Positions 1 through 64,000 of a DNA stretch of 64,000 nucleotides are shown here, piece by piece; position 1 is the first letter of the stretch, and the number at the start of each line of letters is the position of its first letter. The notes under the pieces were generated by a model. It did no database searches, was not told the origin of the DNA, and was given only the letters and a program-made list of their open reading frames with translations. This stretch comes from an uncultured Acidobacteriota bacterium (lineage in GTDB: Bacteria > Acidobacteriota > UBA6911): positions 96,001 to 160,000 of the forward strand of contig CAWJKZ010000011.1 in the NCBI GenBank assembly GCA_963843575.1, written 5' to 3'. The position numbers and the translations under genes were made by a program.

Positions 1-2
1 CC

Positions 3-1970
3 GGTCTGGTAGAAGGGCACCAGGAACGATTGGGTGACATCCAGCGCGATTGTTCCGAGGTTGGAGTCGAGCGCACCGTCGGAGGCGGCGAAGGTAAACG
101 AATCTGCGCCCGCGTAGCCGCCGAGGGAATAGTAGGTCGCCGTCGTGCCGTTGATCCCGACGGTGCCGTGGGCCGGTTGCGTGACGACACGCAGTTGAAG
201 GGGGTTGCCGCCGGGACTGGACGCTTTCAGGGGAAAGGTCGCGGGCGTCCCGTTGCTCACGGCCACCGTGTCGTCGCTCACCGCCGGGGCCGGGTTCGGG
301 TTGGCTCGTTCGCTTCCCGGGCCGTTGTGGCACGTGTAGCAGCCGATCTGGGAGCCGCGCCAGAACTGCTTCGCGCCGAATTTTGTCGATACGGTCCGGT
401 TCCCCAAAGACCGGGACAGGACGGTGCCGCCGTAGTCGCGGCCGTGGCACCTTTGGCAGGCCGTGCTCCCTCCCCGCTCGACGGCTTCTTCGTGGCTGTT
501 GGCCCAGGCCTGGCCGATGGGATGCATGCCGTGCGGCCCGCCATTGACTGTGTTCGGCTGCACGTTGTGACAGGTGGGGCATTCGGAGATGGTCCCGACG
601 TGGTTCTGGAGTTGCAGGGCCTGGATGTTGTCGTTCCGGTGCGAGCTGGGATACTCGGCATGCGTGGAATGGTGACACGCAGAACACTGCAGGCCGCCGT
701 GCCCGCTGGAAAACCGGTAGAGCGAGGTGCCCGCCGCCGGCGTATTCGGGTTGGTCGCGAAGGTGGTGTCCGTGGGGACGCGGGGGAGGCCGGACGCGCC
801 GAACGCCGACGTGAACCGGATCTGTCCGCTGTTGTTCAATGCCGTCCCGGTGTGGCAGTTCTGGCAGTTCGGCTCGTCGAGCCAGCCCTGCCGTCCGGAG
901 GATCCAACCCTGTTCATCGTCCCGTGGCAGTTCTGGCACTGGATCTCGAACGAACCGTCCGCAGCCACGGCCGTCCCCATCGCGCCGCGAAGGCAACGAG
1001 TCTCGCCCCCGGGGTGACACCGGTAGCAGGCCGATCGGTTTGCGCTGGCGTCAAGGGTCTGGCCATTGGTGGGATCGAGCACGTGGGCGTGAAAGGCGTG
1101 CATCGCCCGGGTGAGCGGCAGTATCGTGCCGATTCCCGTTCCCGGAAGCGCGTTGGAGGAGTGGCAGCGGGCGCACAGGACGGCCTTGTTTCGGTCCACG
1201 GCAGTCGGATAGAGGCCGCTTGAATCGTAACCGGCCGCATCCAGGGCGGCGCGGAAATCCGCGGACCCGCCGTTTTTTTCGTCGTGCAGCCGGAGGATGT
1301 TGAGCCGGTAATCCCGTTCCGGATCGGCGTCGTAAATCCAGCCGTCGAGTGGCTGGCCGGCAGCCGCAGAGCCCGAGGCATGGCACGCCCGGCAGTCCAT
1401 CTCGTCGGAAACCGGCAGCACGATGTCCGTCGTCGCCAGGATGTTCCCTCCGGCGGCGCGAGCCACGAGGTGCATCATCGGGTACGGGTTCTTTTGCCCG
1501 GCGTCGTCGTAGGGTGTAATCGGAATTCCCTCCGCGACAAAGGCGTTCACGCTCGCGTCGAATCTCATCGGCTGGGGCTGGTTCGCGGCCCCGGGCATCC
1601 GGCTGCCCGCCAGGCCCGTGTCGACGGGGAGTGTGGCCCCGAACAGGTTGAAAAGCTGCAGCCAGAATGTGGTCTTGTTCGCCGACGTCGAGTTTATCGA
1701 TCCGGTGGGGTCTGCAAGCGCCTCGTACGTGACCGTCACTCCCGAAGGGATCCTGACCAACCGGCCGGAGGCGTCCATCAGGTGTGCCTGGACGGTGTTG
1801 TAGGGCGGCAGTATCGAAAAGACGGTGTAGTCGGAATCCATGCAGTGCATCCCCAGGTTGTTCCAACCGACCAGGGTCCATCCGCCCGCGCCCGCGCCTC
1901 CAAGATAGAGGGAGTGGCTGAAAAGTGACAACGTGAGGACAAGGGCCGCACTGAGAGTCTTGTGTCTCAT
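3..1970 (-). CDS. Secreted multiheme cytochrome c (9 CxxCH) with C-terminal Ig-like domain; 3' end runs off the window
   Basis: Manual translation from ATG at 1970: signal-like MRHKTLSAALVLTLSLF, then GWNNLGMHCMDSDYTVFSILPPYNT. Heme motifs CRACH, CARCH, CYRCH, CQNCH x2, CSACH, CPTCH, CQRCH, CYTCH, then an Ig-like segment (QPAHGTV...GYAGADSFTFAASDG). The plus-strand ORFs 30..1223 and 1284..1928 are its antisense shadows. Confidence 0.9.
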   Translation of the reverse strand, partial: MRHKTLSAALVLTLSLFSHSLYLGGAGAGGWTLVGWNNLGMHCMDSDYTVFSILPPYNTVQAHLMDASGRLVRIPSGVTVTYEALADPTGSINSTSANKTTFWLQLFNLFGATLPVDTGLAGSRMPGAANQPQPMRFDASVNAFVAEGIPITPYDDAGQKNPYPMMHLVARAAGGNILATTDIVLPVSDEMDCRACHASGSAAAGQPLDGWIYDADPERDYRLNILRLHDEKNGGSADFRAALDAAGYDSSGLYPTAVDRNKAVLCARCHSSNALPGTGIGTILPLTRAMHAFHAHVLDPTNGQTLDASANRSACYRCHPGGETRCLRGAMGTAVAADGSFEIQCQNCHGTMNRVGSSGRQGWLDEPNCQNCHTGTALNNSGQIRFTSAFGASGLPRVPTDTTFATNPNTPAAGTSLYRFSSGHGGLQCSACHHSTHAEYPSSHRNDNIQALQLQNHVGTISECPTCHNVQPNTVNGGPHGMHPIGQAWANSHEEAVERGGSTACQRCHGRDYGGTVLSRSLGNRTVSTKFGAKQFWRGSQIGCYTCHNGPGSERANPNPAPAVSDDTVAVSNGTPATFPLKASSPGGNPLQLRVVTQPAHGTVGINGTTATYYSLGGYAGADSFTFAASDGALDSNLGTIALDVTQSFLVPFYQT

Positions 1971-2112
1971 TCGAGGTTCCTCCGCAGCCTGGCGACGGGA
2001 GTCAAGCTGGTCCTCATCATACTTCTACAGGCTGTCGGAGTATTAGGAATTCGGTTCCCGGAGTGCGGCGCGCTTGTCCGGCCTTGACACCGGCCAGGAA
2101 AGACAAGAACAA

Positions 2113-2260
2113 AAGCAGAACGCGGATTTTCACGGATTGGACGGGTTCACGCGGATCGGCCGCGCCCGGCATTCCGCCACGAGGGCTGCCGGTCGCGGCC
2201 TGTCACCAAGTCAAAATCTGCGTGCATCCGCGCAAATCTGCGTCCTGAAAACGTTAGCGC
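2113..2260. repeat. Family B palindromic intergenic repeat (9-nt periodic CGCGGAT/ATCCGCG arms)
   Basis: AGAACGCGGAT..CACGCGGATCGGCCG...ATCTGCGTGCATCCGCGCAAATCTGCGTCCTGAAAACGTTAGCG; homologous to the copies at 16.7, 49.2 and 57.7 kb. Confidence 0.85.
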
Positions 2261-2302
2261 ATCTGGGAACGCGATTGCTTATTTCCGTGCAGGCTCGGCG
2301 GC

Positions 2303-3640
2303 TCAGACCGAGCGGCGGCCCCGATGCGCGCGCCAGTACACCGGGACGCCGGTCAGCACCAGCGCAAGCCCCAGGAGCGAGCTCCGCGGCGATTCCACCA
2401 GCGTGTTGATCACGAACATCGCCGAGACGACGACGAACACGAGCGCCGTCCAGGGATAGCCAGGCAACCGGTATGGACGCGGCCAGTCGGGGTGCCTGAC
2501 CCGCAACACGATCACGGAGGCCACCGCCATCGCGAAGAGGATCCACCCCGCGAACATGGCCATCGTGATCAGGTGCTCGTAGCCGCCGGTCAGGGTCAGA
2601 ACCGCCGCCCACAGGCTCATGATCACGATGGCATGCGCCGGCGTCTGGTAGCGCGGGTGAATCTCGCTGGCCCAGTGGAAGAAGGGGTTGTCGCGCGCCA
2701 GCGCAAAGAAGATGCGCGGCCCGGCAAGCACGTTCGCGGCGATGGCCCCGAAGGTCGAGCAGAGGATCGCGAGCGTGATCAGGGTGCCCCCGGCCGGTCC
2801 GACCATGGCTACCATGGCGTCGGTGGCGACCCGGGTAGATCCCGCGATGGCCGCCTGCCCGAGCACGTAGATGTAAGCCAGGTTGGCGCTGACGTAGACG
2901 CCGATGACGATGAAGACGCCAAGCAGGATGCCGAGCGGGATGTTGCGCTGGGGGTTCCGGATCTCTCCGGCGGTGAAACCGACAAAGTGCCAGCCGTCGT
3001 AGGCAAACAGGGTCGAGATCATCGCGACCCCGACCGCCGCGGCCAGCCCCGTCCGGTAAGCCTCCGGCCACAACGGGAGGAAATTCCGGGCCGACGCTCC
3101 GTCCGGGTGCATGAATAAGGCGAGCCCGACCAGGGCGGCGATGCCCGCGATCTTGAGAAACGCGAACAGATTCTGCACCCGCGCGCCCCACACGGTCCCG
3201 CGGCAGTTGACGGCCGCAAGCACCAGGATCAGCACTATCCCCATCCCCTTTTCCTGCCACGGCGCCAGGGGGAGGAAATACTTCAGGTACATCAGGAACG
3301 CCGCCGTCAACGCGGCGATCGGCGCGGCAATCACCACCAGGAGGTTGGTCCAGCCGTAAAGAAAAGCCCAGAACGGCCCGTACGCCTCCCGGATGTAGAC
3401 ATACAGCCCGCCGGAATGGGGCAGCATCGCCCCCAGTTCGGCGAGCGTCAGGGCGCCGCACAGCACCAGCAACCCGGTGAACAGCCAGATCGCGATGACG
3501 AGCCCGGGCTCGGCAATCCGTTGGGCGATCAGGCTGGGTACGACGAAGATCCCGGAACCGATGACGGCGCCCACCAGCAGGAGCGCGGCATCCGTCAGGC
3601 CAAGCTTGCGAGGCAGTTCGGTCGTTACCGGCATGTTCAT
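2303..3640 (-). CDS. APC-superfamily amino acid permease
   Basis: GAVIGSGIF, AELGAMLPHSGGLYVYIREAYG and FAYDGW...AGEIRNPQRNIP motifs; about 12 hydrophobic segments. Confidence 0.92.
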   Translation of the reverse strand: MNMPVTTELPRKLGLTDAALLLVGAVIGSGIFVVPSLIAQRIAEPGLVIAIWLFTGLLVLCGALTLAELGAMLPHSGGLYVYIREAYGPFWAFLYGWTNLLVVIAAPIAALTAAFLMYLKYFLPLAPWQEKGMGIVLILVLAAVNCRGTVWGARVQNLFAFLKIAGIAALVGLALFMHPDGASARNFLPLWPEAYRTGLAAAVGVAMISTLFAYDGWHFVGFTAGEIRNPQRNIPLGILLGVFIVIGVYVSANLAYIYVLGQAAIAGSTRVATDAMVAMVGPAGGTLITLAILCSTFGAIAANVLAGPRIFFALARDNPFFHWASEIHPRYQTPAHAIVIMSLWAAVLTLTGGYEHLITMAMFAGWILFAMAVASVIVLRVRHPDWPRPYRLPGYPWTALVFVVVSAMFVINTLVESPRSSLLGLALVLTGVPVYWRAHRGRRSV

Positions 3641-3782
3641 GGCCGCTCATCATAGCCCACCCGAAGCTCCCGCGAGAACCTAATGAATCGCCCAAACCGG
3701 CTGGGGGCGCTCTTTTTGCTTTGCCTGGACGGGCTCTTTCGCTTTAATGGCACCATACGGGTCGAACTCCGGAGGCAGGACG

Positions 3783-4784
3783 ATGAAGAAGCTCATCAAC
3801 GATCCCCGCGACTTCGTGGCCGAAATGCTCGACGGCCTGCTCAAGGCGCACCCCGATCAGCTGGGCTTCGCGGCGGGAGATCACCACTGCATCGTCCGGG
3901 CGGATGCGCCCGTCGACGGCAAGGTGGCGCTCGCAACCGGCGGCGGGTCCGGACACCTGCCGGTTTTTCTCGGGTACGTGGGGAAAGGCCTGCTGGACGG
4001 CTGCGCCGTCGGGGACGTTTTTGCCTCCCCCAATGCGGAGCAGATGCTCGCAGTCACTCGCCGCATCCACGGGGGGAAGGGCGTCTTGTACCTGTACGGG
4101 AACTACGGGGGTGACGTCATGAATTTCGACATGGCGGCGGAGATGGCCGCCATGGACGACATCGAGGTCCGCACCGTCCTGGTCAAGGACGATGTCGCTT
4201 CGGCGCCGGCCCTGGAAGCGGACCGGCGCCGGGGCGTGGCCGGCATGGTCTTCGCCTTCAAGGTGGCGGGCGCGGAAGCCGACCGGGGCGGTTCCCTGGA
4301 CGACGTGGAGCGGGTGGCCCGCAAGGCGCTCGCCCACATCCGCACCATCGGGGTGGCGCTTTCCCCGTGCACGGTGCCGGCCGCCGGGCGTCCGACCTTC
4401 ACCATCGGCGAGAACGAGATGGAGATCGGCATGGGTATCCACGGCGAGCCCGGGGCGCGCCGCGAGGAACTCAAGAGCGCCGACCAGATCGCCGAGCGCA
4501 TGACGGAGGCGATCCTGGCCGATATGCCCGTCGGACCCTCGGATCGGGTCGCGGTGATGCTCAACGGGCTCGGGGCCACCCCGCCCGAGGAACTCTACAT
4601 CCTCTACCGCCGGGTGCACGACCTCCTCACAAAACGGGGCGCGCTTGTCCATCGCGCCTACGTCGGCGAGTACGCGACGAGCATGGAGATGGCGGGGGCG
4701 TCGCTGACCGTCTTCAAGCTGGACGACGAACTCGTTGCGCTGCTCGACCGCCCGGCGCGCTCCCCGTTTTTCGTGCAGACATAG
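3783..4784 (+). CDS. dhaK: Dihydroxyacetone kinase family, K subunit
   Basis: MKKLINDP, GGGSGHLP, VFASP, GNYGGDVMNF, RRGVAG, GMGIHGEPG; RBS GGAGG upstream. Confidence 0.92.
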   Translation: MKKLINDPRDFVAEMLDGLLKAHPDQLGFAAGDHHCIVRADAPVDGKVALATGGGSGHLPVFLGYVGKGLLDGCAVGDVFASPNAEQMLAVTRRIHGGKGVLYLYGNYGGDVMNFDMAAEMAAMDDIEVRTVLVKDDVASAPALEADRRRGVAGMVFAFKVAGAEADRGGSLDDVERVARKALAHIRTIGVALSPCTVPAAGRPTFTIGENEMEIGMGIHGEPGARREELKSADQIAERMTEAILADMPVGPSDRVAVMLNGLGATPPEELYILYRRVHDLLTKRGALVHRAYVGEYATSMEMAGASLTVFKLDDELVALLDRPARSPFFVQT

Positions 4785-4791
4785 AGACCGC

Positions 4792-5436
4792 ATGGCAGAC
4801 GGAACTTTCAACGGCGAGCAGGTGCGCCAAGCGGTTGTGCGGGTCTCGGAGCGCCTGGGCGAACTCGGGGATCTGCTCAACCGGCTCGACGCGGCGGTCG
4901 GCGACGGCGATCTGGGGATCACCGCGGTCAAGGGCGGGGCGGCTCTCCGCGAGTACGCCGCGGCGCAGCCTCCGGTTTCCGATCTCGGAGCCTTCTTGAG
5001 CGGGGCGGGCATGGCTTTCAACCGGGCGGCGTCGAGCACCTTCGGAGCCCTGGCCGCCACGGCGCTCATGCGGGCCGGCAGGGAACTCAAGGGGCTCGAC
5101 GCACTCGATGCCGCATCCCTTGCACGGGCCCTGACCGCCGCCGATGCCGGCGTCCAGGAGCGAGGCAAGGCCCGCCCGGGCGACAAGACCCTGGTCGACG
5201 CCCTGCACCCCGCCGCCGAGGCGTTCGCCGCCGCCATTGCCTCGGGCCACGATGTCAGAACGGCAGCCACGTCGATGCTGGAGGCCGCCCGGGCCGGCCG
5301 CGACGCCATCGTCCCGCAACAGAGCCGTATCGGCCGCGCATCCTGGGTCGGCGAGCGCACCCGCAACCAGCCCGACCCCGGCGCCGTCCTGATCGTCCAC
5401 CTCCTCGAAGCAATAACAGGGGACGGACCCGGGTAA
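4792..5436 (+). CDS. dhaL: Dihydroxyacetone kinase family, L subunit
   Basis: LDAAVGDGDLG, GKARPGDKTLVDAL, GRASWVGER...DPGA. No dhaM nearby. Confidence 0.9.
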   Translation: MADGTFNGEQVRQAVVRVSERLGELGDLLNRLDAAVGDGDLGITAVKGGAALREYAAAQPPVSDLGAFLSGAGMAFNRAASSTFGALAATALMRAGRELKGLDALDAASLARALTAADAGVQERGKARPGDKTLVDALHPAAEAFAAAIASGHDVRTAATSMLEAARAGRDAIVPQQSRIGRASWVGERTRNQPDPGAVLIVHLLEAITGDGPG

Positions 5437-5522
5437 CGCTATTTGTTATAAATGGTTATGGCAGTTTTCGACCACAAAATGGCCCTTATTTCGTGTTTTT
5501 GACGCCTTTTTCTTGAAATAGT
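5419..5522 (+). repeat. Family A fixed-geometry element (copy 1), overlapping the dhaL 3' end
   Basis: GGGGACGGACC 5419-5429, 55 nt, CTTAT 5485-5489, 28 nt, ATAGT 5518-5522. Confidence 0.85.
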
Positions 5523-5730
5523 GCATGCGGCGGCAGGCAGTCGTTGCGTCGCTCGCGGTGAACCTCTAGATTACTTTCTGTTACGCCGAACGCCGCACAA
5601 AGGAACTTGGAGATTCTGCGAGTGCTTTGAGCCTTGGTGGCGAGCTTTAGACTGACCTCCAGGGCTCAAAGTATTCACAGAACCTCGAAGAGCCCTGAAG
5701 AACAACGTGCGAGGTGTTGGGGGAGATCGT

Positions 5731-6594
5731 ATGCCGGATATGAAGAAGCGGATGGCCGAGAAGAAGCCCCTGGTCGGGGTGGGTGCCCGCGACGCGCTCG
5801 AGGCGCGATTAATCGAGCGGGCGGGATTTGATTTTGTCTGGTCGAGTGGTTTTGCGATTTCCGCGGCCTACGGCGTGCCCGACGCGAGCCTGATCACGAT
5901 GAGTCAGCTGGTCGAGTCCGCCCGCGCCATGGCCGAGGTGATCGACATCCCGATCCTGGCCGATTGCGACACCGGCTTTGGCAACGCCATAAACGTCATC
6001 TACGCGGTCCGGAAATTCGAGGATGCGGGCGTTGCGGCCATCTGCATGGAGGACAAGAAGTTCCCCAAGGACACCAGCTTGCTGCCGGGGGGCAGGCAGG
6101 AACTGGTCTCCGTAGAGGAGTTCGCCGGCAAGATCGCGGCGGCGGTGGATACGCGCAGGAGCCGCGATCTCGTGGTCGTCGCCCGCACCGAGGCGCTCAT
6201 CGCCGGCTGGGGGCAGGAGGAGGCGCTCGAGCGTGCGCGTCGCTACGAGGAGGCCGGGGCGGACTGCATCCTGGTTCATTCCAAGTCGAAGACCCCGGAT
6301 GAAGTTCTCGAATTCGTCTCCAGGTGGGACGGGAAAGTGCCGGTGGTGCTCATCCCCACGAACTATCCCAGCCTTACCGAGTCGGAGGTGTGCCGGCTGG
6401 GGAAGGTGGGGATGGTGATTTACGCGAACCAGATGCTTCGCGCCGCCATAACCGCCCAGGAGGCTCTGCTCGCCGAAATCAGGAAGACCGGCGGCATCCA
6501 CACGGTCAACGCCTCCATCGTGCCGGTCGCGCGCGTGTTCGAACTGCAAAACGTCGCCGGCATGAAAGAGAACGAGAAGAAATACCTGCGGTGA
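5731..6594 (+). CDS. palA: Phosphonopyruvate hydrolase (PEP mutase/isocitrate lyase superfamily)
   Basis: DCDTGFGNAINV and loop EDKKFPKDTSL...GRQELV..EEFAGKIAAA. The DTS form matches phosphonopyruvate hydrolase rather than the PEP mutase EDKxxxxxNS signature. Confidence 0.82.
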   Translation: MPDMKKRMAEKKPLVGVGARDALEARLIERAGFDFVWSSGFAISAAYGVPDASLITMSQLVESARAMAEVIDIPILADCDTGFGNAINVIYAVRKFEDAGVAAICMEDKKFPKDTSLLPGGRQELVSVEEFAGKIAAAVDTRRSRDLVVVARTEALIAGWGQEEALERARRYEEAGADCILVHSKSKTPDEVLEFVSRWDGKVPVVLIPTNYPSLTESEVCRLGKVGMVIYANQMLRAAITAQEALLAEIRKTGGIHTVNASIVPVARVFELQNVAGMKENEKKYLR

Positions 6595-6645
6595 TTCGGG
6601 CGGCGGAACCGATGTGCCAGTTTTTGTGAGCCAGGAGTTTGAACG

Positions 6646-7530
6646 ATGCCGGTCCGAGTGGGTTTCGTCGGTTGCGGTGAGGTCGCCTCGATCTTTTCCG
6701 CGGCCATGCTCGAGCGCGGCGCGGATGTTGCCGCGTACGATGTCGTCCGGGAGAAGGCCGCGGGGGCCGGGCTGGCTTTCAAGCCGTTGCCCGAGCTGGT
6801 CGAGTGGTCGGACTACCTGCTGTCGACCGTCACAACCTCGTCGGCCGCGGCCGTCGCCGCAGCCTGCACGCCTAATCTGAAGGTGGGGCAGTTCTATGTC
6901 GACCTCAACTCGACCTCGCCTTCGCTCAAAATCCGCCTGAGTGAGGTCGTCCGGCCGAGCGGGGCGCGGTTCGTGGAGGGCGCCATCCTGGGAGCGGTCG
7001 GGGTCACGCGCGCGGGCACCCCCATTCTGCTCGGTGGGACCGCGGCTGAGGAAGCGGCTGCGGCACTCGCCGCGCTCGGACTGCGCGTTTCCGCCTATAG
7101 CGCGGAGATCGGCAAGGCGTCGACGTTCAAGATGCTGCGCAGCATCTTCTCCAAGGGACTGGAGGCCCTGATCCTCGAATTGCTCATCGCCGGCCGCCGG
7201 GCGGGGATCGAAGCGGACCTGTGGAGGGATGTCTCGGAGTTCATGGCGCGCAACCCTTTTGAGCGCGTCGCCGATAACTGGCTGCAGACGCACGCCGTCG
7301 CCTTCGAGCGGCGCTACCACGAAATGGTGCAGGTGCGGGAGACCATGGGCGAGATCGGGCTGGAACCGATCATGACCCGGGCGACGGAGGCGTTCTTCGC
7401 GCGTTCGTGCACGCTCGGCCTGACCGATGCCTTCCCTTCGAAGCCGTCCTCCATGGACCAGGTGGTCGCCTATCTGGAGCGGCGCCTCGGTCCCGAGCCG
7501 CCGAAGAGCCGGGAAGGGCAGGCCGATTGA
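6646..7530 (+). CDS. NAD(P)-dependent oxidoreductase, 3-hydroxyisobutyrate/6PGD-like with DUF1932-type C-terminus
   Basis: Rossmann motif GFVGCGEVA, YVDLNSTSP, ASTFKMLRSIFSKGLEAL. Confidence 0.8.
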   Translation: MPVRVGFVGCGEVASIFSAAMLERGADVAAYDVVREKAAGAGLAFKPLPELVEWSDYLLSTVTTSSAAAVAAACTPNLKVGQFYVDLNSTSPSLKIRLSEVVRPSGARFVEGAILGAVGVTRAGTPILLGGTAAEEAAAALAALGLRVSAYSAEIGKASTFKMLRSIFSKGLEALILELLIAGRRAGIEADLWRDVSEFMARNPFERVADNWLQTHAVAFERRYHEMVQVRETMGEIGLEPIMTRATEAFFARSCTLGLTDAFPSKPSSMDQVVAYLERRLGPEPPKSREGQAD

Positions 7531-8879
7531 TGCTCCCGCTTTTCGAGAGGCTTAAACCGGCGCCCGCCGCCGCACCGCTCACCGATGCCCGGGAAATCGA
7601 CGACACCTACCGGCGCTGGCGTTCCAGGACCCTCTGGGGCTGCTTTTTCGGCTACACGGTATTCTATTTCTGCAGGCGCAACATTCCGCTTGCCCTCCCG
7701 AAGATGGCTGCCGAGATGGGATTGAGCAAAGCGCGCCTCGGCATGATCGAATCGGCCGGCCACATCGCCTACGGAACCGGCAAGTTTGCCAACGGGGTGT
7801 TAGCCGACCGGACCAATCCCCGATACTTCATGGCGCTGGGCCTGTTTCTTACGGCGCTGACCAACATCCTGTTCGGGTTGAACTCCTCGCTGCTGGTCCT
7901 CACACTGGTCTGGGGCCTGAACGGCTGGTTTCAAAGCATGGGATTTCCGCCGGGCGCGCGGCTGCTGAGCCACTGGTTTTCCCCCGCCGAGCACGGCTGG
8001 ATCTGGGCCATCTACGGCTGTTCGCACCAGGTCGGAACCGCGCTCATCAGCGTCGCGGCCGGCTATCTGGTCGGGTCCGGGTGGCGACTGACATTCCACG
8101 TCCCGGCCGTTGCGGCGCTGCTCGGCTCGGTTTATCTTTATCGCCGGCTGCGCGACATCCCGGCGTCGATGGGACTGCCGCCGGTGGAGCTCTACCGCGG
8201 GGACTTCGTCGACCGCAAGAGCGTCGAGGCGCTCGAGCAGCCTCTCACGGCAAGGGAAACCCTCCTCGGCTACGTCCTGAACGACCCCCACATCTGGTTT
8301 GTCGCCCTCGGCAACTTCTTTCTGTACATCGCGCGCTATGGCGTCAACACCTGGCTCCCCATGTTTCTCCAGGAGGACCGGGGCATGTCGATGGCGACTG
8401 CGGGCTGGATGTCGGCCGTTTTCGAGGCCGGCGGGGTCCTCGGGATGTTGAGCGCCGGGTGGGTCTCCGACAGGTTCTTCGGTGCGCGACGCGGTCCCGT
8501 CATGGGCATCTTCATGGCCGGGCTGTCCCTGGCCATGCTGGGGTTCTGGCGCGCGGACTCGGTCGCAGCGTATGTGCTGGCGCTTGCCGGGAGCGGGTTC
8601 CTCGTGTATGGGCCCCTGATGCTGGTCAGCGTGGCCGCCGCCGGCTTTGCCGGCAAGAAAGCCGCCGCCAGCGCGGCCGGCTTGTGCGGCTTCTGGGGGT
8701 ACATGGGTGCGACCGTTTCGGGCGCGGGCGTGGGGAAGCTCGTCGACGTGGCCGGGTGGAACGCAGGCTTTGCCTTCCTCATCGGCTCCTCGGTGCTGAG
8801 CTCGTTCTTCTTCGCGCTGACCTGGAACGTGAAGCCGCGCGCGATGCAGGCGTCCGCCGGCAAAGCCGCCGGCGCGTGA
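7530..8879 (+). CDS. MFS organophosphate:Pi antiporter (GlpT/UhpT/UhpC family)
   Basis: TGATG coupling with the upstream gene. YFCRRN, AYGTGKF, LNGWFQSMGFPP, SHQVG and YIARYG retain the Arg/Lys/His/Arg residues used by GlpT for phosphoryl binding. Confidence 0.88.
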   Translation: MLPLFERLKPAPAAAPLTDAREIDDTYRRWRSRTLWGCFFGYTVFYFCRRNIPLALPKMAAEMGLSKARLGMIESAGHIAYGTGKFANGVLADRTNPRYFMALGLFLTALTNILFGLNSSLLVLTLVWGLNGWFQSMGFPPGARLLSHWFSPAEHGWIWAIYGCSHQVGTALISVAAGYLVGSGWRLTFHVPAVAALLGSVYLYRRLRDIPASMGLPPVELYRGDFVDRKSVEALEQPLTARETLLGYVLNDPHIWFVALGNFFLYIARYGVNTWLPMFLQEDRGMSMATAGWMSAVFEAGGVLGMLSAGWVSDRFFGARRGPVMGIFMAGLSLAMLGFWRADSVAAYVLALAGSGFLVYGPLMLVSVAAAGFAGKKAAASAAGLCGFWGYMGATVSGAGVGKLVDVAGWNAGFAFLIGSSVLSSFFFALTWNVKPRAMQASAGKAAGA

Positions 8880-8904
8880 CGCTTGCCCGATGTCTCCGAC
8901 TCGA

Positions 8905-9015
8905 GTGGGTCCGGGCGGTCCGGGCTTCAGCCCGGACGCTGTTTGCGGTCGCCATAACGCGCGCGTCGTCACATAGATCAGATCAAAAGACGTCCGGGCT
9001 GAAGCCCGGACCCAC
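8905..9015. repeat. Family C REPIN-like element (inverted pair of GTCCGGGCTTCAGCCCGGAC palindromes)
   Basis: Reverse-complement homologue of 29008..29119. Confidence 0.88.
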
Positions 9016-9070
9016 TTGTGTTTTTTGGCCTATGATGCCGAAGTAAAACGAGCGTCGCGGGACAATCGCC

Positions 9071-9079
9071 TGATATAAT
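9071..9079 (+). promoter_or_regulatory. Extended -10 promoter element
   Basis: TGATATAAT (TGnTATAAT) about 30 nt upstream of the GTG at 9112; GGAGG RBS at 9101. Confidence 0.5.
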
Positions 9080-9111
9080 CGGGCCGATTCGCCCGTTGCT
9101 GGAGGTCGGGA

Positions 9112-10270
9112 GTGAAGTACGTGGTTACTGCGTTTCGCCCCGCGCTCATGGTTGTGGGGATCTTGCTTGCGGGGATGTCCGGCGATTCGCAGGCCTGCAA
9201 CGTGCCGGCCTTCCGTTATGCGCTCGAACGGTGGCCTGCCGACCCCTATCAGATACTGGTTTACTGTCAGACCGCGCCGCAGGGCGAAGCGTTCGACCTG
9301 CTGCGGAAGGGCGCGGCCGGACGTGGCGGCGCCAACTATTCCCTGAGACCGGTCGACGTTACCACACCCGAGGGAAAGGCGCTCGCGCAGGAGCGCGGTA
9401 TCGTCGCCTACCCGTGGGTCGAAGTCTTCTACCCAGTACATTTCCACGTTCGCGCTCCAATCTGGTCAGGCCCCCTCACCCCCGACCGTGTCACGCACAT
9501 CCTGGCTTCGCCCCGGCGGTCAGAGGTGGCCCGGAATCTGTTGGGTGGAGACGTCGCGGTCTGGGTCCTGATAAAAAGCGGCAGTGAACGGGAGGACGAG
9601 CGGGCGCTGCTGACCCTCAAGGCCAGCCTGGAACGTGCTTCGGCGACGCTCCGTATGCCTGAAATCGGCACGGACCTGAACGGCAACCCGGTCGAAGTCA
9701 CGGATTTCAAGACCTACCCCGTGCGCTTCAGCCTGTTGACCGCAGCGCGCAACGACCCTGAAGAAGAGCTGCTGGTCAGCGCTCTGCTGAAATCGGAGCC
9801 CGACCTGGAACAGGCTGACGGGCCGGTGGCCTTCCCCGTTTTCGGCCGTGGTCGCGCCCTTTATGCGCTTGTCAGCGGCGGTATCCAGGAGAAAAACATC
9901 CTCGAGGCGTGCCAGTCGATGCTCGACTGGTGTTCATGCGAGATCAAGGCGCAGAACCCGGGGACCGACCTGCTGATTGCGGCGGACTGGTCCAGACCGT
10001 CCGGCGGGAAGATGGTCAAGGACCCGGAGTTGCCCCTGGCCGGGCTGAGTGGATTTCGCCCAGATCAAAAGGTAGCGGAAGCCGTGGCGGCCGTCGACAA
10101 GCCCGACCCCGCCGAACCGCGGGTGGCGGTGCGCCCCGATCGACACCGCGGCGCCGGCGCCGGCTCCACGCAGGAGCCCGCTCGTGCGCAACGTGCTGTA
10201 CCTGGCCGGCGCCGCCGGCCTGGTGCTGGTGGCCCTCTCGGTGGTCGTGACCGTGAAGTCGAAGAGATGA
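9112..10270 (+). CDS. Conserved hypothetical exported protein with C-terminal membrane anchor (frameshift near 10120-10150)
   Basis: Signal peptide, CNVPAFRYALERWPADPY and CSCEIKAQNPGTDLL motifs. The hydrophobic tail LVRNVLYLAGAAGLVLVALSVVVTVKSKR* lies in another frame ending at 10270. Confidence 0.65.
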
Positions 10271-10345
10271 ACCTGCGTCCATCTTCGAGGTTCTTTCAGC
10301 TCTTCGCGCCTTCGAGGTCGATTCTCTGTAGCCTGGTGACCTGAC

Positions 10346-11608
10346 GTGAGCATCTGGCAATTGGCGACCAAGGAGATCCTCCGCAGGAAGGCGAACTTCG
10401 CCTCCGGCCTGATCGCCGTTACGTTGGCCGTTGCCGTCCTGGCCGGGGCGATGACGATGCTCCGGCTCCACGACCTGCGCACCGAACGCATCGTGGCCCA
10501 GAAGGAGCAGGAGACCCGGCAGCGCATGGCGCTGCTCGAAGACGACTACCGGAAGATCATGAAGAACCTGGGCTTCAACCTGCTGATCCTCCCGAGCACG
10601 CAGAAGTTGTCCGACTTCTATGCGGACGACGCTCTCTCCTCCTACATGCCGGACACCTACGCGACGCGGTTGGCCGAGGCGAAAATAGTGACGATTCGCC
10701 ACCTGCTGCCGAGCCTGCAGGAGAAGGTCAGGTGGCCCGAAAGGAAACGCGCCATCATTCTCATCGGAACGCGCGGCGAAGTCCCGTCCATGTTCCGCGA
10801 CGCGCGCGAGCCGATCCTGGTCGCGGTCCCCAAGGGGAGCGCCGTCGTCGGGCACGAACTTGCCGAGAGCTGCGGCCTCAAGGCCGGCGACCGCATCGCC
10901 TTGTTCGGCCGGACGTTCACGGTCAGCCAGTGCAACGAGGAACGCGGCTCCAGCGACGACATCTCCATTTGGATCGACCTGGCGCAGGCGCAGGAGATAT
11001 TGAACAAACCCGGGAAGATCAACGCCATCCTGGCCCTGAAGTGCATCTGCGCCGGGAACGAGCTGGCGCTGGTCCGGCGGGATGTGGCCGCGGTGTTGCC
11101 GGGCGTCCAGGTGATCGAGCAAGGCTCCAAGGTCCTGACCCGCGCCGAGGCCAGGGACCGCGCCGCACGCGAGGCTGCCGACGCCCTCGCGGCCGAGGTG
11201 CGCAATCGCCGTCAGCTCCGCGAGGAGCAGGAGAAACTCTCTTCGATCCTCGTGCCGCTGGTGCTGCTGGTCAGCGCGCTCTGGATCGGCCTGGTCTTCT
11301 ACACGAATGTCCGGGAGCGCCGCAGCGAGATCGGCATTCTGCGGGCCCTTGGCGCCCGGGCAGGCACGATACTCCGATTGTTCCTGACCAAAGCCCTGCT
11401 GATGGGCATCGCCGGCGGCGTCGTGGGTTACGCCCTCGGGACCCTGGCCGGCCTGAGCCGCCAGGCGGAATTCAGATCCGCATTCTTGCAGGCGCCCGTG
11501 TTCTTCCTGGCTACTTGCACCGCGATAGCCCTCTCCCTGGCCGCCAGCTGGGTCCCGGCGTATTACGCCGCGCAGCGGGATCCGGCTGAAGTCTTGAGGG
11601 AGGAGTAA
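10346..11608 (+). CDS. ABC transporter permease (FtsX/MacB-like)
   Basis: N-terminal TM, large periplasmic loop, VRERRSEIGILRALGA, C-terminal DPAEVLREE. Confidence 0.9.
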   Translation: MSIWQLATKEILRRKANFASGLIAVTLAVAVLAGAMTMLRLHDLRTERIVAQKEQETRQRMALLEDDYRKIMKNLGFNLLILPSTQKLSDFYADDALSSYMPDTYATRLAEAKIVTIRHLLPSLQEKVRWPERKRAIILIGTRGEVPSMFRDAREPILVAVPKGSAVVGHELAESCGLKAGDRIALFGRTFTVSQCNEERGSSDDISIWIDLAQAQEILNKPGKINAILALKCICAGNELALVRRDVAAVLPGVQVIEQGSKVLTRAEARDRAAREAADALAAEVRNRRQLREEQEKLSSILVPLVLLVSALWIGLVFYTNVRERRSEIGILRALGARAGTILRLFLTKALLMGIAGGVVGYALGTLAGLSRQAEFRSAFLQAPVFFLATCTAIALSLAASWVPAYYAAQRDPAEVLREE

Positions 11609-11613
11609 CCGGG

Positions 11614-12279
11614 ATGCTCCTGCTCGAGAAGGTTGCCAAGATTTATTTCAAAGGAGACTCGCAGATCACGGCGCTGGCGGAGCTCGACCTGAGGGTCCGT
11701 CCGGCCGAGTTCGTCGCGCTGCAGGGGCCCAGCGGGAGCGGCAAGACCACCTGCCTCCTGGTCGCGGGCGGGCTGCTGCGCCCGGACCGGGGGAGGGCGC
11801 TCGTCGACGGCTGCGACCTCTATGCCATGACGCGCAACCGTCTCGCCGCCTTCCGCTCGCAGAACATCGGGTTTGTCTTTCAGCAGTACCACCTCATCCC
11901 ATATCTGACCGTGCTGGAGAACATCCTCGCTCCCGAAGCCGCGGGCGGACGGAGCGTCGACGTCGGCCGCGGCCGCGAGCTCGCAGGGCGGTTCGGCCTC
12001 GAGCACCGGCTCGATCACACGCCGGCCGAGCTGAGCTCCGGCGAGAAGCAGCGCACGGCGTTGGCCCGGGCGCTGCTGTTTCAACCCAGGCTCCTGCTGG
12101 CAGACGAAATCACCGGGAACCTGGATCAGGCGAATGCCCAAATCGTCCTCGGTTACCTGACGGACTACGTCAAGTCCGGAGGTTCGGTCCTGCTGGTGAC
12201 GCACGACCGCGAAATCGCGAGGCAGGCTCACCGCGCCGAGTATCTGGCTGACTCCGCAGGATTGGAGGTTCCGCGGTGA
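11614..12279 (+). CDS. ABC transporter ATP-binding protein (LolD-like)
   Basis: Walker A GPSGSGKT, LSSGEKQR signature, LLLADEITGNLD, VTHD. Confidence 0.93.
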   Translation: MLLLEKVAKIYFKGDSQITALAELDLRVRPAEFVALQGPSGSGKTTCLLVAGGLLRPDRGRALVDGCDLYAMTRNRLAAFRSQNIGFVFQQYHLIPYLTVLENILAPEAAGGRSVDVGRGRELAGRFGLEHRLDHTPAELSSGEKQRTALARALLFQPRLLLADEITGNLDQANAQIVLGYLTDYVKSGGSVLLVTHDREIARQAHRAEYLADSAGLEVPR

Positions 12280-15200
12280 AAGAGTTGGTTGCGCGCGTCG
12301 CGCTCGGATTCCTGTTGATCGCAGGCCTGCTGCTGCCTTCGGCCCTGGCCGGTGATTGGCCGATGTGGCGCCACGACGCCGGGCGGACGGCTGCGGCCCC
12401 GGAGGAACTGCCGGCGCAGCTCCATCCGCAATGGGTGCGCCAGTATTCCCCGCGGGAACCGGTCTGGGACGATCCCTTGAATCAGGACCTGATGCCCCTC
12501 GACGGCGTGTTCGAGCCGATCGTGCTGGGCGACACGTTGTATGTCGGATTCAACGACCGCGACAAAGTGGTGGCCCTGGACACCCGAACCGGGGTGGAGA
12601 AGTGGTCCTTTTTCGCCGACGGGCCGGTTCGCCTGCCGCTGGCCGGCCGGGCCGGCCGGCTCTATTTCACCAGCGACGACGGTTATCTCTACTGCCTCTC
12701 CGCAGACACCGGAACCTTGCGGTGGAAATTCCGGGGCGGCCCCGCAGACCGGAAGATCCTGGGCAACAAGCGCCTGATTTCCACCTGGCCGGCACGGGGC
12801 GGGGTGGTCGTCTACGGCAACGTCGTGTATTTCGCCGCCAGCATCTGGCCGTTCATGGGAACGTTCATCTACGCCCTGGACGCCGAGACCGGCCGCGTCA
12901 TCTGGCGCAACGAAGGCACCGGCGCGGATTACCAGAACCAGCCGCACAACTCCCCCGCATTTGCCGGGATCGCGCCCCAGGGCGCGCTCGTGGCCCTGGC
13001 CAACCGCCTGCTCGATACCGGGCGGACGGTCCGTGCCGGCTTGCTTCGACCGCCGCACGGGGAAGCTCCTGTACTATCACCTGGCCGAGTACAACAAGAC
13101 CGGCGGCGCGTTCGTCGCCGCCGACGAGGCCCGCTTCTTCAATCACTACAGGGATCGCGACACGGACCTGTACGACGTGCTCAACGGCAAGGTCGTGGCG
13201 CGGAAGGTCGGCAGATACCCGGTCCTGTCCAGGTACGCCTACTACATGTCCGGCGACTCGATCACCGTGCGCGACGCCCGGCAGCCCAAGGCCGCGCAAT
13301 TCGCGCTGAAACTGGATGCGACGGGCGACCTCATCCGCTCCGGGTCCCGCTTGTACGCCGGCGGCGAAGGCCAGATCGCCGCCGTGGACATCGTGTGGAA
13401 CGGCAAACTCCGCAAACGCAGTCTGAAAACCGCGTGGGTGCAAAAGGTGGAGGGCAAGGTCGGGCGGTTGGTGGCGGCCAACGGCATGCTCTTCGCCGTC
13501 ACGCTCGACGGCAAGCTGATCGCCTTCGGGAAGGAAGACGTTTCCGGTCCGGACCCACCTGGAGAAGGCCGCGGCCCCGGAAATCACGCCGGACGAAGCG
13601 CGAACAGGCCCGCGCCATCCTCGACCACACGGGGGCGAAGGACGGGTACGCCCTGCTCTACGGTGTCGGGAACGGGGATTTGCTCGCCGCCCTGGCCGCA
13701 GCGTCGGACCTGCACATCGTGGCGGTGGAGCCAGGAGCAACGGCGGTGGCCGATCTGCGCCGCCGCTTCGACGCCCTTGGCCTGCTGGGAAAGCGTGTCC
13801 ACCTGCTCGAAGGAACTCCCGACACGTTCGAGGCGCCCCCCTACTTCGCCTCGCTGATCGTGCTCGCCTCCGGAGGCGAGCGCTTGCCCAGCGACGAGTC
13901 CCTGCGGAAAATGGTGAGGTCTGCGAGACCTTACGGGGGAAAATCTGGCTGCCGTCGGGCGCCGGGCAGCAGGCCAGCCTCGCCCGGCTGCTCGGGAAGT
14001 CCGATGGTGCGACGCTCTCCGTCCGGTCATTCGCGCGCGGTGCGGTGTTGAGCAAGGACGGGCCGCTCCCCGGAGGCGCCGCCAACTGGACGCACCAGTA
14101 CGGCAACGTCGCCAACACGGTGAAATCGGACGACGGCCTGGTCAAACTGCCGCTGGGGGTGCTGTGGTTCGGGGGCGTTTCCAACCTCGACGTCCTGCCG
14201 CGCCACGGACACGGCCCGCCGGAACAGATCGTCGACGGCCGCCTGATCATCGAAGGCATCGACTCCATCAGCGCCCGCGACGTCTATACCGGCAGGGTGC
14301 TGTGGAAAACCCCCTTGGACAAGGCCGACACGTTCGGCCAGTATTACGACGAGACCTACCAGCAGGACATCCCGCTGACCGTTATCACCAATCAGCGGCA
14401 CATCCCGGGCGCAAATGCCCGCGGGACGAATTTCGTCGCGACCTCCGACCGTGTCTACGTCGTGCAGGGGAATCGCTGCTATGCCCTTGATCTCACGACG
14501 GGCGAGACGAAGAGCGTCTTCTCCCTCCCCGCCGAAAACGGCGCAGAGCCGGCCCGCTGGGGATACGTCGGCGTTTCCGGCGACAGTCTGATCGCGGGGA
14601 GCGACTTCGTTCCGTTCTCGAGCTCATCCCAGAGCGCGGCGAGCCCCGGGGAAACTGCGGCCCTGACCGAACGGGAACGAGCCAGGCTCAAGGTGTCCCC
14701 CGTGTTCGACCTCACGGCCAGCAAGTCGCTGGTGGTCATGGACCGCCACGACGGCTCGGTCAAATGGAAGATAGACGCGCGCCACGGCTTCATCCACAAT
14801 GCCATCACCGCGAGCGACCGGGTGGTGTTCTGCCTCGACAAACTGCCGCCCTCGCTCGAGAAGAGGTTGCGGCGCCGCGGCCTCGAGCCGCCCACCGACT
14901 ATCGCCTGCTGGCCCTGGACCTGGAGACGGGGCGGGTCCTGTGGGAACGGAATACGGGTGTCTTCGGCAGCTGGCTGAGCTACTCGCTGGAGCACGACCG
15001 GCTACTGCAGGCGACCCGGCCCTCCAGCGACATGATCGCGGACGAGACGGGCGAACGCATGGCGGTCTACGCCGCGTCGACCGGAACACTCGTGTGGGAC
15101 AGGCCGATCAAGTACGGCAACCCTCCTATCCTGTACCGGGACGAGATCATCACCGACCGTGCGGCCTACATGCTGGCCACCGGCGAACGGAAGCTTCGGG

Positions 15201-16042
15201 TGGATCCGGTGACGGGCGAAGAGATGCTCTGGAGCTATTCGCGCGCCTATGGCTGCAACTACAACATCGCCAGCGAACACCTGCTGTCTTTCCGGTCCGC
15301 TGCCGCCGGGTTCTATGACCTGTTCTCGGATGGCGGCACCGGGAACCTGGGCGGCTTCAAGTCGGGGTGCACCTCCAACCTCATCGCCGCCGGCGGCGTG
15401 CTGAATGCGCCCGATTACACCCGGACGTGCCAGTGCTCCTATCAGAACCAGACGTCCCTGGCGTTCATCCACATGCCCGAGCTGGAGTACTGGACGACGA
15501 ACGACTTCGTGTGGAACGCCAAGCGAGTCGGGAGGCTGGGCATCAACCTCAACGCGCCCGGCGACCGGGTCGCGTCTGACGGCACCCTCTGGCTGGACTT
15601 TCCCAGCGTGGGCGGGAAATCTCCCGACCTCCCCATCGTGTTCGATCCGGCGAAGACGCGCCCGATCCGCAGGCATGCCCTCACCCTGAAGCCGAACGGG
15701 TACGAGTGGGTGGCCGCCTCCGGGCTATCCGGACCGCTCAAACTGAAAATCACCCTGTCCGGCGAACCGTCGGACAAGGCGACTTACACCGTCAAACTGC
15801 ACTTCGCCGAGCTGGAGAACAAGAAGCCCGGCGAACGCGTCTTCAACGTCAGGCTTCAGGATAGCGAGGTCCTGCACGGATTCGATATCGCGAAGGAAGC
15901 GGGCGGGGTCGACACCCCGGTGGTCCGGACCTTCGAAAAAATCGCGGTGAAGGACGCCCTCACCGTCGAGTGCCTTCCCACCACGGCCGGGACCGGGGCC
16001 CCGCCGCTGCTGAGCGGCATCGAGGTCATCCTGGAAGAGTAG
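12276..16042 (+). CDS. Large PQQ-binding-like beta-propeller protein with central methyltransferase-like segment and C-terminal malectin-like domain; split by frameshifts
   Basis: DWPMWRHDAGRT N-terminus and repeated ALD..TG...W propeller blades. The reading continues across frames (12276, 12961, about 13600, 14045). C-terminus YTVKLHFAELE...RVFNV..Q...VL..FDI...PLLSGIEV is malectin-like. Confidence 0.75.
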
Positions 16043-16068
16043 CGCTCGAGGCTGATTTCTTGAATCCC

Positions 16069-16629
16069 ATGGCCAAAGATCTCCTCCAGCTCGAGGCCGG
16101 CAGCCGCCGGCAGTGGCGGACGTGGCTGGGGAAGCACCACGCGTCGAGCCCGGGCGTCTGGCTGGTGTTCCACAAGGGGCACACGGGCGTGAAATCGATC
16201 GCGTACGAGGACTCGGTGCGCGAGGCGCTCTGCTTCGGCTGGGTCGACAGCCTGGTCAAGCGCCTCGACGACGAGCGCTACGCCCGCAAGTTCACGCCGC
16301 GCAAGCCCACGAGCAAGTGGTCGGACAGCAATCGGCGGCGCTGGCTGGAACTCGAAACGGCCGGCCTGCTCACCCCGGCCGGTCTTGCGGTGGCGCCGAC
16401 GGACAAAGGCTACGCGCCGCCGCCAGCCATCCCTGAACTGCCCGCTTACATCGCCCGGGCCTTGCGGGCGAACCCGAAAGCGTGGACCTTCTTCCGGGAG
16501 CTGGCGCCGACGTACCGGCGTCACTTCGTGGGTTGGATTCATTCGGCCAAACGAAGCGAAACGCGTGAGAAACGCACGCGTGAAGCGGTCGCGCTGCTGG
16601 AGGCGGGGAAGAAGCTGGGCCTGAAGTGA
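16069..16629 (+). CDS. YdeI/OmpD-associated family protein
   Basis: WRTWL..HH, EALCFGWVDS, FTPRKPTSKWSDSN, WIHSAKRSETREKR. Confidence 0.88.
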   Translation: MAKDLLQLEAGSRRQWRTWLGKHHASSPGVWLVFHKGHTGVKSIAYEDSVREALCFGWVDSLVKRLDDERYARKFTPRKPTSKWSDSNRRRWLELETAGLLTPAGLAVAPTDKGYAPPPAIPELPAYIARALRANPKAWTFFRELAPTYRRHFVGWIHSAKRSETREKRTREAVALLEAGKKLGLK

Positions 16630-16680
16630 CCGGATAGAGAGCCGCGCGTTTCTTGAAGTGATGGTACTGATATTGACAAA

Positions 16681-16842
16681 TACGCCAACGTATTTGTCAG
16701 GACGCGGATGCGCGCGGATCCCCACAGATCGACCTGGCGACAGGCGGCGGTCGATCCGCGTGAATCCGTTGGATCCGCGGAATCTGCGTTCTGTTCTTGC
16801 TTTTGTCTTTCATCGCCCGGGTTGTTCTGCGTCCTGAAAAAA
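16681..16842. repeat. Family B repeat (reverse orientation)
   Basis: Near-identical reverse complement of 49244..49345. Confidence 0.88.
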
Positions 16843-16873
16843 TGCGTCAGCCCGGACCCACTACAATGGGGCG

Positions 16874-18778
16874 CTATTCCGGATCGATTACCGCCTCCGC
16901 ATATTCCCCGATTCGTCTGCCGTTGATGGTGAGGTCGGCCGTGACCACCCGGCGTCCCTTGCCCACGCTGCGCAACTCGAACGGCAGCGCGATCCCGGAT
17001 TTGGGCGGAATCGTCACGGTCCTGTCGGCCGAGGCGCACGTGACACCCTGCGGGCAGCTTGAGCCGGATCCGAACCAGCGCCGGCCTGAACAGGTGGTTG
17101 CGCACCCGCAGCTCCAGGTCGACCGCCCGGCCCGGTTCGGCGATCGTCCGGTACGGGTACAAGTGGCACCAGCGGTAATCGACGCCGAAGTTCGGGTCGG
17201 GTTGATCGACGAGCGACGTCATGACTTCCCTGAGCTGCCGCGCCCAGCCGAGGAAGCCCTGGAGGTCTTCGCGCGTCGGCGAGTACTCCTCGGTGTGGGC
17301 AGGGCAGACGAGGTCGGGCATGGTGTCGAGCATCGTCTGGGCGCACCGTATGAAGCCCCCGTCCAGGAAGTACTCGTTCTGCGGCACTAGCGGACCGTTG
17401 CGCACCTTGCCGGGGTACTTCTTGTTCCAGGTGTTGTCGCCGGTGAAGAGCACCTTCTTGCCGTCGATGGCGACCAGGAGCCCCTGGTGGAACTCGGTCT
17501 GGCCCGGCAGGTGGAGGAACTCCATCGAGTACTCGTGCCAGTGCAACCTTCTCGCGTCGCGCACGCACGCGGTCGGCTGGGATCGGAAACGGGATCAGGC
17601 AGGGCAGTCGGAATCGCGCCGGGATGCTCGAGGATGTCGCGCATGTTCTCGAACACCCAGACTCGCGTGTCCTCCGGCAGCAGTTCGTGCGTGCGGATGA
17701 TGTGGTCGTCGTGGTAGTGGCTGAACGAGACCGCGTCGATCCTCTTCACCCCGAAACCGGCTCTTCAGCTCGTCGATCCGCGAGCGGTCGACGTAGCCGT
17801 AGTCGTACAGGAAAGCGCTCCCGCTGTCCGACAGGATGGCGTAGCAGTTCGCGCCGCACGAAGACGAGGTGCGGCAGGATCTGCCGCACCTCCTGTTGCA
17901 CCCGGTGGAGTTCATTCGGCACCAGCATGTCGCGGAGGACGGCATAGACGCGCCGGTTTGCCGCCATGGCCGCGCGTGGATCCGCGATCGGGTCTCCCTG
18001 GCGCCGGCAGGAGCCAGTCCGGCTGCTCGCTTCTCGAGGGCCGCGAAGGCTCTTCTCGGACGCATCGATCCCCTGAGTGAACCCGTAGTAGTCCCAGTGC
18101 AGGTCGAACCAGTTGGGCACCTTGCCGGTCCCGGAGATCAGGTTTCCCGTGAAGGCGGTCTTCCGGCCGTCGACCTGAACGACAAACGAAATCGCGTGCT
18201 CCGTCGGGCCGGGCGTTTCGACGACCTTCAACTCGATAGCCTCGCCACGACACCACGTCCCCCGCGTTCAGCCTGCGGTCCACCCGGACGCTCTTCCGGA
18301 GCGTGTTCCAGTGCGAACGGCAGTTGTAGTTGATGTAGAGCTTGAGATTGTCCCAGAACTGCTCGACTTTCTCGAAGTGTCCCGCCTCCTGCGCCGGGAC
18401 GGCCACCTGGAATGCATAGTCCTGCAGGTCGCAGAGTCCCTGCGCCTGATCGCGGTGGTGGTGGGTGAGAAGGACCTGCTCCACCCGGTCAACGCCGAGG
18501 GCAGGGAGCTTCTTCAGGACGTCCCCGGACCCGAAGCCGACCAGGAGCGCGGTGCGCCCGTCGCGCAGCACATAGACGTTGCAGGTATCCTCGTAGACGG
18601 CCAGGTGCTCGCTCAGGTTCTTCACGGCCCCGGATGGGCGGAAGTCGCGCTCGTGTCTGCGTGCGGGGTCCGCGGGGAAGGGTGGAAGCGGCCGAGGGGC
18701 AAGATCGCGGCGCGTCTGGGCGAACGCGACGAATGAGACGCACAAGATGAGAACGGCCGGGAATGTCCGTCGCTTCAT
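16874..18778 (-). CDS. Exported tandem metallo-beta-lactamase-fold hydrolase; split by several frameshifts
   Basis: Signal MKRRTFPAVLILCVSFVAFA. THHHRDQ, TPGPT, SHYHDDH, HLPGQT, LFTGDN and CPAH motifs are distributed over ORFs 17912..19147, 17746..18231, 17387..17749 and 16539..17564. Confidence 0.72.
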
Positions 18779-18837
18779 GGTAGGTTCTCCGCTTTTTGCT
18801 GGACCTGTATAGATCGGACGCGGCTTGTCACCAACTG

Positions 18838-21318
18838 TCATTCTCTGTTTTTTAGTCCGCGTGGATCGGCGTGAATCTGCATCCGACCTGCCCTGTCGTG
18901 ATCGTACCGGAGTGCGAACACCTCCGCCCTGCCCAGGTCGGAACGCGTTCCGCCGAGCACCATGAGCACGAGGTCGTGTCCGGGATCGTACGTCCAGGCC
19001 CGGTTCTGGCTCACCAGGTCGGACGCCTGCCTGCCCGGCGGCGCGGCAATCCCGAGCTTGTGCCAGCGGTTTTCGCCCACGTGGTACGCATACAGCGCCG
19101 GAGCCTGCCTGCCCGCGGGGGAACCCGCGGTGAGCATCACGTCCCACTTCGGGAGGTAGACCGCTTCCCGGAAGCAGACGGGAGGTTTACCGCCGGCACC
19201 TTCGGCGAACCGGGGCAGGATCTTCTCCCACCTGCTACCGGGCAACCTGTAAACCCAAAGCTCGTCCTGCTGCGGCCCGCCGCCGTGCAGTATCAGCTGG
19301 TCGCGCCTGGAGTCGTAGACGAGCGCCGTCATCTCGTAGAGGTTCTGCGGCCACGGCCCGGGATTCGCCAGCTTGCGCCACTCCCGGCGAGCGACATCCA
19401 GCAGGTACACGGAATTGGGCGCGTTCGTCTTCACCTTCGCTTCGACCATGTCCCAGTAGTGATCGACGCCCATCACACCGTGAGGCGTAGTGACGGTCAG
19501 GTCGAGTCCTGGCACGCCGGAGCACAGCACCTCGGTTCGTTCGGTCGACGGGTCGTAGGTGGTCGTGACCCACTTCCGGTAGGACGATCTCGTGAAAGCC
19601 TCGCCGGCGCCCAGATCCGGGTTCCGGGGCTCGATTCCGCGCAACGGCTCCGGTTCGTAGCCGGCGGTCAGCAGGATGGTCTTGGTGTTTACGATGAGTT
19701 TGCTCACGGGATCGTAGGCGTAGACTTTGCGGCCGTGGCGCACGAACGGCACCCCGCCGAACGTCACCCCCGCCGCATTGATGCCGCGGTCCCACGCCCG
19801 CTCCGGGTACTCGGCGACGACCGGGCTGGCGATCCAGGTGTTCTGCTCCACGTCGTAGAGGTCGTAATCGGACCCGCCATATCCGCAGTGTCCGCCGCCC
19901 CAGTAGACAATCCGGCCCTTGTCCGTGTCGAACGCACACGAGCCCCAAGTCCGCAGCACGCCCGGCCGGCCCGCCCCGTCGAAATGAACCCATTGGTTCA
20001 GGGGCATGTTCCGGATACGCTCGGCCTGCCGTCGCGCACGCTCCGGGTCCGGTTGCGTGCCCGCGGTAGCCTCCTCCACGGTGCGCTTCGGCATGTCTTG
20101 CCGCGGTTGCGGCTGGACGCTTGCGTCCAGGAGCCCCTCGCGCCGGACTCTGAATCCCCAGGTCGTACGCACGGGGTAGATCTCGTTGCAGGACATCCGG
20201 TCGCCTCTGGACTTCTCGGCGGTCGTCAGGATGATGAGGCTCTCTTGCTCCCGCGGCATGAGATCGGCAGCGACATGCCACCCGGTGGGGACTTCGCCTT
20301 TGAGTTTCATCCAGCGGTCCGCCGGGGCGTCGTACGCCCACATGTCGGCGAGGTCCTCGCGGTTGTATCCGCCGCCGATGATCACCCACCCGGTGCCGGG
20401 GTCGTATACGGCGAAATGACCGGCACGCGGTGGCGGGCTTCCAGCCGCCCTGGACTGCCTCCACCGCCGGCCGCGCATGTCGTAGATCCAGGTGTCGGCC
20501 AGGTAGCGGCTCTGGCCGTCCCCCCCGAACATCACCATGACTTCGTTTTTCGTGTCGCAGACCAGCCGCGTGCTCATCCGCGGGGGAGGCTCGATCCCCG
20601 AATCCAGGGCGCGCCAGCGCGAGCTCGAACACTCGAACAGCCAGGTGCCTGTGTACCCCACCAGCCCGCCCCCCGGGCCCTTTTCGGCCACGTGCCCCCC
20701 AGCGGCGAGCACCATTTCGTCGTTCAGCGCGTCGTAGGCGAGCGTCGCCGCACTCACCGGGGGCGGACCCTGGGCGTTTGGGGCCGCATCGGCCCACTTG
20801 CGGGCGCGCACGTCATAGGAGAACGTCCTGCCGCCGGTGAAATAGATCATTCGGGCGCGCCTGGAGTCGTAGGCCACCTGGTCGAACACGATGTTCAAGT
20901 CCGGGCGCAGCACGCCCTCGCGCATTTTGAGCTGCGGGCGATAGCTGCCCGTGGTGATTCCCTGGTAGGCGCTGCACTCGTGGACCGGCGGCGGCTGGCT
21001 GCGCCATTCGTCCCGCTTCTCGAACGGATACTGGCTGACCCACCTGCCCACGTTCGGGTCGAACGCCACCACGTCGTACTCCTTGTTGCCGCTCCAGGGC
21101 TCTTCGGGGTTGCCGTAAAACTCCGTCACGTGACCCATGTAGCCCCAGAGCAGGAAATAGCCGCCGCCGTCGTCGACGAAGCGGAAGGCGCTGCCGCGCC
21201 GCGCGCCTTGCGGGTCCTGGGCGATCCGCGTCCAGGTGTTCACGGCGATGTCAGCCGGCCCGCCCGTGCTCAGAAGCACGGCAACGAAGGGAAGAAACCA
21301 GCAGAGATATCGGGGCAT
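18838..21318 (-). CDS. Secreted Kelch-repeat beta-propeller protein
   Basis: Signal peptide; repeated FGG/GG...DTW.YD...W Kelch blades; YWGGGHCGYGGSD. Confidence 0.82.
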   Translation of the reverse strand: MPRYLCWFLPFVAVLLSTGGPADIAVNTWTRIAQDPQGARRGSAFRFVDDGGGYFLLWGYMGHVTEFYGNPEEPWSGNKEYDVVAFDPNVGRWVSQYPFEKRDEWRSQPPPVHECSAYQGITTGSYRPQLKMREGVLRPDLNIVFDQVAYDSRRARMIYFTGGRTFSYDVRARKWADAAPNAQGPPPVSAATLAYDALNDEMVLAAGGHVAEKGPGGGLVGYTGTWLFECSSSRWRALDSGIEPPPRMSTRLVCDTKNEVMVMFGGDGQSRYLADTWIYDMRGRRWRQSRAAGSPPPRAGHFAVYDPGTGWVIIGGGYNREDLADMWAYDAPADRWMKLKGEVPTGWHVAADLMPREQESLIILTTAEKSRGDRMSCNEIYPVRTTWGFRVRREGLLDASVQPQPRQDMPKRTVEEATAGTQPDPERARRQAERIRNMPLNQWVHFDGAGRPGVLRTWGSCAFDTDKGRIVYWGGGHCGYGGSDYDLYDVEQNTWIASPVVAEYPERAWDRGINAAGVTFGGVPFVRHGRKVYAYDPVSKLIVNTKTILLTAGYEPEPLRGIEPRNPDLGAGEAFTRSSYRKWVTTTYDPSTERTEVLCSGVPGLDLTVTTPHGVMGVDHYWDMVEAKVKTNAPNSVYLLDVARREWRKLANPGPWPQNLYEMTALVYDSRRDQLILHGGGPQQDELWVYRLPGSRWEKILPRFAEGAGGKPPVCFREAVYLPKWDVMLTAGSPAGRQAPALYAYHVGENRWHKLGIAAPPGRQASDLVSQNRAWTYDPGHDLVLMVLGGTRSDLGRAEVFALRYDHDRAGRMQIHADPRGLKNRE

Positions 21319-21428
21319 AGGTTCCGTCCATTTCCGTTGATTACGTGTGAAAGATTCACCTAGCCTGAGTCCGGTTTCGATCCGTGTCAAGACCTGGTCG
21401 ATAATCGTGGGTGGGCGAGTAGGTATCC

Positions 21429-21498
21429 AGGACGCTGATGCACGCGGATGCACGCAGATTGTGACTGATCTGCGTGCATCCGCGTCCATCCGCGTCCT
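21429..21498. repeat. Family B repeat, compact hairpin between divergent genes
   Basis: AGGACGCTGATGCACGCGGATGCACGCAGAT...ATCTGCGTGCATCCGCGTCCATCCGCGTCCT. Confidence 0.85.
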
Positions 21499-21601
21499 CA
21501 ACAATGTAGTTTTGCAGCATTCGGGATTAACGCTCGCCCCCGGGCCGGGGCTACAATCGTTGTGCCCTGTTTTCCCGTCTGCCAATTCGGAAGGAGCCTC
21601 T

Positions 21602-23032
21602 ATGTTCAAGACGATTGAGCGAAGAGAATTCCTGAGCCTGTCGATTGCGGGGTGTGCGTCGTGCCTGGCCGCGAGACGAGGATTCCCGGCCATCCAGGCT
21701 CCCGGAGCACCGCTGCTCGTAAGCCCCGGCTGCCGCAGGACGAAAGTCCGCGTCGCGAAGATCTATCTCGGCATCCCTCAAGCACTCTGGCCACACCCCA
21801 AGATGGATTTGCAGGACGAAATCCAAAGGTACGAGTCGGAGTTCACCCGCATGAAGCAGGAGTTCTCCGATATCGACTTCGTGGTGAACGACCTTGTGAC
21901 GCAAAAGGGCCAGATCGGCCGGATGGCAGACCGGCTCAAAGACGTCGACGGTATTCTCGCCATCCACCTCTCCATGGGGGTGAGGGAGATCCTGGCGGAG
22001 GTCCTGGCACTCAAGCGACCTGTGATGCTGTTCGCCGCTCCCTATTCCGGCCACGAATGGACATCTCTCGGAGCGCTGCGCAACGAGGAAGCCGGAGCGC
22101 TCCTGGAGTGCATCCTCAGCAGCAACTTCAACGACCTTGCCGTCGCCGTGCGGCCCTTCCGTGCGATTCACCACCTCCGGGAAGCGAAGGTCGTCAACGT
22201 TTCGACGCGCGCTCCCGAGGCGGGCTACTTGAAGTGGGTCTCGGAGCGGTTCGGCACCGAGATCAAGACGATCGGCCTGCAGCCGGTGATGGCCGCCTAC
22301 AATTCGATCGCCGATGCGGACGCCGAAGCCGAGGCCGGGCGATGGATCAGCCGGGCGGAGAAGGTCGTGGAACCTCCCCGCGACGAGATCTTCCGCTCCA
22401 GCAAGCTGGCGCTTGCCTTTGAAAAGCTGCTCAACGACGAGAACGCCACTGTCATCACCGTGGACTGCTACGGATCGATGTATCGCCGGCTCCCGGCGTT
22501 CCCGTGCGTCGGCTTTGTCAGGCTGAACGACATCGGGCTGGGAGGCATCTGCGAGTCCGATCTGAATTGTGCGATGACCCACATACTTCTCCAGGGACTC
22601 TCCGGGCGTCCGGGTTTCATCAGCGATCCGACGATGGACGAATCCGTCCAGGGGATCATCCTGGCGCACTGCCTGGGGAGCACGAGAATGGACGGGCCGG
22701 ACAAGCCCGCCGCCCCGTTCAAGCTGCGGACCATCATGGAACGCCAGGAAGGGTGCGTGCCGCAGGTGAGGATGCGCGTCGGGCAGAAAGTCACGCAGGC
22801 CCAGCTCGTCCAGGACGACAAGCTCCTGTACTTCACCGGGGACATCATCGAAACGCCGGATGTTGAAAAAGGCTGTCGCACCAAGATCACGGTGAAGATC
22901 GATGGCGACGCCGAAAAACTGTGGCAGCACTGGTCGCACGGCCTGCACCGGGTAACCGTCTATGGGGACTTGACCAGGGACTTGAAGCGTCTCTGCCGTT
23001 TCAAGGGCATCAACATGGTCAACGAGGCCTGA
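21602..23032 (+). CDS. L-fucose/L-arabinose isomerase-like protein with twin-arginine signal
   Basis: ERREFL Tat motif; ITVDCY, FPCVGF, CESDL, FISDP, LAHC, GCRTK, HRVTVYGD. Confidence 0.72.
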   Translation: MFKTIERREFLSLSIAGCASCLAARRGFPAIQAPGAPLLVSPGCRRTKVRVAKIYLGIPQALWPHPKMDLQDEIQRYESEFTRMKQEFSDIDFVVNDLVTQKGQIGRMADRLKDVDGILAIHLSMGVREILAEVLALKRPVMLFAAPYSGHEWTSLGALRNEEAGALLECILSSNFNDLAVAVRPFRAIHHLREAKVVNVSTRAPEAGYLKWVSERFGTEIKTIGLQPVMAAYNSIADADAEAEAGRWISRAEKVVEPPRDEIFRSSKLALAFEKLLNDENATVITVDCYGSMYRRLPAFPCVGFVRLNDIGLGGICESDLNCAMTHILLQGLSGRPGFISDPTMDESVQGIILAHCLGSTRMDGPDKPAAPFKLRTIMERQEGCVPQVRMRVGQKVTQAQLVQDDKLLYFTGDIIETPDVEKGCRTKITVKIDGDAEKLWQHWSHGLHRVTVYGDLTRDLKRLCRFKGINMVNEA

Positions 23033-23187
23033 AGCGGTCACGCGAGCGCACACAAACCTAGTGGGCCGCGTCGGCTCGACGCGGCTCCGGAACGTGTCGA
23101 ACCTCCCAAGTGCCCTCCTTTCATGGAAGGATGCCGCCGAAGCCTGTCACCCGAACTATAATGACGGCTCCTATCTCCGGAAGAAAT

Positions 23188-23370
23188 ATGAAGGCGATCC
23201 AGGCGGTGCGGTTTGTCCGCGGAGCGTTGACGGGGCACACGGCCCGGGCAGGGCCGTTCTTCGTCAACCTGGATGTAACGGACCGCTGCAACCTCCGTTG
23301 TCGCGGTTGCCGCACCCATTCCCTGGACGCCGCTGGCGCCGCAGCTCGGGCTGGAGGTGGGGAGCGATGA
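23188..23370 (+). pseudogene. Truncated radical SAM protein N-terminus
   Basis: LDVTDRCNLRCRGC (CxxxCxxC) followed by an early stop; TATAAT at 23157-23162 upstream. Confidence 0.7.
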
Positions 23371-23559
23371 AGTGTCCTTTTCGCCGCTTCTTGTCCACCG
23401 CGGGAGATTCAGCGCGGACGCACTCGAACCCGGGCAGGAGGCGACGCTCCGCCTGTTGCTGAACCGCCTGCGGAGGGACCTGCGCCGCGCGCCGCATACG
23501 ATCGTTACGGGCCGTTTCTGCCGGGGTCGTACTGTTCGGATACGGCGTTTCACCGGCGG

Positions 23560-23898
23560 ATGGCCCGCGACGGCCAGAAGGTCCTGATCGTCCCTGAATT
23601 GCTGATCTTTCACACGGTGCGGTACGGCCTGGGCGGGTTCCTGCGGCATATTGTCGGCCATCGGCGCAGCTATGCCCTCGTGAATGCGAGGGAGAAGGGT
23701 CTTACCGGGGGACGGAGGATCGCAGCGTCCGTTGCGGCCGGTCTCTCGCCGCCGCTCCTCCTGGGCGCCATTGCCTGGCGCGTGTTCAAGTCGCGGAAGC
23801 ACTGGGGCCAATTCGTCATGGCGTGCCCCGTCGTTCTGCTCGGCATCCTCGCCCGTGCCTGGGGTGAGGTGCTCGGCTATGCGCAGGGGCGTGCGTGA
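23560..23898 (+). pseudogene. C-terminal fragment of a family-2-like glycosyltransferase
   Basis: ...RHIVGHRRSYA...SPPLLL...AWGEVLGY resembles the membrane tail of GT2 proteins; no catalytic N-terminal domain is present. Confidence 0.5.
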
Positions 23899-26585
23899 CG
23901 CCTGCGGACCGGCTGAGGATATATACTGTGCGGGAGAGTATGCACGACCATGACGACCCCCGAATCGGAGGCGAACCGGGGACGCTCCTCGATCTCCTCG
24001 CCTTTGATGCTGCGGAGGGCACACGTGCGGCGATCCTGGGGCCCGGCCGAAAGGACCTGGCACGCGACCGCCTGCTGCCGCAGGTCGGGGCCGTCGTCGA
24101 ACGCCTGTATGCCCTGGGCGTCGGCCGAGGCGACCGGGTTGCAGTCGTGCTCCCCAACGGGCCGGACATGGCCGTGGCGTTCCTGGGCGTGGCCGCCGGC
24201 GCCGTCTGCGCCCCGCTGAATCCCGCCTACCGCGAACCTGAGTTCGACTTCTACCTGTCCGACCTCAATGCACGGGCCGTGATCCTGCCGGCCGGAACGG
24301 GATCTGCCGCCCGCGCCGCGGCACGAACCCGTTCGATCCCCGTGCTCGAGCTCTGCCTGGGCTCCGAGGCCGGCGTCTTCTCCCTCGACGGGGGCCCGAC
24401 AGCACGGAAGGTGTCGACCGGCCCCGCCGCCCCAGGCGACGTAGCGCTCGTCCTGCACACGTCCGGCACGACGTCGCGTCCGAAGATCGTCCCCCTCACC
24501 CACGCCAATCTCTGCGCCTCCGCCCGCAACATAGCGGTCTCCCTCGAACTGACCGCGACGGACCGCTGCCTGAACATCATGCCGTTGTTCCACGTGCACG
24601 GGCTGGTGGCCGCGTTGCTCGGGGCGCTGGGGGCAGGCGGCAGCGTCGTCTGCACGCCGGGCTTTGACGGCGAACGCTTCTCCGCGTGGCTGGACGAGTT
24701 CCAGCCCACCTGGTACACGGCCGTCCCGACCATGCACCAGGCCATCCTGGCCCGCGCGGGGGCGTTGGCCGACGCGCCGCCGCGATCATCCCTGCGGTTC
24801 ATCCGTTCCTGCTCGTCGGCCCTGCCGCCGCAGGTCATGGCAAGGCTCGAGGACCTGTTTGGCGTGCCTGTGGTCGAGGCCTACGGCATGACGGAAGCCG
24901 CGCACCAGATTGCCTGCAACCCGCTGCCGCCCCGGCCGCGCAAGGCCCGTTCCGTCGGCGTCGCGGCCGGACCCGACGTGGCGATCATGGACGCAGGCGG
25001 GAACCTGCTCGGACCGGAATCCACCGGCGAAATCGTTATCCGCGGCCCCAACGTGACCCCGGGCTACGAGAACAACCCGACGGCGAACGAGCGCGCCTTC
25101 ACCTCCGGCTGGTTCCGCACCGGCGACGAAGGGACGATCGACGCCGGCGGCTACGTCTTCATCACCGACCGCATCAAGGAGATAATCAACCGCGGGGGCG
25201 AGAAGATATCGCCGCGCGAGGTCGACGAGGCGCTCATGGATCACCCCGCCGTGCAGCAGGCGGTCGCCTTCGCCGTGCCGCACCCGCAGCTCGGCGAGGA
25301 CGTCGTCGCCGCCGTGGTGCTCCGGCCAGGGGTGTCAGCTACGGCCGCCGAGCTGCGGGAGTTCACGGCCGACCGCCTGGCAGCCCACAAGGTCCCGCGG
25401 CAGGTTTTAATGGTCGGCGAGATCCCGAAGGGACCGACCGGAAAGCTCCAGCGGATCAAACTGAACGACCTGCTCGGCGACCGCCTCAAGCCCGCCTACG
25501 TGGCGCCCCGGGACGCCGTCGAGGCACGACTGGAGGCGCTCTGGGGCGAAATACTTGGCGTCGAGCGCGTCGGCGTGCAGGACAACTTCTTCCTGCTGGG
25601 CGGCAGCTCACTCCCCGCAGCGCAGATGCTCGCTGGCGCCGCGGAAGAGTTCCACGTCGCCTTGCCTCTGGACCACTTCTTCCGGCATTCGACCCTGGGG
25701 GACCTGGCCGATGCCATTCGTTACGGACAAGGCGCCGGCCATGAGCCCGGCGGCGGCCTGGACGCGCTGCTCGGGCAACCGGTCGTTGTGCCCGTGCAGC
25801 CGAACGGGTCACGCCCACCGCTGTTCCTCGCCGTGACCGGACTCGGGTGGGAAGCCCGGCACGTGGCCAAGTACCTTGGCCCGGACCAGCCGGTCTTCGG
25901 CCTGCGCCCGACCGCCCTACTCGCCGACGCGCGCGGCGCGGCCGGCGCCCGGAACATTGCGGCGCACTATGTCGAGGCCATCCGCGGCGTTCGCCCGCAC
26001 GGCCCCTACTTTCTCGCCGGAGGGTGTGCCGCCGGCATCGTCGCGTTCGAAATGGGGCGGCAGCTCATGGAGTTGGGCGAGGACGTCCCGCTGGTCGTGC
26101 TCGTGGACGTCGATTACCCGCTCCCGGCCTGGGTGCCGACCGCCCTGGCCGTCAAACTCATGCGCCTGCCGCGCGAGTGGGCCAGGGTGCGGCGGCTGCG
26201 GCTGCGTCAGCAGTGGGAAAGCGTGACCCAGCATCTGAAGCGGTTCGCCGCCTGGATCGCCGACACCATACGGCCGGCGCCTTCGACTCCCGACCTGCAG
26301 AAGGAACTCTGGCGCCTGCGCGACTCCGTGTGGCGCTACACCCCGGCGGCCTACCCCGGACGCCTCGCCCTCCTGCTCCCGGAACAGACCGGTGTGTGGT
26401 TCCACCACGACCGCCGCCGGTACTGGCGGCGCATCGCGGGCGGCGGGAGCGAGATCCAGCCGATCCCGGGCGAGCACAGCGCTGCCCTGCAGGAACCCCA
26501 CGCTGCCGCCGCCGCCCGGGTCATCCGGGCCTGCATGGACAGGGCCCTCGCGGGTTCTTCGAGATCCACCGAGCCGTCGCGGTGA
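23895..26585 (+). CDS. NRPS-like A-T-TE protein with an oxalate-CoA-ligase-like adenylation domain
   Basis: HTSGTTSRPK, PLFHVHGL, FIRSCSS, YGMTEAAHQ, FRTGD, GPTGK; carrier motif NFFLLGGSSL; TE region GPYFLAGGCAAG...DVD...IPGEH. Confidence 0.88.
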   Translation: MTPADRLRIYTVRESMHDHDDPRIGGEPGTLLDLLAFDAAEGTRAAILGPGRKDLARDRLLPQVGAVVERLYALGVGRGDRVAVVLPNGPDMAVAFLGVAAGAVCAPLNPAYREPEFDFYLSDLNARAVILPAGTGSAARAAARTRSIPVLELCLGSEAGVFSLDGGPTARKVSTGPAAPGDVALVLHTSGTTSRPKIVPLTHANLCASARNIAVSLELTATDRCLNIMPLFHVHGLVAALLGALGAGGSVVCTPGFDGERFSAWLDEFQPTWYTAVPTMHQAILARAGALADAPPRSSLRFIRSCSSALPPQVMARLEDLFGVPVVEAYGMTEAAHQIACNPLPPRPRKARSVGVAAGPDVAIMDAGGNLLGPESTGEIVIRGPNVTPGYENNPTANERAFTSGWFRTGDEGTIDAGGYVFITDRIKEIINRGGEKISPREVDEALMDHPAVQQAVAFAVPHPQLGEDVVAAVVLRPGVSATAAELREFTADRLAAHKVPRQVLMVGEIPKGPTGKLQRIKLNDLLGDRLKPAYVAPRDAVEARLEALWGEILGVERVGVQDNFFLLGGSSLPAAQMLAGAAEEFHVALPLDHFFRHSTLGDLADAIRYGQGAGHEPGGGLDALLGQPVVVPVQPNGSRPPLFLAVTGLGWEARHVAKYLGPDQPVFGLRPTALLADARGAAGARNIAAHYVEAIRGVRPHGPYFLAGGCAAGIVAFEMGRQLMELGEDVPLVVLVDVDYPLPAWVPTALAVKLMRLPREWARVRRLRLRQQWESVTQHLKRFAAWIADTIRPAPSTPDLQKELWRLRDSVWRYTPAAYPGRLALLLPEQTGVWFHHDRRRYWRRIAGGGSEIQPIPGEHSAALQEPHAAAAARVIRACMDRALAGSSRSTEPSR

Positions 26586-26623
26586 ATCCTGCAGAATCGT
26601 CGACCTTGGGCCGGCGGGAAGCG

Positions 26624-26727
26624 CTTATCACGCGAAAACAGGGCCAAAAAGTGGAAATAAGACCTGTTTTGGGGTGGCTAAAACGAGTTAAATTGCCTAT
26701 TCGCAGCAATTATCGTGGTCCGTCCCC
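26624..26727 (-). repeat. Family A element (copy 2)
   Basis: CTTAT 26624, 28 nt, ATAAG 26657-26661, 55 nt, GGTCCGTCCCC 26717-26727. Confidence 0.88.
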
Positions 26728-27503
26728 TAAAGTTGCGGGCGCACCGTACCGATCTGAGTTGGGGGGGTGCGGTTTTGGAACCTGCCACTTTGAATTGCCC
26801 GAACTGCGGGGCGGCGGCGTCGCCGGACAGCACGAGGTGCGCCTATTGCCTCTCCACGCTCGCGGTGCTGGTCTGCGCGAAGTGTTTCGGCGCCATCTTC
26901 TCGGGCATGAAGCACTGTCCCTGGTGCGGGGAGGAGGGCGGGGCCGCGCGGCCCAAGGCGGATGGTGGGCTGAAATGCCCGCGTTGCGCGAAGCCGCTGG
27001 CTCACATCCAGCTCAACGAACACGGGCTCGCCGAGTGCCTGAGGTGCGGCGGGTTGTGGGTCGACAGCGAAACGCTGCAGAAGGTCTGCGCCACGGCCGA
27101 AGATCAGGAGGCGGTGCTCGCAATGGATCGGAGTGCCCTTCCCGTCGCACCTGAGGGAGCGAAACCCGGCCGAACCTATGTTCCGTGCCCCATGTGTGCG
27201 AAGCTGATGAACCGAACGAACTTTGCCGGCTGTTCGGGCGTGGTCGTCGATTGGTGCAAGCCGCACGGCAGCTGGTTCGACAAGGACGAGCTCCGCCGCA
27301 TCGTCGAATTCGTGCGCAACGGAGGCCTCAGGAAAGCGCGGGAACGCGAGAAAGAGCGGCTGAAACAGGAGAGTGACCGTCTGAAGGAGCAGCAGCGACA
27401 AGTCGCCCGGCTCGGCAGCGTCGACATTGCCGCTGCCAGGCAGGCGAACTCGGGCATGGACACGTTTTTCGAAGCCGTTACCCGAATGCTGGCCGACCGT
27501 TGA
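26715..27503 (+). CDS. Multi-zinc-ribbon protein (double zinc ribbon + two TFIIB-type ribbons); true start probably near 26775
   Basis: CPNC, CAYC, CAKC, CPWC, CPRC, CLRCGGLWVD, CPMC, WCKPHGSWFDKDEL. Confidence 0.82.
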   Translation: MVRPLKLRAHRTDLSWGGAVLEPATLNCPNCGAAASPDSTRCAYCLSTLAVLVCAKCFGAIFSGMKHCPWCGEEGGAARPKADGGLKCPRCAKPLAHIQLNEHGLAECLRCGGLWVDSETLQKVCATAEDQEAVLAMDRSALPVAPEGAKPGRTYVPCPMCAKLMNRTNFAGCSGVVVDWCKPHGSWFDKDELRRIVEFVRNGGLRKAREREKERLKQESDRLKEQQRQVARLGSVDIAAARQANSGMDTFFEAVTRMLADR

Positions 27504-27521
27504 CCGGCGGCCTCCCTCACC

Positions 27522-28835
27522 TCATCCTCGCAGCAAGCGATCCAGTGAAAGGATGCTCAGCATCAGCTGGCGCGGGGGATGGTAGTTGTCCTGCCGCGCC
27601 ACGTGGGGCTGCTGCACCATCTTGCGGCCTGAAAAGAGCATGTAACCGGCCTGCCCGAGCTTCCTGCGCGAGAATTTCTCGTCGATTACCCCCTGCGCCA
27701 TGCCGAAGAAGCGCGCCGCCCACTCGCTGCGCGTGCGCTCGAAGACCTTCACGCAGGCTACCAGGATTTCGTTGAGCGACCACAACGTCTTCATGTACTG
27801 GTACTCGCCGCGGAACCGGAACTCGAGGTCCGTGCCCACCGGCCGCTCAACAGGCCAGGCGTAGTCCCCCTGGTCGACGTTGACCCATTGCGACAGGCCT
27901 CCGTATACCCAGTCCCAACCCACTTCGATGTGGCGGCGGATGCGGTCCGCGCCGAGCTCCCACAGCTTGAGGTCGTTGGTGCGTGAGGCTTCGTCCATCA
28001 CCATCCAGAGCGTTTCGATGGAATGGCCCGGAATACACTTCGTCTCCTCTCCAGGCGGCCTGCTGAAGTCGTGGTTCAGGTTTTCGTTGTTCAGCCCGAT
28101 GTCGGGATTGTAGTGCCTGTTGATGACCGCGTCGACGGACTGTTGCGCTACCCGCTCGATCTCGGGGTCGCGCCACCGTTTGAGGAACTGGGTGGCGATG
28201 TTGAGGTTGACCATCCAGATCCCCTGCGGACGGCAACCCGGCCCCGGCGTGCCGGGCAGGACCACCGTGGGATCCTCGATGTGCCGGTGGAGCTTCCTGA
28301 TCAGCTCCACCGCCGTGCGGCGGGATTCTTCGTGCTTTGCGGCCCAGGCGTACTCGAGCAGCCCTTCGGCCACGAAATACATGCCGTAGACGTCGCCTTC
28401 GAATCCCCGGCGCACCTGCCCGTCGCGCGCCAGCATCTCCGCCCACCAGCCGTCGGCCTGCGGGGCGTGGCGCAGCACGAACCCCCGCGTCCGGGCCGCG
28501 ATCTCCAGGTGGCGTGGGTTTCTGCCGAAGTTGTTGTACAGGAAGCTGTAGACCCAGATCGCCCGTCCCTGGAACCAGAGCAGCTTGTCGGAGTGCACGA
28601 CCGTGCCGTCGTAGTCGAGGCCGTGCATGACGCCCCCGAACTCGTGGTCGACGCCGTGCCCGTCCCAAAACGGCAGCACCACCCCGAAGAGCTCGTCATG
28701 GTAGCGCTTGCGCAGTTGCGCGAGCGGCAGGCCCGCCAATCTGGCGCCTGCCTCGGCCGCGCCTGCAGCTCCGCCCCAGCTGAGCGGTCCCAGCAACCCT
28801 GCCCCCGCAGACCCGATGAATGTGCGGCGTTTCAT
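27522..28835 (-). CDS. AGE family epimerase (N-acylglucosamine 2-epimerase-like) with Tat signal
   Basis: MKRRTFIG; LPFW..HGVDHEFGG, KLLWFQGRAIW, PGHSIETLW, YHPPR. Confidence 0.85.
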   Translation of the reverse strand: MKRRTFIGSAGAGLLGPLSWGGAAGAAEAGARLAGLPLAQLRKRYHDELFGVVLPFWDGHGVDHEFGGVMHGLDYDGTVVHSDKLLWFQGRAIWVYSFLYNNFGRNPRHLEIAARTRGFVLRHAPQADGWWAEMLARDGQVRRGFEGDVYGMYFVAEGLLEYAWAAKHEESRRTAVELIRKLHRHIEDPTVVLPGTPGPGCRPQGIWMVNLNIATQFLKRWRDPEIERVAQQSVDAVINRHYNPDIGLNNENLNHDFSRPPGEETKCIPGHSIETLWMVMDEASRTNDLKLWELGADRIRRHIEVGWDWVYGGLSQWVNVDQGDYAWPVERPVGTDLEFRFRGEYQYMKTLWSLNEILVACVKVFERTRSEWAARFFGMAQGVIDEKFSRRKLGQAGYMLFSGRKMVQQPHVARQDNYHPPRQLMLSILSLDRLLRG

Positions 28836-28872
28836 TTCGGCGCCCCTCCAAAAGCGGCCGACTCTGCTCAAT

Positions 28873-29119
28873 CAAGTGGGTCCGGGCTTCAGCCCGGACG
28901 TTTTTTAATCTGATTTATGTGGCGACGGGCGCACGTTATAGCGACCGCAAACAGCGTCCGGGCTGAAGAGGCTGTTCAACGGTTGAACCGCCCGCCCTGC
29001 CCGTAAGACAAGTGGGTCCGGGCTTCAGCCCGGACGTTTTTTGATCTGACTTATGCGGCGACGGGCGCACGCTATAGCGACCGCAAACAGCGTCCGGGCT
29101 GAAGCCCGGACCCACTTGT
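28873..29119. repeat. Two tandem family C REPIN-like elements (first truncated at 28968)
   Basis: CAAGTGGGTCCGGGCTTCAGCCCGGAC...GTCCGGGCTGAAG(CCCGGACCCACTTG) at 28873 and 29009, with near-identical spacers. Confidence 0.9.
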
Positions 29120-29136
29120 ATCTTGTCCTCTTCCAG

Positions 29137-30081
29137 CTATCTGGTCTCCACGTTTCCCTTTGCGTCGACGGCTGCAATCCACTGGTCTTTCGCAATCTGG
29201 TGGAGATCCACGTGGTGCATGGCGTCGGCGTTCCAGCCCTTCGATGTGGCGCGGACCAGCGGCGCAGCCAGCATCTGTTCCCTGTATTTGGTGGTGCTTA
29301 TCTCGCCCACTCGGAAAGCAAAGGCCTGGTTGCCGTACGTGGGGTAGCAGTCCTGGCCGATCCGGTAGAGGACCCCGTCGATGACGACGGGTCTCCCCGC
29401 CGGTCGCGCGGTGTTCAGGTCTTTGACGACGGGGCTGAGCGGGTGCTCTCTCCACTTGCCTTTCAAGTCTTCCGCGAAAAACAGGCGCAATGTGTCGTTC
29501 CCGAGGCCTCCCGCGAACATCCACCAGAGGTCGGCGTACCGGACGACGGAGGGGCTGATGAAGACGTCGCCGGTGAGCAGGTCTCGTTCGTAGGTCCATT
29601 CATTGGGGAACGATCTGGCCCTGTACAGCCGGACGAACTTCTCGGTGTACGACTCCGGTATCATGTAGTAGTCGTTCTGCCATTTGAACACGTACGGGTA
29701 GGACAGTACGAAGGGCTCCTTCAAGACTATCCGTTTGTACTCCCACCTGAAGCCGTCTTTGCTTTCGGCCAATCCTATGCCCGATTGTTCTTTGCCCAGA
29801 TCGTTCTTGGCCGTGAAGAACATGTAGTACTTGGAGCCGGAGATCACCATGAACGGATGGGCGACGATGTTCACCTTCCAGTCGGTGACAGCCGCCGGCG
29901 TCAGCACCGGGTTTGCCACGCCAGCCGGCGCTGCAAGCTGAAACGGCGACGTGCCGGTGTAGATCCCTATGGACCAGATGTTCTCTGAGGCCGTCCGGGC
30001 TGTTTGGCTGCGGATCGGCGTGCCGGCCCAGGCGCACAGCCCGGCCAGCAAGGCGGAAACGGCAAGGAACCGGATCTTCAC
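29137..30081 (-). CDS. Secreted five-bladed beta-propeller glycosidase-like protein (GH43/GH32-like fold)
   Basis: Signal peptide; WSIGIY, NPVLT, VAHPF, LSYPYVF, YMIPES, EHPLSP, RPAG, QDC, MHHVD. Confidence 0.72.
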   Translation of the reverse strand: MKIRFLAVSALLAGLCAWAGTPIRSQTARTASENIWSIGIYTGTSPFQLAAPAGVANPVLTPAAVTDWKVNIVAHPFMVISGSKYYMFFTAKNDLGKEQSGIGLAESKDGFRWEYKRIVLKEPFVLSYPYVFKWQNDYYMIPESYTEKFVRLYRARSFPNEWTYERDLLTGDVFISPSVVRYADLWWMFAGGLGNDTLRLFFAEDLKGKWREHPLSPVVKDLNTARPAGRPVVIDGVLYRIGQDCYPTYGNQAFAFRVGEISTTKYREQMLAAPLVRATSKGWNADAMHHVDLHQIAKDQWIAAVDAKGNVETR

Positions 30082-30139
30082 GAAGCACCTCCAGTGATAT
30101 GTCCTCCACCGCCCCGGACCCGAAGACTGCAAAGCCTCC

Positions 30140-32257
30140 TTAAAAGAGGTTCGGGAGGTATTCCAGCTCATCGGAGAACGGCTTTGCGGCCCCCGAAGCG
30201 ACCTCGTAGGCTGCCTCGTGACTTGCGATGGCCGCCGAGCCCAGCTCTTCGTAGGGACGGTTGCACACGTCGAGGAAGCCGATGTTGTAGTTCTCCCCGT
30301 CGAAGCGGCCCAGGGCGGACTCGTCGTAGAGCGTGAACCAGTGAGCCCCCACGCACACGGGATTCGCCGCGGCGTCCTCGAGATACACGCGGTACGCTTT
30401 CCCCCGATCCACCTGGTTCTTGAGATGCCCGATTCCCGAGGAGGGCAACCCCACGTCCAATGCGCCGAAGTGCCACTCGCCGATCATTATGGGCATTTTC
30501 AGCATCGCGTGGATTTCTTCGGTCTGGGCCCGCGGCACCTTCTTCTGATAACAGTTTATGCTGAAGACGTCAAAAGAGCGCATCCCCTCGACGGCCCAAC
30601 GGGGCGGCACGCCCGCCCAGCGCATCCCGAGGTTGAGGTGGGCGGGATCGATCTTCCTGCAGGCCTCCGACAGGGCACGGAAGTAGGTATCCGCCATCCT
30701 CACGCTGAATTCCTGCAGGTCCGCCCTGGCTCCAGGCGTGAAGATGCCCTCCCATCGTCCCGACGCGACCCGCTGGAAGCTCGTCCTGACGCCCCATGCC
30801 GCCGACAGCTTCGCGGCGTCGCCGTGCTTCTTGCGCAACCAGTCCGCGAGTACCTTGCGGGCCGGGCAGTCCGGGGTGTTGTAGAGCATGCCCGCGGCCG
30901 GCAATTCCGAGGAGAAACCCCATTCGGGCTCGTTCATCAGGAAGTAACCGACAAATGCGGGGTCGTCCTTCGTGTCGGCAAGCTGGCCGGCATATTCCGC
31001 CACGTCCCGCGCGAAGGCGGGATGAAAAACATCGGGAAAATCCCGATACACGTATGGCACCCTCGTTCCGCGAAAATCCAGCGGGCGGACGTAAGGGAAG
31101 CGGGCGTCGCGCGCAAAGTTCCACTCCGACCAGTTCCCGACCGTGTTGAAGCGCAGCCGTTTCATCTGCGCCAACGCAATCCGGGCCCACTTGTCCCTCC
31201 AGCCCAAGGCGCCGAAAGCCCGGATGAAATTGGCCGCCAGGTAGTTGACGGACTTCTCGTTCCTGCGCCCCTCCCCGCGAAGCGGGCCGAAAATGTCGGC
31301 AAATTCAGCTCGGCCTTCCGGGAGCCAGGCCAGGGCCGTTTCCAGGCCCGCGTAGCTGGCCGCGGTATCGACCCGGACGCAGTCCAGGCCCGCGGACCAG
31401 AAGGCATAGCCGTCCGGATCGACGAGCCACCAGCGCCGCCCGTCGTTGTGCGTGCGGAAGAAGCCTGCGCCGTCGGTAAGCTTGCGCGCCTGCCATCCGC
31501 CCCACCGCGTGAACGAGGCGGGCCAGGCCAGCGTGGGCGCTTCCTCCAGTTGCGATTGAAGCCGCCCTTTCAGGGCGTTGATCGTGCGCGTCTTCCCAGG
31601 CCATTCGTGCAGCGTGCTCTGACCCAGCTCATCCAGGAGCACCCCCCTGGTGAGAACCGGTTTATCGATCCGCGGCGCTTCTGTCTCGACGGCGGCAAAC
31701 GGTGTCATACACCAGCGCGCCGCCTTGGGCCCTTTGCGCTGGACCACGAACTTCATGCGGTCCACCTTGGAGAGCTCGATGCGGTCTCCGCCGCAGCGCG
31801 GCTTCAGGAACGCACCTTCGCGTTCGATGCCCCAACGATTCTGGTCGACGAGGCTCAGCGGCATCCGCACCCGGAACGAACACTGATTCAGGCCGCCAAA
31901 CTGGAATGTGAACCTGCGGCCATCGTCCCCTTCCTGGAGCCAGAGCTGAAACATGACCATGCTGTTGCCGTCGAGGAGCATGTCTGCGGTGAGATACTTC
32001 GAACGGGCCAACGCGCCGCGATCGAACCGGCATTGAAAGCCGTCGCCGGCGGACTGTGCCGTGAACCAGACGGCACCTTCCAGCGGAGCGCCGCCCGCCT
32101 CCCTGGTGATGCCGCCGATCATGGATTGGGGATCCAGACGAATGCCGCCAGGCGACGGCGGCCGCGAGCGCGCGGCCAGCGCGGCCCCCGCGGAGATCGC
32201 GGTCACCCAGAGAAACTCCCGTCGATCGAGCCGGCAAAACGAGTGTTTTGAGCGCAT
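30140..32257 (-). CDS. GH50 beta-agarase-like/GH-A clan glycoside hydrolase with Tat signal
   Basis: RREFLW; DELGQ, RWGGW, GFFRT..DGRRWWLVDPDG, FNTVGNWS, GYFLMNEP, IGEWHFGALD, GENYNIG. Confidence 0.78.
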   Translation of the reverse strand: MRSKHSFCRLDRREFLWVTAISAGAALAARSRPPSPGGIRLDPQSMIGGITREAGGAPLEGAVWFTAQSAGDGFQCRFDRGALARSKYLTADMLLDGNSMVMFQLWLQEGDDGRRFTFQFGGLNQCSFRVRMPLSLVDQNRWGIEREGAFLKPRCGGDRIELSKVDRMKFVVQRKGPKAARWCMTPFAAVETEAPRIDKPVLTRGVLLDELGQSTLHEWPGKTRTINALKGRLQSQLEEAPTLAWPASFTRWGGWQARKLTDGAGFFRTHNDGRRWWLVDPDGYAFWSAGLDCVRVDTAASYAGLETALAWLPEGRAEFADIFGPLRGEGRRNEKSVNYLAANFIRAFGALGWRDKWARIALAQMKRLRFNTVGNWSEWNFARDARFPYVRPLDFRGTRVPYVYRDFPDVFHPAFARDVAEYAGQLADTKDDPAFVGYFLMNEPEWGFSSELPAAGMLYNTPDCPARKVLADWLRKKHGDAAKLSAAWGVRTSFQRVASGRWEGIFTPGARADLQEFSVRMADTYFRALSEACRKIDPAHLNLGMRWAGVPPRWAVEGMRSFDVFSINCYQKKVPRAQTEEIHAMLKMPIMIGEWHFGALDVGLPSSGIGHLKNQVDRGKAYRVYLEDAAANPVCVGAHWFTLYDESALGRFDGENYNIGFLDVCNRPYEELGSAAIASHEAAYEVASGAAKPFSDELEYLPNLF

Positions 32258-32311
32258 CGCGTCCTCCCGCGGCCCCCATCATAATGCCGGAGTCAAGCGC
32301 CGGCGGTCTTT

Positions 32312-32347
32312 GATCTGCGTTGATCCGCGTCCATCCGCGTCCGAAAA
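32312..32347. repeat. Family B half-element
   Basis: ATCTGCGTTGATCCGCGTCCATCCGCGTCCGAAAA. Confidence 0.75.
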
Positions 32348-32388
32348 CGTCATCGTATTCATGTAATTGCTGGTGTAAGGTGGTTACG

Positions 32389-34122
32389 ATGAGCTGGTCC
32401 GCCTCTCCACCCAGGGGTTTTCTGTTTCTGGTGCTTTTGCTGCTGCCTTGCTGCTTCGCCTTGACGCAGAAAAAGGAAAACCAGGAACCCGATTTCAAAG
32501 TCCCGGTCGACGTCATCGTCGTCAGTGCCGTTGTCACGGATCGGGAGGGCGAGCCTGTGCTGGGCCTGGCGGTCGACGATTTCAAAGTATTCGAGGACGG
32601 CAAGCCGCAACCGATCCACACGTTTGCCCTCGAGTCCTACAAAGCGACACAGTCGATCGATCGAAACGGCCAGAAGGCGCCCGTCGCCGCCGACAGGGAA
32701 GAAGCTTCGGAGCCGGCCCAGCCGCGGCTCTTCTCCATCGTGATCGACGACCTTTCCACGGAACGGGAGCTCTACTACCCGATCACCGAGGCGGTGCAGA
32801 AGTTCGTCGACGAGGACCTGCTGCCGGGCGACCAGGTTGCGATCCTCTCCGCGTCCGGGCGCATCCAGCATCCTTTCACAACCGACAGGCAGCTGCTCCG
32901 GGCGGAACTCGGGGAACTCAACAAGAAGCTCAACATGAGCTCTGTCACCAGGTCGACCTGTCCCATCCTTACGGATCTGCAGGCGCAGAGGATCGCCACC
33001 GGCCGGGCGGATCCGGACTCGCTTACCGTGGCGAAGGAGGAAGCAAAACGCTGCATGGGCGCGCTCGCCGATGCCGCCACCGACCCGGAAAGCGGCAGCC
33101 AACTGAAGTTGGGTCTGGCCCTGGATTCCTTCGTCCGCGGGGCGGCCGTAGGACAATACTATGAGATGCAGGACCGCAACCGCTCCCTGCTTCTCAACCT
33201 CCGGCAATACGTCCGGTCCCTGAGGCACTTCGAAGCGAGGAAGAACGTCGTCCTTTTCTCGGACGGGTTCCTCTTTGAAGAGCTCACTTACGAACTGCAG
33301 GACGTCGTCGACCAGGCCCTTAGGGCCGGGGTCGTCCTCAACACGGTGGATGCCCGCGGCCTTTACGTCGACATGTTCAAAGCGAGCGACAATCTGAGCA
33401 ACGTTCCGTGGGAGCTGCTCATCGCCAAAGACCGGTTGCGCTCGGCCGACACCCGGGAGGCTGCGCAACCCCTCAACATGCTGGCGCACGACACGGGCGG
33501 GATCTTCCACGAAAACAGCAACGACCTGCGCGCCGGGCTGCAGAAGGTCTCGGAGCGGCAGACCCACTTCTACGTCCTGACCTACGCGGCCCCCTCGTCG
33601 AGGGCCGACGGCCGCTACCACAAGATCAAGCTCGAGGTCGCGCGCCCCGGACTGAAGCTCTCGTATCGCCAGGGGTATTACGCCCCGAAGGAGCAGCTGA
33701 CCTTCGAGAAGCGGAGAAAAGAAGACATTCTCGAGGCCCTCCACGCCCCCGGAAACGCCAACGAGATACCGATCCGTACCGGCTATGCATCCTACAAGGT
33801 CGATGATGTGCGTTACGAGGTCGAACTCGTGACCCAGGTCGACATCCGGCGCATGAAGTTCGTCGAGGAGGATTCGAGGCGCCGGAACCTGATCAGCGTC
33901 GTGGTTGTCGCCTTCGATGAATACGATCGCTATGTCGACGGCCTACAGAAGGATGTCACCTTCAACCTCACGCCCTCAGGCTACTCCGAGATCCTCGGCC
34001 GCGGCTTCGCGTCCAAGGTTGTGTTTCGGGTGCCTCCCGGCAGATACAAGATCAAGACCGTCGTTCGGGAAAGCGGGGACAGCAAGATAGGATCGCTGAC
34101 CAAGGGCATCGAGGTCCCGTAG
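32389..34122 (+). CDS. Acidobacterial-type VWA domain protein
   Basis: V.VSAVVTDREG.PV.GL..DDFKVFEDGKPQPI, RKNVVLFSDG, LAHDTGG, YVLTY...DGRYHKIKL...YRQGYYAP. Confidence 0.88.
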   Translation: MSWSASPPRGFLFLVLLLLPCCFALTQKKENQEPDFKVPVDVIVVSAVVTDREGEPVLGLAVDDFKVFEDGKPQPIHTFALESYKATQSIDRNGQKAPVAADREEASEPAQPRLFSIVIDDLSTERELYYPITEAVQKFVDEDLLPGDQVAILSASGRIQHPFTTDRQLLRAELGELNKKLNMSSVTRSTCPILTDLQAQRIATGRADPDSLTVAKEEAKRCMGALADAATDPESGSQLKLGLALDSFVRGAAVGQYYEMQDRNRSLLLNLRQYVRSLRHFEARKNVVLFSDGFLFEELTYELQDVVDQALRAGVVLNTVDARGLYVDMFKASDNLSNVPWELLIAKDRLRSADTREAAQPLNMLAHDTGGIFHENSNDLRAGLQKVSERQTHFYVLTYAAPSSRADGRYHKIKLEVARPGLKLSYRQGYYAPKEQLTFEKRRKEDILEALHAPGNANEIPIRTGYASYKVDDVRYEVELVTQVDIRRMKFVEEDSRRRNLISVVVVAFDEYDRYVDGLQKDVTFNLTPSGYSEILGRGFASKVVFRVPPGRYKIKTVVRESGDSKIGSLTKGIEVP

Positions 34123-34154
34123 GACGAGGCAGTCAGGAGTTGGCAGGAGGTCTT

Positions 34155-36605
34155 ATGTCGAACTCAACAATCCGGTTTTGGTTTGCCCGGCCTTTCTGGT
34201 GTGTGCTGACGGTTCTCGGGGTCGTTCTGTGCTCGTCGTGGACTCCCGGGGCATCCTCGCAGGGCGCACCCGCGCAGTCCGATCGCGTCAGCCTTCGGGT
34301 CGATGTGGAGCTGATCACGGTCGAGGTCATTGTCCTCGACAAAAAGGGACGCCCCATACCGAACCTCAAGCAGGAGGATTTCCAGCTCTTCGAGGACGGA
34401 AAGCGGCAGGAGATCGTCACCTTCGCCGAAATCTCCGACGAGCAGAACCGGGAGGTTCCCACCAGCCTCGCGGACCTCGACGAGGGGGGGCCAAACCGGG
34501 GCAAGGTGGTGCTGATTCTCTTCGACGACAGCCACATCACCAACGCGCAGCTCTATAACTCGAGGGAATCGGCCGAGAAGTACGTGAAAGAACAGATGCG
34601 GCCGAGGGACCTGTTCGCCGTCGCTTCTTACGGCATGTCCCTGAAGCTACTACAGAACTTCACGCACGACGCCGCCAAGGTGACGGAGGCCATTCGTCGG
34701 CCGACCACCTCCTTCGCCAACCAGGCTGCCGAAATGCGGGGTGGCGGTGCGATGATGCCCGGCCAGGAGTCGATGGGCCGAGGGTCGATGGACCGGGGAT
34801 CCATGAACCGGTCGAGACCCGACGTGTCGAGCCCGGAGATCCGGATGCGGGTCATGTCGTTTTTCCGGGCGCTCAACGTCCTCAGTTCCGCGGTCTCCCC
34901 GGTAAGAGGCCGGAAAGCCGTCATCATCTTCTCCGAGGACTTCTCGGCAAGCTCCGAGATCCAGACCGAGTTGATGAACACGATAAACTCCGCGAAAAAG
35001 GCAAATGTTTCCTTCTACACCGTCGACGTGAGAGGGCTCAATACCGGTCCGTCGGTCGGTATTCCCGACCAACGCGGCCGGTCCGGCGCCGACGCGTTGC
35101 GGACCGCGTTCTCCCCGGCGCGCTCCATCTTTAGTCGGCTCGGGTCCGGCATGGTCCTGCCGGGTGCGGGAACCGGGAGCCTCGCGGCATTCTCGTTCGG
35201 CCAGCAGGGAGGCGGCCAGACCGGAGGATCGGGCGGGTCCGGAGGGTCTGGCGGGTCCGGTGGATCTGGCGGGTCCGGTGGATCGGGGGGCTCCGGAGGC
35301 TCCGGGACGGGCGGGAGCGGCAGCGGCGGCACAACCCCTGGCGGGGGGTCCACGGGAGCGAATCCGGGCGGAAACGCCGGGAACAATCCCGGTACCAACA
35401 CGAACCCCGTGTCGCCCAACTTCAACCCGAACAATGGCGGCCGGGACTTCAATCGGGAGCAGCAGGACTTCGCCCGATTCTCGCAGCAGACCATCGACAA
35501 CATGTTGAGGAGCCTGGCGGGCCAGACCGGCGGGGTGGCGATATACAACACCAGCGATTTCAACGGGCGGCTCAACGAGGTCACCCGGGAGCTGAACAAC
35601 TACTACGTTCTCGGATTTCAGTCGAGCAACCCGAAGCGGGACGGCGCGTTCCGCAAGCTCAAGGTCAAAACCGAGGTGAAAGCGGAAGTGCGGCACCGGG
35701 ACGGTTACGTCGACCCGCGTCCCCTTGACGTGCTCGCCGGGTCCAAAGGGGAAAAGTCGATGCTGAGCGCGATTGCGTCGCCTGCCCTCGCCGTCACGCT
35801 TCCGGTAACATTCAGCGCCGCCTACTTCTATGACTCGCCGGCATTGGCCCGGATACCGGTTACCGCCAGGATCGCCACCTCGGCCCTCGAGCTCAAGAAA
35901 AAGGGAGGGCAGCTCGTGGGCGATCTCAACGTGATGGGCGTCGCCTACGGCGAGGACGGCGGCATCTCGGCCCGCTTCAGCGAGACGCTGCACGTAGCCA
36001 TAGACAAGGACAACGAGCCCGCCTTCCGTCAGAGACCCCTCGATTACCGAAACTACTTCAAGCTGCGGCCGGGAAAGTACCAGCTCAAGATCGCGACCGC
36101 GGACGAGAAGGGTAAGGTCGGTTCGGCGGAGCAGGCGCTCGTCGTCCCACCCTCGAACCCGGGCGAATTGGCGGCGAGCAGCCTGGTGCTTGTGCAGCAG
36201 GTCGCGCAACTTCCGGCACTGATCCAGGATCTGCAGGTCAAACTGCTGGATGACAGCGATCCCCTGATCTACAAAGGGGTGCAGATCACCCCCGCGGCGG
36301 AGAGCCAGGTGCCCGTGGGGAGTCCCATCAACATCGTCTTCAAGCTCTACAACCTGAGCGACAACGCGCAGGAACGGAAGCTGACGGCCGAGGCCCGCCT
36401 GACCGATGAGAAGGGCTCAATCCACACCCTGCCGCCGATACCTCTGGAACCTTACCTGTATCCGACCGGGAAAACCGAGGCCATGGTCGGCCTCCGCCTG
36501 ACCTTCGCGGAGGCGCTTGCCGGAACATACAAACTGGAGATCGCGACTTCAGAGGGCACGTCCAGCCGCTCCATCTCCCTCCACACCACCCTCCTGTACA
36601 AATAG
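34155..36605 (+). CDS. Acidobacterial-type VWA domain protein with Gly/Ser-rich insertion
   Basis: Paralogue of the upstream gene (DFQLFEDGKRQEI, GRKAVIIFSED, LAGQTGG, YYVLGF); GGS repeat tract at about 35210-35350. Confidence 0.88.
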   Translation: MSNSTIRFWFARPFWCVLTVLGVVLCSSWTPGASSQGAPAQSDRVSLRVDVELITVEVIVLDKKGRPIPNLKQEDFQLFEDGKRQEIVTFAEISDEQNREVPTSLADLDEGGPNRGKVVLILFDDSHITNAQLYNSRESAEKYVKEQMRPRDLFAVASYGMSLKLLQNFTHDAAKVTEAIRRPTTSFANQAAEMRGGGAMMPGQESMGRGSMDRGSMNRSRPDVSSPEIRMRVMSFFRALNVLSSAVSPVRGRKAVIIFSEDFSASSEIQTELMNTINSAKKANVSFYTVDVRGLNTGPSVGIPDQRGRSGADALRTAFSPARSIFSRLGSGMVLPGAGTGSLAAFSFGQQGGGQTGGSGGSGGSGGSGGSGGSGGSGGSGGSGTGGSGSGGTTPGGGSTGANPGGNAGNNPGTNTNPVSPNFNPNNGGRDFNREQQDFARFSQQTIDNMLRSLAGQTGGVAIYNTSDFNGRLNEVTRELNNYYVLGFQSSNPKRDGAFRKLKVKTEVKAEVRHRDGYVDPRPLDVLAGSKGEKSMLSAIASPALAVTLPVTFSAAYFYDSPALARIPVTARIATSALELKKKGGQLVGDLNVMGVAYGEDGGISARFSETLHVAIDKDNEPAFRQRPLDYRNYFKLRPGKYQLKIATADEKGKVGSAEQALVVPPSNPGELAASSLVLVQQVAQLPALIQDLQVKLLDDSDPLIYKGVQITPAAESQVPVGSPINIVFKLYNLSDNAQERKLTAEARLTDEKGSIHTLPPIPLEPYLYPTGKTEAMVGLRLTFAEALAGTYKLEIATSEGTSSRSISLHTTLLYK

Positions 36606-37021
36606 GGGACGGACCAGGAGAAGCGCTTTATTGTCAATTGTTTATAGATAATTCAGGCTCCAAATTGGCCCTTATTTGAGGTTTTTGGGCCTGTTTTTCT
36701 CAATTAAGCCACCAGGCAGTGGCACCGGCGGTGATTCGTTGCCTTATCTTAAAAAAAGAGGCCCAAAAATCCGAAATAAGGCTCTCTTTTCGCAGGAATA
36801 TTCTCGTAAAGAGTTACAATAGTTAGCTTTGTTTAGGTCCGTCCCCTTTTTGAGATTTTCTGGGGTGTTTTTTGTCAATTAAGGTGCTGGGATTTGGCGA
36901 AGGTCGGTGACGTGGTGCTTATTTCAAGAAAATGAGGCCGAAAATTCAAAATAAGGCACTATTTTGGCCCAAAAAAAGTCGTAAGCTATTGAAAGCTATA
37001 TGTTTGCTTTGGTCCGTCCCC
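36605..37021. repeat. Cluster of family A elements: inverted pair 36605-36846, then a truncated + copy and a - copy ending at 37021
   Basis: GGGGACGGACC at 36605, GGTCCGTCCCC at 36836 and 37011, each 55 nt from a CTTAT-N28-(A/T)TAAG box; strongly AT-rich island. Confidence 0.9.
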
Positions 37022-37759
37022 ATGGCGTTGGGGCAGCAGGCGGATCAGGGCAGTTTTGGGTCTAAGTTTTTCGATCAGCTGCAGGCCATTTTCGGCCGGT
37101 TCCAGAATTCCGAACTCGACCGGGTCTTCGCACAGTCCAGGCCGATTCAGTGCTCCGAACTCGTCGCAGGCAAGGGAGAGTGGCGCCCGGTTGCCTTCTT
37201 CAATGAAAACCGCAAACTGGGGGACTGGTGCAAGGAGAGCCTGGAGGAAGTGAAAGCCGACCTGGCCGTGTACACCTTCAAGGGGGAGTGCAGCGGGGAG
37301 CAGGGGACCGTGCAACTGAGCACGGAGTTCCCGACCACCGCAGGAATTGAGGAATACAACCAGCAGAGAATCGACCTCGGCAAGGTCGACGTCACCGTTA
37401 ACGACCCGGTCCCGGTCGTTTTCAACTCCAGGACATCAACCTACACGTTCAATCTCCCCTACCTCTTTAAGTCCGGCCAAGAGGGGAGCATGAATCTCTA
37501 CAGCTTCGCTGCGCCGGATAGAAACGCGGCCTATGCCAGAGAGGTGACAAGCCGGTGGGAATGCAAGGCAGTCTCCTCGAGCGACGTGACCTATCGATTT
37601 CTGATCTGCCGGGCCAACACGGTCCCGCGCAGCACTATCCGGAAGAACGAACGGTGGGAGCCATCCTTCGGGGCATCCGCCTATTTCATCCTCTCCGACG
37701 GCACGGAGGCTCAGACGAGCGTGAAACTGTCGTTTGAAGACGCCGACACCCCGAAATGA
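36932..37759 (+). CDS. Hypothetical exported protein; N-terminus overlaps a family A element
   Basis: 275-aa ORF with normal composition after 37022; several Cys; no family recognised. Confidence 0.65.
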   Translation: MRPKIQNKALFWPKKSRKLLKAICLLWSVPMALGQQADQGSFGSKFFDQLQAIFGRFQNSELDRVFAQSRPIQCSELVAGKGEWRPVAFFNENRKLGDWCKESLEEVKADLAVYTFKGECSGEQGTVQLSTEFPTTAGIEEYNQQRIDLGKVDVTVNDPVPVVFNSRTSTYTFNLPYLFKSGQEGSMNLYSFAAPDRNAAYAREVTSRWECKAVSSSDVTYRFLICRANTVPRSTIRKNERWEPSFGASAYFILSDGTEAQTSVKLSFEDADTPK

Positions 37760-37858
37760 AGTAATCCTCGCATCACCCTGGCCGAAAAAAAACGCAAGAG
37801 CCTTGCCTGCGCGCGTCTCTCTACTGAAACAGCTGATCCCTGAAACAGGAGGTAGAAA

Positions 37859-38644
37859 ATGAGAGTCGCCCTGATCCTCGGAATGTCTCTGTTGACGATT
37901 GGCTATGTGGCCGCGCACGGCCCTCAGCCCGGGGTGGAGGTCCTGGTCGATGGTAACCCGGTGCCGAATTATTTCCACCGGGGCACAACCTACCTGGAAG
38001 CCGCAAAAGGAAAGGAATACGCGATACGCATCACGAATCCGATCGGAACCCGGGTCGCCGTGGCCCTCTCGGTGGACGGATTGAACACGATCGATGCGCG
38101 TCACACCGAGGCCCGGCTGGGCCGCAAGTGGGTCCTGGCGCCTTACGAATCCATCGTTATCAGCGGGTGGCAGACAAACGCAAAGCAGGCCAGGCGTTTC
38201 TTCTTCACGAACGAGGAGCGGTCCTACGGCGCGTGGCTGGGTCAGACGGAGGATCTCGGGGTCATCAGCGCGGCCTTTTTCCGTGAAAGAACCCAGCGGT
38301 TCTATGCCCAGGATGGTTCCCTCTCGGCGCCGGAAGAACCGGCGCGGAAGGATTCCGGGACCGCCGCCCCCGCGCGGGCCAAACAGAACGAGTCCGGCGT
38401 TGCCGCACCGGCGGACGAGGCCGGTTACGCCGCTACCGGGATCGGGCAACGCGTGGACCATGAGGTCCGGCAGGTCCACATGGACCTCGAGGACAAGCCC
38501 TTTGCCCTGGTCAATCTCCGCTACGAGTTCAGGCCTGCTCTGGTCAGGCTCGGCGTTGTTCCGCCGCCGAGCATCGATGATCCGCTGGCTCGTCGTGAAA
38601 GGGCCAAAGGATTTCGCGGGACCGGCTTCTGTCCTGAACCGTAA
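37859..38644 (+). CDS. Conserved hypothetical secreted protein
   Basis: RBS AGGAGG, signal peptide, RVAVALSVDGLNTID, ISGWQ, LGVISAAFFRE. Confidence 0.78.
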   Translation: MRVALILGMSLLTIGYVAAHGPQPGVEVLVDGNPVPNYFHRGTTYLEAAKGKEYAIRITNPIGTRVAVALSVDGLNTIDARHTEARLGRKWVLAPYESIVISGWQTNAKQARRFFFTNEERSYGAWLGQTEDLGVISAAFFRERTQRFYAQDGSLSAPEEPARKDSGTAAPARAKQNESGVAAPADEAGYAATGIGQRVDHEVRQVHMDLEDKPFALVNLRYEFRPALVRLGVVPPPSIDDPLARRERAKGFRGTGFCPEP

Positions 38645-38710
38645 TTGGTCGTTTCCGGGCGGCTTCTCCCGAATCCGGGCCTGAGATCGACGGCTAGATG
38701 CTGGACGCGT

Positions 38711-39661
38711 CTACGGCCCTCTATCTTCTCGCCCTCTGGTTCCGGTTTCGAGGATGGCTCCTCGGCCCTGGAACGCGCAGCCCAGCAGGGGGGCGTCCTC
38801 GCCGAGAGTGCTGCGGACGATGCGCACGCCCGAGCTGACGGAGTGAAACGAGTAGCGGGGCAGGATGCGGCGGGCCGGCTCGAGCAGCAGGTCGCCGGCC
38901 TTCGCCACGCTTCCGCCGACGACGTAGAGGTCGATGTTGAGGATCATCGCCATGGTCGCGACGGCCAGGCCCAGCGCTTCCCCGGCTTCCCGCAGCACCT
39001 GCCGGGCGCGCTCGTCGCCTTCCCGTGCCAGCTGCGTGATGTGTTCGCCCGACAACGCCCGGCCGGTTTCCCGGTAGCGCCGCTCCAGTCCCGGCCCGCC
39101 CAGGTACGTCTCAACGCAGCCCCGGGAACCGCAGGGGCAGGGTGCGCCGGAGCGATCGAGCGTGATGTGGCCGACTTCCCCGGCGAGGTCCCGCACCCCG
39201 CGAAAGACCTGCCCATCGACCACGATGGCCGCGCCGACGCCGGTCCCCGCGACGATGTAGACCAGCGCGGGAGCGCCGTGCCCGGCCCCGTAGTAGAATT
39301 CCCCCAGGGCCGCCGATTTTGCGTCGTGGTCGAGGCTGACGGGCAGGCGGAGGCGGTCGGCCAGCATCTGGCGCAGCGGGGTGTTGTGCAGCCCCTGGAG
39401 TTCGTGGGGTTCCAGCACCGTGCCCGCGGCGTGATCGACGGGCCCGGGCGCGCATATGCCGAGCGCGCTGACCCGCTCGCCGCCGGGAAGTTCCGTCTCG
39501 AGCTCCGCCACGCAGAGGGCGATCCGTTCAACCACGGACTCCGCGCCCAGGTGCGCGTCGGTGGAGAGGCGCCGCCGCGCCACGATGCGGTTTTCCGGAT
39601 CGATCAGCCCGAGCGCAGTCTTGGTGCGCCCCAGGTCGACGCCGACGACCCAGCTGCTCAT
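38711..39661 (-). CDS. ROK family sugar kinase
   Basis: GVDLGRTK, DHDAKSAALGE, GTGVG, GEVGH, CPCGSRGCVE. Confidence 0.9.
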   Translation of the reverse strand: MSSWVVGVDLGRTKTALGLIDPENRIVARRRLSTDAHLGAESVVERIALCVAELETELPGGERVSALGICAPGPVDHAAGTVLEPHELQGLHNTPLRQMLADRLRLPVSLDHDAKSAALGEFYYGAGHGAPALVYIVAGTGVGAAIVVDGQVFRGVRDLAGEVGHITLDRSGAPCPCGSRGCVETYLGGPGLERRYRETGRALSGEHITQLAREGDERARQVLREAGEALGLAVATMAMILNIDLYVVGGSVAKAGDLLLEPARRILPRYSFHSVSSGVRIVRSTLGEDAPLLGCAFQGRGAILETGTRGREDRGP

Positions 39662-39688
39662 AGAGTTCCCCATCCCCGGCCGGCAGCG

Positions 39689-40099
39689 TCAGCGCGCGAA
39701 GGCGTCGGCGCCGAGCCGGGCGAGGACCATGTCCTCCCTCTCGGGGAGCCCGCTCACCCCGACGGCGCCGATCACCTGGCCCTCGAAAACGATCGGGACG
39801 CCGCCGCCCCATGCGGTGTAGCGCAGGTCGCCGTAGTTGGTCATCGGGTACCTGTCCGCGCGCCACGTGTCGCCGATTGCCGCCGTCTCCTTCTGTTCGC
39901 GCGCGGCCGTGAACGCCTTGTTGATCGCGACCGTGATCGACGGCAGGCGGCACCCGTCGGTGCGCAGGAACGCGAGCAGTTCGCCCTGGGCGTCGGCCAC
40001 GGCGATCGCCGCGCCCTTGCCGGCCCGCTCGAGCTCGTCCCGGATGGCCTCGACGATGCGCTGCGCGTCGCTGTGGGAAAGATGATTGCGCTGGTACAT
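39689..40099 (-). CDS. GlcG/HbpS family heme-binding protein
   Basis: IAVAD..G.LLAFLR.DG, AINKAFTA, GGGVPI...GQVIGAVGVSG....D. Confidence 0.88.
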   Translation of the reverse strand: MYQRNHLSHSDAQRIVEAIRDELERAGKGAAIAVADAQGELLAFLRTDGCRLPSITVAINKAFTAAREQKETAAIGDTWRADRYPMTNYGDLRYTAWGGGVPIVFEGQVIGAVGVSGLPEREDMVLARLGADAFAR

Positions 40100-40178
40100 G
40101 CTCACCCCCTCGGTTGACTTGCCTTGCGGATCCGCCTGCGGCCCCATGGCAGGGCTTTTCCGGGGAAGAACGACCCGC

Positions 40179-41328
40179 TCAGGCGCCTCGCACCTCCGCG
40201 ACCCGCACCCAGCGCCGCTCGCCGGAGGAACGCTGGGCGGCCTCCATGATCTCCTGCACCCGCAGCCCGTCCAGAAACCCGGGGGACGCGGGCCCGTCTT
40301 CGGCGACGGCCTTCAGAGAACGAATGTTGCGCCTCGACGAACGTACCGACGAATCCCGGCGCCATGGTCCAGTCGGGGACCTTCTGGCCCGCGTAGCGCC
40401 CGACGGTCTGCACCTTGCGGAAGCCGCTCAAGCCGCCCAGCGGCTGGTCGGGGTCGCGCGTGTCGAAAACGTGCAGCCAGCTCGGCTCGTCCGCCCTGAA
40501 GCGCAGCGCCCCCTTTTCGCCGTAGATCTCGACCGCGAGGTCGTTCGTGGCGCCGGTCCCCATGCGCGACACCTCCACGCTCCCGAGCGCGCCGCTCGCC
40601 ATCCTCAGCTGCAGGATCGCCAGGTCGTCCACGTCCACCTCGCCGACGTCGTGTGCGCCCGCCTGCACCGGCCGCTGCTTGATCAGCGTCTCCATCGTCG
40701 CCAGCACCGCGTCGAAATCGCCGAGCAGGCAGTACAGGAGGTCGAGCACGTGCGAACCGAGGTCGAACAGCGCCCCGCCGCCGGCGCCTTCCTTGCGCAG
40801 CCGCCAGGAGAGCGGCTTGTCGGGCTTTATGTAACTCGAACGGTAGAAGCACGCCCGAAACGAAAACACGCGGCCAAGGAAGCCCTCGGAGACGAGCTGC
40901 CGGGCGCGGGTGATCGCCGGGAAGAAACGGAAGTTGAAGCCGAGCTGCGCCTTCACCCCGGCCTGTTCCACGGCGCGGACGATCTCGCGGCCCTCGGCGA
41001 CGGTCAGGGCGAGCGGCTTCTCGCAGTAGATGTGCTTGCCCGCCGCGGCCGCGGCGGCGATCGCCTCCGCGTGCAGGGCGTTCGGCAGGCAGATGTCGAC
41101 GACGTCGACATCGTTGCGGGCGAGCAGGTCGCGGTAGTCGGCGGCCCCGACGGGGCAGCCGGCTTCGCGCGCGGCCAGTGCGGCGGCCTCGGGGCGGCGC
41201 CTGGACACGCCGACGAGCCTCACGAGGTCGGAAGGGAACCCGTAGTGAAAGGGGATGGCGCGGTAGGCGAGCGCGTGCACGCGGCCCACACCGCCGTAGC
41301 CCACGATCGCGACGCCGAGCTTCCTCAT
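40179..41328 (-). CDS. Gfo/Idh/MocA oxidoreductase (frameshift near 40315)
   Basis: GYGGVG, KHIYCEKP, GGGALFDLGSHVLD. The canonical tail FLKAV...PGFLDGLRVQEIMEAAQRS is in another frame ending at 40179. Confidence 0.85.
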
Positions 41329-42137
41329 GGCCGGTTCCCCTGGGGCTTGAGTCCGCGCTCGTCGCGCCAGCGCTCGCTCGCCTCGTCCATTACCCCCCGG
41401 AGCTTTTTCACGGCGGCCTGGATGTCCCCCGTGCCGGGGACGAGCTTTCCTTCCGGACCCTTCAGCAGCGGCGACGAGAACTCGCCGACGGTCATGCCCG
41501 CCTCGATGAATTCGGCGACGTTGCCCGCGTTGAGGCCGCCGTCTTCCATCAACTCGATCCGGCCCTCCATGCCGGCTGCCGCGATCATTTCGTGGAGCCG
41601 GCGGACGCTGGCGAGGACGATCGGGTCGATCGTGTGGGGGCTTTTCCCCGCCTGCGGCTTTACCCAGAACGGGGCGCGGCTTTCGTACTCGATGATGTCC
41701 ACGTAGGGATGGATGTACTGCTCGAAAAAAACCACCGGGCAACCCTGCCAGGCCCAAACCCCGACCTTCAGCTCGAGCTTCTCCTTGACGTACGTGATGT
41801 TCTGCATCAGGGTCTCGCCGGTGGTCTCGATCGGCAGGCTGATCAGGTCGACCCCCAGGTCGGCGAGCTGATTGAAGACGTCGAAGCTGGGACGGACCAT
41901 CTGGAGCTGCGCCTCGATCTCGAGCGACGTGCTCTTGCGCACCCCTTCGAGGATGTCGAAACCGCCGCGCGGCATGCCGAAGTCCATGTACTTGCCGTCC
42001 CGGACCTCGACGTGGAGCCAGTCGACGCCGGCCTCCTCCAGGTCGCGCACCTGCGCCCCCAGCACCGAGTAATCGGCCCAGAACAGCCCCGCCGCGATCT
42101 TCGCCCGCCGCCCAATCTTCCCTATCGTGTCGCTCAC
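41325..42137 (-). CDS. Ribulose-phosphate 3-epimerase family protein (divergent)
   Basis: AGVDWLHVEVRDGKY, IEAQLQM, MEDGGLN. Confidence 0.78.
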   Translation of the reverse strand: MSDTIGKIGRRAKIAAGLFWADYSVLGAQVRDLEEAGVDWLHVEVRDGKYMDFGMPRGGFDILEGVRKSTSLEIEAQLQMVRPSFDVFNQLADLGVDLISLPIETTGETLMQNITYVKEKLELKVGVWAWQGCPVVFFEQYIHPYVDIIEYESRAPFWVKPQAGKSPHTIDPIVLASVRRLHEMIAAAGMEGRIELMEDGGLNAGNVAEFIEAGMTVGEFSSPLLKGPEGKLVPGTGDIQAAVKKLRGVMDEASERWRDERGLKPQGNRP

Positions 42138-42144
42138 GCCGCCA

Positions 42145-42173
42145 ATTACAGCCCCCCCCTCCCCCCCTGTCAA
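42145..42173 (-). promoter_or_regulatory. Sigma70 promoter of the epimerase operon, probably leaderless
   Basis: Minus strand TTGACA (42173-42168), 17 nt, TGTAAT (42150-42145); the GTG start at 42137 lies at the expected +1. Confidence 0.65.
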
Positions 42174-42181
42174 GCAGTAAT

Positions 42182-42285
42182 GGGGACGGACCAGGACAAC
42201 CCACGCTTTTGCAGTGAATTGTAGGGAATTTCGACCCTAAAAACGGGCTTATTTCACGTTTTTGGGCCTGTTTTCTGCAAATAAG
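42182..42285 (+). repeat. Family A element
   Basis: GGGGACGGACC 42182, 55 nt, CTTAT 42248, 28 nt, ATAAG 42281. Confidence 0.9.
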
Positions 42286-42636
42286 CGGTAAGACGCGTTC
42301 CGCCTCGGACGGGGCAGATTCGGGAGGGTCGGTGCAGATGTCGCGCGGGACGAACGACCGGATCGCGAAGCCGCGTCAGCCTGACAGGAGTAAGATGAAT
42401 CCCGGTACCTGTCTACTCTATCCAATCGGCCAAGGCCATCCGGTCTTCGGATTGCAGCTCACCAGGACAGCGTTGGAGCCGCTGCTTCTGAAGACACTCA
42501 GCGCGCACCGGAATCCAGGCGATGGCGCGGCTTTGGCGGGCCGCACGGCGCAGGTATGCGGAGCGCCTCACACAAAATGGGAAATTGCCGGAGTGGTAAT
42601 ATTCCCGGAGATCTGCAGCACAGATGGAGGTCTGGT

Positions 42637-43695
42637 ATGGGTGGAACATATCGCATGTCGATTGCCGTTGCCGTCTTGATCCTCACGATAGCGCCTTCGA
42701 CCAGGTCACGAACCGCGGAAGCTCCGTATCACTTCCTTGCCAAGATCGACGTCGGCGGCGAAGGGGGGTGGGATTACGCTTCGGTTGATGCGGCCGCGCG
42801 CAGGCTCTATGTCACGCATGCGACCAAGGTCGTTGTGATCGACCTCGACAGTCACAGGGTGATCGGCGAGGTGGTCGACACTCCCGGGGTCCACGGTTTT
42901 GCGCTGGCGCCGGACCTCGGGCTGGGGTTTGCGAGCAACGGCCGGGAGAACAAGGCCAGCATCGTGGATCTAAAGACGCTCGCGACCCGGATGAAGGTCG
43001 ACACGGGGGCGAACCCCGACGCGATTCTGTACGTCCCCGGCGTGCAGGAGGTGTACACGTTCAACGGGACCGGCAAGTCCGCGACGGTATTCGAGGCAAA
43101 ATCGGGCCAAGTGATCGCCACGATTCCTCTGCCGGGGAAGCCTGAATTTGCCCAGTTGGACGTGAAGGCCGGGCGGATCTACAACAACATCGAGGACACG
43201 AACGAAGTCGTGGCGATCGACATCCGAAAGCACGAGGTGGTCGCCAGATGGCCGATCGCGCCGGGCGAAGGCGCATCCGGCATGGCCATCGACCTCGCCA
43301 ATCACCGGCTGTTCCTCGGGGCCGACAAGCTCATGGTCGTGCTGGACAGCACATCGGGCAGGGTCGTCACCACGGTTCCCATCGGTCCCGGCGTCGATGC
43401 CAATGCCTATGACCCCGCGACCAGGCTGGTCTTCGCCTCCTGCGGCGGCGACGGCACCGTGACCGTCGCTCGCGAGGACGGCCCGGACAAGCTGACGGTC
43501 GTCCAGGTGCTTCAGACCGCGAGGGGCGCCCGCACCATGACGCTCGACCCCAAAACGCACAATATCTACCTTGCGGCGGTCGACTACGAAGCTCCCGCCG
43601 CGCCGGCGGCCCAGCCCGCTCCAGGTCAGAGGCCCCGGCCGAAGCCGGTGCCGAATTCCTTCAAGGTCCTCGTCTATGGAACCGAGGCGCAGTAA
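42637..43695 (+). CDS. YncE/YVTN family beta-propeller protein
   Basis: GGEGGWDY, RRLYVTH, TPGVHG, NPDAILY, GARTMTLDPKTH; signal peptide. Confidence 0.88.
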   Translation: MGGTYRMSIAVAVLILTIAPSTRSRTAEAPYHFLAKIDVGGEGGWDYASVDAAARRLYVTHATKVVVIDLDSHRVIGEVVDTPGVHGFALAPDLGLGFASNGRENKASIVDLKTLATRMKVDTGANPDAILYVPGVQEVYTFNGTGKSATVFEAKSGQVIATIPLPGKPEFAQLDVKAGRIYNNIEDTNEVVAIDIRKHEVVARWPIAPGEGASGMAIDLANHRLFLGADKLMVVLDSTSGRVVTTVPIGPGVDANAYDPATRLVFASCGGDGTVTVAREDGPDKLTVVQVLQTARGARTMTLDPKTHNIYLAAVDYEAPAAPAAQPAPGQRPRPKPVPNSFKVLVYGTEAQ

Positions 43696-43751
43696 GAGAG
43701 ACCGGGGGAAGTACTCGAAGCGGAGTCCCTGCCTTTCTTGAAGAGGTCAGG

Positions 43752-44768
43752 ATGAACGGATTCCAGCGAATCCGGGCTGCACTGCGCGGTGAGGCGCCGG
43801 ACTGCACGCCTGTGATGCTGCACAGCTTCATGCTTGCCGCCGCGGAATCCGGCATTCCGATGTGGCGCTATCGACGGGACCCGGCGGAGATCGTCCGCTG
43901 CCTGATCGAATTTGTGGAGCGGTACGGCACCGACGGGGTATTGCTCGACATCGACACCGCAACGCTCGCGGGCGCACTCGGGATCCCGGTCGAGTACCCC
44001 GACGACCAGCCGGCTGTCTGCCGGCGGCCGAAACTGGCCGATGTGTCCGAGGTCGACCGGTTGGAACCGGTCGATGTCCTCGCCTTTCCGGGCGTGCAGG
44101 TGTGGCTCGAGGCGGCGAGGCTGTTGAGCCGCTACTTTCGGGGCGAAATATACGTGCGCGCGAACTGCGACCAGTGCCCGTTCTCTCTTGCCTCCATGAT
44201 GTGCGGCTCGGAACCCTGGATGCTTGCGTTGGTCGACCCGTCCAGGCACGTGCACGTGCGCCGCCTGCTCGCGTACTGCACTCGGGCAACGGTCCAGTTT
44301 GTCCGGCTCATGTCCCAAACGGGTGCCGACATGCTCTCCAACGGCGATAGCCCCGCGGGCCCCGAACTGATCTCTCCGCGATTGTACCGGGAATTCGCGC
44401 TGCCGTACGAAACGCAGGTCGCAGCCGCGGCCCACGAGACGGGGCTGCCGTACGCCCTTCACATATGCGGATCGACCGAGCAGATCCTGCAGGACATGGT
44501 CTCGACCGGCGCCGAGGCGCTCGAACTGGATTACCGGACCGACTGCCGCATGGCCTGCTCCCTTCTGAAGGGAAGGGCTGCCTTCATCGGGAACATCGAC
44601 CCCACGGGCGTCCTGGCCTTGGGTGATCCGCGGCTGGTCGAGGCGAAGACGCGCGAGCTGGTTGCTGCCTTCGAAGGCAATCCCCGCTTCATCCTGAACG
44701 CGGGCTGCGCAATCCCCCCCTCGACTCCACCCGCCAATGTGCGGGCCCTGATCCGGGGACGGACCTAG
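43752..44768 (+). CDS. Uroporphyrinogen decarboxylase/MtaA-CmuA methyltransferase family protein
   Basis: ISPRLYREFALPY, LHICG, GNIDP, FILNAGCAIP..TP..N. Confidence 0.85.
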   Translation: MNGFQRIRAALRGEAPDCTPVMLHSFMLAAAESGIPMWRYRRDPAEIVRCLIEFVERYGTDGVLLDIDTATLAGALGIPVEYPDDQPAVCRRPKLADVSEVDRLEPVDVLAFPGVQVWLEAARLLSRYFRGEIYVRANCDQCPFSLASMMCGSEPWMLALVDPSRHVHVRRLLAYCTRATVQFVRLMSQTGADMLSNGDSPAGPELISPRLYREFALPYETQVAAAAHETGLPYALHICGSTEQILQDMVSTGAEALELDYRTDCRMACSLLKGRAAFIGNIDPTGVLALGDPRLVEAKTRELVAAFEGNPRFILNAGCAIPPSTPPANVRALIRGRT

Positions 44769-44775
44769 AAAAGAA

Positions 44776-44846
44776 GGACGCAGATGAACGCGGAGAAACG
44801 CGGATCAGCACTGACGATTCGCTCTGCCAGCGTTTGTCCGCGTCCC
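44776..44846. repeat. Family B repeat (degenerate hairpin), preceded by a bare family A core at 44755-44765
   Basis: GGACGCAGATGAACGCGGAGAAACGCGGAT...GTCCGCGTCC. Confidence 0.7.
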
Positions 44847-44923
44847 ACTACGCTTGCGGTTGATTGGGAACGTCATCAGGCTCTAGTATGAGCCGGGATC
44901 AAACACGTATTGAGGAGGGGCGT

Positions 44924-46174
44924 ATGACGGGCCTTGATTTGACCGGTGAACACCTCCAGGTGACGCGGCGCCATTTTTTCCAGCTTGGGGGCGCAGCAGT
45001 GGCAGCCTGGAACGTCTCCGGGCTCGCCGCCGGCCAAGCCGCCATTGATCCTCAACTGGAGGAGGCCGTTGCCAAACTGCAGTACCTGACTCCGCCCGAC
45101 CGGGTTGGCACCATCCTGGACAAAGGGAAGGCAGGCGTGGCGAAACTTCCGCCGGAGAGGCTTCATGAAATCGGGCTGGTCCCGGAAACCTGGTCACTTG
45201 ACGTCGTCGGCGACCCCACGAGCAACTGCGTCGTGGAGCAGCCCCTCTCGCGTGCACTCGGCAACGCCCTGGACTGGAAGGGCCTGATGAGGTTGGCCGA
45301 TAAGCATGCGACCCGCTTCATGCAGGTCTGCTCGTGCACAAACGGCGCCGATCCTTTTCACATGAGCCTTTGGGAAGGGGTCCCGCTCCGTGAAGTCATC
45401 TGGCTAGTCCGTCCCAAAGACAATGTCCGACGGGTCTATTATCAAAGCTATCACCCCGAGAACCTGCCCCCGTTTCAAAGCTCTCTGCCGCTGGGTCAGA
45501 TTCTGGAAAACCCGCCAGGGCAGATGCCGGTCATTCTTGCCTACAAGCGGAATGAGCAGGTTATCCCCGCCTCTCATGGCGGCCCCGTTCGGATGATCGT
45601 TCCGGGTGCGTACGGCAGCAAGTGCATTAAATGGGTTCAGCGCGTTGTCCTGACCAACGAATTCAAGGCGAACGATTCAGACGCGGATCTGAACAACGAC
45701 CCGGAAAACGCGCTGAAGACAAGGGCCAGGTTTGTCAATGCTCCGAAGGAGGCCGCGTCCGGAACGCCCTTTGCCTTGACCGGCATGGCGCAGGTCGGCG
45801 TTTCGGGTCTCAGCAAGGTTCAGTTCTGCGTGCATTCTCAGCAGGGCCCATGGCCGGCCGATGACCCGTATCGCGCCAAGGCGGACTGGAAGGACTGCAC
45901 CATCCTGCCGCCCCCCAACAACTGGGGAGGAGGGCTTCCGCAGGGGAAACTGCCCGCCACAGCCCAGACCGATCCGACGACCGGCAAGCCTTTCCAATGG
46001 CCCATGCGGTACGCGATCGTCCACTGGGCGAAATTGGTCGCCGGCCTGGCTCCCGGCACATACGAACTGTGCTGCCGCACGATCGACGATAACGGCATCG
46101 CGCAGCCGATGCCCCGTACGTTACCGAGGACAGGCTTCAACGAGATTCAGCGTGCCTCGCTTGTCGTGAAGTGA
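44924..46174 (+). CDS. Molybdopterin-dependent oxidoreductase (sulfite oxidase family) with Tat signal
   Basis: TRRHFF; WEGVPLR, LAYKRN, HGGPVRMIVPGAYGSKCIKW, YELCCRTID..G..QP. Confidence 0.85.
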   Translation: MTGLDLTGEHLQVTRRHFFQLGGAAVAAWNVSGLAAGQAAIDPQLEEAVAKLQYLTPPDRVGTILDKGKAGVAKLPPERLHEIGLVPETWSLDVVGDPTSNCVVEQPLSRALGNALDWKGLMRLADKHATRFMQVCSCTNGADPFHMSLWEGVPLREVIWLVRPKDNVRRVYYQSYHPENLPPFQSSLPLGQILENPPGQMPVILAYKRNEQVIPASHGGPVRMIVPGAYGSKCIKWVQRVVLTNEFKANDSDADLNNDPENALKTRARFVNAPKEAASGTPFALTGMAQVGVSGLSKVQFCVHSQQGPWPADDPYRAKADWKDCTILPPPNNWGGGLPQGKLPATAQTDPTTGKPFQWPMRYAIVHWAKLVAGLAPGTYELCCRTIDDNGIAQPMPRTLPRTGFNEIQRASLVVK

Positions 46175-46210
46175 TTGAACCCACTGTAAACCGCCCTCCA
46201 GCGCGGTCGT

Positions 46211-46315
46211 GGGGACGGACCACGGCAAGCCATTATCTCACTATCAATTAGCAGATTTCAGGACCAGGAAACAGGCCTTATTTCGTGTTTTTGGGGGCGG
46301 TTTTCTTGAGATAAC
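46211..46315 (+). repeat. Family A element
   Basis: GGGGACGGACC 46211, 55 nt, CTTAT 46277, 29 nt, ATAAC 46311. Confidence 0.85.
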
Positions 46316-46364
46316 GGCGGGGGACATGTCTGTCGCGGCCATGCTGATGAGCGGAACGCCGCCG

Positions 46365-46570
46365 GCAGTGCTGCGCAAAGGCCCGCCCTCGCCGCTCGTG
46401 GAAGAGAGCGACGAGGAGAAGAACCCAGCGACAGAGATCTAGCCCAAGGGCGGGCGGCCCGGACCGGGAAACGCCGAATCGGTGATCATTGACTTCGAAG
46501 GCGTGCAGAACCGCATCGTGGCCGTTTCCATTCCGTCCGGCGATCACTCGAACCTGCGCGCGGCTGCTTC
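46365..46570 (+). pseudogene. Internal fragment of a tricorn-like (S41) protease
   Basis: VLRKGPPSPLVEESDEEK...*...VIIDFEGVQNRIVAVSIPSGDHSNLRA in one frame with a stop at 46440; resembles the tricorn SP...SDEE...IDF.GI..RI linker. Confidence 0.55.
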
Positions 46571-46692
46571 CGCAACCCTTGCCTTGGTTTTGCTTTTACC
46601 TTTTTTTCTTATCTTCCGTTGCTTTTTCTGGCCTATGCTGGGGGACATCAGCCTTCACAATCCTGATATTTGTCATCAAACGGGAGACCGCA

Positions 46693-48159
46693 ATGCAGAG
46701 AGAGGACACCAGCAATTCAGAAAGAAACACGACGACGCGCCGACGTTTTCTCACCCAGACCGCGGCAGCACTGGCGGGCGCTTCCACGCTGACGGGTCTC
46801 GAGGCGGCGGGGAAGCAGGCGACCAGAGCGGTAGGAAGGGTGTTGGGGGCCAACGACCGCATCAATCTGGCATTTATCGGAAACGGGATGCAGTGGCAGG
46901 GGCTGCTTCGGGGGTTCCAGGCACGCAAGGACCGGCAGGGAGACATCGAGTTCGTGGCTTGTTGCGACGTCTGGGAGCCGCGGCTGAAGAATGCCCAGGA
47001 AAAGACCAAGGCGGAGAAGACCTATCGCGATTACCGCGAGGTACTGCAGCGGCCGGACATCGACGGCGTCGTGGTGGCCGTGCCCGATCACTGGCACTTT
47101 GCGATCGCCAGGGACGCATGCCTGGCAGGCAAGGACGTCTACCTCGAGAAACCCATGGTCCGCACCATCGAGCAGGGCGCCCAGCTCAACGAAATCGTCA
47201 ACCAGACCAAGCGCATCCTCCAGGTGGGCGGCTCCGGTCCTGCAAGCGGGTTGAACTGGAAGATCAACGAATACATCAAGGCCGGCAGAATGGGCAAGAT
47301 CCTGTGGGGCCTGATCAGCTACAACCGGAACACGGACGCCGGCATGTGGGATTACCCGATCCCCGGGATCGGTGAAACGCCTTGGCCGGACGCCGATTTC
47401 AGCGCCAAGAGCTGCGACTGGAACATGTGGCTCGGTTCGACGCGCAAGCGGTCGCTCAGCGCGGAGCGTTACTTCCGTTGGAGGAAGTACTGGGACTACG
47501 CGACCGGCAACGCGGGCGACCTTCTCTACCATCAACTTGGCACCATGTCGACGATGATAGGGTTCGATTTCCCGACTCAGGTCGTGGGCGCAGGCGGCAT
47601 TTTCATCCAGAAGGACCGCGAGGTCCCCGACACCTACATGACCATGGTCGAGTACCCCGGCGAGTACTGCGTGAACATGATTTCCTGCATGGGGAACGCC
47701 GACTCCGTGCCGATCACGGTTTATGGGAACTGGGCCACGTTGCGGCTCGGCGGCCCGGGCGCCGCCGCGGGACAGGGCCAGGGGGCCATGGGAGATCAGG
47801 CCCGCGGCGCAGATCAGGCCGGGGCCGGACGATCCGGGGGCGCCCGCCCACGCGCGGTCGCCAGCGTCACCGCGCAACCGCAGTTCCTCAACAAGTTCAA
47901 AGAGGCCAACGACGGAAAAACCGAGGTGACCATCGAGGCCCCCGCGCAGAGCGAAAGCCTCGGAGAGAACTGGCTCAACTGCATGCGTTCCCGGCAAAGC
48001 CCTGTGTACGACGTGTTGAGGGGCTACCAGGTGCTGGTCGCGATCATGCTGGGCGTGGATTCCTACCGGGAGGGGAAGGCGCTGGCCTTCGACCCCGTCG
48101 GCCGCAAGGTGCTGCCCAAGCCGCCGGCCAGGAAGATGTACCCGCCCGCCGAAACATAA
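46693..48159 (+). CDS. Tat-exported Gfo/Idh/MocA oxidoreductase
   Basis: TRRRFL, GANDRINLAFIG, PDHWH, KDVYLEKP, FRWRKYWDY. Confidence 0.9.
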   Translation: MQREDTSNSERNTTTRRRFLTQTAAALAGASTLTGLEAAGKQATRAVGRVLGANDRINLAFIGNGMQWQGLLRGFQARKDRQGDIEFVACCDVWEPRLKNAQEKTKAEKTYRDYREVLQRPDIDGVVVAVPDHWHFAIARDACLAGKDVYLEKPMVRTIEQGAQLNEIVNQTKRILQVGGSGPASGLNWKINEYIKAGRMGKILWGLISYNRNTDAGMWDYPIPGIGETPWPDADFSAKSCDWNMWLGSTRKRSLSAERYFRWRKYWDYATGNAGDLLYHQLGTMSTMIGFDFPTQVVGAGGIFIQKDREVPDTYMTMVEYPGEYCVNMISCMGNADSVPITVYGNWATLRLGGPGAAAGQGQGAMGDQARGADQAGAGRSGGARPRAVASVTAQPQFLNKFKEANDGKTEVTIEAPAQSESLGENWLNCMRSRQSPVYDVLRGYQVLVAIMLGVDSYREGKALAFDPVGRKVLPKPPARKMYPPAET

Positions 48160-48349
48160 GGTCCGCGAGGGAAGACTCACCGCCCCGATGCAGAGGCCGC
48201 CGAGATCTGGTTCCTCTCTCGGCGGCCCGTGCGCGACGTTCGGCGCGGTCGTTCTGGACCGGCGCAAGGGCAGGAGCGGCTGGTAAGCCGGCGCCGCCGC
48301 GCGGCCGACGACCCACACAACGAGGACGAGGAAAGCAAGGAGCACGACT

Positions 48350-49186
48350 ATGATTGACAGGCAGCGCTTCAGCCTGAACCGGATCATTTCGCCATCGCTG
48401 ACCTTGGGAGAGTTCCTCGAACTCACGGCCCGCTTGGGTCTGAGCAAGGTGGAGCTCAGGAACGATCTTGATGCCCGCGACCCCGTGGACGACATGAAAC
48501 CTGCCGCCTTCGCCCGTATGGCGGCGGATCACGGTGTCGGAGTCATTTCCATCAACGCGTTGCAGAAGTTCAACCTCGCGGCAGCTCGGGCCAAGGCCTC
48601 CGACGAGCTCAAGAGGCTGCTCGACCTTTCCGCCGCGATCGGCTGCAAGGCCGTGGTTCTGTGCCCGAACAATGATGCGGCGGATGCCCGAAGCCACGCA
48701 CGGCGGATCGGGGAAACGATCGACGCCCTTGCAGCTTTCGGCCCTCTGTTCCGATCCGCCGGCATCCTCGGGTACGTGGAGCCCCTGGGATTCGCGATCT
48801 CCTCGCTCGCTTCCCTCGTCGTTGCACAGGACGCGATCCGGGAATCCGGCCAATCCTGCTTCAAGGTCGTGCACGACACATTTCATCACTTCATCGGGCC
48901 TGACGACCAAAGCGTCCTGGGCACGACGTACGGCATCTCCATGACGGGTCTCGTTCACGTCTCGGGCGTCGAGGCGAACATCCCCAGAGACGCCTGCCGG
49001 GACGAGCACAGGGTGCTCGTCGGGCCCGCCGATACGATGAAGAGCAAGGAACAGATCCTTCACTTGGAAAAGCTCGGCTATGCCGGCGACTATTCGTTCG
49101 AACCCTTCTCGCCCGAAATCCAGAAACTCGGGAAGAGCGAATTGGCCGCTGCCTTGCGGCAGAGCCTCGACTACCTCCTCGCCTGA
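48350..49186 (+). CDS. Sugar phosphate isomerase/epimerase, xylose-isomerase-like TIM barrel
   Basis: VELRND, SINAL..FN, VEPLGF, DTFHH, VHVSG, SFEPFS. Confidence 0.85.
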   Translation: MIDRQRFSLNRIISPSLTLGEFLELTARLGLSKVELRNDLDARDPVDDMKPAAFARMAADHGVGVISINALQKFNLAAARAKASDELKRLLDLSAAIGCKAVVLCPNNDAADARSHARRIGETIDALAAFGPLFRSAGILGYVEPLGFAISSLASLVVAQDAIRESGQSCFKVVHDTFHHFIGPDDQSVLGTTYGISMTGLVHVSGVEANIPRDACRDEHRVLVGPADTMKSKEQILHLEKLGYAGDYSFEPFSPEIQKLGKSELAAALRQSLDYLLA

Positions 49187-49243
49187 CAGGGCTGCCCTGG
49201 GTGGTCAGGGCTCGCGCAAGAATAAATGAAAAACAAATGCCAA

Positions 49244-49415
49244 ACAGAACGCAGATTCCTCGGATCCAACGGATTCACGCGGATCGACCGCGTCCTGTCG
49301 CCAGGTCGATCTGTGGGGATCCGCGCGCATCCGCGTCCTGAAAAATACGTTGGCGTGGTCACGCGGATGTACGCAGATCCGCGCCAATCCGTGAACCCGT
49401 CAAATCCGCGTTCTG
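49244..49415. repeat. Family B repeat (composite) between convergent genes
   Basis: One full copy plus additional ACGCGGAT/ATCCGCG arms. Confidence 0.88.
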
Positions 49416-49424
49416 CTCATTCGG

Positions 49425-50294
49425 CTAATTGATGCCGGGTGCCTTTGCCGCGACGACAGGGATGGCGGTGAACAGGCCACGGTCCTGCAGCAGGGCGACC
49501 ACGGCGAACGTCCCGCTGCCTTGGGCAATGAGCACCATCGACCCTTTGAACTGCAGGTTGGCATTGTTCAGGTCCTGGTACAGGAATCGTGCGACGTGAG
49601 CTCCGGGAGCAAGCGGGTTGAGCAGCGGCGGATTCAGGGTCTGGGACGGGCTTCCGTCGGGATTGACAACGACGATCCTGATGTTGACATTCTGATTCCC
49701 GGAATTGGCGATCGCGTAGCCCGTGAAGCGATTGGCAGCGCTGTCGTCGTCAACGGGTATGGTTGCCACGGAGACGGGCTGAGAGGCGAGGACGCCGGCG
49801 ACCGTGGCCAAACTCGATCCGCTGCTCAGCCGGAAAGTGCCAACCCCGTTGGGCGAGCCGCCCGAGCTCATGATGCTGGCCCAGCCGGCCTTCGTCGAGT
49901 CGTTTGGGGTAACCGGATCGGCGGTGATGATCTGGGCACCCCCGGCCGGCACGTTGACAGCGGCGGAGGCCGCCACTGCGGGCTGGTTCTGGACTGACCC
50001 GGCGGAAGATAGCGAGGCGTTGAGGGGCCGCCCGTCGTCGGCGACCAGGAAAAGATCACCCGCCAGCGCGTCACTGCCCGTGTTCAGGATAGTGAACGTG
50101 GTGTTAAACCCGCCGCCAATGGCAATCTGTGCGAACAGGGCCGTGGTCGTCGCCGCGCCAACCGGACCCGGATCGACGAGGTTCATCCTGATCGTCGGCA
50201 CCCCCTGACCGGGTGCCGCTGAGGCGGTATTCACTGTCAGGAAGACAAGAAAACAGAATACGGCGACAACGCTCCAGCGCGATTGAATTTGCAT
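49425..50294 (-). CDS. Hypothetical secreted beta-rich protein
   Basis: Signal peptide; FAQIAIGGGFNTTF, TGYAIAN; no catalytic motif recognised. Confidence 0.72.
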   Translation of the reverse strand: MQIQSRWSVVAVFCFLVFLTVNTASAAPGQGVPTIRMNLVDPGPVGAATTTALFAQIAIGGGFNTTFTILNTGSDALAGDLFLVADDGRPLNASLSSAGSVQNQPAVAASAAVNVPAGGAQIITADPVTPNDSTKAGWASIMSSGGSPNGVGTFRLSSGSSLATVAGVLASQPVSVATIPVDDDSAANRFTGYAIANSGNQNVNIRIVVVNPDGSPSQTLNPPLLNPLAPGAHVARFLYQDLNNANLQFKGSMVLIAQGSGTFAVVALLQDRGLFTAIPVVAAKAPGIN

Positions 50295-50403
50295 AGGGCC
50301 CACCCGAGAAGCTGAGAAGTTAACCGGGGACACCCACCAAACCCCGGCCATTTTTTAAATGCTACTACGGCCAAGGCCAGGGTTCAATACCATCACCGCC
50401 GGA

Positions 50404-52317
50404 TCATTGGGGCCGAACGTTCGGGCCGGTGGTCAGTTGGCGGCCGGCACGAAGTGAACCGATGCGCTCGCGCAATTCCCTGATCCGATCACGGTAAATC
50501 CCGGCAGCGTCCCTCGACTCCAGCGACCGCAATTCCCTTTCGGCCTCTGCGAACCTGTCCAATTCGATCAGCGCATGAGTTGTCAGGAGGGGTGTCTCAA
50601 GCAGTGCAGGCGCGAGTGCCCTCAGGCGGTCGAGGGTCGCCAAGCCAGCCGCGGCGTTGCCCCGTTGGATCTGCAGCGTTGCCAGGCTCTGGTAGGCTGG
50701 CCAGTAATCCGATCTGTAGGTGACGACCTGTCTGTAATGTGCCTCCGCCTCCTCGAATCTGCCTTGTATTACGAGGACGTTACCCAGGTTCTGATGAGCC
50801 TGCCAGAAAGCGGGGTCGAGCTTCAGGGTTCTGATGTAGTAGGAGCGGGCGTCATCGAATCTGCCGGCCGTCTGCTCCATCCAGCCCATGTTGTACAGCG
50901 CGCCGACGTGATCCGCCTGCAGTTCCAGAGTTTTCAGGAACTCCGTTTTGGCTGCGTCGCGGTCGACCCCCAATGTGGCCACGGCGAGATTGTAGTGGGC
51001 CCTCGGGCTCCAGGGAGCCTTGTCAACGGCGTCCTTCCACAGCCGGATGTCATCCCCCCATATGAAGGTTCGGCGATGGGAAAGCCCGGCATACCCCGCC
51101 AGCAAGATTACGACTGCAGCCGCCCACGCCGTGATAAGCGCAGGTCGGCGTGCGGCCCATGGTGCACAAATACGCCATCCGGCCCAGGCGAGCAGGGTGG
51201 AACCGGCCATCATCGGGAGATACAGTCGGTGCTCGAACATCAGATCGACGCTGGGAATGAACGAGGACGTCGGCAGCAGCAGTATCAGAAAAGCCGCAGC
51301 CAGAAAGGCAGCCAGAGGATCTTTCGACCTGAGCCTGACGATACCCACCACAACCGCCACCAGCAGGAGAGCGCTCGCGACGCCATAGACCGACAGCGGA
51401 GGGGCCGGCCGATAGGCGTGGTCGATCGAGAGCCCCCACGGCCAGGCGAGGAACCGCAAATAGAGCGCAAACACCTGGATCTGCGCAAGTACGTAGCTCC
51501 AAGCCTTCGTCATCAGTCGAAAGCCCACCGTCGATTCGCCACCCCGGTAGAGAATGAGCAGCATCCATGCCGCGGCGGCAGTTGCTGCAGTGGTGGACAG
51601 CACGATCGCGCGGTGCCTGCGGGTGAATGACCCCTGAAATGTCCGCCGACCCGCCAGGGAAGACCAGCCAAACGCGACCGCGACCAGCGGGAGTACAACT
51701 GCAGACTCCTTCGAGGCGACGGCCAGCAGGAAACTCACGGCCGCGACCGATACCAGAATCCTGCGCTTCCAGCCTTCGGCCGGCTCGAAGAGGGCCGCTG
51801 CGCAGATGAGCGCAAAGAAGCCGGCAAGGAGGACGGATCGCTGATACACGTAGTTCACGGCTTCGGATTGGATTGGGTGGAGGGCGAATATGCCGGCGGC
51901 TGCCAGCGACGGCCACCGCCCCGTCGGCTCGGAGGATGCCTGCGGGCGCTTAGCAAAGAGAAGCCGCGCCACCAGGTAAAGCAGAAGCACGTTGACGAGG
52001 TGAATTCCCAGGTTTGCGGCGTGGTATCCGGCCGGCTCCGTTCCGCCCAGCCGGTAGTTCCAGTGGAATGTCAAGTAGGTGAACTGGCGAAGTTGCGTTG
52101 GGTCGAGATCCTTGATCCAGGCCCGGGGATCGGTCACGCGCGCGCTCTGCAAGAACAGGCTGTCGTCAAAATGAAATGGAGCGGTCAGGGATCCCCAGTA
52201 CGTCCACGCGGTGATGGCCGCCAGAGCGGCCAGGCCGAAGTAAGAACCGACACTGTTGAGAGTTGCGCGTTTCGACGGTTGCGCGGATGTGCGGGTCAGT
52301 AATTGTGAGCGCACCAC
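50404..52317 (-). CDS. TMTC-like membrane glycosyltransferase with C-terminal TPR repeats
   Basis: FHFDD, FALHPIQSEAVNYV.QRS, SKESA, EHRLYLP, then TPR motifs. Confidence 0.85.
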   Translation of the reverse strand: MVRSQLLTRTSAQPSKRATLNSVGSYFGLAALAAITAWTYWGSLTAPFHFDDSLFLQSARVTDPRAWIKDLDPTQLRQFTYLTFHWNYRLGGTEPAGYHAANLGIHLVNVLLLYLVARLLFAKRPQASSEPTGRWPSLAAAGIFALHPIQSEAVNYVYQRSVLLAGFFALICAAALFEPAEGWKRRILVSVAAVSFLLAVASKESAVVLPLVAVAFGWSSLAGRRTFQGSFTRRHRAIVLSTTAATAAAAWMLLILYRGGESTVGFRLMTKAWSYVLAQIQVFALYLRFLAWPWGLSIDHAYRPAPPLSVYGVASALLLVAVVVGIVRLRSKDPLAAFLAAAFLILLLPTSSFIPSVDLMFEHRLYLPMMAGSTLLAWAGWRICAPWAARRPALITAWAAAVVILLAGYAGLSHRRTFIWGDDIRLWKDAVDKAPWSPRAHYNLAVATLGVDRDAAKTEFLKTLELQADHVGALYNMGWMEQTAGRFDDARSYYIRTLKLDPAFWQAHQNLGNVLVIQGRFEEAEAHYRQVVTYRSDYWPAYQSLATLQIQRGNAAAGLATLDRLRALAPALLETPLLTTHALIELDRFAEAERELRSLESRDAAGIYRDRIRELRERIGSLRAGRQLTTGPNVRPQ

Positions 52318-52680
52318 GTCCCCTTTCCTGCATCAGCTCGGCCCGCACCGCCTCCGATGGGAGCACACCGTAGCGCGGCCGTTCCACCCGTACTTTTCCG
52401 ACCAAGAGCAGCTGGGGGCTCCACCCCGAGGCCCCGTGCGCTGGTGGGATCGCCTGCTCACGAAGAATCACGCTTGTTGTAGGAAATCGCAGACGGATGG
52501 AAAAAACAAGCTGCAATTCTTTGAATCCGGCTCGAGTTTCCGGGGATCCTGCCTTCCGTCTTTCGACCAGACTGCTGTTCGATCGTCTTGGTGCCGTCCT
52601 CTTCGGATTTGGGGAATAAGGTGGATACATCGCAAGCGCCGTGGCATCCTTAACGCCTACACCTTTTAAGGAGGTACTTT

Positions 52681-52779
52681 ATGGCGAAGGGATTGATTCA
52701 GAAAAAGGCGGTCAAGAAGAAACCAGCCAAGACGGTAAAGCAAAAACGCGCTGCCAAGGTAGCCAAGAAGAAAGGTTAA
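52681..52779 (+). CDS. Small Lys-rich protein (32 aa), not in the ORF track
   Basis: RBS AAGGAGGT upstream; MAKGLIQKKAVKKKPAKTVKQKRAAKVAKKKG*. Confidence 0.75.
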   Translation: MAKGLIQKKAVKKKPAKTVKQKRAAKVAKKKG

Positions 52780-52795
52780 TGCCGGCTGCCTCAAG

Positions 52796-52852
52796 GACCC
52801 GGATAACACGGATGAACGCGGACAGATGACAGATCCGCGTTCAAATCCGCCC
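52796..52852. repeat. Family B repeat (short, degenerate)
   Basis: CACGGATGAACGCGGA...ATCCGCGTTCAAATCCGC. Confidence 0.65.
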
Positions 52853-52990
52853 GGTGGCCTGCTTGCGTCATTTCCATGGCTCCGGCCTGTTGCAGCCGAA
52901 AAAGAAGGCCGGGGCCGGAATTTTGTGATAATCCGCGTTTTTGAGCCGGAAAAGTGCCGGATGGCGCTCTCGATTGGCTGGACCCATGGC

Positions 52991-54257
52991 TCAGGTCCTG
53001 ACTGCACTGCATGCGGTGTCTGATCGTTGGGGCCCTATGCAACGGGTGGGATCGATTTTCAGCCAAAGCACTGCGCCCAGGCCGAGGACTGACGCCACGA
53101 CAATCAGCGGCAGATTGAAACCACCGGAGAGTGCTGCCAGGTAACCAAATGAGATCGAGAGAAGGAATGAACCTAGCTGCGCGGCCGTATTCATGGAGCC
53201 CGAGACTGTTCCCGCGTGCTTTCCGCCGACGTCCAGGCAGACCGCCCAGACGGCCGGTTGCTGGAAGGCAATGCCCGCGTAGCTCAATCCCAGCAGCGCC
53301 AGGGCCAACAGGTTGTTGGGTGTGAATGCAGCCGCCAACATGAAAAGAGCTGCGGCGGACAGACTCGCCATACCCGTCGCACGCCGGCCCCACTTCAATC
53401 CCAGCCTCTTCACCGTCAGGTCGCTCGCATATCCTCCGACAACCGTTGGCCAGGGCACCGAGCACGAAGGGCACTGTGGAAAGCAGGAGTTCGCTCTCCC
53501 CGAAGCCCCGGCCTTTGGCCAGATAAGTCGGAAGCCAGGAGATGAAGAAGTACATGCCATAGCAGTAGGTTAGTGCCAGTGTCATGAGCGCCCAGAGATT
53601 TCCATCCCGGAACAAGCCCCCCCATGGCAGCCGATCTCCATGCGGCATCGGGGCGATGCCGATCTCGTCCAGTTCCTGCCTCGTGATGGCAGGCTTGTCT
53701 CCGGGATTGTCCCGATACCAGAGATACCATACCGCGCACCATCCCATGCCAATCAAGCCGAAGAGGAAAAATGAGGTTCGCCAGCCGTAACGCATCTGGA
53801 TCGGGACGACCAGCAGGGGGGAAAGGGCGGCTCCCGCTTGGCTCGCCATCCAGACAATACCAAAGGCGCCGCCGCGCTCTGCCTGGGGAAACCAGCGTGA
53901 GATGCTCGTAGCGGTGGTGGGATAGGCTCCTGCCTCGCCCATGCCGAAACAGAAGCGGGTCAGGAGAAGGGAGTAGTAGTTCGAAACCGTCCCTGTGAGG
54001 CAGGTGAAGGCCGACCACCAGCAAACAATTCGCGTCAGCACTCGCCGGGCGCCGATCCGATCTCCCAGCGAACCACTCGGAATCTCAAATGCCCCATAGG
54101 CGATTGCGAATACGCCGACCACCCAACCCCAGGCCTGCAGACTGATGTTCAATTCCTCCTGCATTCGAGGACCTGCGACTGAGATGCAGACCCGATCGAG
54201 GTAGGTGATCGCGGAAAGCATCGAAAGGAGCACAAGGACGCGATGCCGCAATTTCAT
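52991..54257 (-). CDS. MFS transporter, anion:cation symporter (galactonate/glucarate-like); frameshift near 53440
   Basis: ITYLDRVCISVA, FEIPSG.LGDRIGARR, GEAGAYP, WLPTYL. The C-terminal half (GTVSGSMN) is in ORF 52991..53560. Confidence 0.85.
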
Positions 54258-54345
54258 GTGGCGATGATAGATTCAACGGGTTGCGCAAGTGAAGAGGATT
54301 CACCCCTCGCTGTACGGTATACAATATTGCGTGCTGGAGTGTGGC

Positions 54346-56220
54346 ATGACAAATCCCCTTCCTATCCGGCCCGGCGGCAGTTTCATTGCCTTTGACAAGA
54401 TTGAGATCAATGGTTCGATCCCCGAGCGCTTCGAACGACAGGTGCAGGTTTATTCCGGGAGACTCGCGATCCAGTTCGGGAATCATGCGCTGACATACGC
54501 GGACTTGAATGAGGCCGCTAACCGGATAGCACAAGCCCTCCTGTACCTATCCTCGCGGGAGCGGGAGACCATCGCGTTGCTGATTGAGCAGGGGGGTCTA
54601 CTCATAGCCGCGATCCTGGGAATCCTCAAGGCGGGCAGGATCTACGTCCCACTGGATCCGCAGCACCCCCGATCACGACTCGAATATATGCTCTCCGATG
54701 CCGAGCCAACCTGGATTTTGACGCACGACACCCATCTGGCATTGGCCGACGGATTGGCCCCGGAGGGTTGTAGAGTGCTCAATGTCGAGCGGCTCGACGC
54801 ATCGGGAATTGCCCGAAATCCTTCCCCTCAAGCCGGCCCGGATTCTCTCGCCTGCCTCTATTACACATCGGGATCCACCGGCCGGCCCAAAGGCGTCGTT
54901 GACAGCCACCGGAATGTCCTTCACAACATCATGCGATACACGAACGGGTTGTCTTTTTCCCCGGAGGACAGGTTTTCGCTCATTCAATCCTGCGGTTTCA
55001 GTGGTTGTGTCTCGACCATGTTCGGCGCACTGCTCAATGGGGCCTCGGTCTTTCCTTACGACCTGCAGAAAGCCGGATCCGCCGGGCTCAGCGATTGGGC
55101 GCGGCAAAGCGGAATAACGATCTATCACTCGGTCCCGGCCCTGTTCCGTGAGCTGGCGTGCGGCACGAGCCAGTTTCCCAGTGTTCGACTTATCCGCCTT
55201 GAAGGTGACCAGGCCTCGCGCAAGGACGTTGAGCTGTATCGCAGGCATTTCAGTCCGGAGTGTCTGCTTGTCAATGGGCTGGGTACCACCGAGACCGGAA
55301 TTGTCCGCCGCTTTGTTATCGACCACCGGACGACGGTGCCGGAGGGGCCTCTGCCGGTGGGATATGCCGTTGATGACATGATTGTCCTCGTTTTGGATGA
55401 AGAGGGCCGCCCGCTGGTGGACTGTGAAATAGGGGAAATTGCCGTCCAGAGCGAATATCTTGCCTCGGGCTATTGGCGCCGACCGGATCTGACTGCGGCA
55501 TGTTTCCGGCGAGATCCAGAAAATTCACGCGCGCGCATCTATCGGACGGGTGACCTGGGTCGCATGCGTTCGGATGGCTGCCTCGAGCACCTCGGTCGCA
55601 AGGACTTCCACGGAAAAATAAGGGGACAATGGGTTGAAATCGAGGCAGTCGAATCCGCGCTGCTCGACATGGGCGCCTTTAAGGACATAGCGGTTGTCAC
55701 ACGTCAGGACCCGGCCGAAGAAACGCGCCTCGTGGCTTACCTCGTGCCTGCCACCGATTTGCCCCCGACGGTGAGCGCCCTGCGGCGGGTTCTCGAACAG
55801 AAGCTACCCAGGCAGTCGATTCCCTCTTCCTACGTCTTGCTCGATGCCCTGCCGTTGAACGAACACCGGAAGCTGGACCGGAGCGCCCTTCCTCCGCCCG
55901 AGAGGACTCGGCCGTGCCTGAGCCAGCCATATGAAGCGCCTCACACTCCCCTGGAGCAGGTCGTTGCGGACATTTGGGTTGAGGTACTGCAACTGGACCG
56001 GGTGGGCATTCATGACAGTTTCTTTGACTTGGGCGGGGATTCACTGACGGCGGGACGAGTGCTGTCGCGGGTGCGCCTTTCGTTTTCTGTCGAATTGAGC
56101 CTGCGCCAGTTTTTCGATGCCCCGACCGTCCATCAAATGGCACTCGAGATTCAGGAAGTTCTTGTTGCGCCCGCCATCGTGCCACGGGCGCAAGGACCCC
56201 AAGATACCCCACCAAGTTGA
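54346..56220 (+). CDS. Stand-alone NRPS-like adenylation-thiolation (A-T) protein
   Basis: YTSGSTGRPKG, NGLGTTE, YRTGDLG, carrier motif FFDLGGDSL. Confidence 0.88.
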   Translation: MTNPLPIRPGGSFIAFDKIEINGSIPERFERQVQVYSGRLAIQFGNHALTYADLNEAANRIAQALLYLSSRERETIALLIEQGGLLIAAILGILKAGRIYVPLDPQHPRSRLEYMLSDAEPTWILTHDTHLALADGLAPEGCRVLNVERLDASGIARNPSPQAGPDSLACLYYTSGSTGRPKGVVDSHRNVLHNIMRYTNGLSFSPEDRFSLIQSCGFSGCVSTMFGALLNGASVFPYDLQKAGSAGLSDWARQSGITIYHSVPALFRELACGTSQFPSVRLIRLEGDQASRKDVELYRRHFSPECLLVNGLGTTETGIVRRFVIDHRTTVPEGPLPVGYAVDDMIVLVLDEEGRPLVDCEIGEIAVQSEYLASGYWRRPDLTAACFRRDPENSRARIYRTGDLGRMRSDGCLEHLGRKDFHGKIRGQWVEIEAVESALLDMGAFKDIAVVTRQDPAEETRLVAYLVPATDLPPTVSALRRVLEQKLPRQSIPSSYVLLDALPLNEHRKLDRSALPPPERTRPCLSQPYEAPHTPLEQVVADIWVEVLQLDRVGIHDSFFDLGGDSLTAGRVLSRVRLSFSVELSLRQFFDAPTVHQMALEIQEVLVAPAIVPRAQGPQDTPPS

Positions 56221-56260
56221 ACCGCGGCGGCGGCACAAGGGCCGCCAGCCAGGCCACGAG
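56165..56260 (-). mobile_element. Remnant of an IS91/ISCR-like (Y2) transposase C-terminus
   Basis: LAALVPPPRFNLVGYLGVLAPVARWR resembles the L.PPPRFNLVRYHGVLAP...WR motif of this family. Confidence 0.65.
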
Positions 56261-56413
56261 CGTCCACAGCCGGTTGAGGAAGTATGGGAAGTCTGCCGCC
56301 AGACCCCCGAAGGACCGGGGAGCTGCTCATGAGAGAGGCAACATCCACCGTGACCTGAAACCTGCCAACCTGTGCCTGTTCTGAGTTCTCTCCCGAGCTG
56401 TTGCCGGCTGCTT

Positions 56414-57676
56414 TCAAATCGTGCGCGCCAGACGTCGAATGACTTCGAGACAGGCCCGCGAAGCGTGGTAGGGGCCTCGCCAGGGACCGGCCTTTGTGCC
56501 GTCGATTTTTCCCTCGGGATCTATTGCCGCGTACCATTCACCGCACTCACGGTCCACGAAGTCATCGAGAATGAACTGTGCCTCGTGCTCGAACGCCTGC
56601 CAATATTTCAGCCGCCCCGTCAACTGGTAGGCGTTTAGAGTTCCGACAAGAGCCTCGGCCTGTTGCCACCATTCTTTGCGCTTCCTGTCGGCGGGGCCTG
56701 ACGCCGGCCCTTCCAGGAAGAGTCCGCCGCGCTGGTTGTCAAAGCCGTCGCGCAGCGCGTGATCCACCAACGCCAGGCAGGTTCGCTCGACCCTGGAATC
56801 CCGGCCACGCCCGACAAGCGCCGCGGCTTCAGGGACGAGCCAGCTCATCTCCATGTCGAGACCGTACACACACCGGATCGAATCGCCGTCTCGGTCGGCG
56901 GGCTGCCAATCGTCCGTGAAGTACAACCGGGCGTAGCCCTGCTCCAAGTCCACAACCCTTTCCACGAAGATATCCACCAATTCCTCAACGCGGGCGCGAA
57001 CGTCGGCTTCCCCGGTCACATCGTAAAGCGTGGCCAACGCCTCAAGGAGGCCGAGGTGCCAATCCGATGACTTTCGGCCGTGGGAGGCAACCAGGACCGG
57101 GTGAACCTCCTCGTCCGGCGCGACACATGACGAGGCGGTGGTTCCTGAATCGCGTTGGTAGTCCCGAATCGGCTGCCAGTCCTCGGTGAAGGCGACGTGG
57201 TAGCCCCCGTACACGCCATCGTGGGCGCGGCGGTCCATGACCTCAAACAGGTCCAGCGCTTCCTGGCGGGCCTGCGCGTCGTGGAACGCAAGCGCATACT
57301 CGGCCAGTCCCTCGAGCACATAGGACATCGGATTCAGAAGCTTCGTGCCGTCGAGCAGCCGACCTTGGCGGTCAACCAACCAGCAGTAGCCGCCCCGCTT
57401 CGCGTCCCACATCTTGGCGCGCAGGAACTTCAGGAGGTGCGTGGCCGCTTCCGCGTAAATGGGCTCGGGGTAGCGCCGGTAGACTTCGGCGAACGTCCAC
57501 AATAGTCGCCCCTGCTGCGCCACGGATTTGGTACCGGGAGGAACCGGGTTGCCTTGTCGGTCGAGCCAGCCCATGGCGCCGCCGTATTGACGGTCGATGC
57601 CGTGGTCAATCCAGAATTGCAGGACGCCGTGCAAGAGATTGTCGCGAAATTCCACCATCCAGTCGCGCTTCGGCAT
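56414..57676 (-). CDS. AGE family epimerase (cellobiose 2-epimerase-like)
   Basis: FW..HGIDRQYGG, QGRLLWTF, WHLGLLEA, KEWWQQAEA, WRGPYHASRAC. Confidence 0.85.
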   Translation of the reverse strand: MPKRDWMVEFRDNLLHGVLQFWIDHGIDRQYGGAMGWLDRQGNPVPPGTKSVAQQGRLLWTFAEVYRRYPEPIYAEAATHLLKFLRAKMWDAKRGGYCWLVDRQGRLLDGTKLLNPMSYVLEGLAEYALAFHDAQARQEALDLFEVMDRRAHDGVYGGYHVAFTEDWQPIRDYQRDSGTTASSCVAPDEEVHPVLVASHGRKSSDWHLGLLEALATLYDVTGEADVRARVEELVDIFVERVVDLEQGYARLYFTDDWQPADRDGDSIRCVYGLDMEMSWLVPEAAALVGRGRDSRVERTCLALVDHALRDGFDNQRGGLFLEGPASGPADRKRKEWWQQAEALVGTLNAYQLTGRLKYWQAFEHEAQFILDDFVDRECGEWYAAIDPEGKIDGTKAGPWRGPYHASRACLEVIRRLARTI

Positions 57677-57726
57677 ATGCCCTCGTGACTTGTGCCGGCA
57701 ATTGTACCACTCGCGTGAATCCGTCA

Positions 57727-58012
57727 AGCAGAACGCGGATCTTCGCGGATTTTACGGATTCACGCGGATCGGCCGCGCCCGGCATTCCTCCCCGAGGGCC
57801 GGCGCTTCGCGCCGAGGCATCAAAGCCCGGCTCCCGCAGGAAAGCGCGCGGTTGGAAGGATGCCGCTTCGATTCAAGGTCCACGTTTTCCTGCGGGAGCC
57901 GGGCTTTGATGCGTGCCAAAGGCAGCCCTCGGGGAGGAATGCCGGGCGCGGCCTGCCACCAGGCAGCAATCCGCGTGTATCCGCGTAGATCTGCGTCCTG
58001 GAAACGTTAGCG
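57727..58012. repeat. Family B repeat enclosing two nested perfect inverted repeats
   Basis: 29-bp IR at 57771-57799/57925-57953 and 27-bp IR at 57817-57843/57886-57912. Confidence 0.92.
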
Positions 58013-58517
58013 TGTTTCTGAACACGAGTACTTAGTGATGGTGCCGTGTCAGCGGTTGACAGTAAACCAGCCGGGCCTTAGGATACAGCCCAGTACCACG
58101 TGTGCCGCAATTTCGCATGCGCCGGGTCCTGGAGGATGCCCCTTCAGGAGGAATCCACGGTTGGTCGGGCCGCCATCCGAAGGATCATAGAGTGCCATAA
58201 GGGGTCGGTTGCACGACATCGAATACCGGCGCCGGGCAGATGCTCGAAAATGGTTTCTTTGGCTGGCTCGCCAGGCAGGTTCGCGGCGCGGTGCGATGTA
58301 ACGAGATTTCCGTTTCGCTTCTCTCCACCCCAACCTCATATCCCCTGAACGCTGCAGAGCGATCTCTCGCAGCTACTGGAGCTGCATGACGTATGCGGGA
58401 CTGCGAGCTGAGAGACGATGACACCATCGTCTTTGGGCAAGTGCCCGAAGGTATCTGCGCACCTCGTCCCCGCCAAGTAAGGGCGGCAGGCGAAGTTACT
58501 CCGGGTTCATTAAGAAC

Positions 58518-59759
58518 ATGAGCGAACGAGAAGCGTCCTGTGAAACGGCCCAGGGAAAAATCGTGAAGCCCTTGTCCCCGACTCCGCGGCCTATCTTTAT
58601 CATTGGTTCACCCCGGTCGGGAACCAGCATTCTCACATGGTGCCTGGGGCAGCACCCTGACATCCTACCTTTGGAGGAGGGCAACTGGCTGGACAAGTTT
58701 GCATTGGAGTTGGGATCGACCTACGAGTGTGGCACCAGGCGAGGGGAGCGGGCCCAACTCGCAGCGCTGGGAATCAGCCGCGATGAGTTTTACGAATCGT
58801 TCGGTTCCGCCATCAATGCTCTCATCCTGAGTTGCCGTGACCGATTGTATGAACGTGCGCATGCAAGCGCCGTGCTCGACCCGACCCAGATACACCCTTC
58901 ATTCAAGCTGACGCGAGAGACAGGCGAACCGAAACTCCGATGGACGGATGGGACGCCCGAATATTCCCTTTGCGTCTACGGGCTGCTCAAGCTTTTTCCA
59001 GAAGCCCGGTTCATTCACGTCGTTCGAGACGTCAAATCCGTGGTCAGATCGTTGGTGAGGTTTTCGTCGCAGGGGCAATCCATAGTCCGTAACGAGCGTG
59101 AAGCTTACGAATACTGGCTCAGGACGACCCGTGCGTGTGTAACCGCCGAGCAAGCACTTGGCCCAGGCCGGATTCGTCGGGTTCGCCACGTTGACCTGAT
59201 GAAAGATCCGGTGCGTACGTTTACAGGTCTCCTCGACTTTCTGGGCGAGCCATTCTGCCCGCGGTGTCTCGAACCGCTGGAAGTTCGCATCAACAGCTCG
59301 AAGGTTCCGCCGGAGTTCGATAGCCGTGACGGAACATCTCCGACAACTGTCCTGGAGGAGGCCGAGATTCTCAGCGACCGGCTCCAGCGAATGGAACAAC
59401 CGTCTCTTCCAGATTTGCGTAAGATGGCGGAGGTGGAAGACGCGTTCTGGGATCGGGTGCGGTACGTCGGAAGTCTGGATGCCGAACTCGACAGGAGTAT
59501 CGCGAACTACGTTGCCCTTGAGGAAGCCCTAGCCGACCGGACCGAGTGGGCACAGAAACTGGTCAGGGAAATAGCTGACCGTGACGAAACGATCCGCCGG
59601 TACCAGCATGAATTAGGGAAACGCACCATCAGATACGGCCTGTGGCGGTTTGGCCAGCTTCTGTCACGAAGACTTCGGCTCAGGCCCGATCCCGAGGGGG
59701 GTTCTCCGAACCATCCCTCCCGCCAATATTCGGAGAGTAGAGACACCCGGCCGCACTGA
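58518..59759 (+). CDS. Sulfotransferase family protein with C-terminal coiled coil
   Basis: PAPS-binding PIFIIGSPRSGTS; FPEARFIHVVRD...V..S. Confidence 0.88.
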   Translation: MSEREASCETAQGKIVKPLSPTPRPIFIIGSPRSGTSILTWCLGQHPDILPLEEGNWLDKFALELGSTYECGTRRGERAQLAALGISRDEFYESFGSAINALILSCRDRLYERAHASAVLDPTQIHPSFKLTRETGEPKLRWTDGTPEYSLCVYGLLKLFPEARFIHVVRDVKSVVRSLVRFSSQGQSIVRNEREAYEYWLRTTRACVTAEQALGPGRIRRVRHVDLMKDPVRTFTGLLDFLGEPFCPRCLEPLEVRINSSKVPPEFDSRDGTSPTTVLEEAEILSDRLQRMEQPSLPDLRKMAEVEDAFWDRVRYVGSLDAELDRSIANYVALEEALADRTEWAQKLVREIADRDETIRRYQHELGKRTIRYGLWRFGQLLSRRLRLRPDPEGGSPNHPSRQYSESRDTRPH

Positions 59760-59842
59760 TGCTCTGAATGCCCGGGGACGAATCTGCACAATTACAGCTG
59801 CAAACTACGTCCGGGCCGAAGAGGCTGTCCAACGGTTGATTG

Positions 59843-60006
59843 TGGAGTGCGGCGGCTCGACGGCTCGACGCCGCTTTGGTGGTGGCGCCTCGGCGCCACC
59901 AAAGGCCGAGGTCGCAGGGTCGCCTCTCGCAATTCGGCGTGGCGCCGAGGCGCCGGGCATTCCTGCCGTAGGACGAGTGAAAGCGACGCCGAGGCGCCGC
60001 ACTCCA
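59843..60006. repeat. Family D palindromic element with TGGAGTGCGGCG/CGCCGCACTCCA ends
   Basis: 12-bp terminal IR with internal GGCGCCTCGGCGCCA/TGGCGCCGAGGCGCC IR. Confidence 0.8.
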
Positions 60007-60025
60007 GATTCGTACGAGGTGATCC

Positions 60026-61777
60026 GTGCAGAAGACCCTTGTTACACCACACGGCGGAACGCTCGTCGACCTCTTCGTCTCGAATGAGCGAGCTGCGGAT
60101 ACCGCGAGGGAATCGAAGTGTCTGCCCTCCTGGGTCCTGACGCCGCGGCAGCGGTGCGACCTCGAGTTGCTCATGAGCGGAGGGTTCTCGCCGCTGAAAG
60201 GATTCCTCAACCGGGAGGATTACCATTCGGTGCTCGAGACGATGCGCCTGGCGGATGGAACGCTCTGGCCGGTCCCTGTAGTGCTCGATATGCCAGAAGA
60301 GCACGCCTCGAGGCTCAGCAAGGGGGATCGGCTCGCCCTGCGCGACGACGAAGGCGTGATGCTCGGTATCCTCCACGTCGAGGAAGTGTGGCGCGCGGAT
60401 CGCCAATTGGAGGCGGAGAAAGTCTACGGCACGATAGATCCAGCCCACCCAGGTGTGCGGCACCTGCTGGAGAGTACGCACCCCGTATACGCGGGCGGCC
60501 GCGTCGAGGGGATCCACCCTCCTGCGCACTACGATTTCCGGACGCTCCGGCGCACGCCCGCCGAGATGCGCAGCGAATTCCAGCGGCTCGGCTGGCGGCG
60601 CGTCGTGGCCTTCCAGACGCGGAATCCTCTCCACCGGGCGCATTTCGAGCTGACATTGAGAGCCGCCAGGGAGTGCAACGCAAACCTCCTTATCCACCCG
60701 GTAGTGGGAATGACGAAACCGGGCGACCTCGATCACTACACGCGGGTCCGCTGCTACGAGGCGCTGATGCACCGTTATCCCCCGGGGACGGTGATGCTTT
60801 CGCTCCTGCCGCTCGCCATGCGGATGGCAGGCCCCCGGGAGGCAGTCTGGCACGCGATCATCCGCAAGAACTACGGCTGTACCCACTTCATCGTGGGACG
60901 CGACCACGCAGGACCCGGCGTCGACGGGGGCGGCAACAGGTTCTATGGCCACTACGATGCCCAGGAGCTGCTTCGAGCGCACGAAGCGGAGCTCGAGGTG
61001 CAGATGGTGCCGTTCCGCTCGATGGTCTACCTTGAAACCGAGGACCGGTACGTCTCCGAGGACGAAGTGCCCGAGGGCGCGCATGCCTCCAACATGTCGG
61101 GGACGGACCTCAAGCGCCGCCTCGCCGAGGGGCGCGACATCCCGGCATGGTTCACGTTCCCGGAGGTGGCGGCGGAACTCCAGAAGAGCCATCCTCCCCG
61201 CAGCCGCAGTGGGTTTACCGTGTTCTTCACCGGGCTGTCAGGCGCGGGCAAATCGACAATAGCTAACGTGCTCCTCGTGAAGTTGCTGGAAATGGGCGGC
61301 CGCCCGGTGACGCTCCTGGACGGCGACATCGTCAGGAAGAATCTCTCCTCCGAGCTCGGGTTCTCAAAGGAGCACCGCGACATCAACATCCGCCGGGTCG
61401 GATTCGTCGCGTCCGAGATCACGAAGAACGGCGGCATAGCAATCTGTGCCCCAATTGCCCCCTACGACAGGACGCGGCGCGACGTGAGGGCCGCCATCGA
61501 GCCGCTCGGCTGCTTCGTCCTCGTTTACGTGTCGACCCCGATCGAGGTATGTGAGCAGCGCGATCGCAAGGGGCTCTATGCGAAGGCGCACGCGGGCCTC
61601 ATCCCCGAGTTCACGGGGGTCTCGGATCCGTATGAGGCGCCGGCTGATGCGGACGTCGTCATCGACACGACCGACCTCACTCCCGAACAGGCTGCCGAGG
61701 AAGTGCTGCTGCACCTCAGGAATATAGGGTGTATAGGCACAATCACCCCGGCGGATCCGCGCGCATCCGCGTCCTGA
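60026..61777 (+). CDS. sat-cysC: Bifunctional sulfate adenylyltransferase/adenylylsulfate kinase
   Basis: FQTRNPLHRAH, HFIVGRDHAG, FTGLSGAGKST, LDGD, RDRKGLYAKA. Confidence 0.95.
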   Translation: MQKTLVTPHGGTLVDLFVSNERAADTARESKCLPSWVLTPRQRCDLELLMSGGFSPLKGFLNREDYHSVLETMRLADGTLWPVPVVLDMPEEHASRLSKGDRLALRDDEGVMLGILHVEEVWRADRQLEAEKVYGTIDPAHPGVRHLLESTHPVYAGGRVEGIHPPAHYDFRTLRRTPAEMRSEFQRLGWRRVVAFQTRNPLHRAHFELTLRAARECNANLLIHPVVGMTKPGDLDHYTRVRCYEALMHRYPPGTVMLSLLPLAMRMAGPREAVWHAIIRKNYGCTHFIVGRDHAGPGVDGGGNRFYGHYDAQELLRAHEAELEVQMVPFRSMVYLETEDRYVSEDEVPEGAHASNMSGTDLKRRLAEGRDIPAWFTFPEVAAELQKSHPPRSRSGFTVFFTGLSGAGKSTIANVLLVKLLEMGGRPVTLLDGDIVRKNLSSELGFSKEHRDINIRRVGFVASEITKNGGIAICAPIAPYDRTRRDVRAAIEPLGCFVLVYVSTPIEVCEQRDRKGLYAKAHAGLIPEFTGVSDPYEAPADADVVIDTTDLTPEQAAEEVLLHLRNIGCIGTITPADPRASAS

Positions 61778-61815
61778 AAAACAGGTTGTACTTGCGCTGC
61801 AATAGCGCGCAGGAA

Positions 61816-63231
61816 TTATTTCCTTCTCAGGAACCGGAAGGATAGAACGGCCGTGCTCGTCACGTTACGATCCCCGAATCTGGCCGGGACGAAAGTGCTT
61901 TGGCGCGCCGCGCTGATCGCGATGCTTGAGAGGTGGCGGAGCAGGGCATTTCCCGAAGCCAATGATTCGGCGCTCGTGACCGCGCCAAAGGCGTTAATCT
62001 TCACCCTGACATTGATCTGAACGGAATCAACGGTGAACGGATATAAGCTGTAGTAGAGGTCCGGCTGAATCAGACGGATCGGGCGCGGTGGAACCCCATC
62101 AAAGCCGGATACCTCTCCCCCCTGTGCCGGGCTAGGCCGGTCTCGCCAGCTCTCTTCGGTGAAGCCAACTGTCATTCCCTCCACGCCCCTTTTCGGACGT
62201 TTCATGCGCAACGGTGCGGCGGGTGAGGCGGCGCTGGTTCGTGAATTATCCCTCTGGAATTTGTCTTTGGCGCGCAGCAGGTTCTCTTTGCTAGTAGTCA
62301 TGCGATCCGGCTTGGAGAGTGCTGCCGTGGGGGCGAGTGGCTGTGAACCCATGGCCGGATCAGATCGTGGCACCAATTCGCTAATCTCTTCGGTGAGTGC
62401 GAGCGGCCTCGGTTTTTGTTGGACAGAACTCTTCTGCGAAGATTGCGGACGGGATTGCCTGGTCGAGATCAGGCGCCAGCAAGGGACTGCCGCGATGCAG
62501 AGTGCAAGTGCCCAGACCAGGGGCGAACGGCAGGCAGTTTGAATAGCCGCGCGTGGCATCTGTCTGAATCGGTTCTTTCCGGCTGCCGGACGGGAAGGGT
62601 CCTGAAGCATTCGAGGGCCAAGTTTTTCGGTGTCCAGCACGTCTGGATCGGAGGTTTGCTCCGGTTCGGACTGTTCAACGTTATCTGGAGGCTGCAATGC
62701 ATGTTCCGGGGAGTTAATGTAATCTCGGGATGCGGTTTCGGCGCCCGGACGGTTGGGAAATTGCACTTTTGTTTCGCTGGCTAGCAGTAGCTGTCGATCC
62801 ATTTCCCCCCATACAAAGACAGATCCGGTATTGCTCCCCTGAGATGTGCCTATCAAGAGAAGCATCGAGGCAGACTCGGGCAGGAATTCCCTCATGACCC
62901 GCAGATCGCGCTCGTCCGGCACCGGTTCTGCGCTGGAGGCGAGGCGATAATAGCCCAGAATTTCGAGTTGACCGGCTCGCCTTTGCAGCGAGGACGCGAA
63001 CGGTTTCCAAAATTGATCTCTATCCCGCACGAGCTTTCGGCCGAGTTGCGGAGCGTAGCTGAATACGATCGCAGCTCCCCCGTTACTCTGGCCCAGCAAG
63101 AGACCGCTTGGTTCCGACGGTCCCGGCGGGATCAATGCGCGCGAAATCTCCTTCTGCAAGGCCTCAATGAGGGCGAGATGCATGAACACCGTGAATTCCC
63201 GACCGGCGAAATGCAATTCGCAATACTGCAT
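61816..63231 (-). CDS. Hypothetical membrane protein: degenerate JAB/MPN-like N-terminus, TM segment, TonB C-terminal-like domain
   Basis: EPSGLLLG...ILGYYR...D; V.VKINAFGAVTSA...AISAARQSTFVPA...LSFRF. Confidence 0.6.
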   Translation of the reverse strand: MQYCELHFAGREFTVFMHLALIEALQKEISRALIPPGPSEPSGLLLGQSNGGAAIVFSYAPQLGRKLVRDRDQFWKPFASSLQRRAGQLEILGYYRLASSAEPVPDERDLRVMREFLPESASMLLLIGTSQGSNTGSVFVWGEMDRQLLLASETKVQFPNRPGAETASRDYINSPEHALQPPDNVEQSEPEQTSDPDVLDTEKLGPRMLQDPSRPAAGKNRFRQMPRAAIQTACRSPLVWALALCIAAVPCWRLISTRQSRPQSSQKSSVQQKPRPLALTEEISELVPRSDPAMGSQPLAPTAALSKPDRMTTSKENLLRAKDKFQRDNSRTSAASPAAPLRMKRPKRGVEGMTVGFTEESWRDRPSPAQGGEVSGFDGVPPRPIRLIQPDLYYSLYPFTVDSVQINVRVKINAFGAVTSAESLASGNALLRHLSSIAISAARQSTFVPARFGDRNVTSTAVLSFRFLRRK

Positions 63232-63618
63232 ATTTGGTGCTCCCGAGGCAAAGTCCTGGAGGGGGAATTGATACTACATGTTACCACAGCCAGAGCGACC
63301 CGTATGCCGCCGCGTAGCCAACAGCCCGAGGGACCGAGCTATGCAACTGATGCCAACGATCCTGTCCGGCAGAGCCGGTTGGACGCCAACACCACGGAAT
63401 CTGGCAATTCGGCTCTCGGGAGACGAGCGGGCGAGGGCAACACAGTGGGCAGCAACAATACGTTTCCGGGGTATTGGACCGGCAGGTACAACACGACCGG
63501 GAGTACCCACGTGTTTGTAGATTGCATGGACAGGCAAACACCTTCTTGCCAACACGTTCGCGACGACAGCGGGTCCAATTATCCGGAGGTGGTATGCTTT
63601 ACGAGAAAGGAGCAGCCC

Positions 63619-64000
63619 ATGTCAGCGACAACTAAGGTGAATCCTTCTGAAGAGACCATCACCATTGGTCCACTCAGCATCCGCTTCCTCCTCACCGGAG
63701 AGGACACCAACGGCAGCGTGTCTGTCTTCGAAGTCATGGTGCCCGCGGGACAGAAGTTGGCTGCCCCCGCCCACAAGAACGACGCCTACGAGGAGACCCT
63801 TTATGGCATCCAGGGCGTGGTGACCTGGACCATCGATGGCAACCCCATCGAGGTTGGCCCCGGTCAGGCTGTCTGCATTCCGCGGGGCGCCGTCCATCGG
63901 TTCGACAACTTCGGCACCCAAGACGCCAAGCAGCTTTCTATCATATCGCCGGCCATTATGAGTCCGGCCTATTTCCGCGAAGCGAGCGCAGTGTTGAATG
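63619..64000 (+). CDS. Cupin domain protein (partial, runs off the window)
   Basis: RBS AAGGAG; MSATTK...GEDTNGSVSVFE...PAHKNDAYEET...IPRGAVHRFDN. Confidence 0.85.
   Translation, partial: MSATTKVNPSEETITIGPLSIRFLLTGEDTNGSVSVFEVMVPAGQKLAAPAHKNDAYEETLYGIQGVVTWTIDGNPIEVGPGQAVCIPRGAVHRFDNFGTQDAKQLSIISPAIMSPAYFREASAVLN

Follow-up and report, generated by a model that had tools for sequence, protein, structure and literature searches.

We identified in the 64,000-nt stretch of DNA analyzed here (the window), probably from a soil acidobacterium, seven copies of an element that are probably non-autonomous, ~107-bp left ends of a small TIRYT/'TIRtron'-type Y1 (HUH) transposon, with the 11-mer GGGGACGGACC (the head) as their outermost sequence. 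The fixed geometry of the copies (head, 55 nt, CTTAT, 28 nt, ATAAG) would then be inherited from the transposon end, which has the same layout across phyla. The Y1 enzyme would recognize the head and cut there, and may have scattered single ends and tail-to-tail doublets over intergenic DNA with no duplication of the target. Transposition itself was not observed, which counts against this reading. Among the options raised in an earlier note on this DNA, the end of a non-autonomous element is nonetheless favored because element copies flank a cognate Y1 gene; nothing indicated a site for a tyrosine or serine recombinase.

Element copies in the window and across the genome

The exact 11-mer GGGGACGGACC occurs nine times in the window, and allowing up to one mismatch gives 13 matches against 3.6 expected, a number reached in 0 of 100 shuffles. 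Seven of the nine exact sites are the copies that the earlier note had described as sharing an invariant 11-mer, with the same coordinates and strands, and the constant spacer that it had reported between the 11-mer and CTTATTT measures 55 nt in all seven. Its spacer of 28 nt within the CTTAT/ATAAG box, with 29 nt in one copy, was likewise reproduced, the longer value belonging to the ATAAC of the copy at 46211; if 28 nt is kept throughout, four of the seven copies have ATAAG as their right half-box, one has ATAGT, one TTAAG and the 46211 copy GATAA. The two exact 11-mers that the note had not listed lie at 44755(+) and 61099(+). The latter is inside a coding region; the former (44755..44765, plus strand) is an exact head that the profile described below missed, followed by unrelated inverted-repeat sequence instead of the rest of the element.

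A profile built from 44 genome copies with CTTAT at offset 66 retrieved 93 copies of ~107 bp each genome-wide (nhmmer, E <= 1e-3), 78 of them full length. In the window, the head of solo copy 1 (5419..5523, plus strand; E 3e-20, profile positions 1-105) runs over the final codons of a gene with a Dak2 domain (4792-5436; Pfam Dak2 at residues 35-209 of 214); the TAA stop of this gene occupies element columns 16-18. Copy 2, also solo (26621..26727, minus strand; E 2.2e-15, profile positions 1-107), has its head facing the start of a zinc-ribbon gene (Pfam match) called at 26790. Copies 3 (36605..36712, plus strand; E 1.1e-22) and 4 (36740..36846, minus strand; E 2.1e-18) are the left and right arms of a tail-to-tail doublet with 27 bp between the tails, and the first G of the copy 3 head is the final base of the TAG stop of an ORF at 34203-36605. 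Copy 5 (36915..37021, minus strand; E 6.4e-21) forms with copy 4 the sole tandem pair of the genome, and its head runs directly into an ATG at 37022. The head of solo copy 6 (42182..42288, plus strand; E 2.1e-22) lies 8 nt from where a ribulose-phosphate 3-epimerase-family gene (41325-42173, minus strand; Pfam) is called to start, and that of solo copy 7 (46211..46317, plus strand; E 1.3e-18) follows the stop of a gene with a molybdopterin-oxidoreductase domain (44924-46174; Pfam) at a distance of 36 nt.

Genome-wide, the exact head occurs 86 times, with CTTAT at offset 66 in 44 cases, 65 in 6, 67 in 3, 64 in 2 and 69 in 1. Because the spacing shifts by 1-3 nt in about one-fifth of the CTTAT-bearing copies, the geometry is dominant, not absolute. 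Pairs are tail-to-tail (25) or tandem (1) and never head-to-head. The remaining 43 of the 93 copies lie outside tail-to-tail pairs (two of these form the tandem pair), and a tail-side remnant of a degenerate partner was found beside at most 4 of the 43. None of 24 doublets carried a target-site duplication, scored as a direct repeat of at least 3 nt, the same as in a shuffled control; a MITE of a DDE-type IS would have one. Transposition by HUH/Y1 enzymes, as in IS200/IS605, is not expected to duplicate the target. The 58 proteins encoded next to heads are diverse and included no recurrent neighbor (BLAST clustering).

The copies have diverged strongly. The spacer sequences barely align, as had been noted from the window, and interior identity between copies is 52% ± 6% across the family. 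Only five pairs exceed 75% identity and no near-identical copies were found apart from segmental or assembly duplicates; there is no sign of recent spread. Even the two arms of a doublet are, outside the head, as different (51% identical, n = 18) as random pairs (52%). The heads are far better kept than the interiors, with 74 of 90 exact, and the AA and TTR seen earlier in the spacer are conserved family-wide at columns 17-18 and 38-40.

A Y1 transposase with the same ends

A whole-genome Pfam search returned two Y1_Tnp matches, on contigs C21 and C27. The C27 match identifies the cognate Y1 (HUH) transposase gene (G000:C27:64006-64746; 40.3 bits vs a cut-off of 23). The gene is outside the window, in which we found no Y1 transposase, in keeping with the earlier statement that no cognate enzyme is encoded there. 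Element heads at G000:C27:63852(+) and 64772(-) flank it, GGGG ends outward. The upstream copy is a full element at a distance of 46 nt, and an inverted head plus ~57 nt overlaps the 3' end of the gene. The C21 match (C21:301573-301866) was rejected, as it contains an internal TAG and has no element nearby; the other hairpin repeat does not flank it either.

The HUH histidines (H60/H62) and Y120, the Tyr of YIDLNMV, show no variation across 65 sequences. The best match in a PDB profile search was 4er8 (E. coli TnpA-REP, a REP-associated transposase; E 2.6e-5), a single-sequence PDB search with the transposase having returned no relevant match. The same structure, 4er8_A, was the top Foldseek match (E 2.5e-5, TM 0.68) of an AlphaFold model with a pLDDT of 89, which replaced a first model from 9 sequences (pLDDT 53). 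The transposase and its orthologues share a conserved C-terminal extension of ~90 aa, in which none of the Pfam HTH domains Bac_DnaA_C, HTH_23 and HTH_28 was matched at E <= 1 in 9 members. Compared with the orthologues, the G000 gene is out of frame over ~40 codons, a point against the transposon-end reading; in a related strain, one low-depth contig covers one of the two shift points, where an additional G brings the frames back together. Also against that reading, the congener G001 carries element copies and gave no match to the transposase in its 81% complete assembly.

Eight orthologues from other genera (38-48% identity) allowed us to examine the ends beyond this genome. Head-like 11-mers, either GGGGTCGGACC, the exact GGGGACGGACC or GGGGACTGACG, are present in the flanks of seven. 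Five have inverted, outward-facing heads on both sides, and in two (in G014 and G022) an upstream head alone could be recognized; the G013 orthologue has no clear head in its flank, and its contig ends just past the gene. One scan of genome contigs yielded 555 transposase relatives from many phyla, and TIRYT-type Y1 transposases are thus widespread. Both flanks were available for 70 of the best 80 of the 555. At 51 of the 70 loci, no inverted repeat is longer than one formed by a GGGG[T/A]CGGACC-type head, which lies ~115-130 bp ahead of the start. Hence, the Y1/RAYT-type transposase flanked by the motif that the earlier note had proposed to look for exists on C27 and in relatives across phyla. 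Conservation of the terminal 11-base motif, with minor variants, from Acidobacteriota to Proteobacteria points to the sequence that the enzyme would have to recognize.

The layout behind the head is also shared. Common to 40 left ends are the head, AA at 17-18, TTGA at 23-26, CTTAG at ~66 and TnTAAGGA before the ATG. In transposase-linked ends this TnTAAGGA is the right half-box, lies ~11 nt before the transposase ATG and looks like the ribosome-binding site of the gene. By eye, we also had the impression that the cross-phylum ends carry TTGAnA, ~17 nt and AAAATA in the direction of the transposase gene. In other phyla, 30 of 109 transposon ends have a long-ORF boundary no more than 20 nt away, vs 112 of 436 in a shifted control; this control is flawed, because internal start codons were counted as boundaries in it.

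Gene boundaries and competing explanations

Of 41 solo heads of the family, 23 have a called coding-sequence boundary no more than 20 nt away, against 4 of 41 solo tails; the median distances are 8 and 207 nt, respectively. Heads abut starts as well as stops. In divergent gene pairs the doublet makes up the entire intergenic region, as at C12:228900/229140, where the starts are 11 and 7 nt from the heads, and any promoter must therefore be inside it. Comparison with G001 located the empty orthologous sites that the earlier note had thought informative: the gene boundaries of copies 6 and 7 lack the element in G001. Individual copies are dispensable, because orthologous G001 gene boundaries are often without one. 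Where doublets are found at orthologous G001 sites, their heads are mostly intact and their interiors 65-76% identical. Further, the 5-kb-syntenic comparison of the two genomes revealed a 2.5-kb two-gene indel whose start coincides with the outer edge of one head; this head takes the place of the final six codons and the stop of the neighboring gene in G000. Like the closeness of solo heads to gene boundaries, this supports the head as the active end. If heads are transposon ends, cutting at them may also have caused adjacent deletions or insertions, and a selection filter could have left heads flush with coding-sequence starts and stops.

Near-invariant heads over diverged interiors, also at orthologous sites, are not what a purely selfish, decaying family would predict. 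It is possible, if improbable, that the descendants of transposon ends are now fixed host elements, that is, curved protein-binding modules at gene boundaries kept by host-level selection and not by transposition. Such an explanation is compatible with a transposon-end origin and differs in present function only; insulation, transcription start or stop, supercoil or nucleoid organization, or a role of the 11-mer in mRNA ends are possible functions. The contrast between heads and saturated interiors, the doublets kept at orthologous sites, the abutment of heads on starts and stops and the filling of divergent intergenic regions all agree with it. So does the phasing of A/T tracts at 10.5 bp, which gave a sharp peak (power 2.5, vs at most 0.26 at periods of 9.5 bp or less and at most 0.15 at 12 bp or more) and which, under either explanation, could turn the end into a bent or wrapped platform for protein binding. 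The IHF-like consensus WATCAANNNNTTR is also enriched at one register: it is exact in 5 of 78 copies and present with up to one mismatch in 18 of 78, vs 3.8 expected from shuffles, and 16 of the 18 start at column 28. The IHF-like site proposed earlier is thus confined to a minority of copies. Against a host element, orthologous G001 boundaries are often empty, and consensus scans of 26500-46400 found no excess of sigma-70-like promoters (2 vs 2.3 expected) or terminator-like sites (20 vs 17.8 expected), with a promoter-like site overlapped by one of the six copies in this interval.

We consider it unlikely that the single Y1 enzyme still cuts at the heads and that these serve at the same time as fixed 'gene-boundary joints', at which repeated one-ended cuts delete or insert adjacent whole genes. 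Were this the case, the element would supply a new gene end (a GDGP-type tail plus the TAA stop at columns 16-18) or a whole upstream region, and the enzyme or a nucleoid protein would be wrapped in the phased A/T tracts. Genes would then be gained and lost through an integron-like engine driven by the HUH enzyme, which the host puts up with or turns to its advantage.

A structured RNA (small RNA, UTR element or attenuator), with CTTAT/ATAAG as a stem and GC islands as alternative hairpins, is very unlikely, and conserved RNA structure is already largely refuted. The box is able to pair (CTTATTT/AAATAAG), arrangements of A-tract, GC and T-tract look terminator-like by eye, and the 3' box overlaps the SD-like AAGGA in transposase-linked left ends, which recalls the hairpin that occludes the ribosome-binding site in IS200. 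Yet the copies have mixed orientation relative to genes, and searches for structure were negative throughout. Rfam had no match at the elements, its sole match in the window being nhaA-I at 58124-58178, away from them. RNAalifold and mutual information on 77 copies, both strands, gave no consensus structure, and the top pairs were not Watson-Crick; RNAalifold on 40 cross-phylum ends was negative as well. Helix-by-helix counts were negative, the box pairs forming Watson-Crick pairs no more often than column composition predicts, and a test anchored on the box and extending beyond CTTA/TAAG in the G000 copies and cross-phylum ends showed no significant excess (lowest permutation p 0.06). Single-strand folding of single copies is weak (mean z -0.8 and -1.0; top pair probability 0.21); as studied Y1 transposases recognize hairpins, the weak folding and the lack of hairpin covariation also count against the transposon-end reading. 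The lack of excess box pairing and the A/T phasing favor, over RNA structure, the protein-DNA architecture that the earlier note had put forward. Least credible is an IHF-assisted site (core, bend, dimer box) for inversion or cassette exchange between heads by a tyrosine or serine recombinase. Gene blocks bracketed by inverted heads, the IHF-like motif that 16 of 78 copies carry at the same register and the one indel exactly at a head would suit it. Against it, the Y1 HUH transposase is the only enzyme for which flanking elements were found, both in G000 and in other phyla, and no recombinase gene was seen among the 58 head-adjacent genes (BLAST clustering; Pfam on window genes).

Comparison with known systems

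Favoring the transposon-end reading, we compared the element with described Y1 systems. Like IS200/IS605, it combines a Y1 HUH fold, no target duplication and an inverted box close to the SD in the left end. IS200/IS605 ends are different subterminal hairpins, whereas here they are true inverted repeats with a conserved terminal 11-mer, and a single-copy enzyme coexists with many orphan ends.

REP/REPIN-RAYT systems were reportedly treated by Nunvar in 2010 and are the subject of Bertels and Rainey (2011; PMC3116915); 4ER8 is the E. coli TnpA-REP structure (PMC3479197). Our element resembles these systems in its intergenic spread, many inverted doublets and persistence at orthologous sites. 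The likeness extends to a Y1 HUH enzyme present in single copy, for which TnpA-REP is the nearest relative of solved structure, and to inverted extragenic repeats flanking the gene. A classical REP, in contrast, is an imperfect palindrome of 20-40 bp with a GTAG (or CGTC) tag and a stable hairpin; the element is 107 bp long and has neither the GTAG tag nor a stable GC-rich hairpin. Since doublet arms are only 51% identical, no REPIN hairpin is possible. The enzyme also differs from RAYTs in that its best NCBIfam match, REP_Tyr_transpos (RAYT, NF047646), scores 42.6 bits, below the cut-off of 80. Two questions are shared with REP/RAYT: why ends that seemingly no longer move are kept, and whether they shape gene boundaries and gene content. 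With one enzyme gene and 93 orphan ends, G000 is a clear case, and the flush heads and the head-exact indel make the gene-boundary question testable. In the literature searched, two works use the TIRYT name; as far as its text was accessible, it contained no biochemistry of TIRYT-type Y1 transposases, and literal motif searches in it returned chance matches only.

Closer is TnpA-REP subclass 2.1, described in the available portion of Quentin et al. (2018; PMC6006769) as long Y1 proteins with a conserved C-terminal extension and no REP nearby, and equated there with TIRYT, with GGGG[AT][CG]A[CG] as the flanking repeat consensus. Our system likewise has a long Y1 protein, a C-terminal extension, GGGG-type flanking repeats and no REP nearby; it differs in that the C-terminal HTH-like domain of the subclass (Bac_DnaA_C, HTH_23 or HTH_28) was unmatched in the nine orthologues.

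The closest description is that of RAYT-like genes with long flanking TIRs (Di Nocera et al., 2013; BMC Genomics 14:522; PMC3733652), here taken from the accessible part of the text. Some of these TIRs share GGGGWSAS. The TIRs make up families of moderate abundance, with members occurring singly, as dimers or in groups, and the acidobacterium Koribacter versatilis is among the species that have them. The earlier note had named variable spacing and a match to a described element as counting against its reading; the spacing does vary by 1-3 nt in about one-fifth of the CTTAT-bearing copies, and the class of TIR repeats with TIRYT transposases is already described, which counts in part against that reading. 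The accessible text did not mention 10.5-bp A/T phasing, heads flush with coding-sequence ends or a cross-phylum ~110-bp left-end layout, and in the sources as available we did not find described near-invariant heads without near-identical copies or a head-exact 2.5-kb indel. The head GGGGACGG/GGGGTCGG agrees with the published GGGGWSAS at 7 of 8 positions, with G in place of A at position 7; the mismatch is a point against the transposon-end reading, although the motif is stated for some TIRs only and is not strictly defining. To the extent covered by that text, the element is a further member of the known, little-studied TIRYT/TIRtron class with repeated TIR families: a RAYT-homologous Y1 transposase with HUH and catalytic Tyr, a gene flanked by long inverted repeats and not REP hairpins, a GGGG-type motif that starts the TIR at a near-constant distance from the gene, and TIRs that are also a repeated family, whose 93 copies and 25 tail-to-tail dimers may be at the high end for TIRYT families.

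A dispersed repeat with a conserved head

The 11-mer GGGGACGGACC, which forms the outer, GGGG-bearing end (head) of the repeat, has nine exact sites in the window; when one mismatch was allowed, we counted 13 matches against 3.6 expected, a number reached in none of 100 shuffles. Seven of the nine are the element copies listed in the earlier note, at 5419(+), 26727(-), 36605(+), 36846(-), 37021(-), 42182(+) and 46211(+), and their places and strands were borne out, as was the 55-nt spacer from head to CTTATTT in all seven. At the fixed 28-nt spacing, the right half of the CTTATTT/AAATAAG box reads ATAAG in four copies and ATAGT, TTAAG and GATAA in one each; the last is the copy at 46211, where the ATAAC that the note had placed at 29 nt is indeed found. 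The two remaining exact sites, both on the plus strand, were absent from that list. One (61099) is inside a coding region and the other (44755-44860) lacks the element, its head being followed by unrelated sequence with GACGCAGATGAACGCGGAGAAACGCGGATCAG and a later, inverted TCCGCGTCC. The 12-mers of this sequence occur only 2-9 times each genome-wide. A similar association of the head with another tail was seen on a second contig, at C24:316674(-).

Across the whole assembly (6.68 Mb, 64% G+C), of which the window is C11:96001-160000, GGGGACGGACC occurs exactly at 86 sites and is followed by CTTAT at an offset of 66 in 44 of them, 65 in six, 67 in three, 64 in two and 69 in one. A profile built from the 44 offset-66 sequences retrieved 93 copies (E <= 1e-3), 78 of them full length (~107 bp). 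Their consensus reads GGGGACGGACC-agg..AA-....ttt..t..cA...a.TTa.....a.ttt...ccc.AAAa.ggg-CCTTATTT and continues -gcg.TTTTtGggccc.TTTTtt..aaaTAagg. The head is exact in 74/90 copies and differs at one position in 15 and at two in one, and identity between copies outside it is 52% ± 6%. Only five copy pairs are more than 75% identical, including a segmental duplication (contigs C16/C24) and an assembly duplicate (C15/C20). The identical copies of the latter (C15:310784-310890 and C20:67123-67229) lie near contig ends beside genes with 99% protein identity and are probably one locus assembled twice. Along the element columns, A/T content has a sharp periodicity of 10.5 bp (power 2.52, compared with at most 0.26 at periods of 9.5 bp or less and at most 0.15 at 12 bp or more). 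The named records with several full copies were Acidobacteriota MAGs only, and on this basis the organism itself is probably an acidobacterium.

The genome also carries a second, more abundant extragenic repeat, a perfect GC-rich hairpin (GTCCGGGC-N4-GCCCGGAC) that usually lies inside AAGTGG...GTCTTTTG and resembles a classical REP. Its 265 sites across the genome are often paired, 75-136 bp apart; five of these 20-bp sites are in the window (8918, 8992, 28880, 29016 and 29092). Elsewhere in the window, positions 58124-58178(+) match the nhaA-I riboswitch in Rfam (48.3 bits, gathering score 37).

A Y1 transposase gene between element copies

The earlier note had suggested looking for a transposase flanked by the motif, and the search was positive. 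Of two Pfam Y1_Tnp matches in the whole genome, one is a gene at C27:64006-64746 (locus L045:1501-2241; 40.3 bits, cut-off 23) preceded by a full element copy (C27:63852(+), 46 nt upstream of the ATG) and followed by an inverted head with ~57 nt of the element (C27:64772(-)) that overlaps its 3' end, so that the heads on both sides face outward. The other match (C21:301573-301866(-), 77.6 bits) has an internal TAG and no adjoining copy of either repeat family. The best NCBIfam match of the C27 protein was the REP-associated tyrosine transposase (42.6 bits, below the cut-off of 80), and a profile search of the PDB placed E. coli TnpA-REP (4er8, E 2.6e-5) ahead of the ISDra2 and IS608 TnpA proteins. 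Foldseek ranked the same structures in that order (4er8_A, E 2.5e-5, TM 0.68 on the target) when queried with the AlphaFold model of the orthologue in the relative G013 (pLDDT 89.2). Among 65 relatives, neither the HUH histidines nor the tyrosine of the YIDLNMV motif varies. Compared with its orthologues, the gene has ~40 codons out of frame; in a low-depth public contig from a related strain (run X3), an extra G after L045:1989 brings the two frames back together at the only shift point, of two, that the contig covers.

Orthologues with 38-48% identity were found in 8 of 40 related genomes, seven of them with head-like 11-mers in their flanks. The head GGGGTCGGACC stands on both sides, inverted, in G027 and G023 (the right-hand copy of the latter slightly different) and upstream only in G014 and G022; exact GGGGACGGACC is on both sides, inverted, in G015 and G018, with two tandem heads upstream; and GGGGACTGACG is on both sides, inverted, in G017. 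In G013, whose contig terminates just past the gene, the flanks had no clear head. A scan of contigs recovered 555 relatives of the transposase in Acidobacteriota, Verrucomicrobiota, Kiritimatiellia, Planctomycetota, Desulfobacterota, Gamma- and Betaproteobacteria, Nitrospirota, Omnitrophota, Aminicenantes and other groups. Among the best 80 of the 555, 70 had both flanks available and, in 51 of these 70 loci, the longest inverted repeat spanning the gene was a GGGG[T/A]CGGACC-type head ~115-130 bp upstream of the start. Forty left ends align as GGGGTCGGACCAnGnCAACnnnTTGAnAT...AAAT...GGnCTTAGA...TTTTTG...AAAA...TnTAAGGA-(about 11 nt)-ATG; thus, the geometry recognized in the earlier note is the layout of the transposon left end. 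Judging from the consensus, the right half-box appears to coincide with the ribosome-binding site of the transposase. An Aminicenantaceae MAG shares the exact head of the genome under study and the offset of CTTATTT, and has convergent pairs separated by 240-255 bp.

Counting both strands, GGGGWCGGACC was enriched over its reversed control in the genome under study (89 vs 18), in the same-genus genome G001 (53 vs 17) and in G006 (60 vs 8), G018 (56 vs 12), G015 (34 vs 15), G024 (35 vs 17) and G013 (29 vs 10); enrichment was absent in most other relatives. The orthologue and enrichment tallies include G034, an unpublished genome, and no claim depends on it. At loci L048 (G018) and L051 (G015), which belong to another genus, the two exact GGGGACGGACC heads upstream of the transposase are in tandem, ~47 nt apart. 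The genome there is head-enriched (56 vs 12), has no head-N55-CTTAT copies and may have seen the spread of a shorter unit.

Box conservation and position at gene ends

An RNA structure for the element was rejected on several results. Rfam had no match at the window copies, and RNAalifold found no structure on either strand of 77 non-redundant copies. The top mutual-information pairs in the 77-copy alignment were not Watson-Crick, and such pairs were no commoner in the CTTATTT/AAATAAG box than column composition predicts. An anchored permutation test on copies with both anchors (41/78 in this genome and 17/39 cross-phylum ends) found pairing beyond CTTA/TAAG to be not significantly above expectation (lowest p 0.06), and the folding of individual copies as single-stranded DNA was weak (mean z -0.79 and -0.96). 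What is conserved in the box is the sequence, at a constant spacing, and for that reason we favor its putative recognition by a protein.

Gene boundaries were called with our own rough codon-usage gene finder (5,088 calls, 78% coding). In 53 of 88 copies, a called coding-sequence boundary falls 20 nt or less from the GGGG end (median 8 nt). Outside tail-to-tail pairs, 23 of the 41 scored copies have a boundary that close to the head and 4 of 41 to the tail (medians, 8 and 207 nt). When boundaries up to 60 nt away are counted (58 copies), 24 starts and 34 stops are abutted. At 14 stops, which read TAG, the head begins with the final G of the stop codon; a further class is read through the head, as GGG GAC GGA CCn nnn TAA, into the element. 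The neighbors called in the window are supported by Pfam. The Dak2 domain of one of them ends at residue 209 of 214 and, therefore, the final codons of this gene lie in the head. Head-adjacent genes are diverse, with no recurrent family seen. Pairs are tail-to-tail in 25 cases, tandem in one and never head-to-head; the tail-to-tail pairs (doublets) have a median gap of ~29 bp and a median span of ~242 bp, and their arms are 51% identical (n=18), not above random copies. No target-site duplication was found around 24 tested doublets.

Genes of the same-genus genome are 80-90% identical to those studied here. Two doublets are kept at orthologous sites, with interiors 65% and 76% identical and heads mostly intact; the boundaries orthologous to window copies 42182 and 46211 have no element. 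At C12:181058(-) the outer edge of the head is the exact meeting point of two long syntenic blocks. The same-genus genome has there an additional 2.5-kb segment with two genes, whose last ORF also enters the head, and in the genome under study the last six codons and stop of the neighboring gene are replaced by the head. The simplest reading would be a deletion in the latter lineage starting at the head. Synteny is poor in general, so the coincidence of breakpoint and head is not significant in itself; this was the only head-linked breakpoint with long flanking synteny. Between another orthologous gene pair, the genome under study has a (-) copy flush with the right-hand gene; in the same-genus genome a (+) copy instead adjoins the SD complement of the left-hand gene, just past it, and the remaining spacer is non-homologous. 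A 3.7-kb segment (C12:172280-176025) missing from the otherwise syntenic same-genus genome has edges without the element; thus, linkage to heads does not hold for all indels.

Relation to known transposon families

The repeats are a family of orphan ends from a Y1 transposon of the TIRYT type, a kind that is known and little studied; of the options in the earlier note (recombination site, non-autonomous element end or chromosome-organizing site), the second was right. A simple selfish-element reading leaves unexplained the preservation of heads beside interiors saturated with change, the absence of recent copies and the heads flush with gene ends. In the literature searched, the term TIRYT was confined to two papers (Di Nocera et al., 2013; Quentin et al., 2018), and the literal head 11-mers returned nothing relevant. 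Bertels et al. (2017; PMC5581495) describe a widely distributed RAYT "Group 1" with modestly abundant flanking 16-mers. According to Quentin et al. (2018; PMC6006769), most TIRYTs belong to subclass 2.1 of TnpA-REP, whose members have an HTH at the C terminus. Pfam detected no such HTH in the nine orthologues studied here. The names TIRYT and TIRtron were given by Di Nocera et al. (2013; PMC3733652) to RAYT-like genes between long terminal inverted repeats (TIRs), some of which have GGGGWSAS in common and similar distances to the gene. The same source describes TIR families, among them one in Koribacter versatilis, as "moderately abundant" and arranged singly, as dimers or in groups.

What the first reader, a model, noticed from the sequence alone, without database searches (positions are those of the whole stretch)
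5731..8879. Non-canonical phosphonate catabolism operon: phosphonopyruvate hydrolase + hydroxyacid-type dehydrogenase + GlpT-type antiporter, with no aminotransferase
Established: phosphonopyruvate hydrolase (PalA) cleaves phosphonopyruvate to pyruvate + Pi and is normally fed by phosphonoalanine aminotransferase PalB. Seen: the EDKKFPKDTS loop, no aminotransferase, and instead an NAD(P) oxidoreductase translationally coupled to an OPA-family antiporter with intact phosphoryl-binding residues. Inference: a hydroxy-C3-phosphonate (for example phosphonolactate, or a 2,3-dihydroxypropylphosphonate derivative) is imported in exchange for Pi, oxidised to phosphonopyruvate, and then cleaved at the C-P bond. 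This would also give a function to a DUF1932-type dehydrogenase.
Basis: partly seen in the sequence, partly recalled or inferred. Interest (0 to 1): 0.8.

Follow-up and report, generated by a model that had tools for sequence, protein, structure and literature searches.

The report
Phosphonopyruvate hydrolase operon with dehydrogenase feeder
A three-gene operon pairs a carbon-phosphorus bond hydrolase with an uncharacterised dehydrogenase and an importer, a combination conserved in many bacterial phyla, which points to an undescribed breakdown route for a hydroxy-phosphonate, most likely phosphonolactate.

Summary
Window 5731-8879 (+) encodes three genes. The first is a PEP-mutase-family protein with the EDKKFPKDTS loop, 55% identical to a Variovorax PalA. 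The second is an NAD_binding_2/DUF1932 dehydrogenase. The third is a GlpT-like OPA transporter whose ATG overlaps the dehydrogenase stop (TGATG). No aminotransferase lies nearby.

The hydrolase-dehydrogenase pair is conserved. It stands in 23 of 80 genome loci found with the dehydrogenase, and in 11 of 14 evaluable metagenome loci found with the hydrolase. It spans at least 8 phyla, always beside an importer (OPA, ABC or TTT). The full trio recurs in 7 genome loci.

The hydrolase belongs to a 99%-supported clade that is sister to canonical PalA. The linked dehydrogenases form their own 96%-supported clade. Sister clades of the dehydrogenase pair with HpcH-type pyruvate aldolases instead.

Best reading (about 0.5): import of phosphonolactate, NAD-linked oxidation to phosphonopyruvate, then C-P hydrolysis. 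No biochemistry supports this yet.

One complication: inside the same clade the diagnostic Thr switches to Asn, the PEP-mutase signature, in about a third of members. Firmicutes also pair a true PEP mutase with this dehydrogenase. I found no description in the papers searched. I rate it a new variant of a known kind.

The parts
5437..5730 (+). Intergenic leader and likely promoter region between the dhaL stop and the hydrolase start. Ribosome-binding site GGGGAG at 5720-5725.
   Evidence: Sequence read. The sigma-70 consensus scan found 0 sites in 3500-9400. No Pho-box-like element was shared with the upstream regions of 17 related loci.
5731..6594 (+). [quoted passage not shown]
   Evidence: PF13714, 192.5 bits. 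TIGR02321 PPH 342.1 bits (cut-off 374.4) against TIGR02320 PepM 278.2 bits (cut-off 319.55). Best PDB hit is PPH 2dua, E 1.4e-95. 55% identical to a Variovorax PalA that sits next to PalB. Lies in a 99%-supported clade sister to PalA.
6646..7530 (+). NAD(P)-dependent dehydrogenase, NAD_binding_2 plus DUF1932 (294 aa). Proposed to make phosphonopyruvate from a 2-hydroxy precursor. AGGAG at 6633-6637.
   Evidence: The nearest solved structures (4ezb, 3qsg, 1i36) are all uncharacterised. Falls in the 96%-supported clade of hydrolase/mutase-linked dehydrogenases. Invariant G9, G11, D32, K95, K162, R165, K170, H216, R222, R223.
7530..8879 (+). OPA-family MFS transporter (GlpT/PgtP/UhpC-like). Its ATG overlaps the dehydrogenase stop (TGATG); an alternative TTG start lies at 7527.
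   Evidence: E. coli GlpT 1pw4 at E 4.6e-90, with the phosphate-binding blocks kept. Homologues of 48-74% identity follow the dehydrogenase in 9 of 80 genome loci and 3 metagenome loci.
8992..9011 (.). G+C-rich palindromic hairpin (GTCCGGGC-TTCA-GCCCGGAC), 113 nt after the transporter stop. Likely the end of the operon.
   Evidence: Terminator-like site reported on the minus strand. The stem is self-complementary, so it can form on either strand. Its function is inferred.

Best explanation
This is a three-gene catabolic operon for a C3 phosphonate that carries a 2-hydroxy group, most likely phosphonolactate (2-hydroxy-3-phosphonopropanoate). Three steps are proposed. First, the GlpT-type antiporter imports the phosphonate, probably against internal Pi. 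Second, the DUF1932 dehydrogenase oxidises C2-OH with NAD+ to give phosphonopyruvate. Third, the PalA-type enzyme hydrolyses the C-P bond to pyruvate and Pi. In effect the dehydrogenase replaces the aminotransferase PalB of the phosphonoalanine pathway.

What is shown: the gene content, the translational coupling, the clade membership, the conserved synteny with importers, and the absence of canonical PEP mutase from carrier genomes. What is inferred: every substrate and every reaction.

Because Pi antiport returns the released Pi, the trio probably yields carbon and reducing power (pyruvate plus NADH) rather than net phosphorus.
For: (1) Hydrolase side of the family. The protein has the Thr loop, as do the PalB-linked Variovorax PalA and three further proteobacterial PalA-clade proteins, one of them beside an aminotransferase. 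Its best family is TIGR02321 and its best solved relative is PPH. It lies in a 48-row clade (SH-aLRT 99) sister (92) to the PalA clade, with the basal sub-clades all Thr.

(2) Conserved pairing. A hydrolase- or mutase-type gene abuts the dehydrogenase in 23 of 80 genome loci: 18 of PPH type (59-76% identity) and 5 of PepM type. The record titles name Acidobacteriota, Chloroflexota, Armatimonadota, Gemmatimonadota, Planctomycetota, Bipolaricaulota, Spirochaetes, Bacteroidota and Firmicutes. From the hydrolase side, 11 of 14 evaluable loci at 61% identity or more have the dehydrogenase directly downstream. One of these, L110, looks like the same contig as L054.

(3) Dedicated dehydrogenase clade. 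All 19 hydrolase/mutase-linked dehydrogenases fall in one 30-row clade (SH-aLRT 96). Only 2 changes between hydrolase-linked and HpcH-linked state are needed on the tree.

(4) Both partner types, PPH and HpcH class II aldolases, act on 3-substituted 2-oxo acids. A dehydrogenase that makes the 2-oxo group explains both contexts.

(5) Only uptake systems accompany the pair: OPA (window and 7 genome loci with the trio), SBP-dependent ABC (L048, L104, L054) and TTT (L060, L066, L105, L020). Phosphorus-scavenging neighbours include GDPD, a metallophosphoesterase, a Ugp-like ABC system and alkaline phosphatase.

(6) No protein exceeds the PepM cut-off in 10 of 10 carrier genomes or in the window's own genome, which is 88% complete. 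Phosphonopyruvate therefore cannot be made internally by a canonical mutase.

(7) Precedents. HEP dehydrogenases feed PhnX (PMC13576164, abstract and passages read). The GlpT-like AepP imports a phosphonate (PMC8316502, passages read). The invariant D32 after beta-2 suggests NAD+ and hence the oxidative direction; this is an inference from general Rossmann-fold knowledge.
Against: - The TIGR02321 score is below NCBI's cut-off (342.1 against 374.4).
- The diagnostic Thr is not fixed. Of the 120 closest homologues, 76 have Thr, 38 have Asn, 1 has Ala and 5 were not parsed. Asn forms are nested in the clade, with 4 Thr/Asn changes on the tree, and occur in the same trio architecture (L044, L047, L112, L115).
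- One Asn form (L113) lies beside a ThDP enzyme resembling phosphonopyruvate decarboxylase, which is a biosynthetic context.
- The dehydrogenase family is not phosphonate-specific. The HpcH-linked and hydrolase-linked groups share all charged invariants and differ consistently at only two positions, T233 and M234.
- As of 2022, phosphonolactate was reported only from spent medium of one valinophos producer (PMC8942020, section 16 read). Its environmental supply is therefore unproven.
- The operon has no regulator gene and no recognisable Pho box.
- Neither gene was found in 40 related genomes, so vertical conservation cannot be used.
- No hydrolase-dehydrogenase fusion was found; this is weak evidence.
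Confidence: 0.5

Rival explanations
1. The logic is the same, but the dehydrogenase is a deaminating amine or amino-acid dehydrogenase. It would oxidise phosphonoalanine, or an N-substituted form, to phosphonopyruvate and so replace PalB by a different chemistry.
For: Phosphonoalanine is the only established natural feed of PalA (PMC10574752 and PMC3266647, passages read). A GlpT-like transporter, AepP, does import an aminophosphonate (PMC8316502). Some HpcH-linked paralogues sit with gamma-glutamyltranspeptidase and peptide-type ABC systems. In L111 a class IV aminotransferase stands where the dehydrogenase usually is. That imine reductases share this fold is recalled.
Against: The members of the 6PGDH/HIBADH-type fold matched here are hydroxyl or carbonyl oxidoreductases (names). 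A Lys (K162) sits where the pattern G-x5-K places the HIBADH catalytic Lys; this is by pattern only, because the HMM alignment stops just before it. The Firmicutes loci add an Ldh_2 protein whose best family is L-sulfolactate dehydrogenase, a 2-hydroxy-acid enzyme.
Confidence: 0.12
2. The dehydrogenase acts on a different hydroxy-phosphonate further upstream, for example 2,3-dihydroxypropylphosphonate or phosphonolactaldehyde. Housekeeping enzymes would then complete the route to phosphonopyruvate.
For: Beta-hydroxyacid dehydrogenases interconvert primary or secondary alcohols and aldehydes (family names). The Bacteroidota loci add an Amidohydro_2 protein, a class II aldolase, glycoside hydrolases and sulfatases, which hints at a larger conjugate as the true nutrient.
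Against: Two or three further oxidations would be needed. No such genes are conserved with the pair: the only genes recurring next to it are transporters.
Confidence: 0.12
3. The system is not a phosphonate system. The pair would be a malate-like 2-hydroxy-acid dehydrogenase plus a decarboxylase or hydrolase for another 3-substituted pyruvate, such as oxaloacetate or sulfopyruvate.
For: The same dehydrogenase family, with the same invariant residues, pairs with HpcH-type enzymes in carboxylate contexts (TctC, GntR-FCD). An oxaloacetate decarboxylase exists in the PEP mutase/ICL superfamily (PA4872, 3b8i, listed). Proteins that score above the PPH cut-off also sit in housekeeping contexts with no feeder enzyme (L165 444.6 bits, L121 401.7 bits).
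Against: The protein is 55% identical to a PalB-linked PalA, with identical active-site blocks. The OPA transporter keeps its phosphate-binding blocks. Phosphoesterase, alkaline phosphatase and Ugp-like neighbours recur in several loci.
Confidence: 0.1
4. The operon is biosynthetic. The first enzyme would work as a PEP mutase, the dehydrogenase would pull the unfavourable equilibrium by reducing phosphonopyruvate to phosphonolactate, and the transporter would export it.
For: Reduction to phosphonolactate is a recognised way to drive PepM (VlpB; PMC8942020 and bioRxiv 10.64898/2026.01.15.699783, passages read). About a third of clade members carry the EDKX5NS motif used to call PepM. L113 has a Ppd-like neighbour.
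Against: The window enzyme has Thr, not Asn, and fails the PepM model cut-off. The transporters at the pair include SBP-dependent ABC and TTT systems, which import. No downstream tailoring genes are conserved.
Confidence: 0.05

Closest known systems
PalB/PalA phosphonoalanine pathway (Variovorax sp. Pal2; represented here by V. paradoxus locus L095)
   Same: The C-P cleaving enzyme is of the same type, with the Thr loop, 55% identity and a sister-clade relationship. Both are substrate-specific operons with their own importer.
   Different: The feeder is a DUF1932 dehydrogenase instead of a PLP aminotransferase. The importer is an OPA antiporter instead of an ABC system. There is no LysR regulator. 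The window's close relatives are non-proteobacterial, whereas a 2023 review places 99% of palA in Pseudomonadota (PMC10574752).
2-hydroxyethylphosphonate catabolism: PhpC-type or PbfG dehydrogenase followed by PhnX/PhnA (PMC13576164, 2026)
   Same: The logic is the same: a hydroxy-phosphonate is oxidised to the activated carbonyl compound, which a phosphonohydrolase then cleaves.
   Different: The dehydrogenase folds differ (Fe-ADH and the Zn enzyme PbfG against the HIBADH-like/DUF1932 fold). The carbon skeleton differs (C2 against C3 carboxylate), as does the hydrolase (PhnX against PalA-type). That paper's text contains no occurrence of 'phosphonolact' or 'PalA'.
VlpB, phosphonopyruvate reductase of valinophos biosynthesis
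   Same: It interconverts the same proposed pair, phosphonopyruvate and phosphonolactate.
   Different: VlpB belongs to the D-2-hydroxyacid dehydrogenase family (PF02826) and acts in biosynthesis (PMC8942020). The window enzyme is below the PF02826 cut-off and has another C-terminal domain.
Sulfolactate degradation: SlcC/ComC dehydrogenases plus SuyAB
   Same: This is the isosteric sulfonate case: 3-sulfolactate is oxidised to sulfopyruvate by paired dehydrogenases. The Firmicutes loci here pair the DUF1932 enzyme with a ComC-like Ldh_2 protein and a TTT importer. That the sulfolactate system uses a TTT importer is recalled.
   Different: SlcC is a 2HADH-family enzyme, not DUF1932 (PMC6303947). 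C-S cleavage is by a lyase acting on sulfolactate, not a hydrolase acting on the oxo acid.
AepP, GlpT-related 2-aminoethylphosphonate permease
   Same: It is an OPA-family MFS protein used to import a phosphonate, with the phosphate-binding residues kept (PMC8316502).
   Different: The substrate is different. I did not compare the window transporter with AepP directly.
GarL/GarR-type pairs (HpcH aldolase plus beta-hydroxyacid dehydrogenase)
   Same: It resembles the sister context of this dehydrogenase family, in which the dehydrogenase is followed by an HpcH aldolase in 35 of 80 loci.
   Different: In GarL/GarR the dehydrogenase reduces the aldehyde product (recalled). That role has no counterpart next to a phosphonopyruvate hydrolase.

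Membership tests
Phosphonopyruvate hydrolase (PalA, TIGR02321) | Score at or above NCBIfam's equivalog cut-off (374.4 bits) | tested here: not met
   342.1 bits. The PalB-linked Variovorax protein scores 644.7 bits.
Phosphonopyruvate hydrolase (PalA, TIGR02321) | Thr in place of the mutase Asn in the EDKX5(N/T)S loop | tested here: met
   EDKKFPKDTS. The same Thr is present in 2dua and in 4 of 4 proteobacterial PalA-clade proteins examined, two of them beside an aminotransferase. That this residue decides hydrolase against mutase is taken from a review's one-line summary of Chen et al. 2006 (PMC3266647); the primary paper is not held.
Phosphonopyruvate hydrolase (PalA, TIGR02321) | Phylogenetic grouping with proven PalA rather than with PepM | tested here: met
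   Sister clade of PalA (SH-aLRT 92 for the joint clade and 99 for its own clade). This is a quick tree with a single outgroup.
Phosphonopyruvate hydrolase (PalA, TIGR02321) | Hydrolysis of phosphonopyruvate to pyruvate plus Pi | not testable with these tools
   Needs an enzyme assay.
PEP mutase (TIGR02320) | EDKX5NS motif and a score at or above 319.55 bits | tested here: not met
   The loop is TS, not NS, and the score is 278.2 bits. The motif is used as the PepM filter in PMC8942020.
Beta-hydroxyacid dehydrogenase / 6PGDH-like superfamily | N-terminal NAD_binding_2 Rossmann domain with a GxGxxG/A motif | tested here: met
   PF03446, 37.2 bits, above its cut-off of 21. GFVGCGEVA in the sequence. 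G9 and G11 invariant.
Beta-hydroxyacid dehydrogenase / 6PGDH-like superfamily | Catalytic Lys in the G-x5-K-x2-N helix, and the NAD_binding_11 C-terminal domain of HIBADH proper | tested here: inconclusive
   The invariant K162 fits the spacing (GKASTFKMLR), but the HMM alignments to HIBADH structures end just before it. The C-terminal domain is DUF1932, not NAD_binding_11. The HIBADH, tartronate semialdehyde reductase and L-threonate dehydrogenase models score only 20-25 bits.
Organophosphate:Pi antiporter (OPA) family of MFS | Similarity to GlpT, UhpT and PgtP over the full length | tested here: met
   GlpT 1pw4 at E 4.6e-90 over residues 9-429. TIGR00712 scores 371.7 bits and TIGR00881 350.4 bits, both below their cut-offs, so it is not an orthologue of any named member.
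Organophosphate:Pi antiporter (OPA) family of MFS | The two substrate-binding Arg residues (TM1, TM7) plus His and Lys | tested here: met
   The aligned blocks CRRN, IARYG, CSHQVG and GKF are conserved. The residue numbering and roles are recalled.

The most novel reading that the evidence does not exclude
The hydrolase/mutase plus DUF1932-dehydrogenase pair is a widespread two-enzyme phosphonolactate module, and its C-P enzyme toggles between two outputs by a single Thr/Asn switch. Thr forms would hydrolyse phosphonopyruvate to pyruvate plus Pi. Asn forms, and the true PEP mutases paired with this dehydrogenase in Firmicutes, would run PEP mutase in its thermodynamically favoured reverse direction and so turn a phosphonate directly into PEP. 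DUF1932 dehydrogenases as a family would be X-CH2-CHOH-COO- dehydrogenases, with X a phosphonate or a carboxylate, that feed enzymes which expel X from the 2-oxo acid. A corollary follows: part of what genome mining counts as phosphonate producers by the EDKX5NS motif would in fact be consumers.
Probability: 0.25. Interest if true: 0.85.

Novelty: new variant of a known kind. Interest (0 to 1): 0.66.

Why it matters
Reviews treat PalA as a rare, almost purely proteobacterial enzyme with a single feeder, the phosphonoalanine transaminase. The 2023 review counts 201 genomes, 99% of them Pseudomonadota. Here a sister clade turns up in at least 8 other phyla. This clade is hard-wired to a dehydrogenase of a family with no known function.

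If the reading is right, four things follow:
- It adds a fourth substrate-specific hydrolytic phosphonate route.
- It assigns a first function to a DUF1932 clade.
- It implies that phosphonolactate, or a close relative, is a common environmental phosphonate, although it has been reported from only one producer.
- It warns that the EDKX5NS motif, the standard filter for phosphonate biosynthetic potential, also picks up members of a catabolic clade.

A cultured strain with the trio makes all of this directly testable.

Tried and rejected
Link to the upstream dhaK/dhaL genes (3747-5436): rejected. tblastn with both proteins found no hit in any of the 80 genome loci or the 80 metagenome loci.

Regulation: the sigma-70 scan found 0 sites. 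Half-site searches in the leader and in 17 related upstream regions gave nothing shared. CTGTTAC occurs in the window, L030 and L079, which is too little to use.

My recollection that (S)-sulfolactate dehydrogenase SlcC is a DUF1932/HIBADH protein was wrong. It is a 2HADH-family enzyme (PMC6303947).

Fusion (Rosetta-stone) search with the dehydrogenase among longer proteins: none at E 1e-20 or better. The tool itself calls this weak evidence.

Protein Atlas: only unnamed DUF1932 clusters, and no functional lead.

Specificity-determining positions between hydrolase-linked and HpcH-linked dehydrogenases: only T233 and M234. This is too few to argue for a phosphonate pocket.

Expression: no RNA holder is listed for 5437-9020. 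All DNA holders have small shares (0.12 or less) and I did not lay reads on them, so I draw no conclusion on habitat or expression.

Literature: I found no paper describing phosphonolactate catabolism or a dehydrogenase-fed PalA. The searches were made, and I checked within PMC10574752, PMC3266647, PMC9381506, PMC8942020 and PMC13576164. Subscription papers are not covered, and Chen et al. 2006 is not held. Supplements are closed. The supplementary gene-cluster figures of PMC8942020 and Table S2 of PMC9381506 could already list such neighbourhoods.

Full report
WHAT IS THERE

The region 5731-8879 holds three same-strand genes.

Gene 1 (5731-6594, 287 aa) is a PEP_mutase-family protein (PF13714, 192.5 bits). 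Its start at the ATG of 5731 is supported by a GGGGAG eight bases upstream and by 287-aa homologues that cover 100% of it. It carries MEDKKFPKDTS.

Gene 2 (6646-7530, 294 aa) has NAD_binding_2 and DUF1932 domains. Its 2-Hacid_dh_C hit is below threshold.

Gene 3 (7530-8879) is an OPA-type MFS transporter. GlpT, PgtP and UhpC are the best NCBIfam models, but all score below their cut-offs. Its ATG overlaps the TGA of gene 2 in the sequence TGATG.

A 294-bp gap separates gene 1 from a dhaK/dhaL pair upstream. A palindromic hairpin follows gene 3. None of the larger ORFs of the first 16 kb is an aminotransferase.

WHICH SIDE OF THE MUTASE/HYDROLASE FAMILY

- The best NCBIfam model is phosphonopyruvate hydrolase, at 342.1 bits. 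That is below the curated cut-off of 374.4. PEP mutase scores 278.2 against a cut-off of 319.55.
- The best solved relative is Variovorax PPH 2dua (E 1.4e-95), ahead of two PEP mutases.
- A V. paradoxus gene annotated as PPH sits in the classical LysR / ABC / aminotransferase / PPH cluster and scores 644.7 bits on TIGR02321. It is 55% identical to the window protein, with identical DxDTGFGN, EDKxFPKDTSL, ARxEALIAG and HS(K/R)xKTP blocks.
- The EDKX5NS motif is the filter used to call PEP mutases (PMC8942020, methods passage). The window protein has TS, as do the four proteobacterial PalA-clade proteins I extracted, two of which lie beside an aminotransferase.
- In a 60-row quick IQ-TREE, the PalA group (SH-aLRT 97) and a 48-row group containing the window protein (99) are sisters (92). 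PEP mutases lie outside.

IS THE TRIO CONSERVED?

Starting from the dehydrogenase, a scan of one genome per species returned 80 loci. tblastn with the window proteins gave these results:
- A hydrolase- or mutase-type gene lies next to the dehydrogenase in 23 of 80 loci. Eighteen are 59-76% identical to gene 1 and five are 41-48% identical.
- A GlpT-like gene of 48-74% identity lies next to the dehydrogenase in 9 of 80 loci.
- All three genes occur in window order in 7 loci (L016, L025, L044, L047, L072, L075, L080).
- Several other loci end right after the dehydrogenase, so those counts are lower bounds.
- The record titles name Acidobacteriota, Chloroflexota, Armatimonadota, Gemmatimonadota, Planctomycetota, Bipolaricaulota, Spirochaetes and Bacteroidota for the PPH type, and Firmicutes for the PepM type.

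Among the 80 loci kept:
- 17 loci are at least 61% identical over the whole gene, and 14 of these have at least 600 nt downstream.
- 11 of those 14 have the dehydrogenase directly downstream, and 3 of them continue with the GlpT-like gene.
- The exceptions are L111 (a class IV aminotransferase nearby), L113 (a ThDP enzyme resembling phosphonopyruvate decarboxylase, divergently oriented) and L118 (a PalB-like aminotransferase).
- L110 appears to be the same contig as L054.

The dhaKL genes never recur, so they are not part of the unit.

Neither gene 1 nor gene 2 has a close relative in the 40 related genomes searched. The same-genus genome, which is 81% complete, lacks them too. The operon is therefore patchily distributed.

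THE DEHYDROGENASE FAMILY

- Its nearest solved structures (4ezb, 3qsg, 1i36) are structural-genomics proteins without a function.
- The Protein Atlas gives only unnamed DUF1932 clusters.
- In 35 of the 80 loci the dehydrogenase is followed not by a hydrolase but by an HpcH/HpaI class II pyruvate aldolase. That protein is about as close to YfaU and HpaI as these are to each other, and it is below every equivalog cut-off. TctC, GntR-FCD, gamma-glutamyltranspeptidase or peptide-type ABC genes often accompany it.
- A 69-row tree puts all 19 hydrolase/mutase-linked dehydrogenases in one 30-row clade (SH-aLRT 96). That clade also holds 3 GlpT-only loci, 7 loci with neither partner (some at contig ends) and 1 HpcH-linked locus. 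The HpcH-linked ones fill the other clades. Only two changes of partner are needed on the tree.
- The two groups share all charged invariants (K95, K162, R165, K170, H216, R222, R223, E226) and differ consistently only at T233 and M234.

MECHANISTIC INFERENCE

PPH and class II aldolases both bind a 2-oxo acid and expel the substituent on C3, leaving pyruvate enolate. This is established chemistry of the two families, and I recall it rather than having tested it. A dehydrogenase that converts X-CH2-CHOH-COO- into X-CH2-CO-COO- explains both partnerships. A GarR-like role as reductase of an aldehyde product explains only the aldolase one. With X = phosphonate, the substrate is phosphonolactate. 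It is at once a 2-hydroxy acid and a beta-hydroxy-phosphonate, which is the kind of hydroxyl this fold oxidises. The invariant Asp32 after the second strand suggests NAD+ and hence oxidation, but this is a general rule and not a test.

CATABOLIC OR BIOSYNTHETIC?

- Every transporter found on the same strand next to the pair is an uptake type or an antiporter. These are OPA; SBP-dependent ABC (SBP_bac_6/8 with a fused permease, as in the Variovorax pal cluster; L048, L104, L054); and TTT (L060, L066, L105, L020).
- Neighbours include GDPD, a metallophosphoesterase, a Ugp-like system and alkaline phosphatase.
- In 10 of 10 carrier genomes searched, no protein exceeds the PEP mutase cut-off. The only strong hit is the linked gene itself, plus a second weaker hit in G048. 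The window's own genome, 88% complete, has only gene 1 and a distant EDQ...CG paralogue.

This favours catabolism of an imported compound. Pi antiport would return the released Pi, so the trio probably serves carbon and energy supply. That fits what reviews report for PalA, whose expression is Pi-independent and substrate-induced (PMC10574752).

THE COMPLICATION

- Of the 120 closest homologues of gene 1, 76 carry Thr, 38 carry Asn, 1 carries Ala and 5 were not parsed.
- On the tree the Asn forms are nested among Thr forms, with 4 changes.
- Among linked genome loci, 9 are TS, 8 are D/E-NS and 5 are T-NS, with one locus not parsed.
- Among linked metagenome loci, 5 are TS and 6 are NS.
- Both forms occur in the full trio.
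- The five Firmicutes genes group with aepX-type PEP mutase (SH-aLRT 100). One of them exceeds the PepM cut-off (396.6 bits). They sit with RpiR, TctCBA, the DUF1932 dehydrogenase and an Ldh_2 protein whose best family is L-sulfolactate dehydrogenase (303-308 bits, below the cut-off of 500).

Because PEP mutase equilibrium lies far towards PEP (bioRxiv 10.64898/2026.01.15.699783, passage read), a mutase downstream of the dehydrogenase could also be catabolic. This is speculation, but it is the boldest reading the data allow. It also means that the Thr loop alone does not settle the activity of the window enzyme.

COMPARISON WITH WHAT IS KNOWN, AND NOVELTY

- Reviews know a single feed for PalA, the transaminase PalB, and find palA almost only in Pseudomonadota (PMC3266647 and PMC10574752, passages read).
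- A 2026 paper shows the same logic for the C2 alcohol 2-hydroxyethylphosphonate with unrelated dehydrogenases. Its text contains no occurrence of 'phosphonolact' or 'PalA' (PMC13576164, abstract and term search).
- Phosphonolactate is known as a biosynthetic intermediate made by the unrelated VlpB. As of 2022 it had been isolated from one producer only (PMC8942020, section 16).
- Three full-text searches found no description of phosphonolactate catabolism or of a dehydrogenase-fed PalA. Subscription journals and supplements were not visible to me.
- I therefore class the finding as a new variant of a known kind: a substrate-specific hydrolytic phosphonate pathway with a new feeder enzyme, a new importer and a predicted new substrate.

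VERDICT

My confidence in the phosphonolactate route is about 0.5. The remainder is split between a phosphonoalanine-deaminating dehydrogenase, another hydroxy-phosphonate, a non-phosphonate substrate and biosynthesis.

Noticed in passing
L020, L029, L031, L044, L047, L048, L054, L085 (genome loci); L105, L108-L117 (metagenome loci): Members of the PalA-sister clade carry EDKxFPK(D/E)NS, so they pass the EDKX5NS filter used to count PEP mutases in genome mining. Yet they are nested among Thr forms and sit in the same dehydrogenase-plus-importer operons. L113 instead has a Ppd-like ThDP enzyme next to it.
   Followed up: partly
L060 2870-9870, L066 2970-9826 (also L043, L087, L028): Firmicutes cluster: RpiR regulator, TctC/TctA/TctB importer, DUF1932 dehydrogenase, a true PEP mutase (396.6 bits, above the cut-off) and an Ldh_2 protein most like L-sulfolactate dehydrogenase. 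It looks like uptake and catabolism with a mutase as the C-P enzyme. L028 adds a galactonate-dehydratase-like enolase-superfamily protein.
   Followed up: partly
35 genome loci, e.g. L036 6282-8717, L063 312-5358: Sister clades of the DUF1932 dehydrogenase are followed by an HpcH/HpaI class II aldolase that matches no named orthologue. TctC and GntR-FCD accompany it in Burkholderiales, and gamma-glutamyltranspeptidase plus a peptide-type ABC importer in Usitatibacter and Casimicrobiaceae. The substrate is unknown.
   Followed up: partly
L120-L124, L129 and L152-L169 (metagenome loci): PPH-like proteins with EDKSFPKVTS or EDKTFPKDSS loops score above the TIGR02321 cut-off (L121 401.7 bits, L165 444.6 bits). 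They lie in housekeeping-looking contexts (ATP12, AsmA and carboxyl transferase; or RNase E/G, an aldolase-SDR fusion and PHB depolymerase) with no aminotransferase or dehydrogenase feeder.
   Followed up: partly
L077 4321-9274: Balneolales locus with alkaline phosphatase, a weak JmjC/cupin-like protein, the DUF1932 dehydrogenase and the GlpT-like transporter, but no hydrolase gene.
   Followed up: no
L075 3776-9292, L080 4894-9302, L017 5712-7888: An Amidohydro_2 protein without any NCBIfam match precedes the hydrolase-dehydrogenase-GlpT trio in two Bacteroidota loci, and precedes the dehydrogenase alone in a Bryobacteraceae locus. The Bacteroidota loci also hold GH2, GH109-like and sulfatase genes.
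   Followed up: no
L079 7001-7844: In the closest Bryobacterales genome locus the dehydrogenase matches in two overlapping pieces in different frames. This is a frameshift or an assembly error.
   Followed up: no
window 3747-5436 (+): A DhaK (Dak1) and DhaL (Dak2) dihydroxyacetone-kinase pair lies directly upstream on the same strand. The two listed ORFs overlap by 50 nt, so the dhaL start is probably later. The pair is not conserved with the operon elsewhere.
   Followed up: yes
window 3-1970 (-), 12276-16042 (+): An MtrC/MtrF-like multihaem cytochrome with Ig-like domains runs off the window start. Two large PQQ-like beta-propeller proteins, one with a malectin domain, follow an FtsX/ABC pair. 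ORF 9112-10344 has no family match.
   Followed up: no
L108 2588-3676: A protein like 3-hydroxy-D-aspartate aldolase (BhcC; 270.7 bits, below its cut-off) follows the hydrolase-dehydrogenase pair in one metagenome locus.
   Followed up: no
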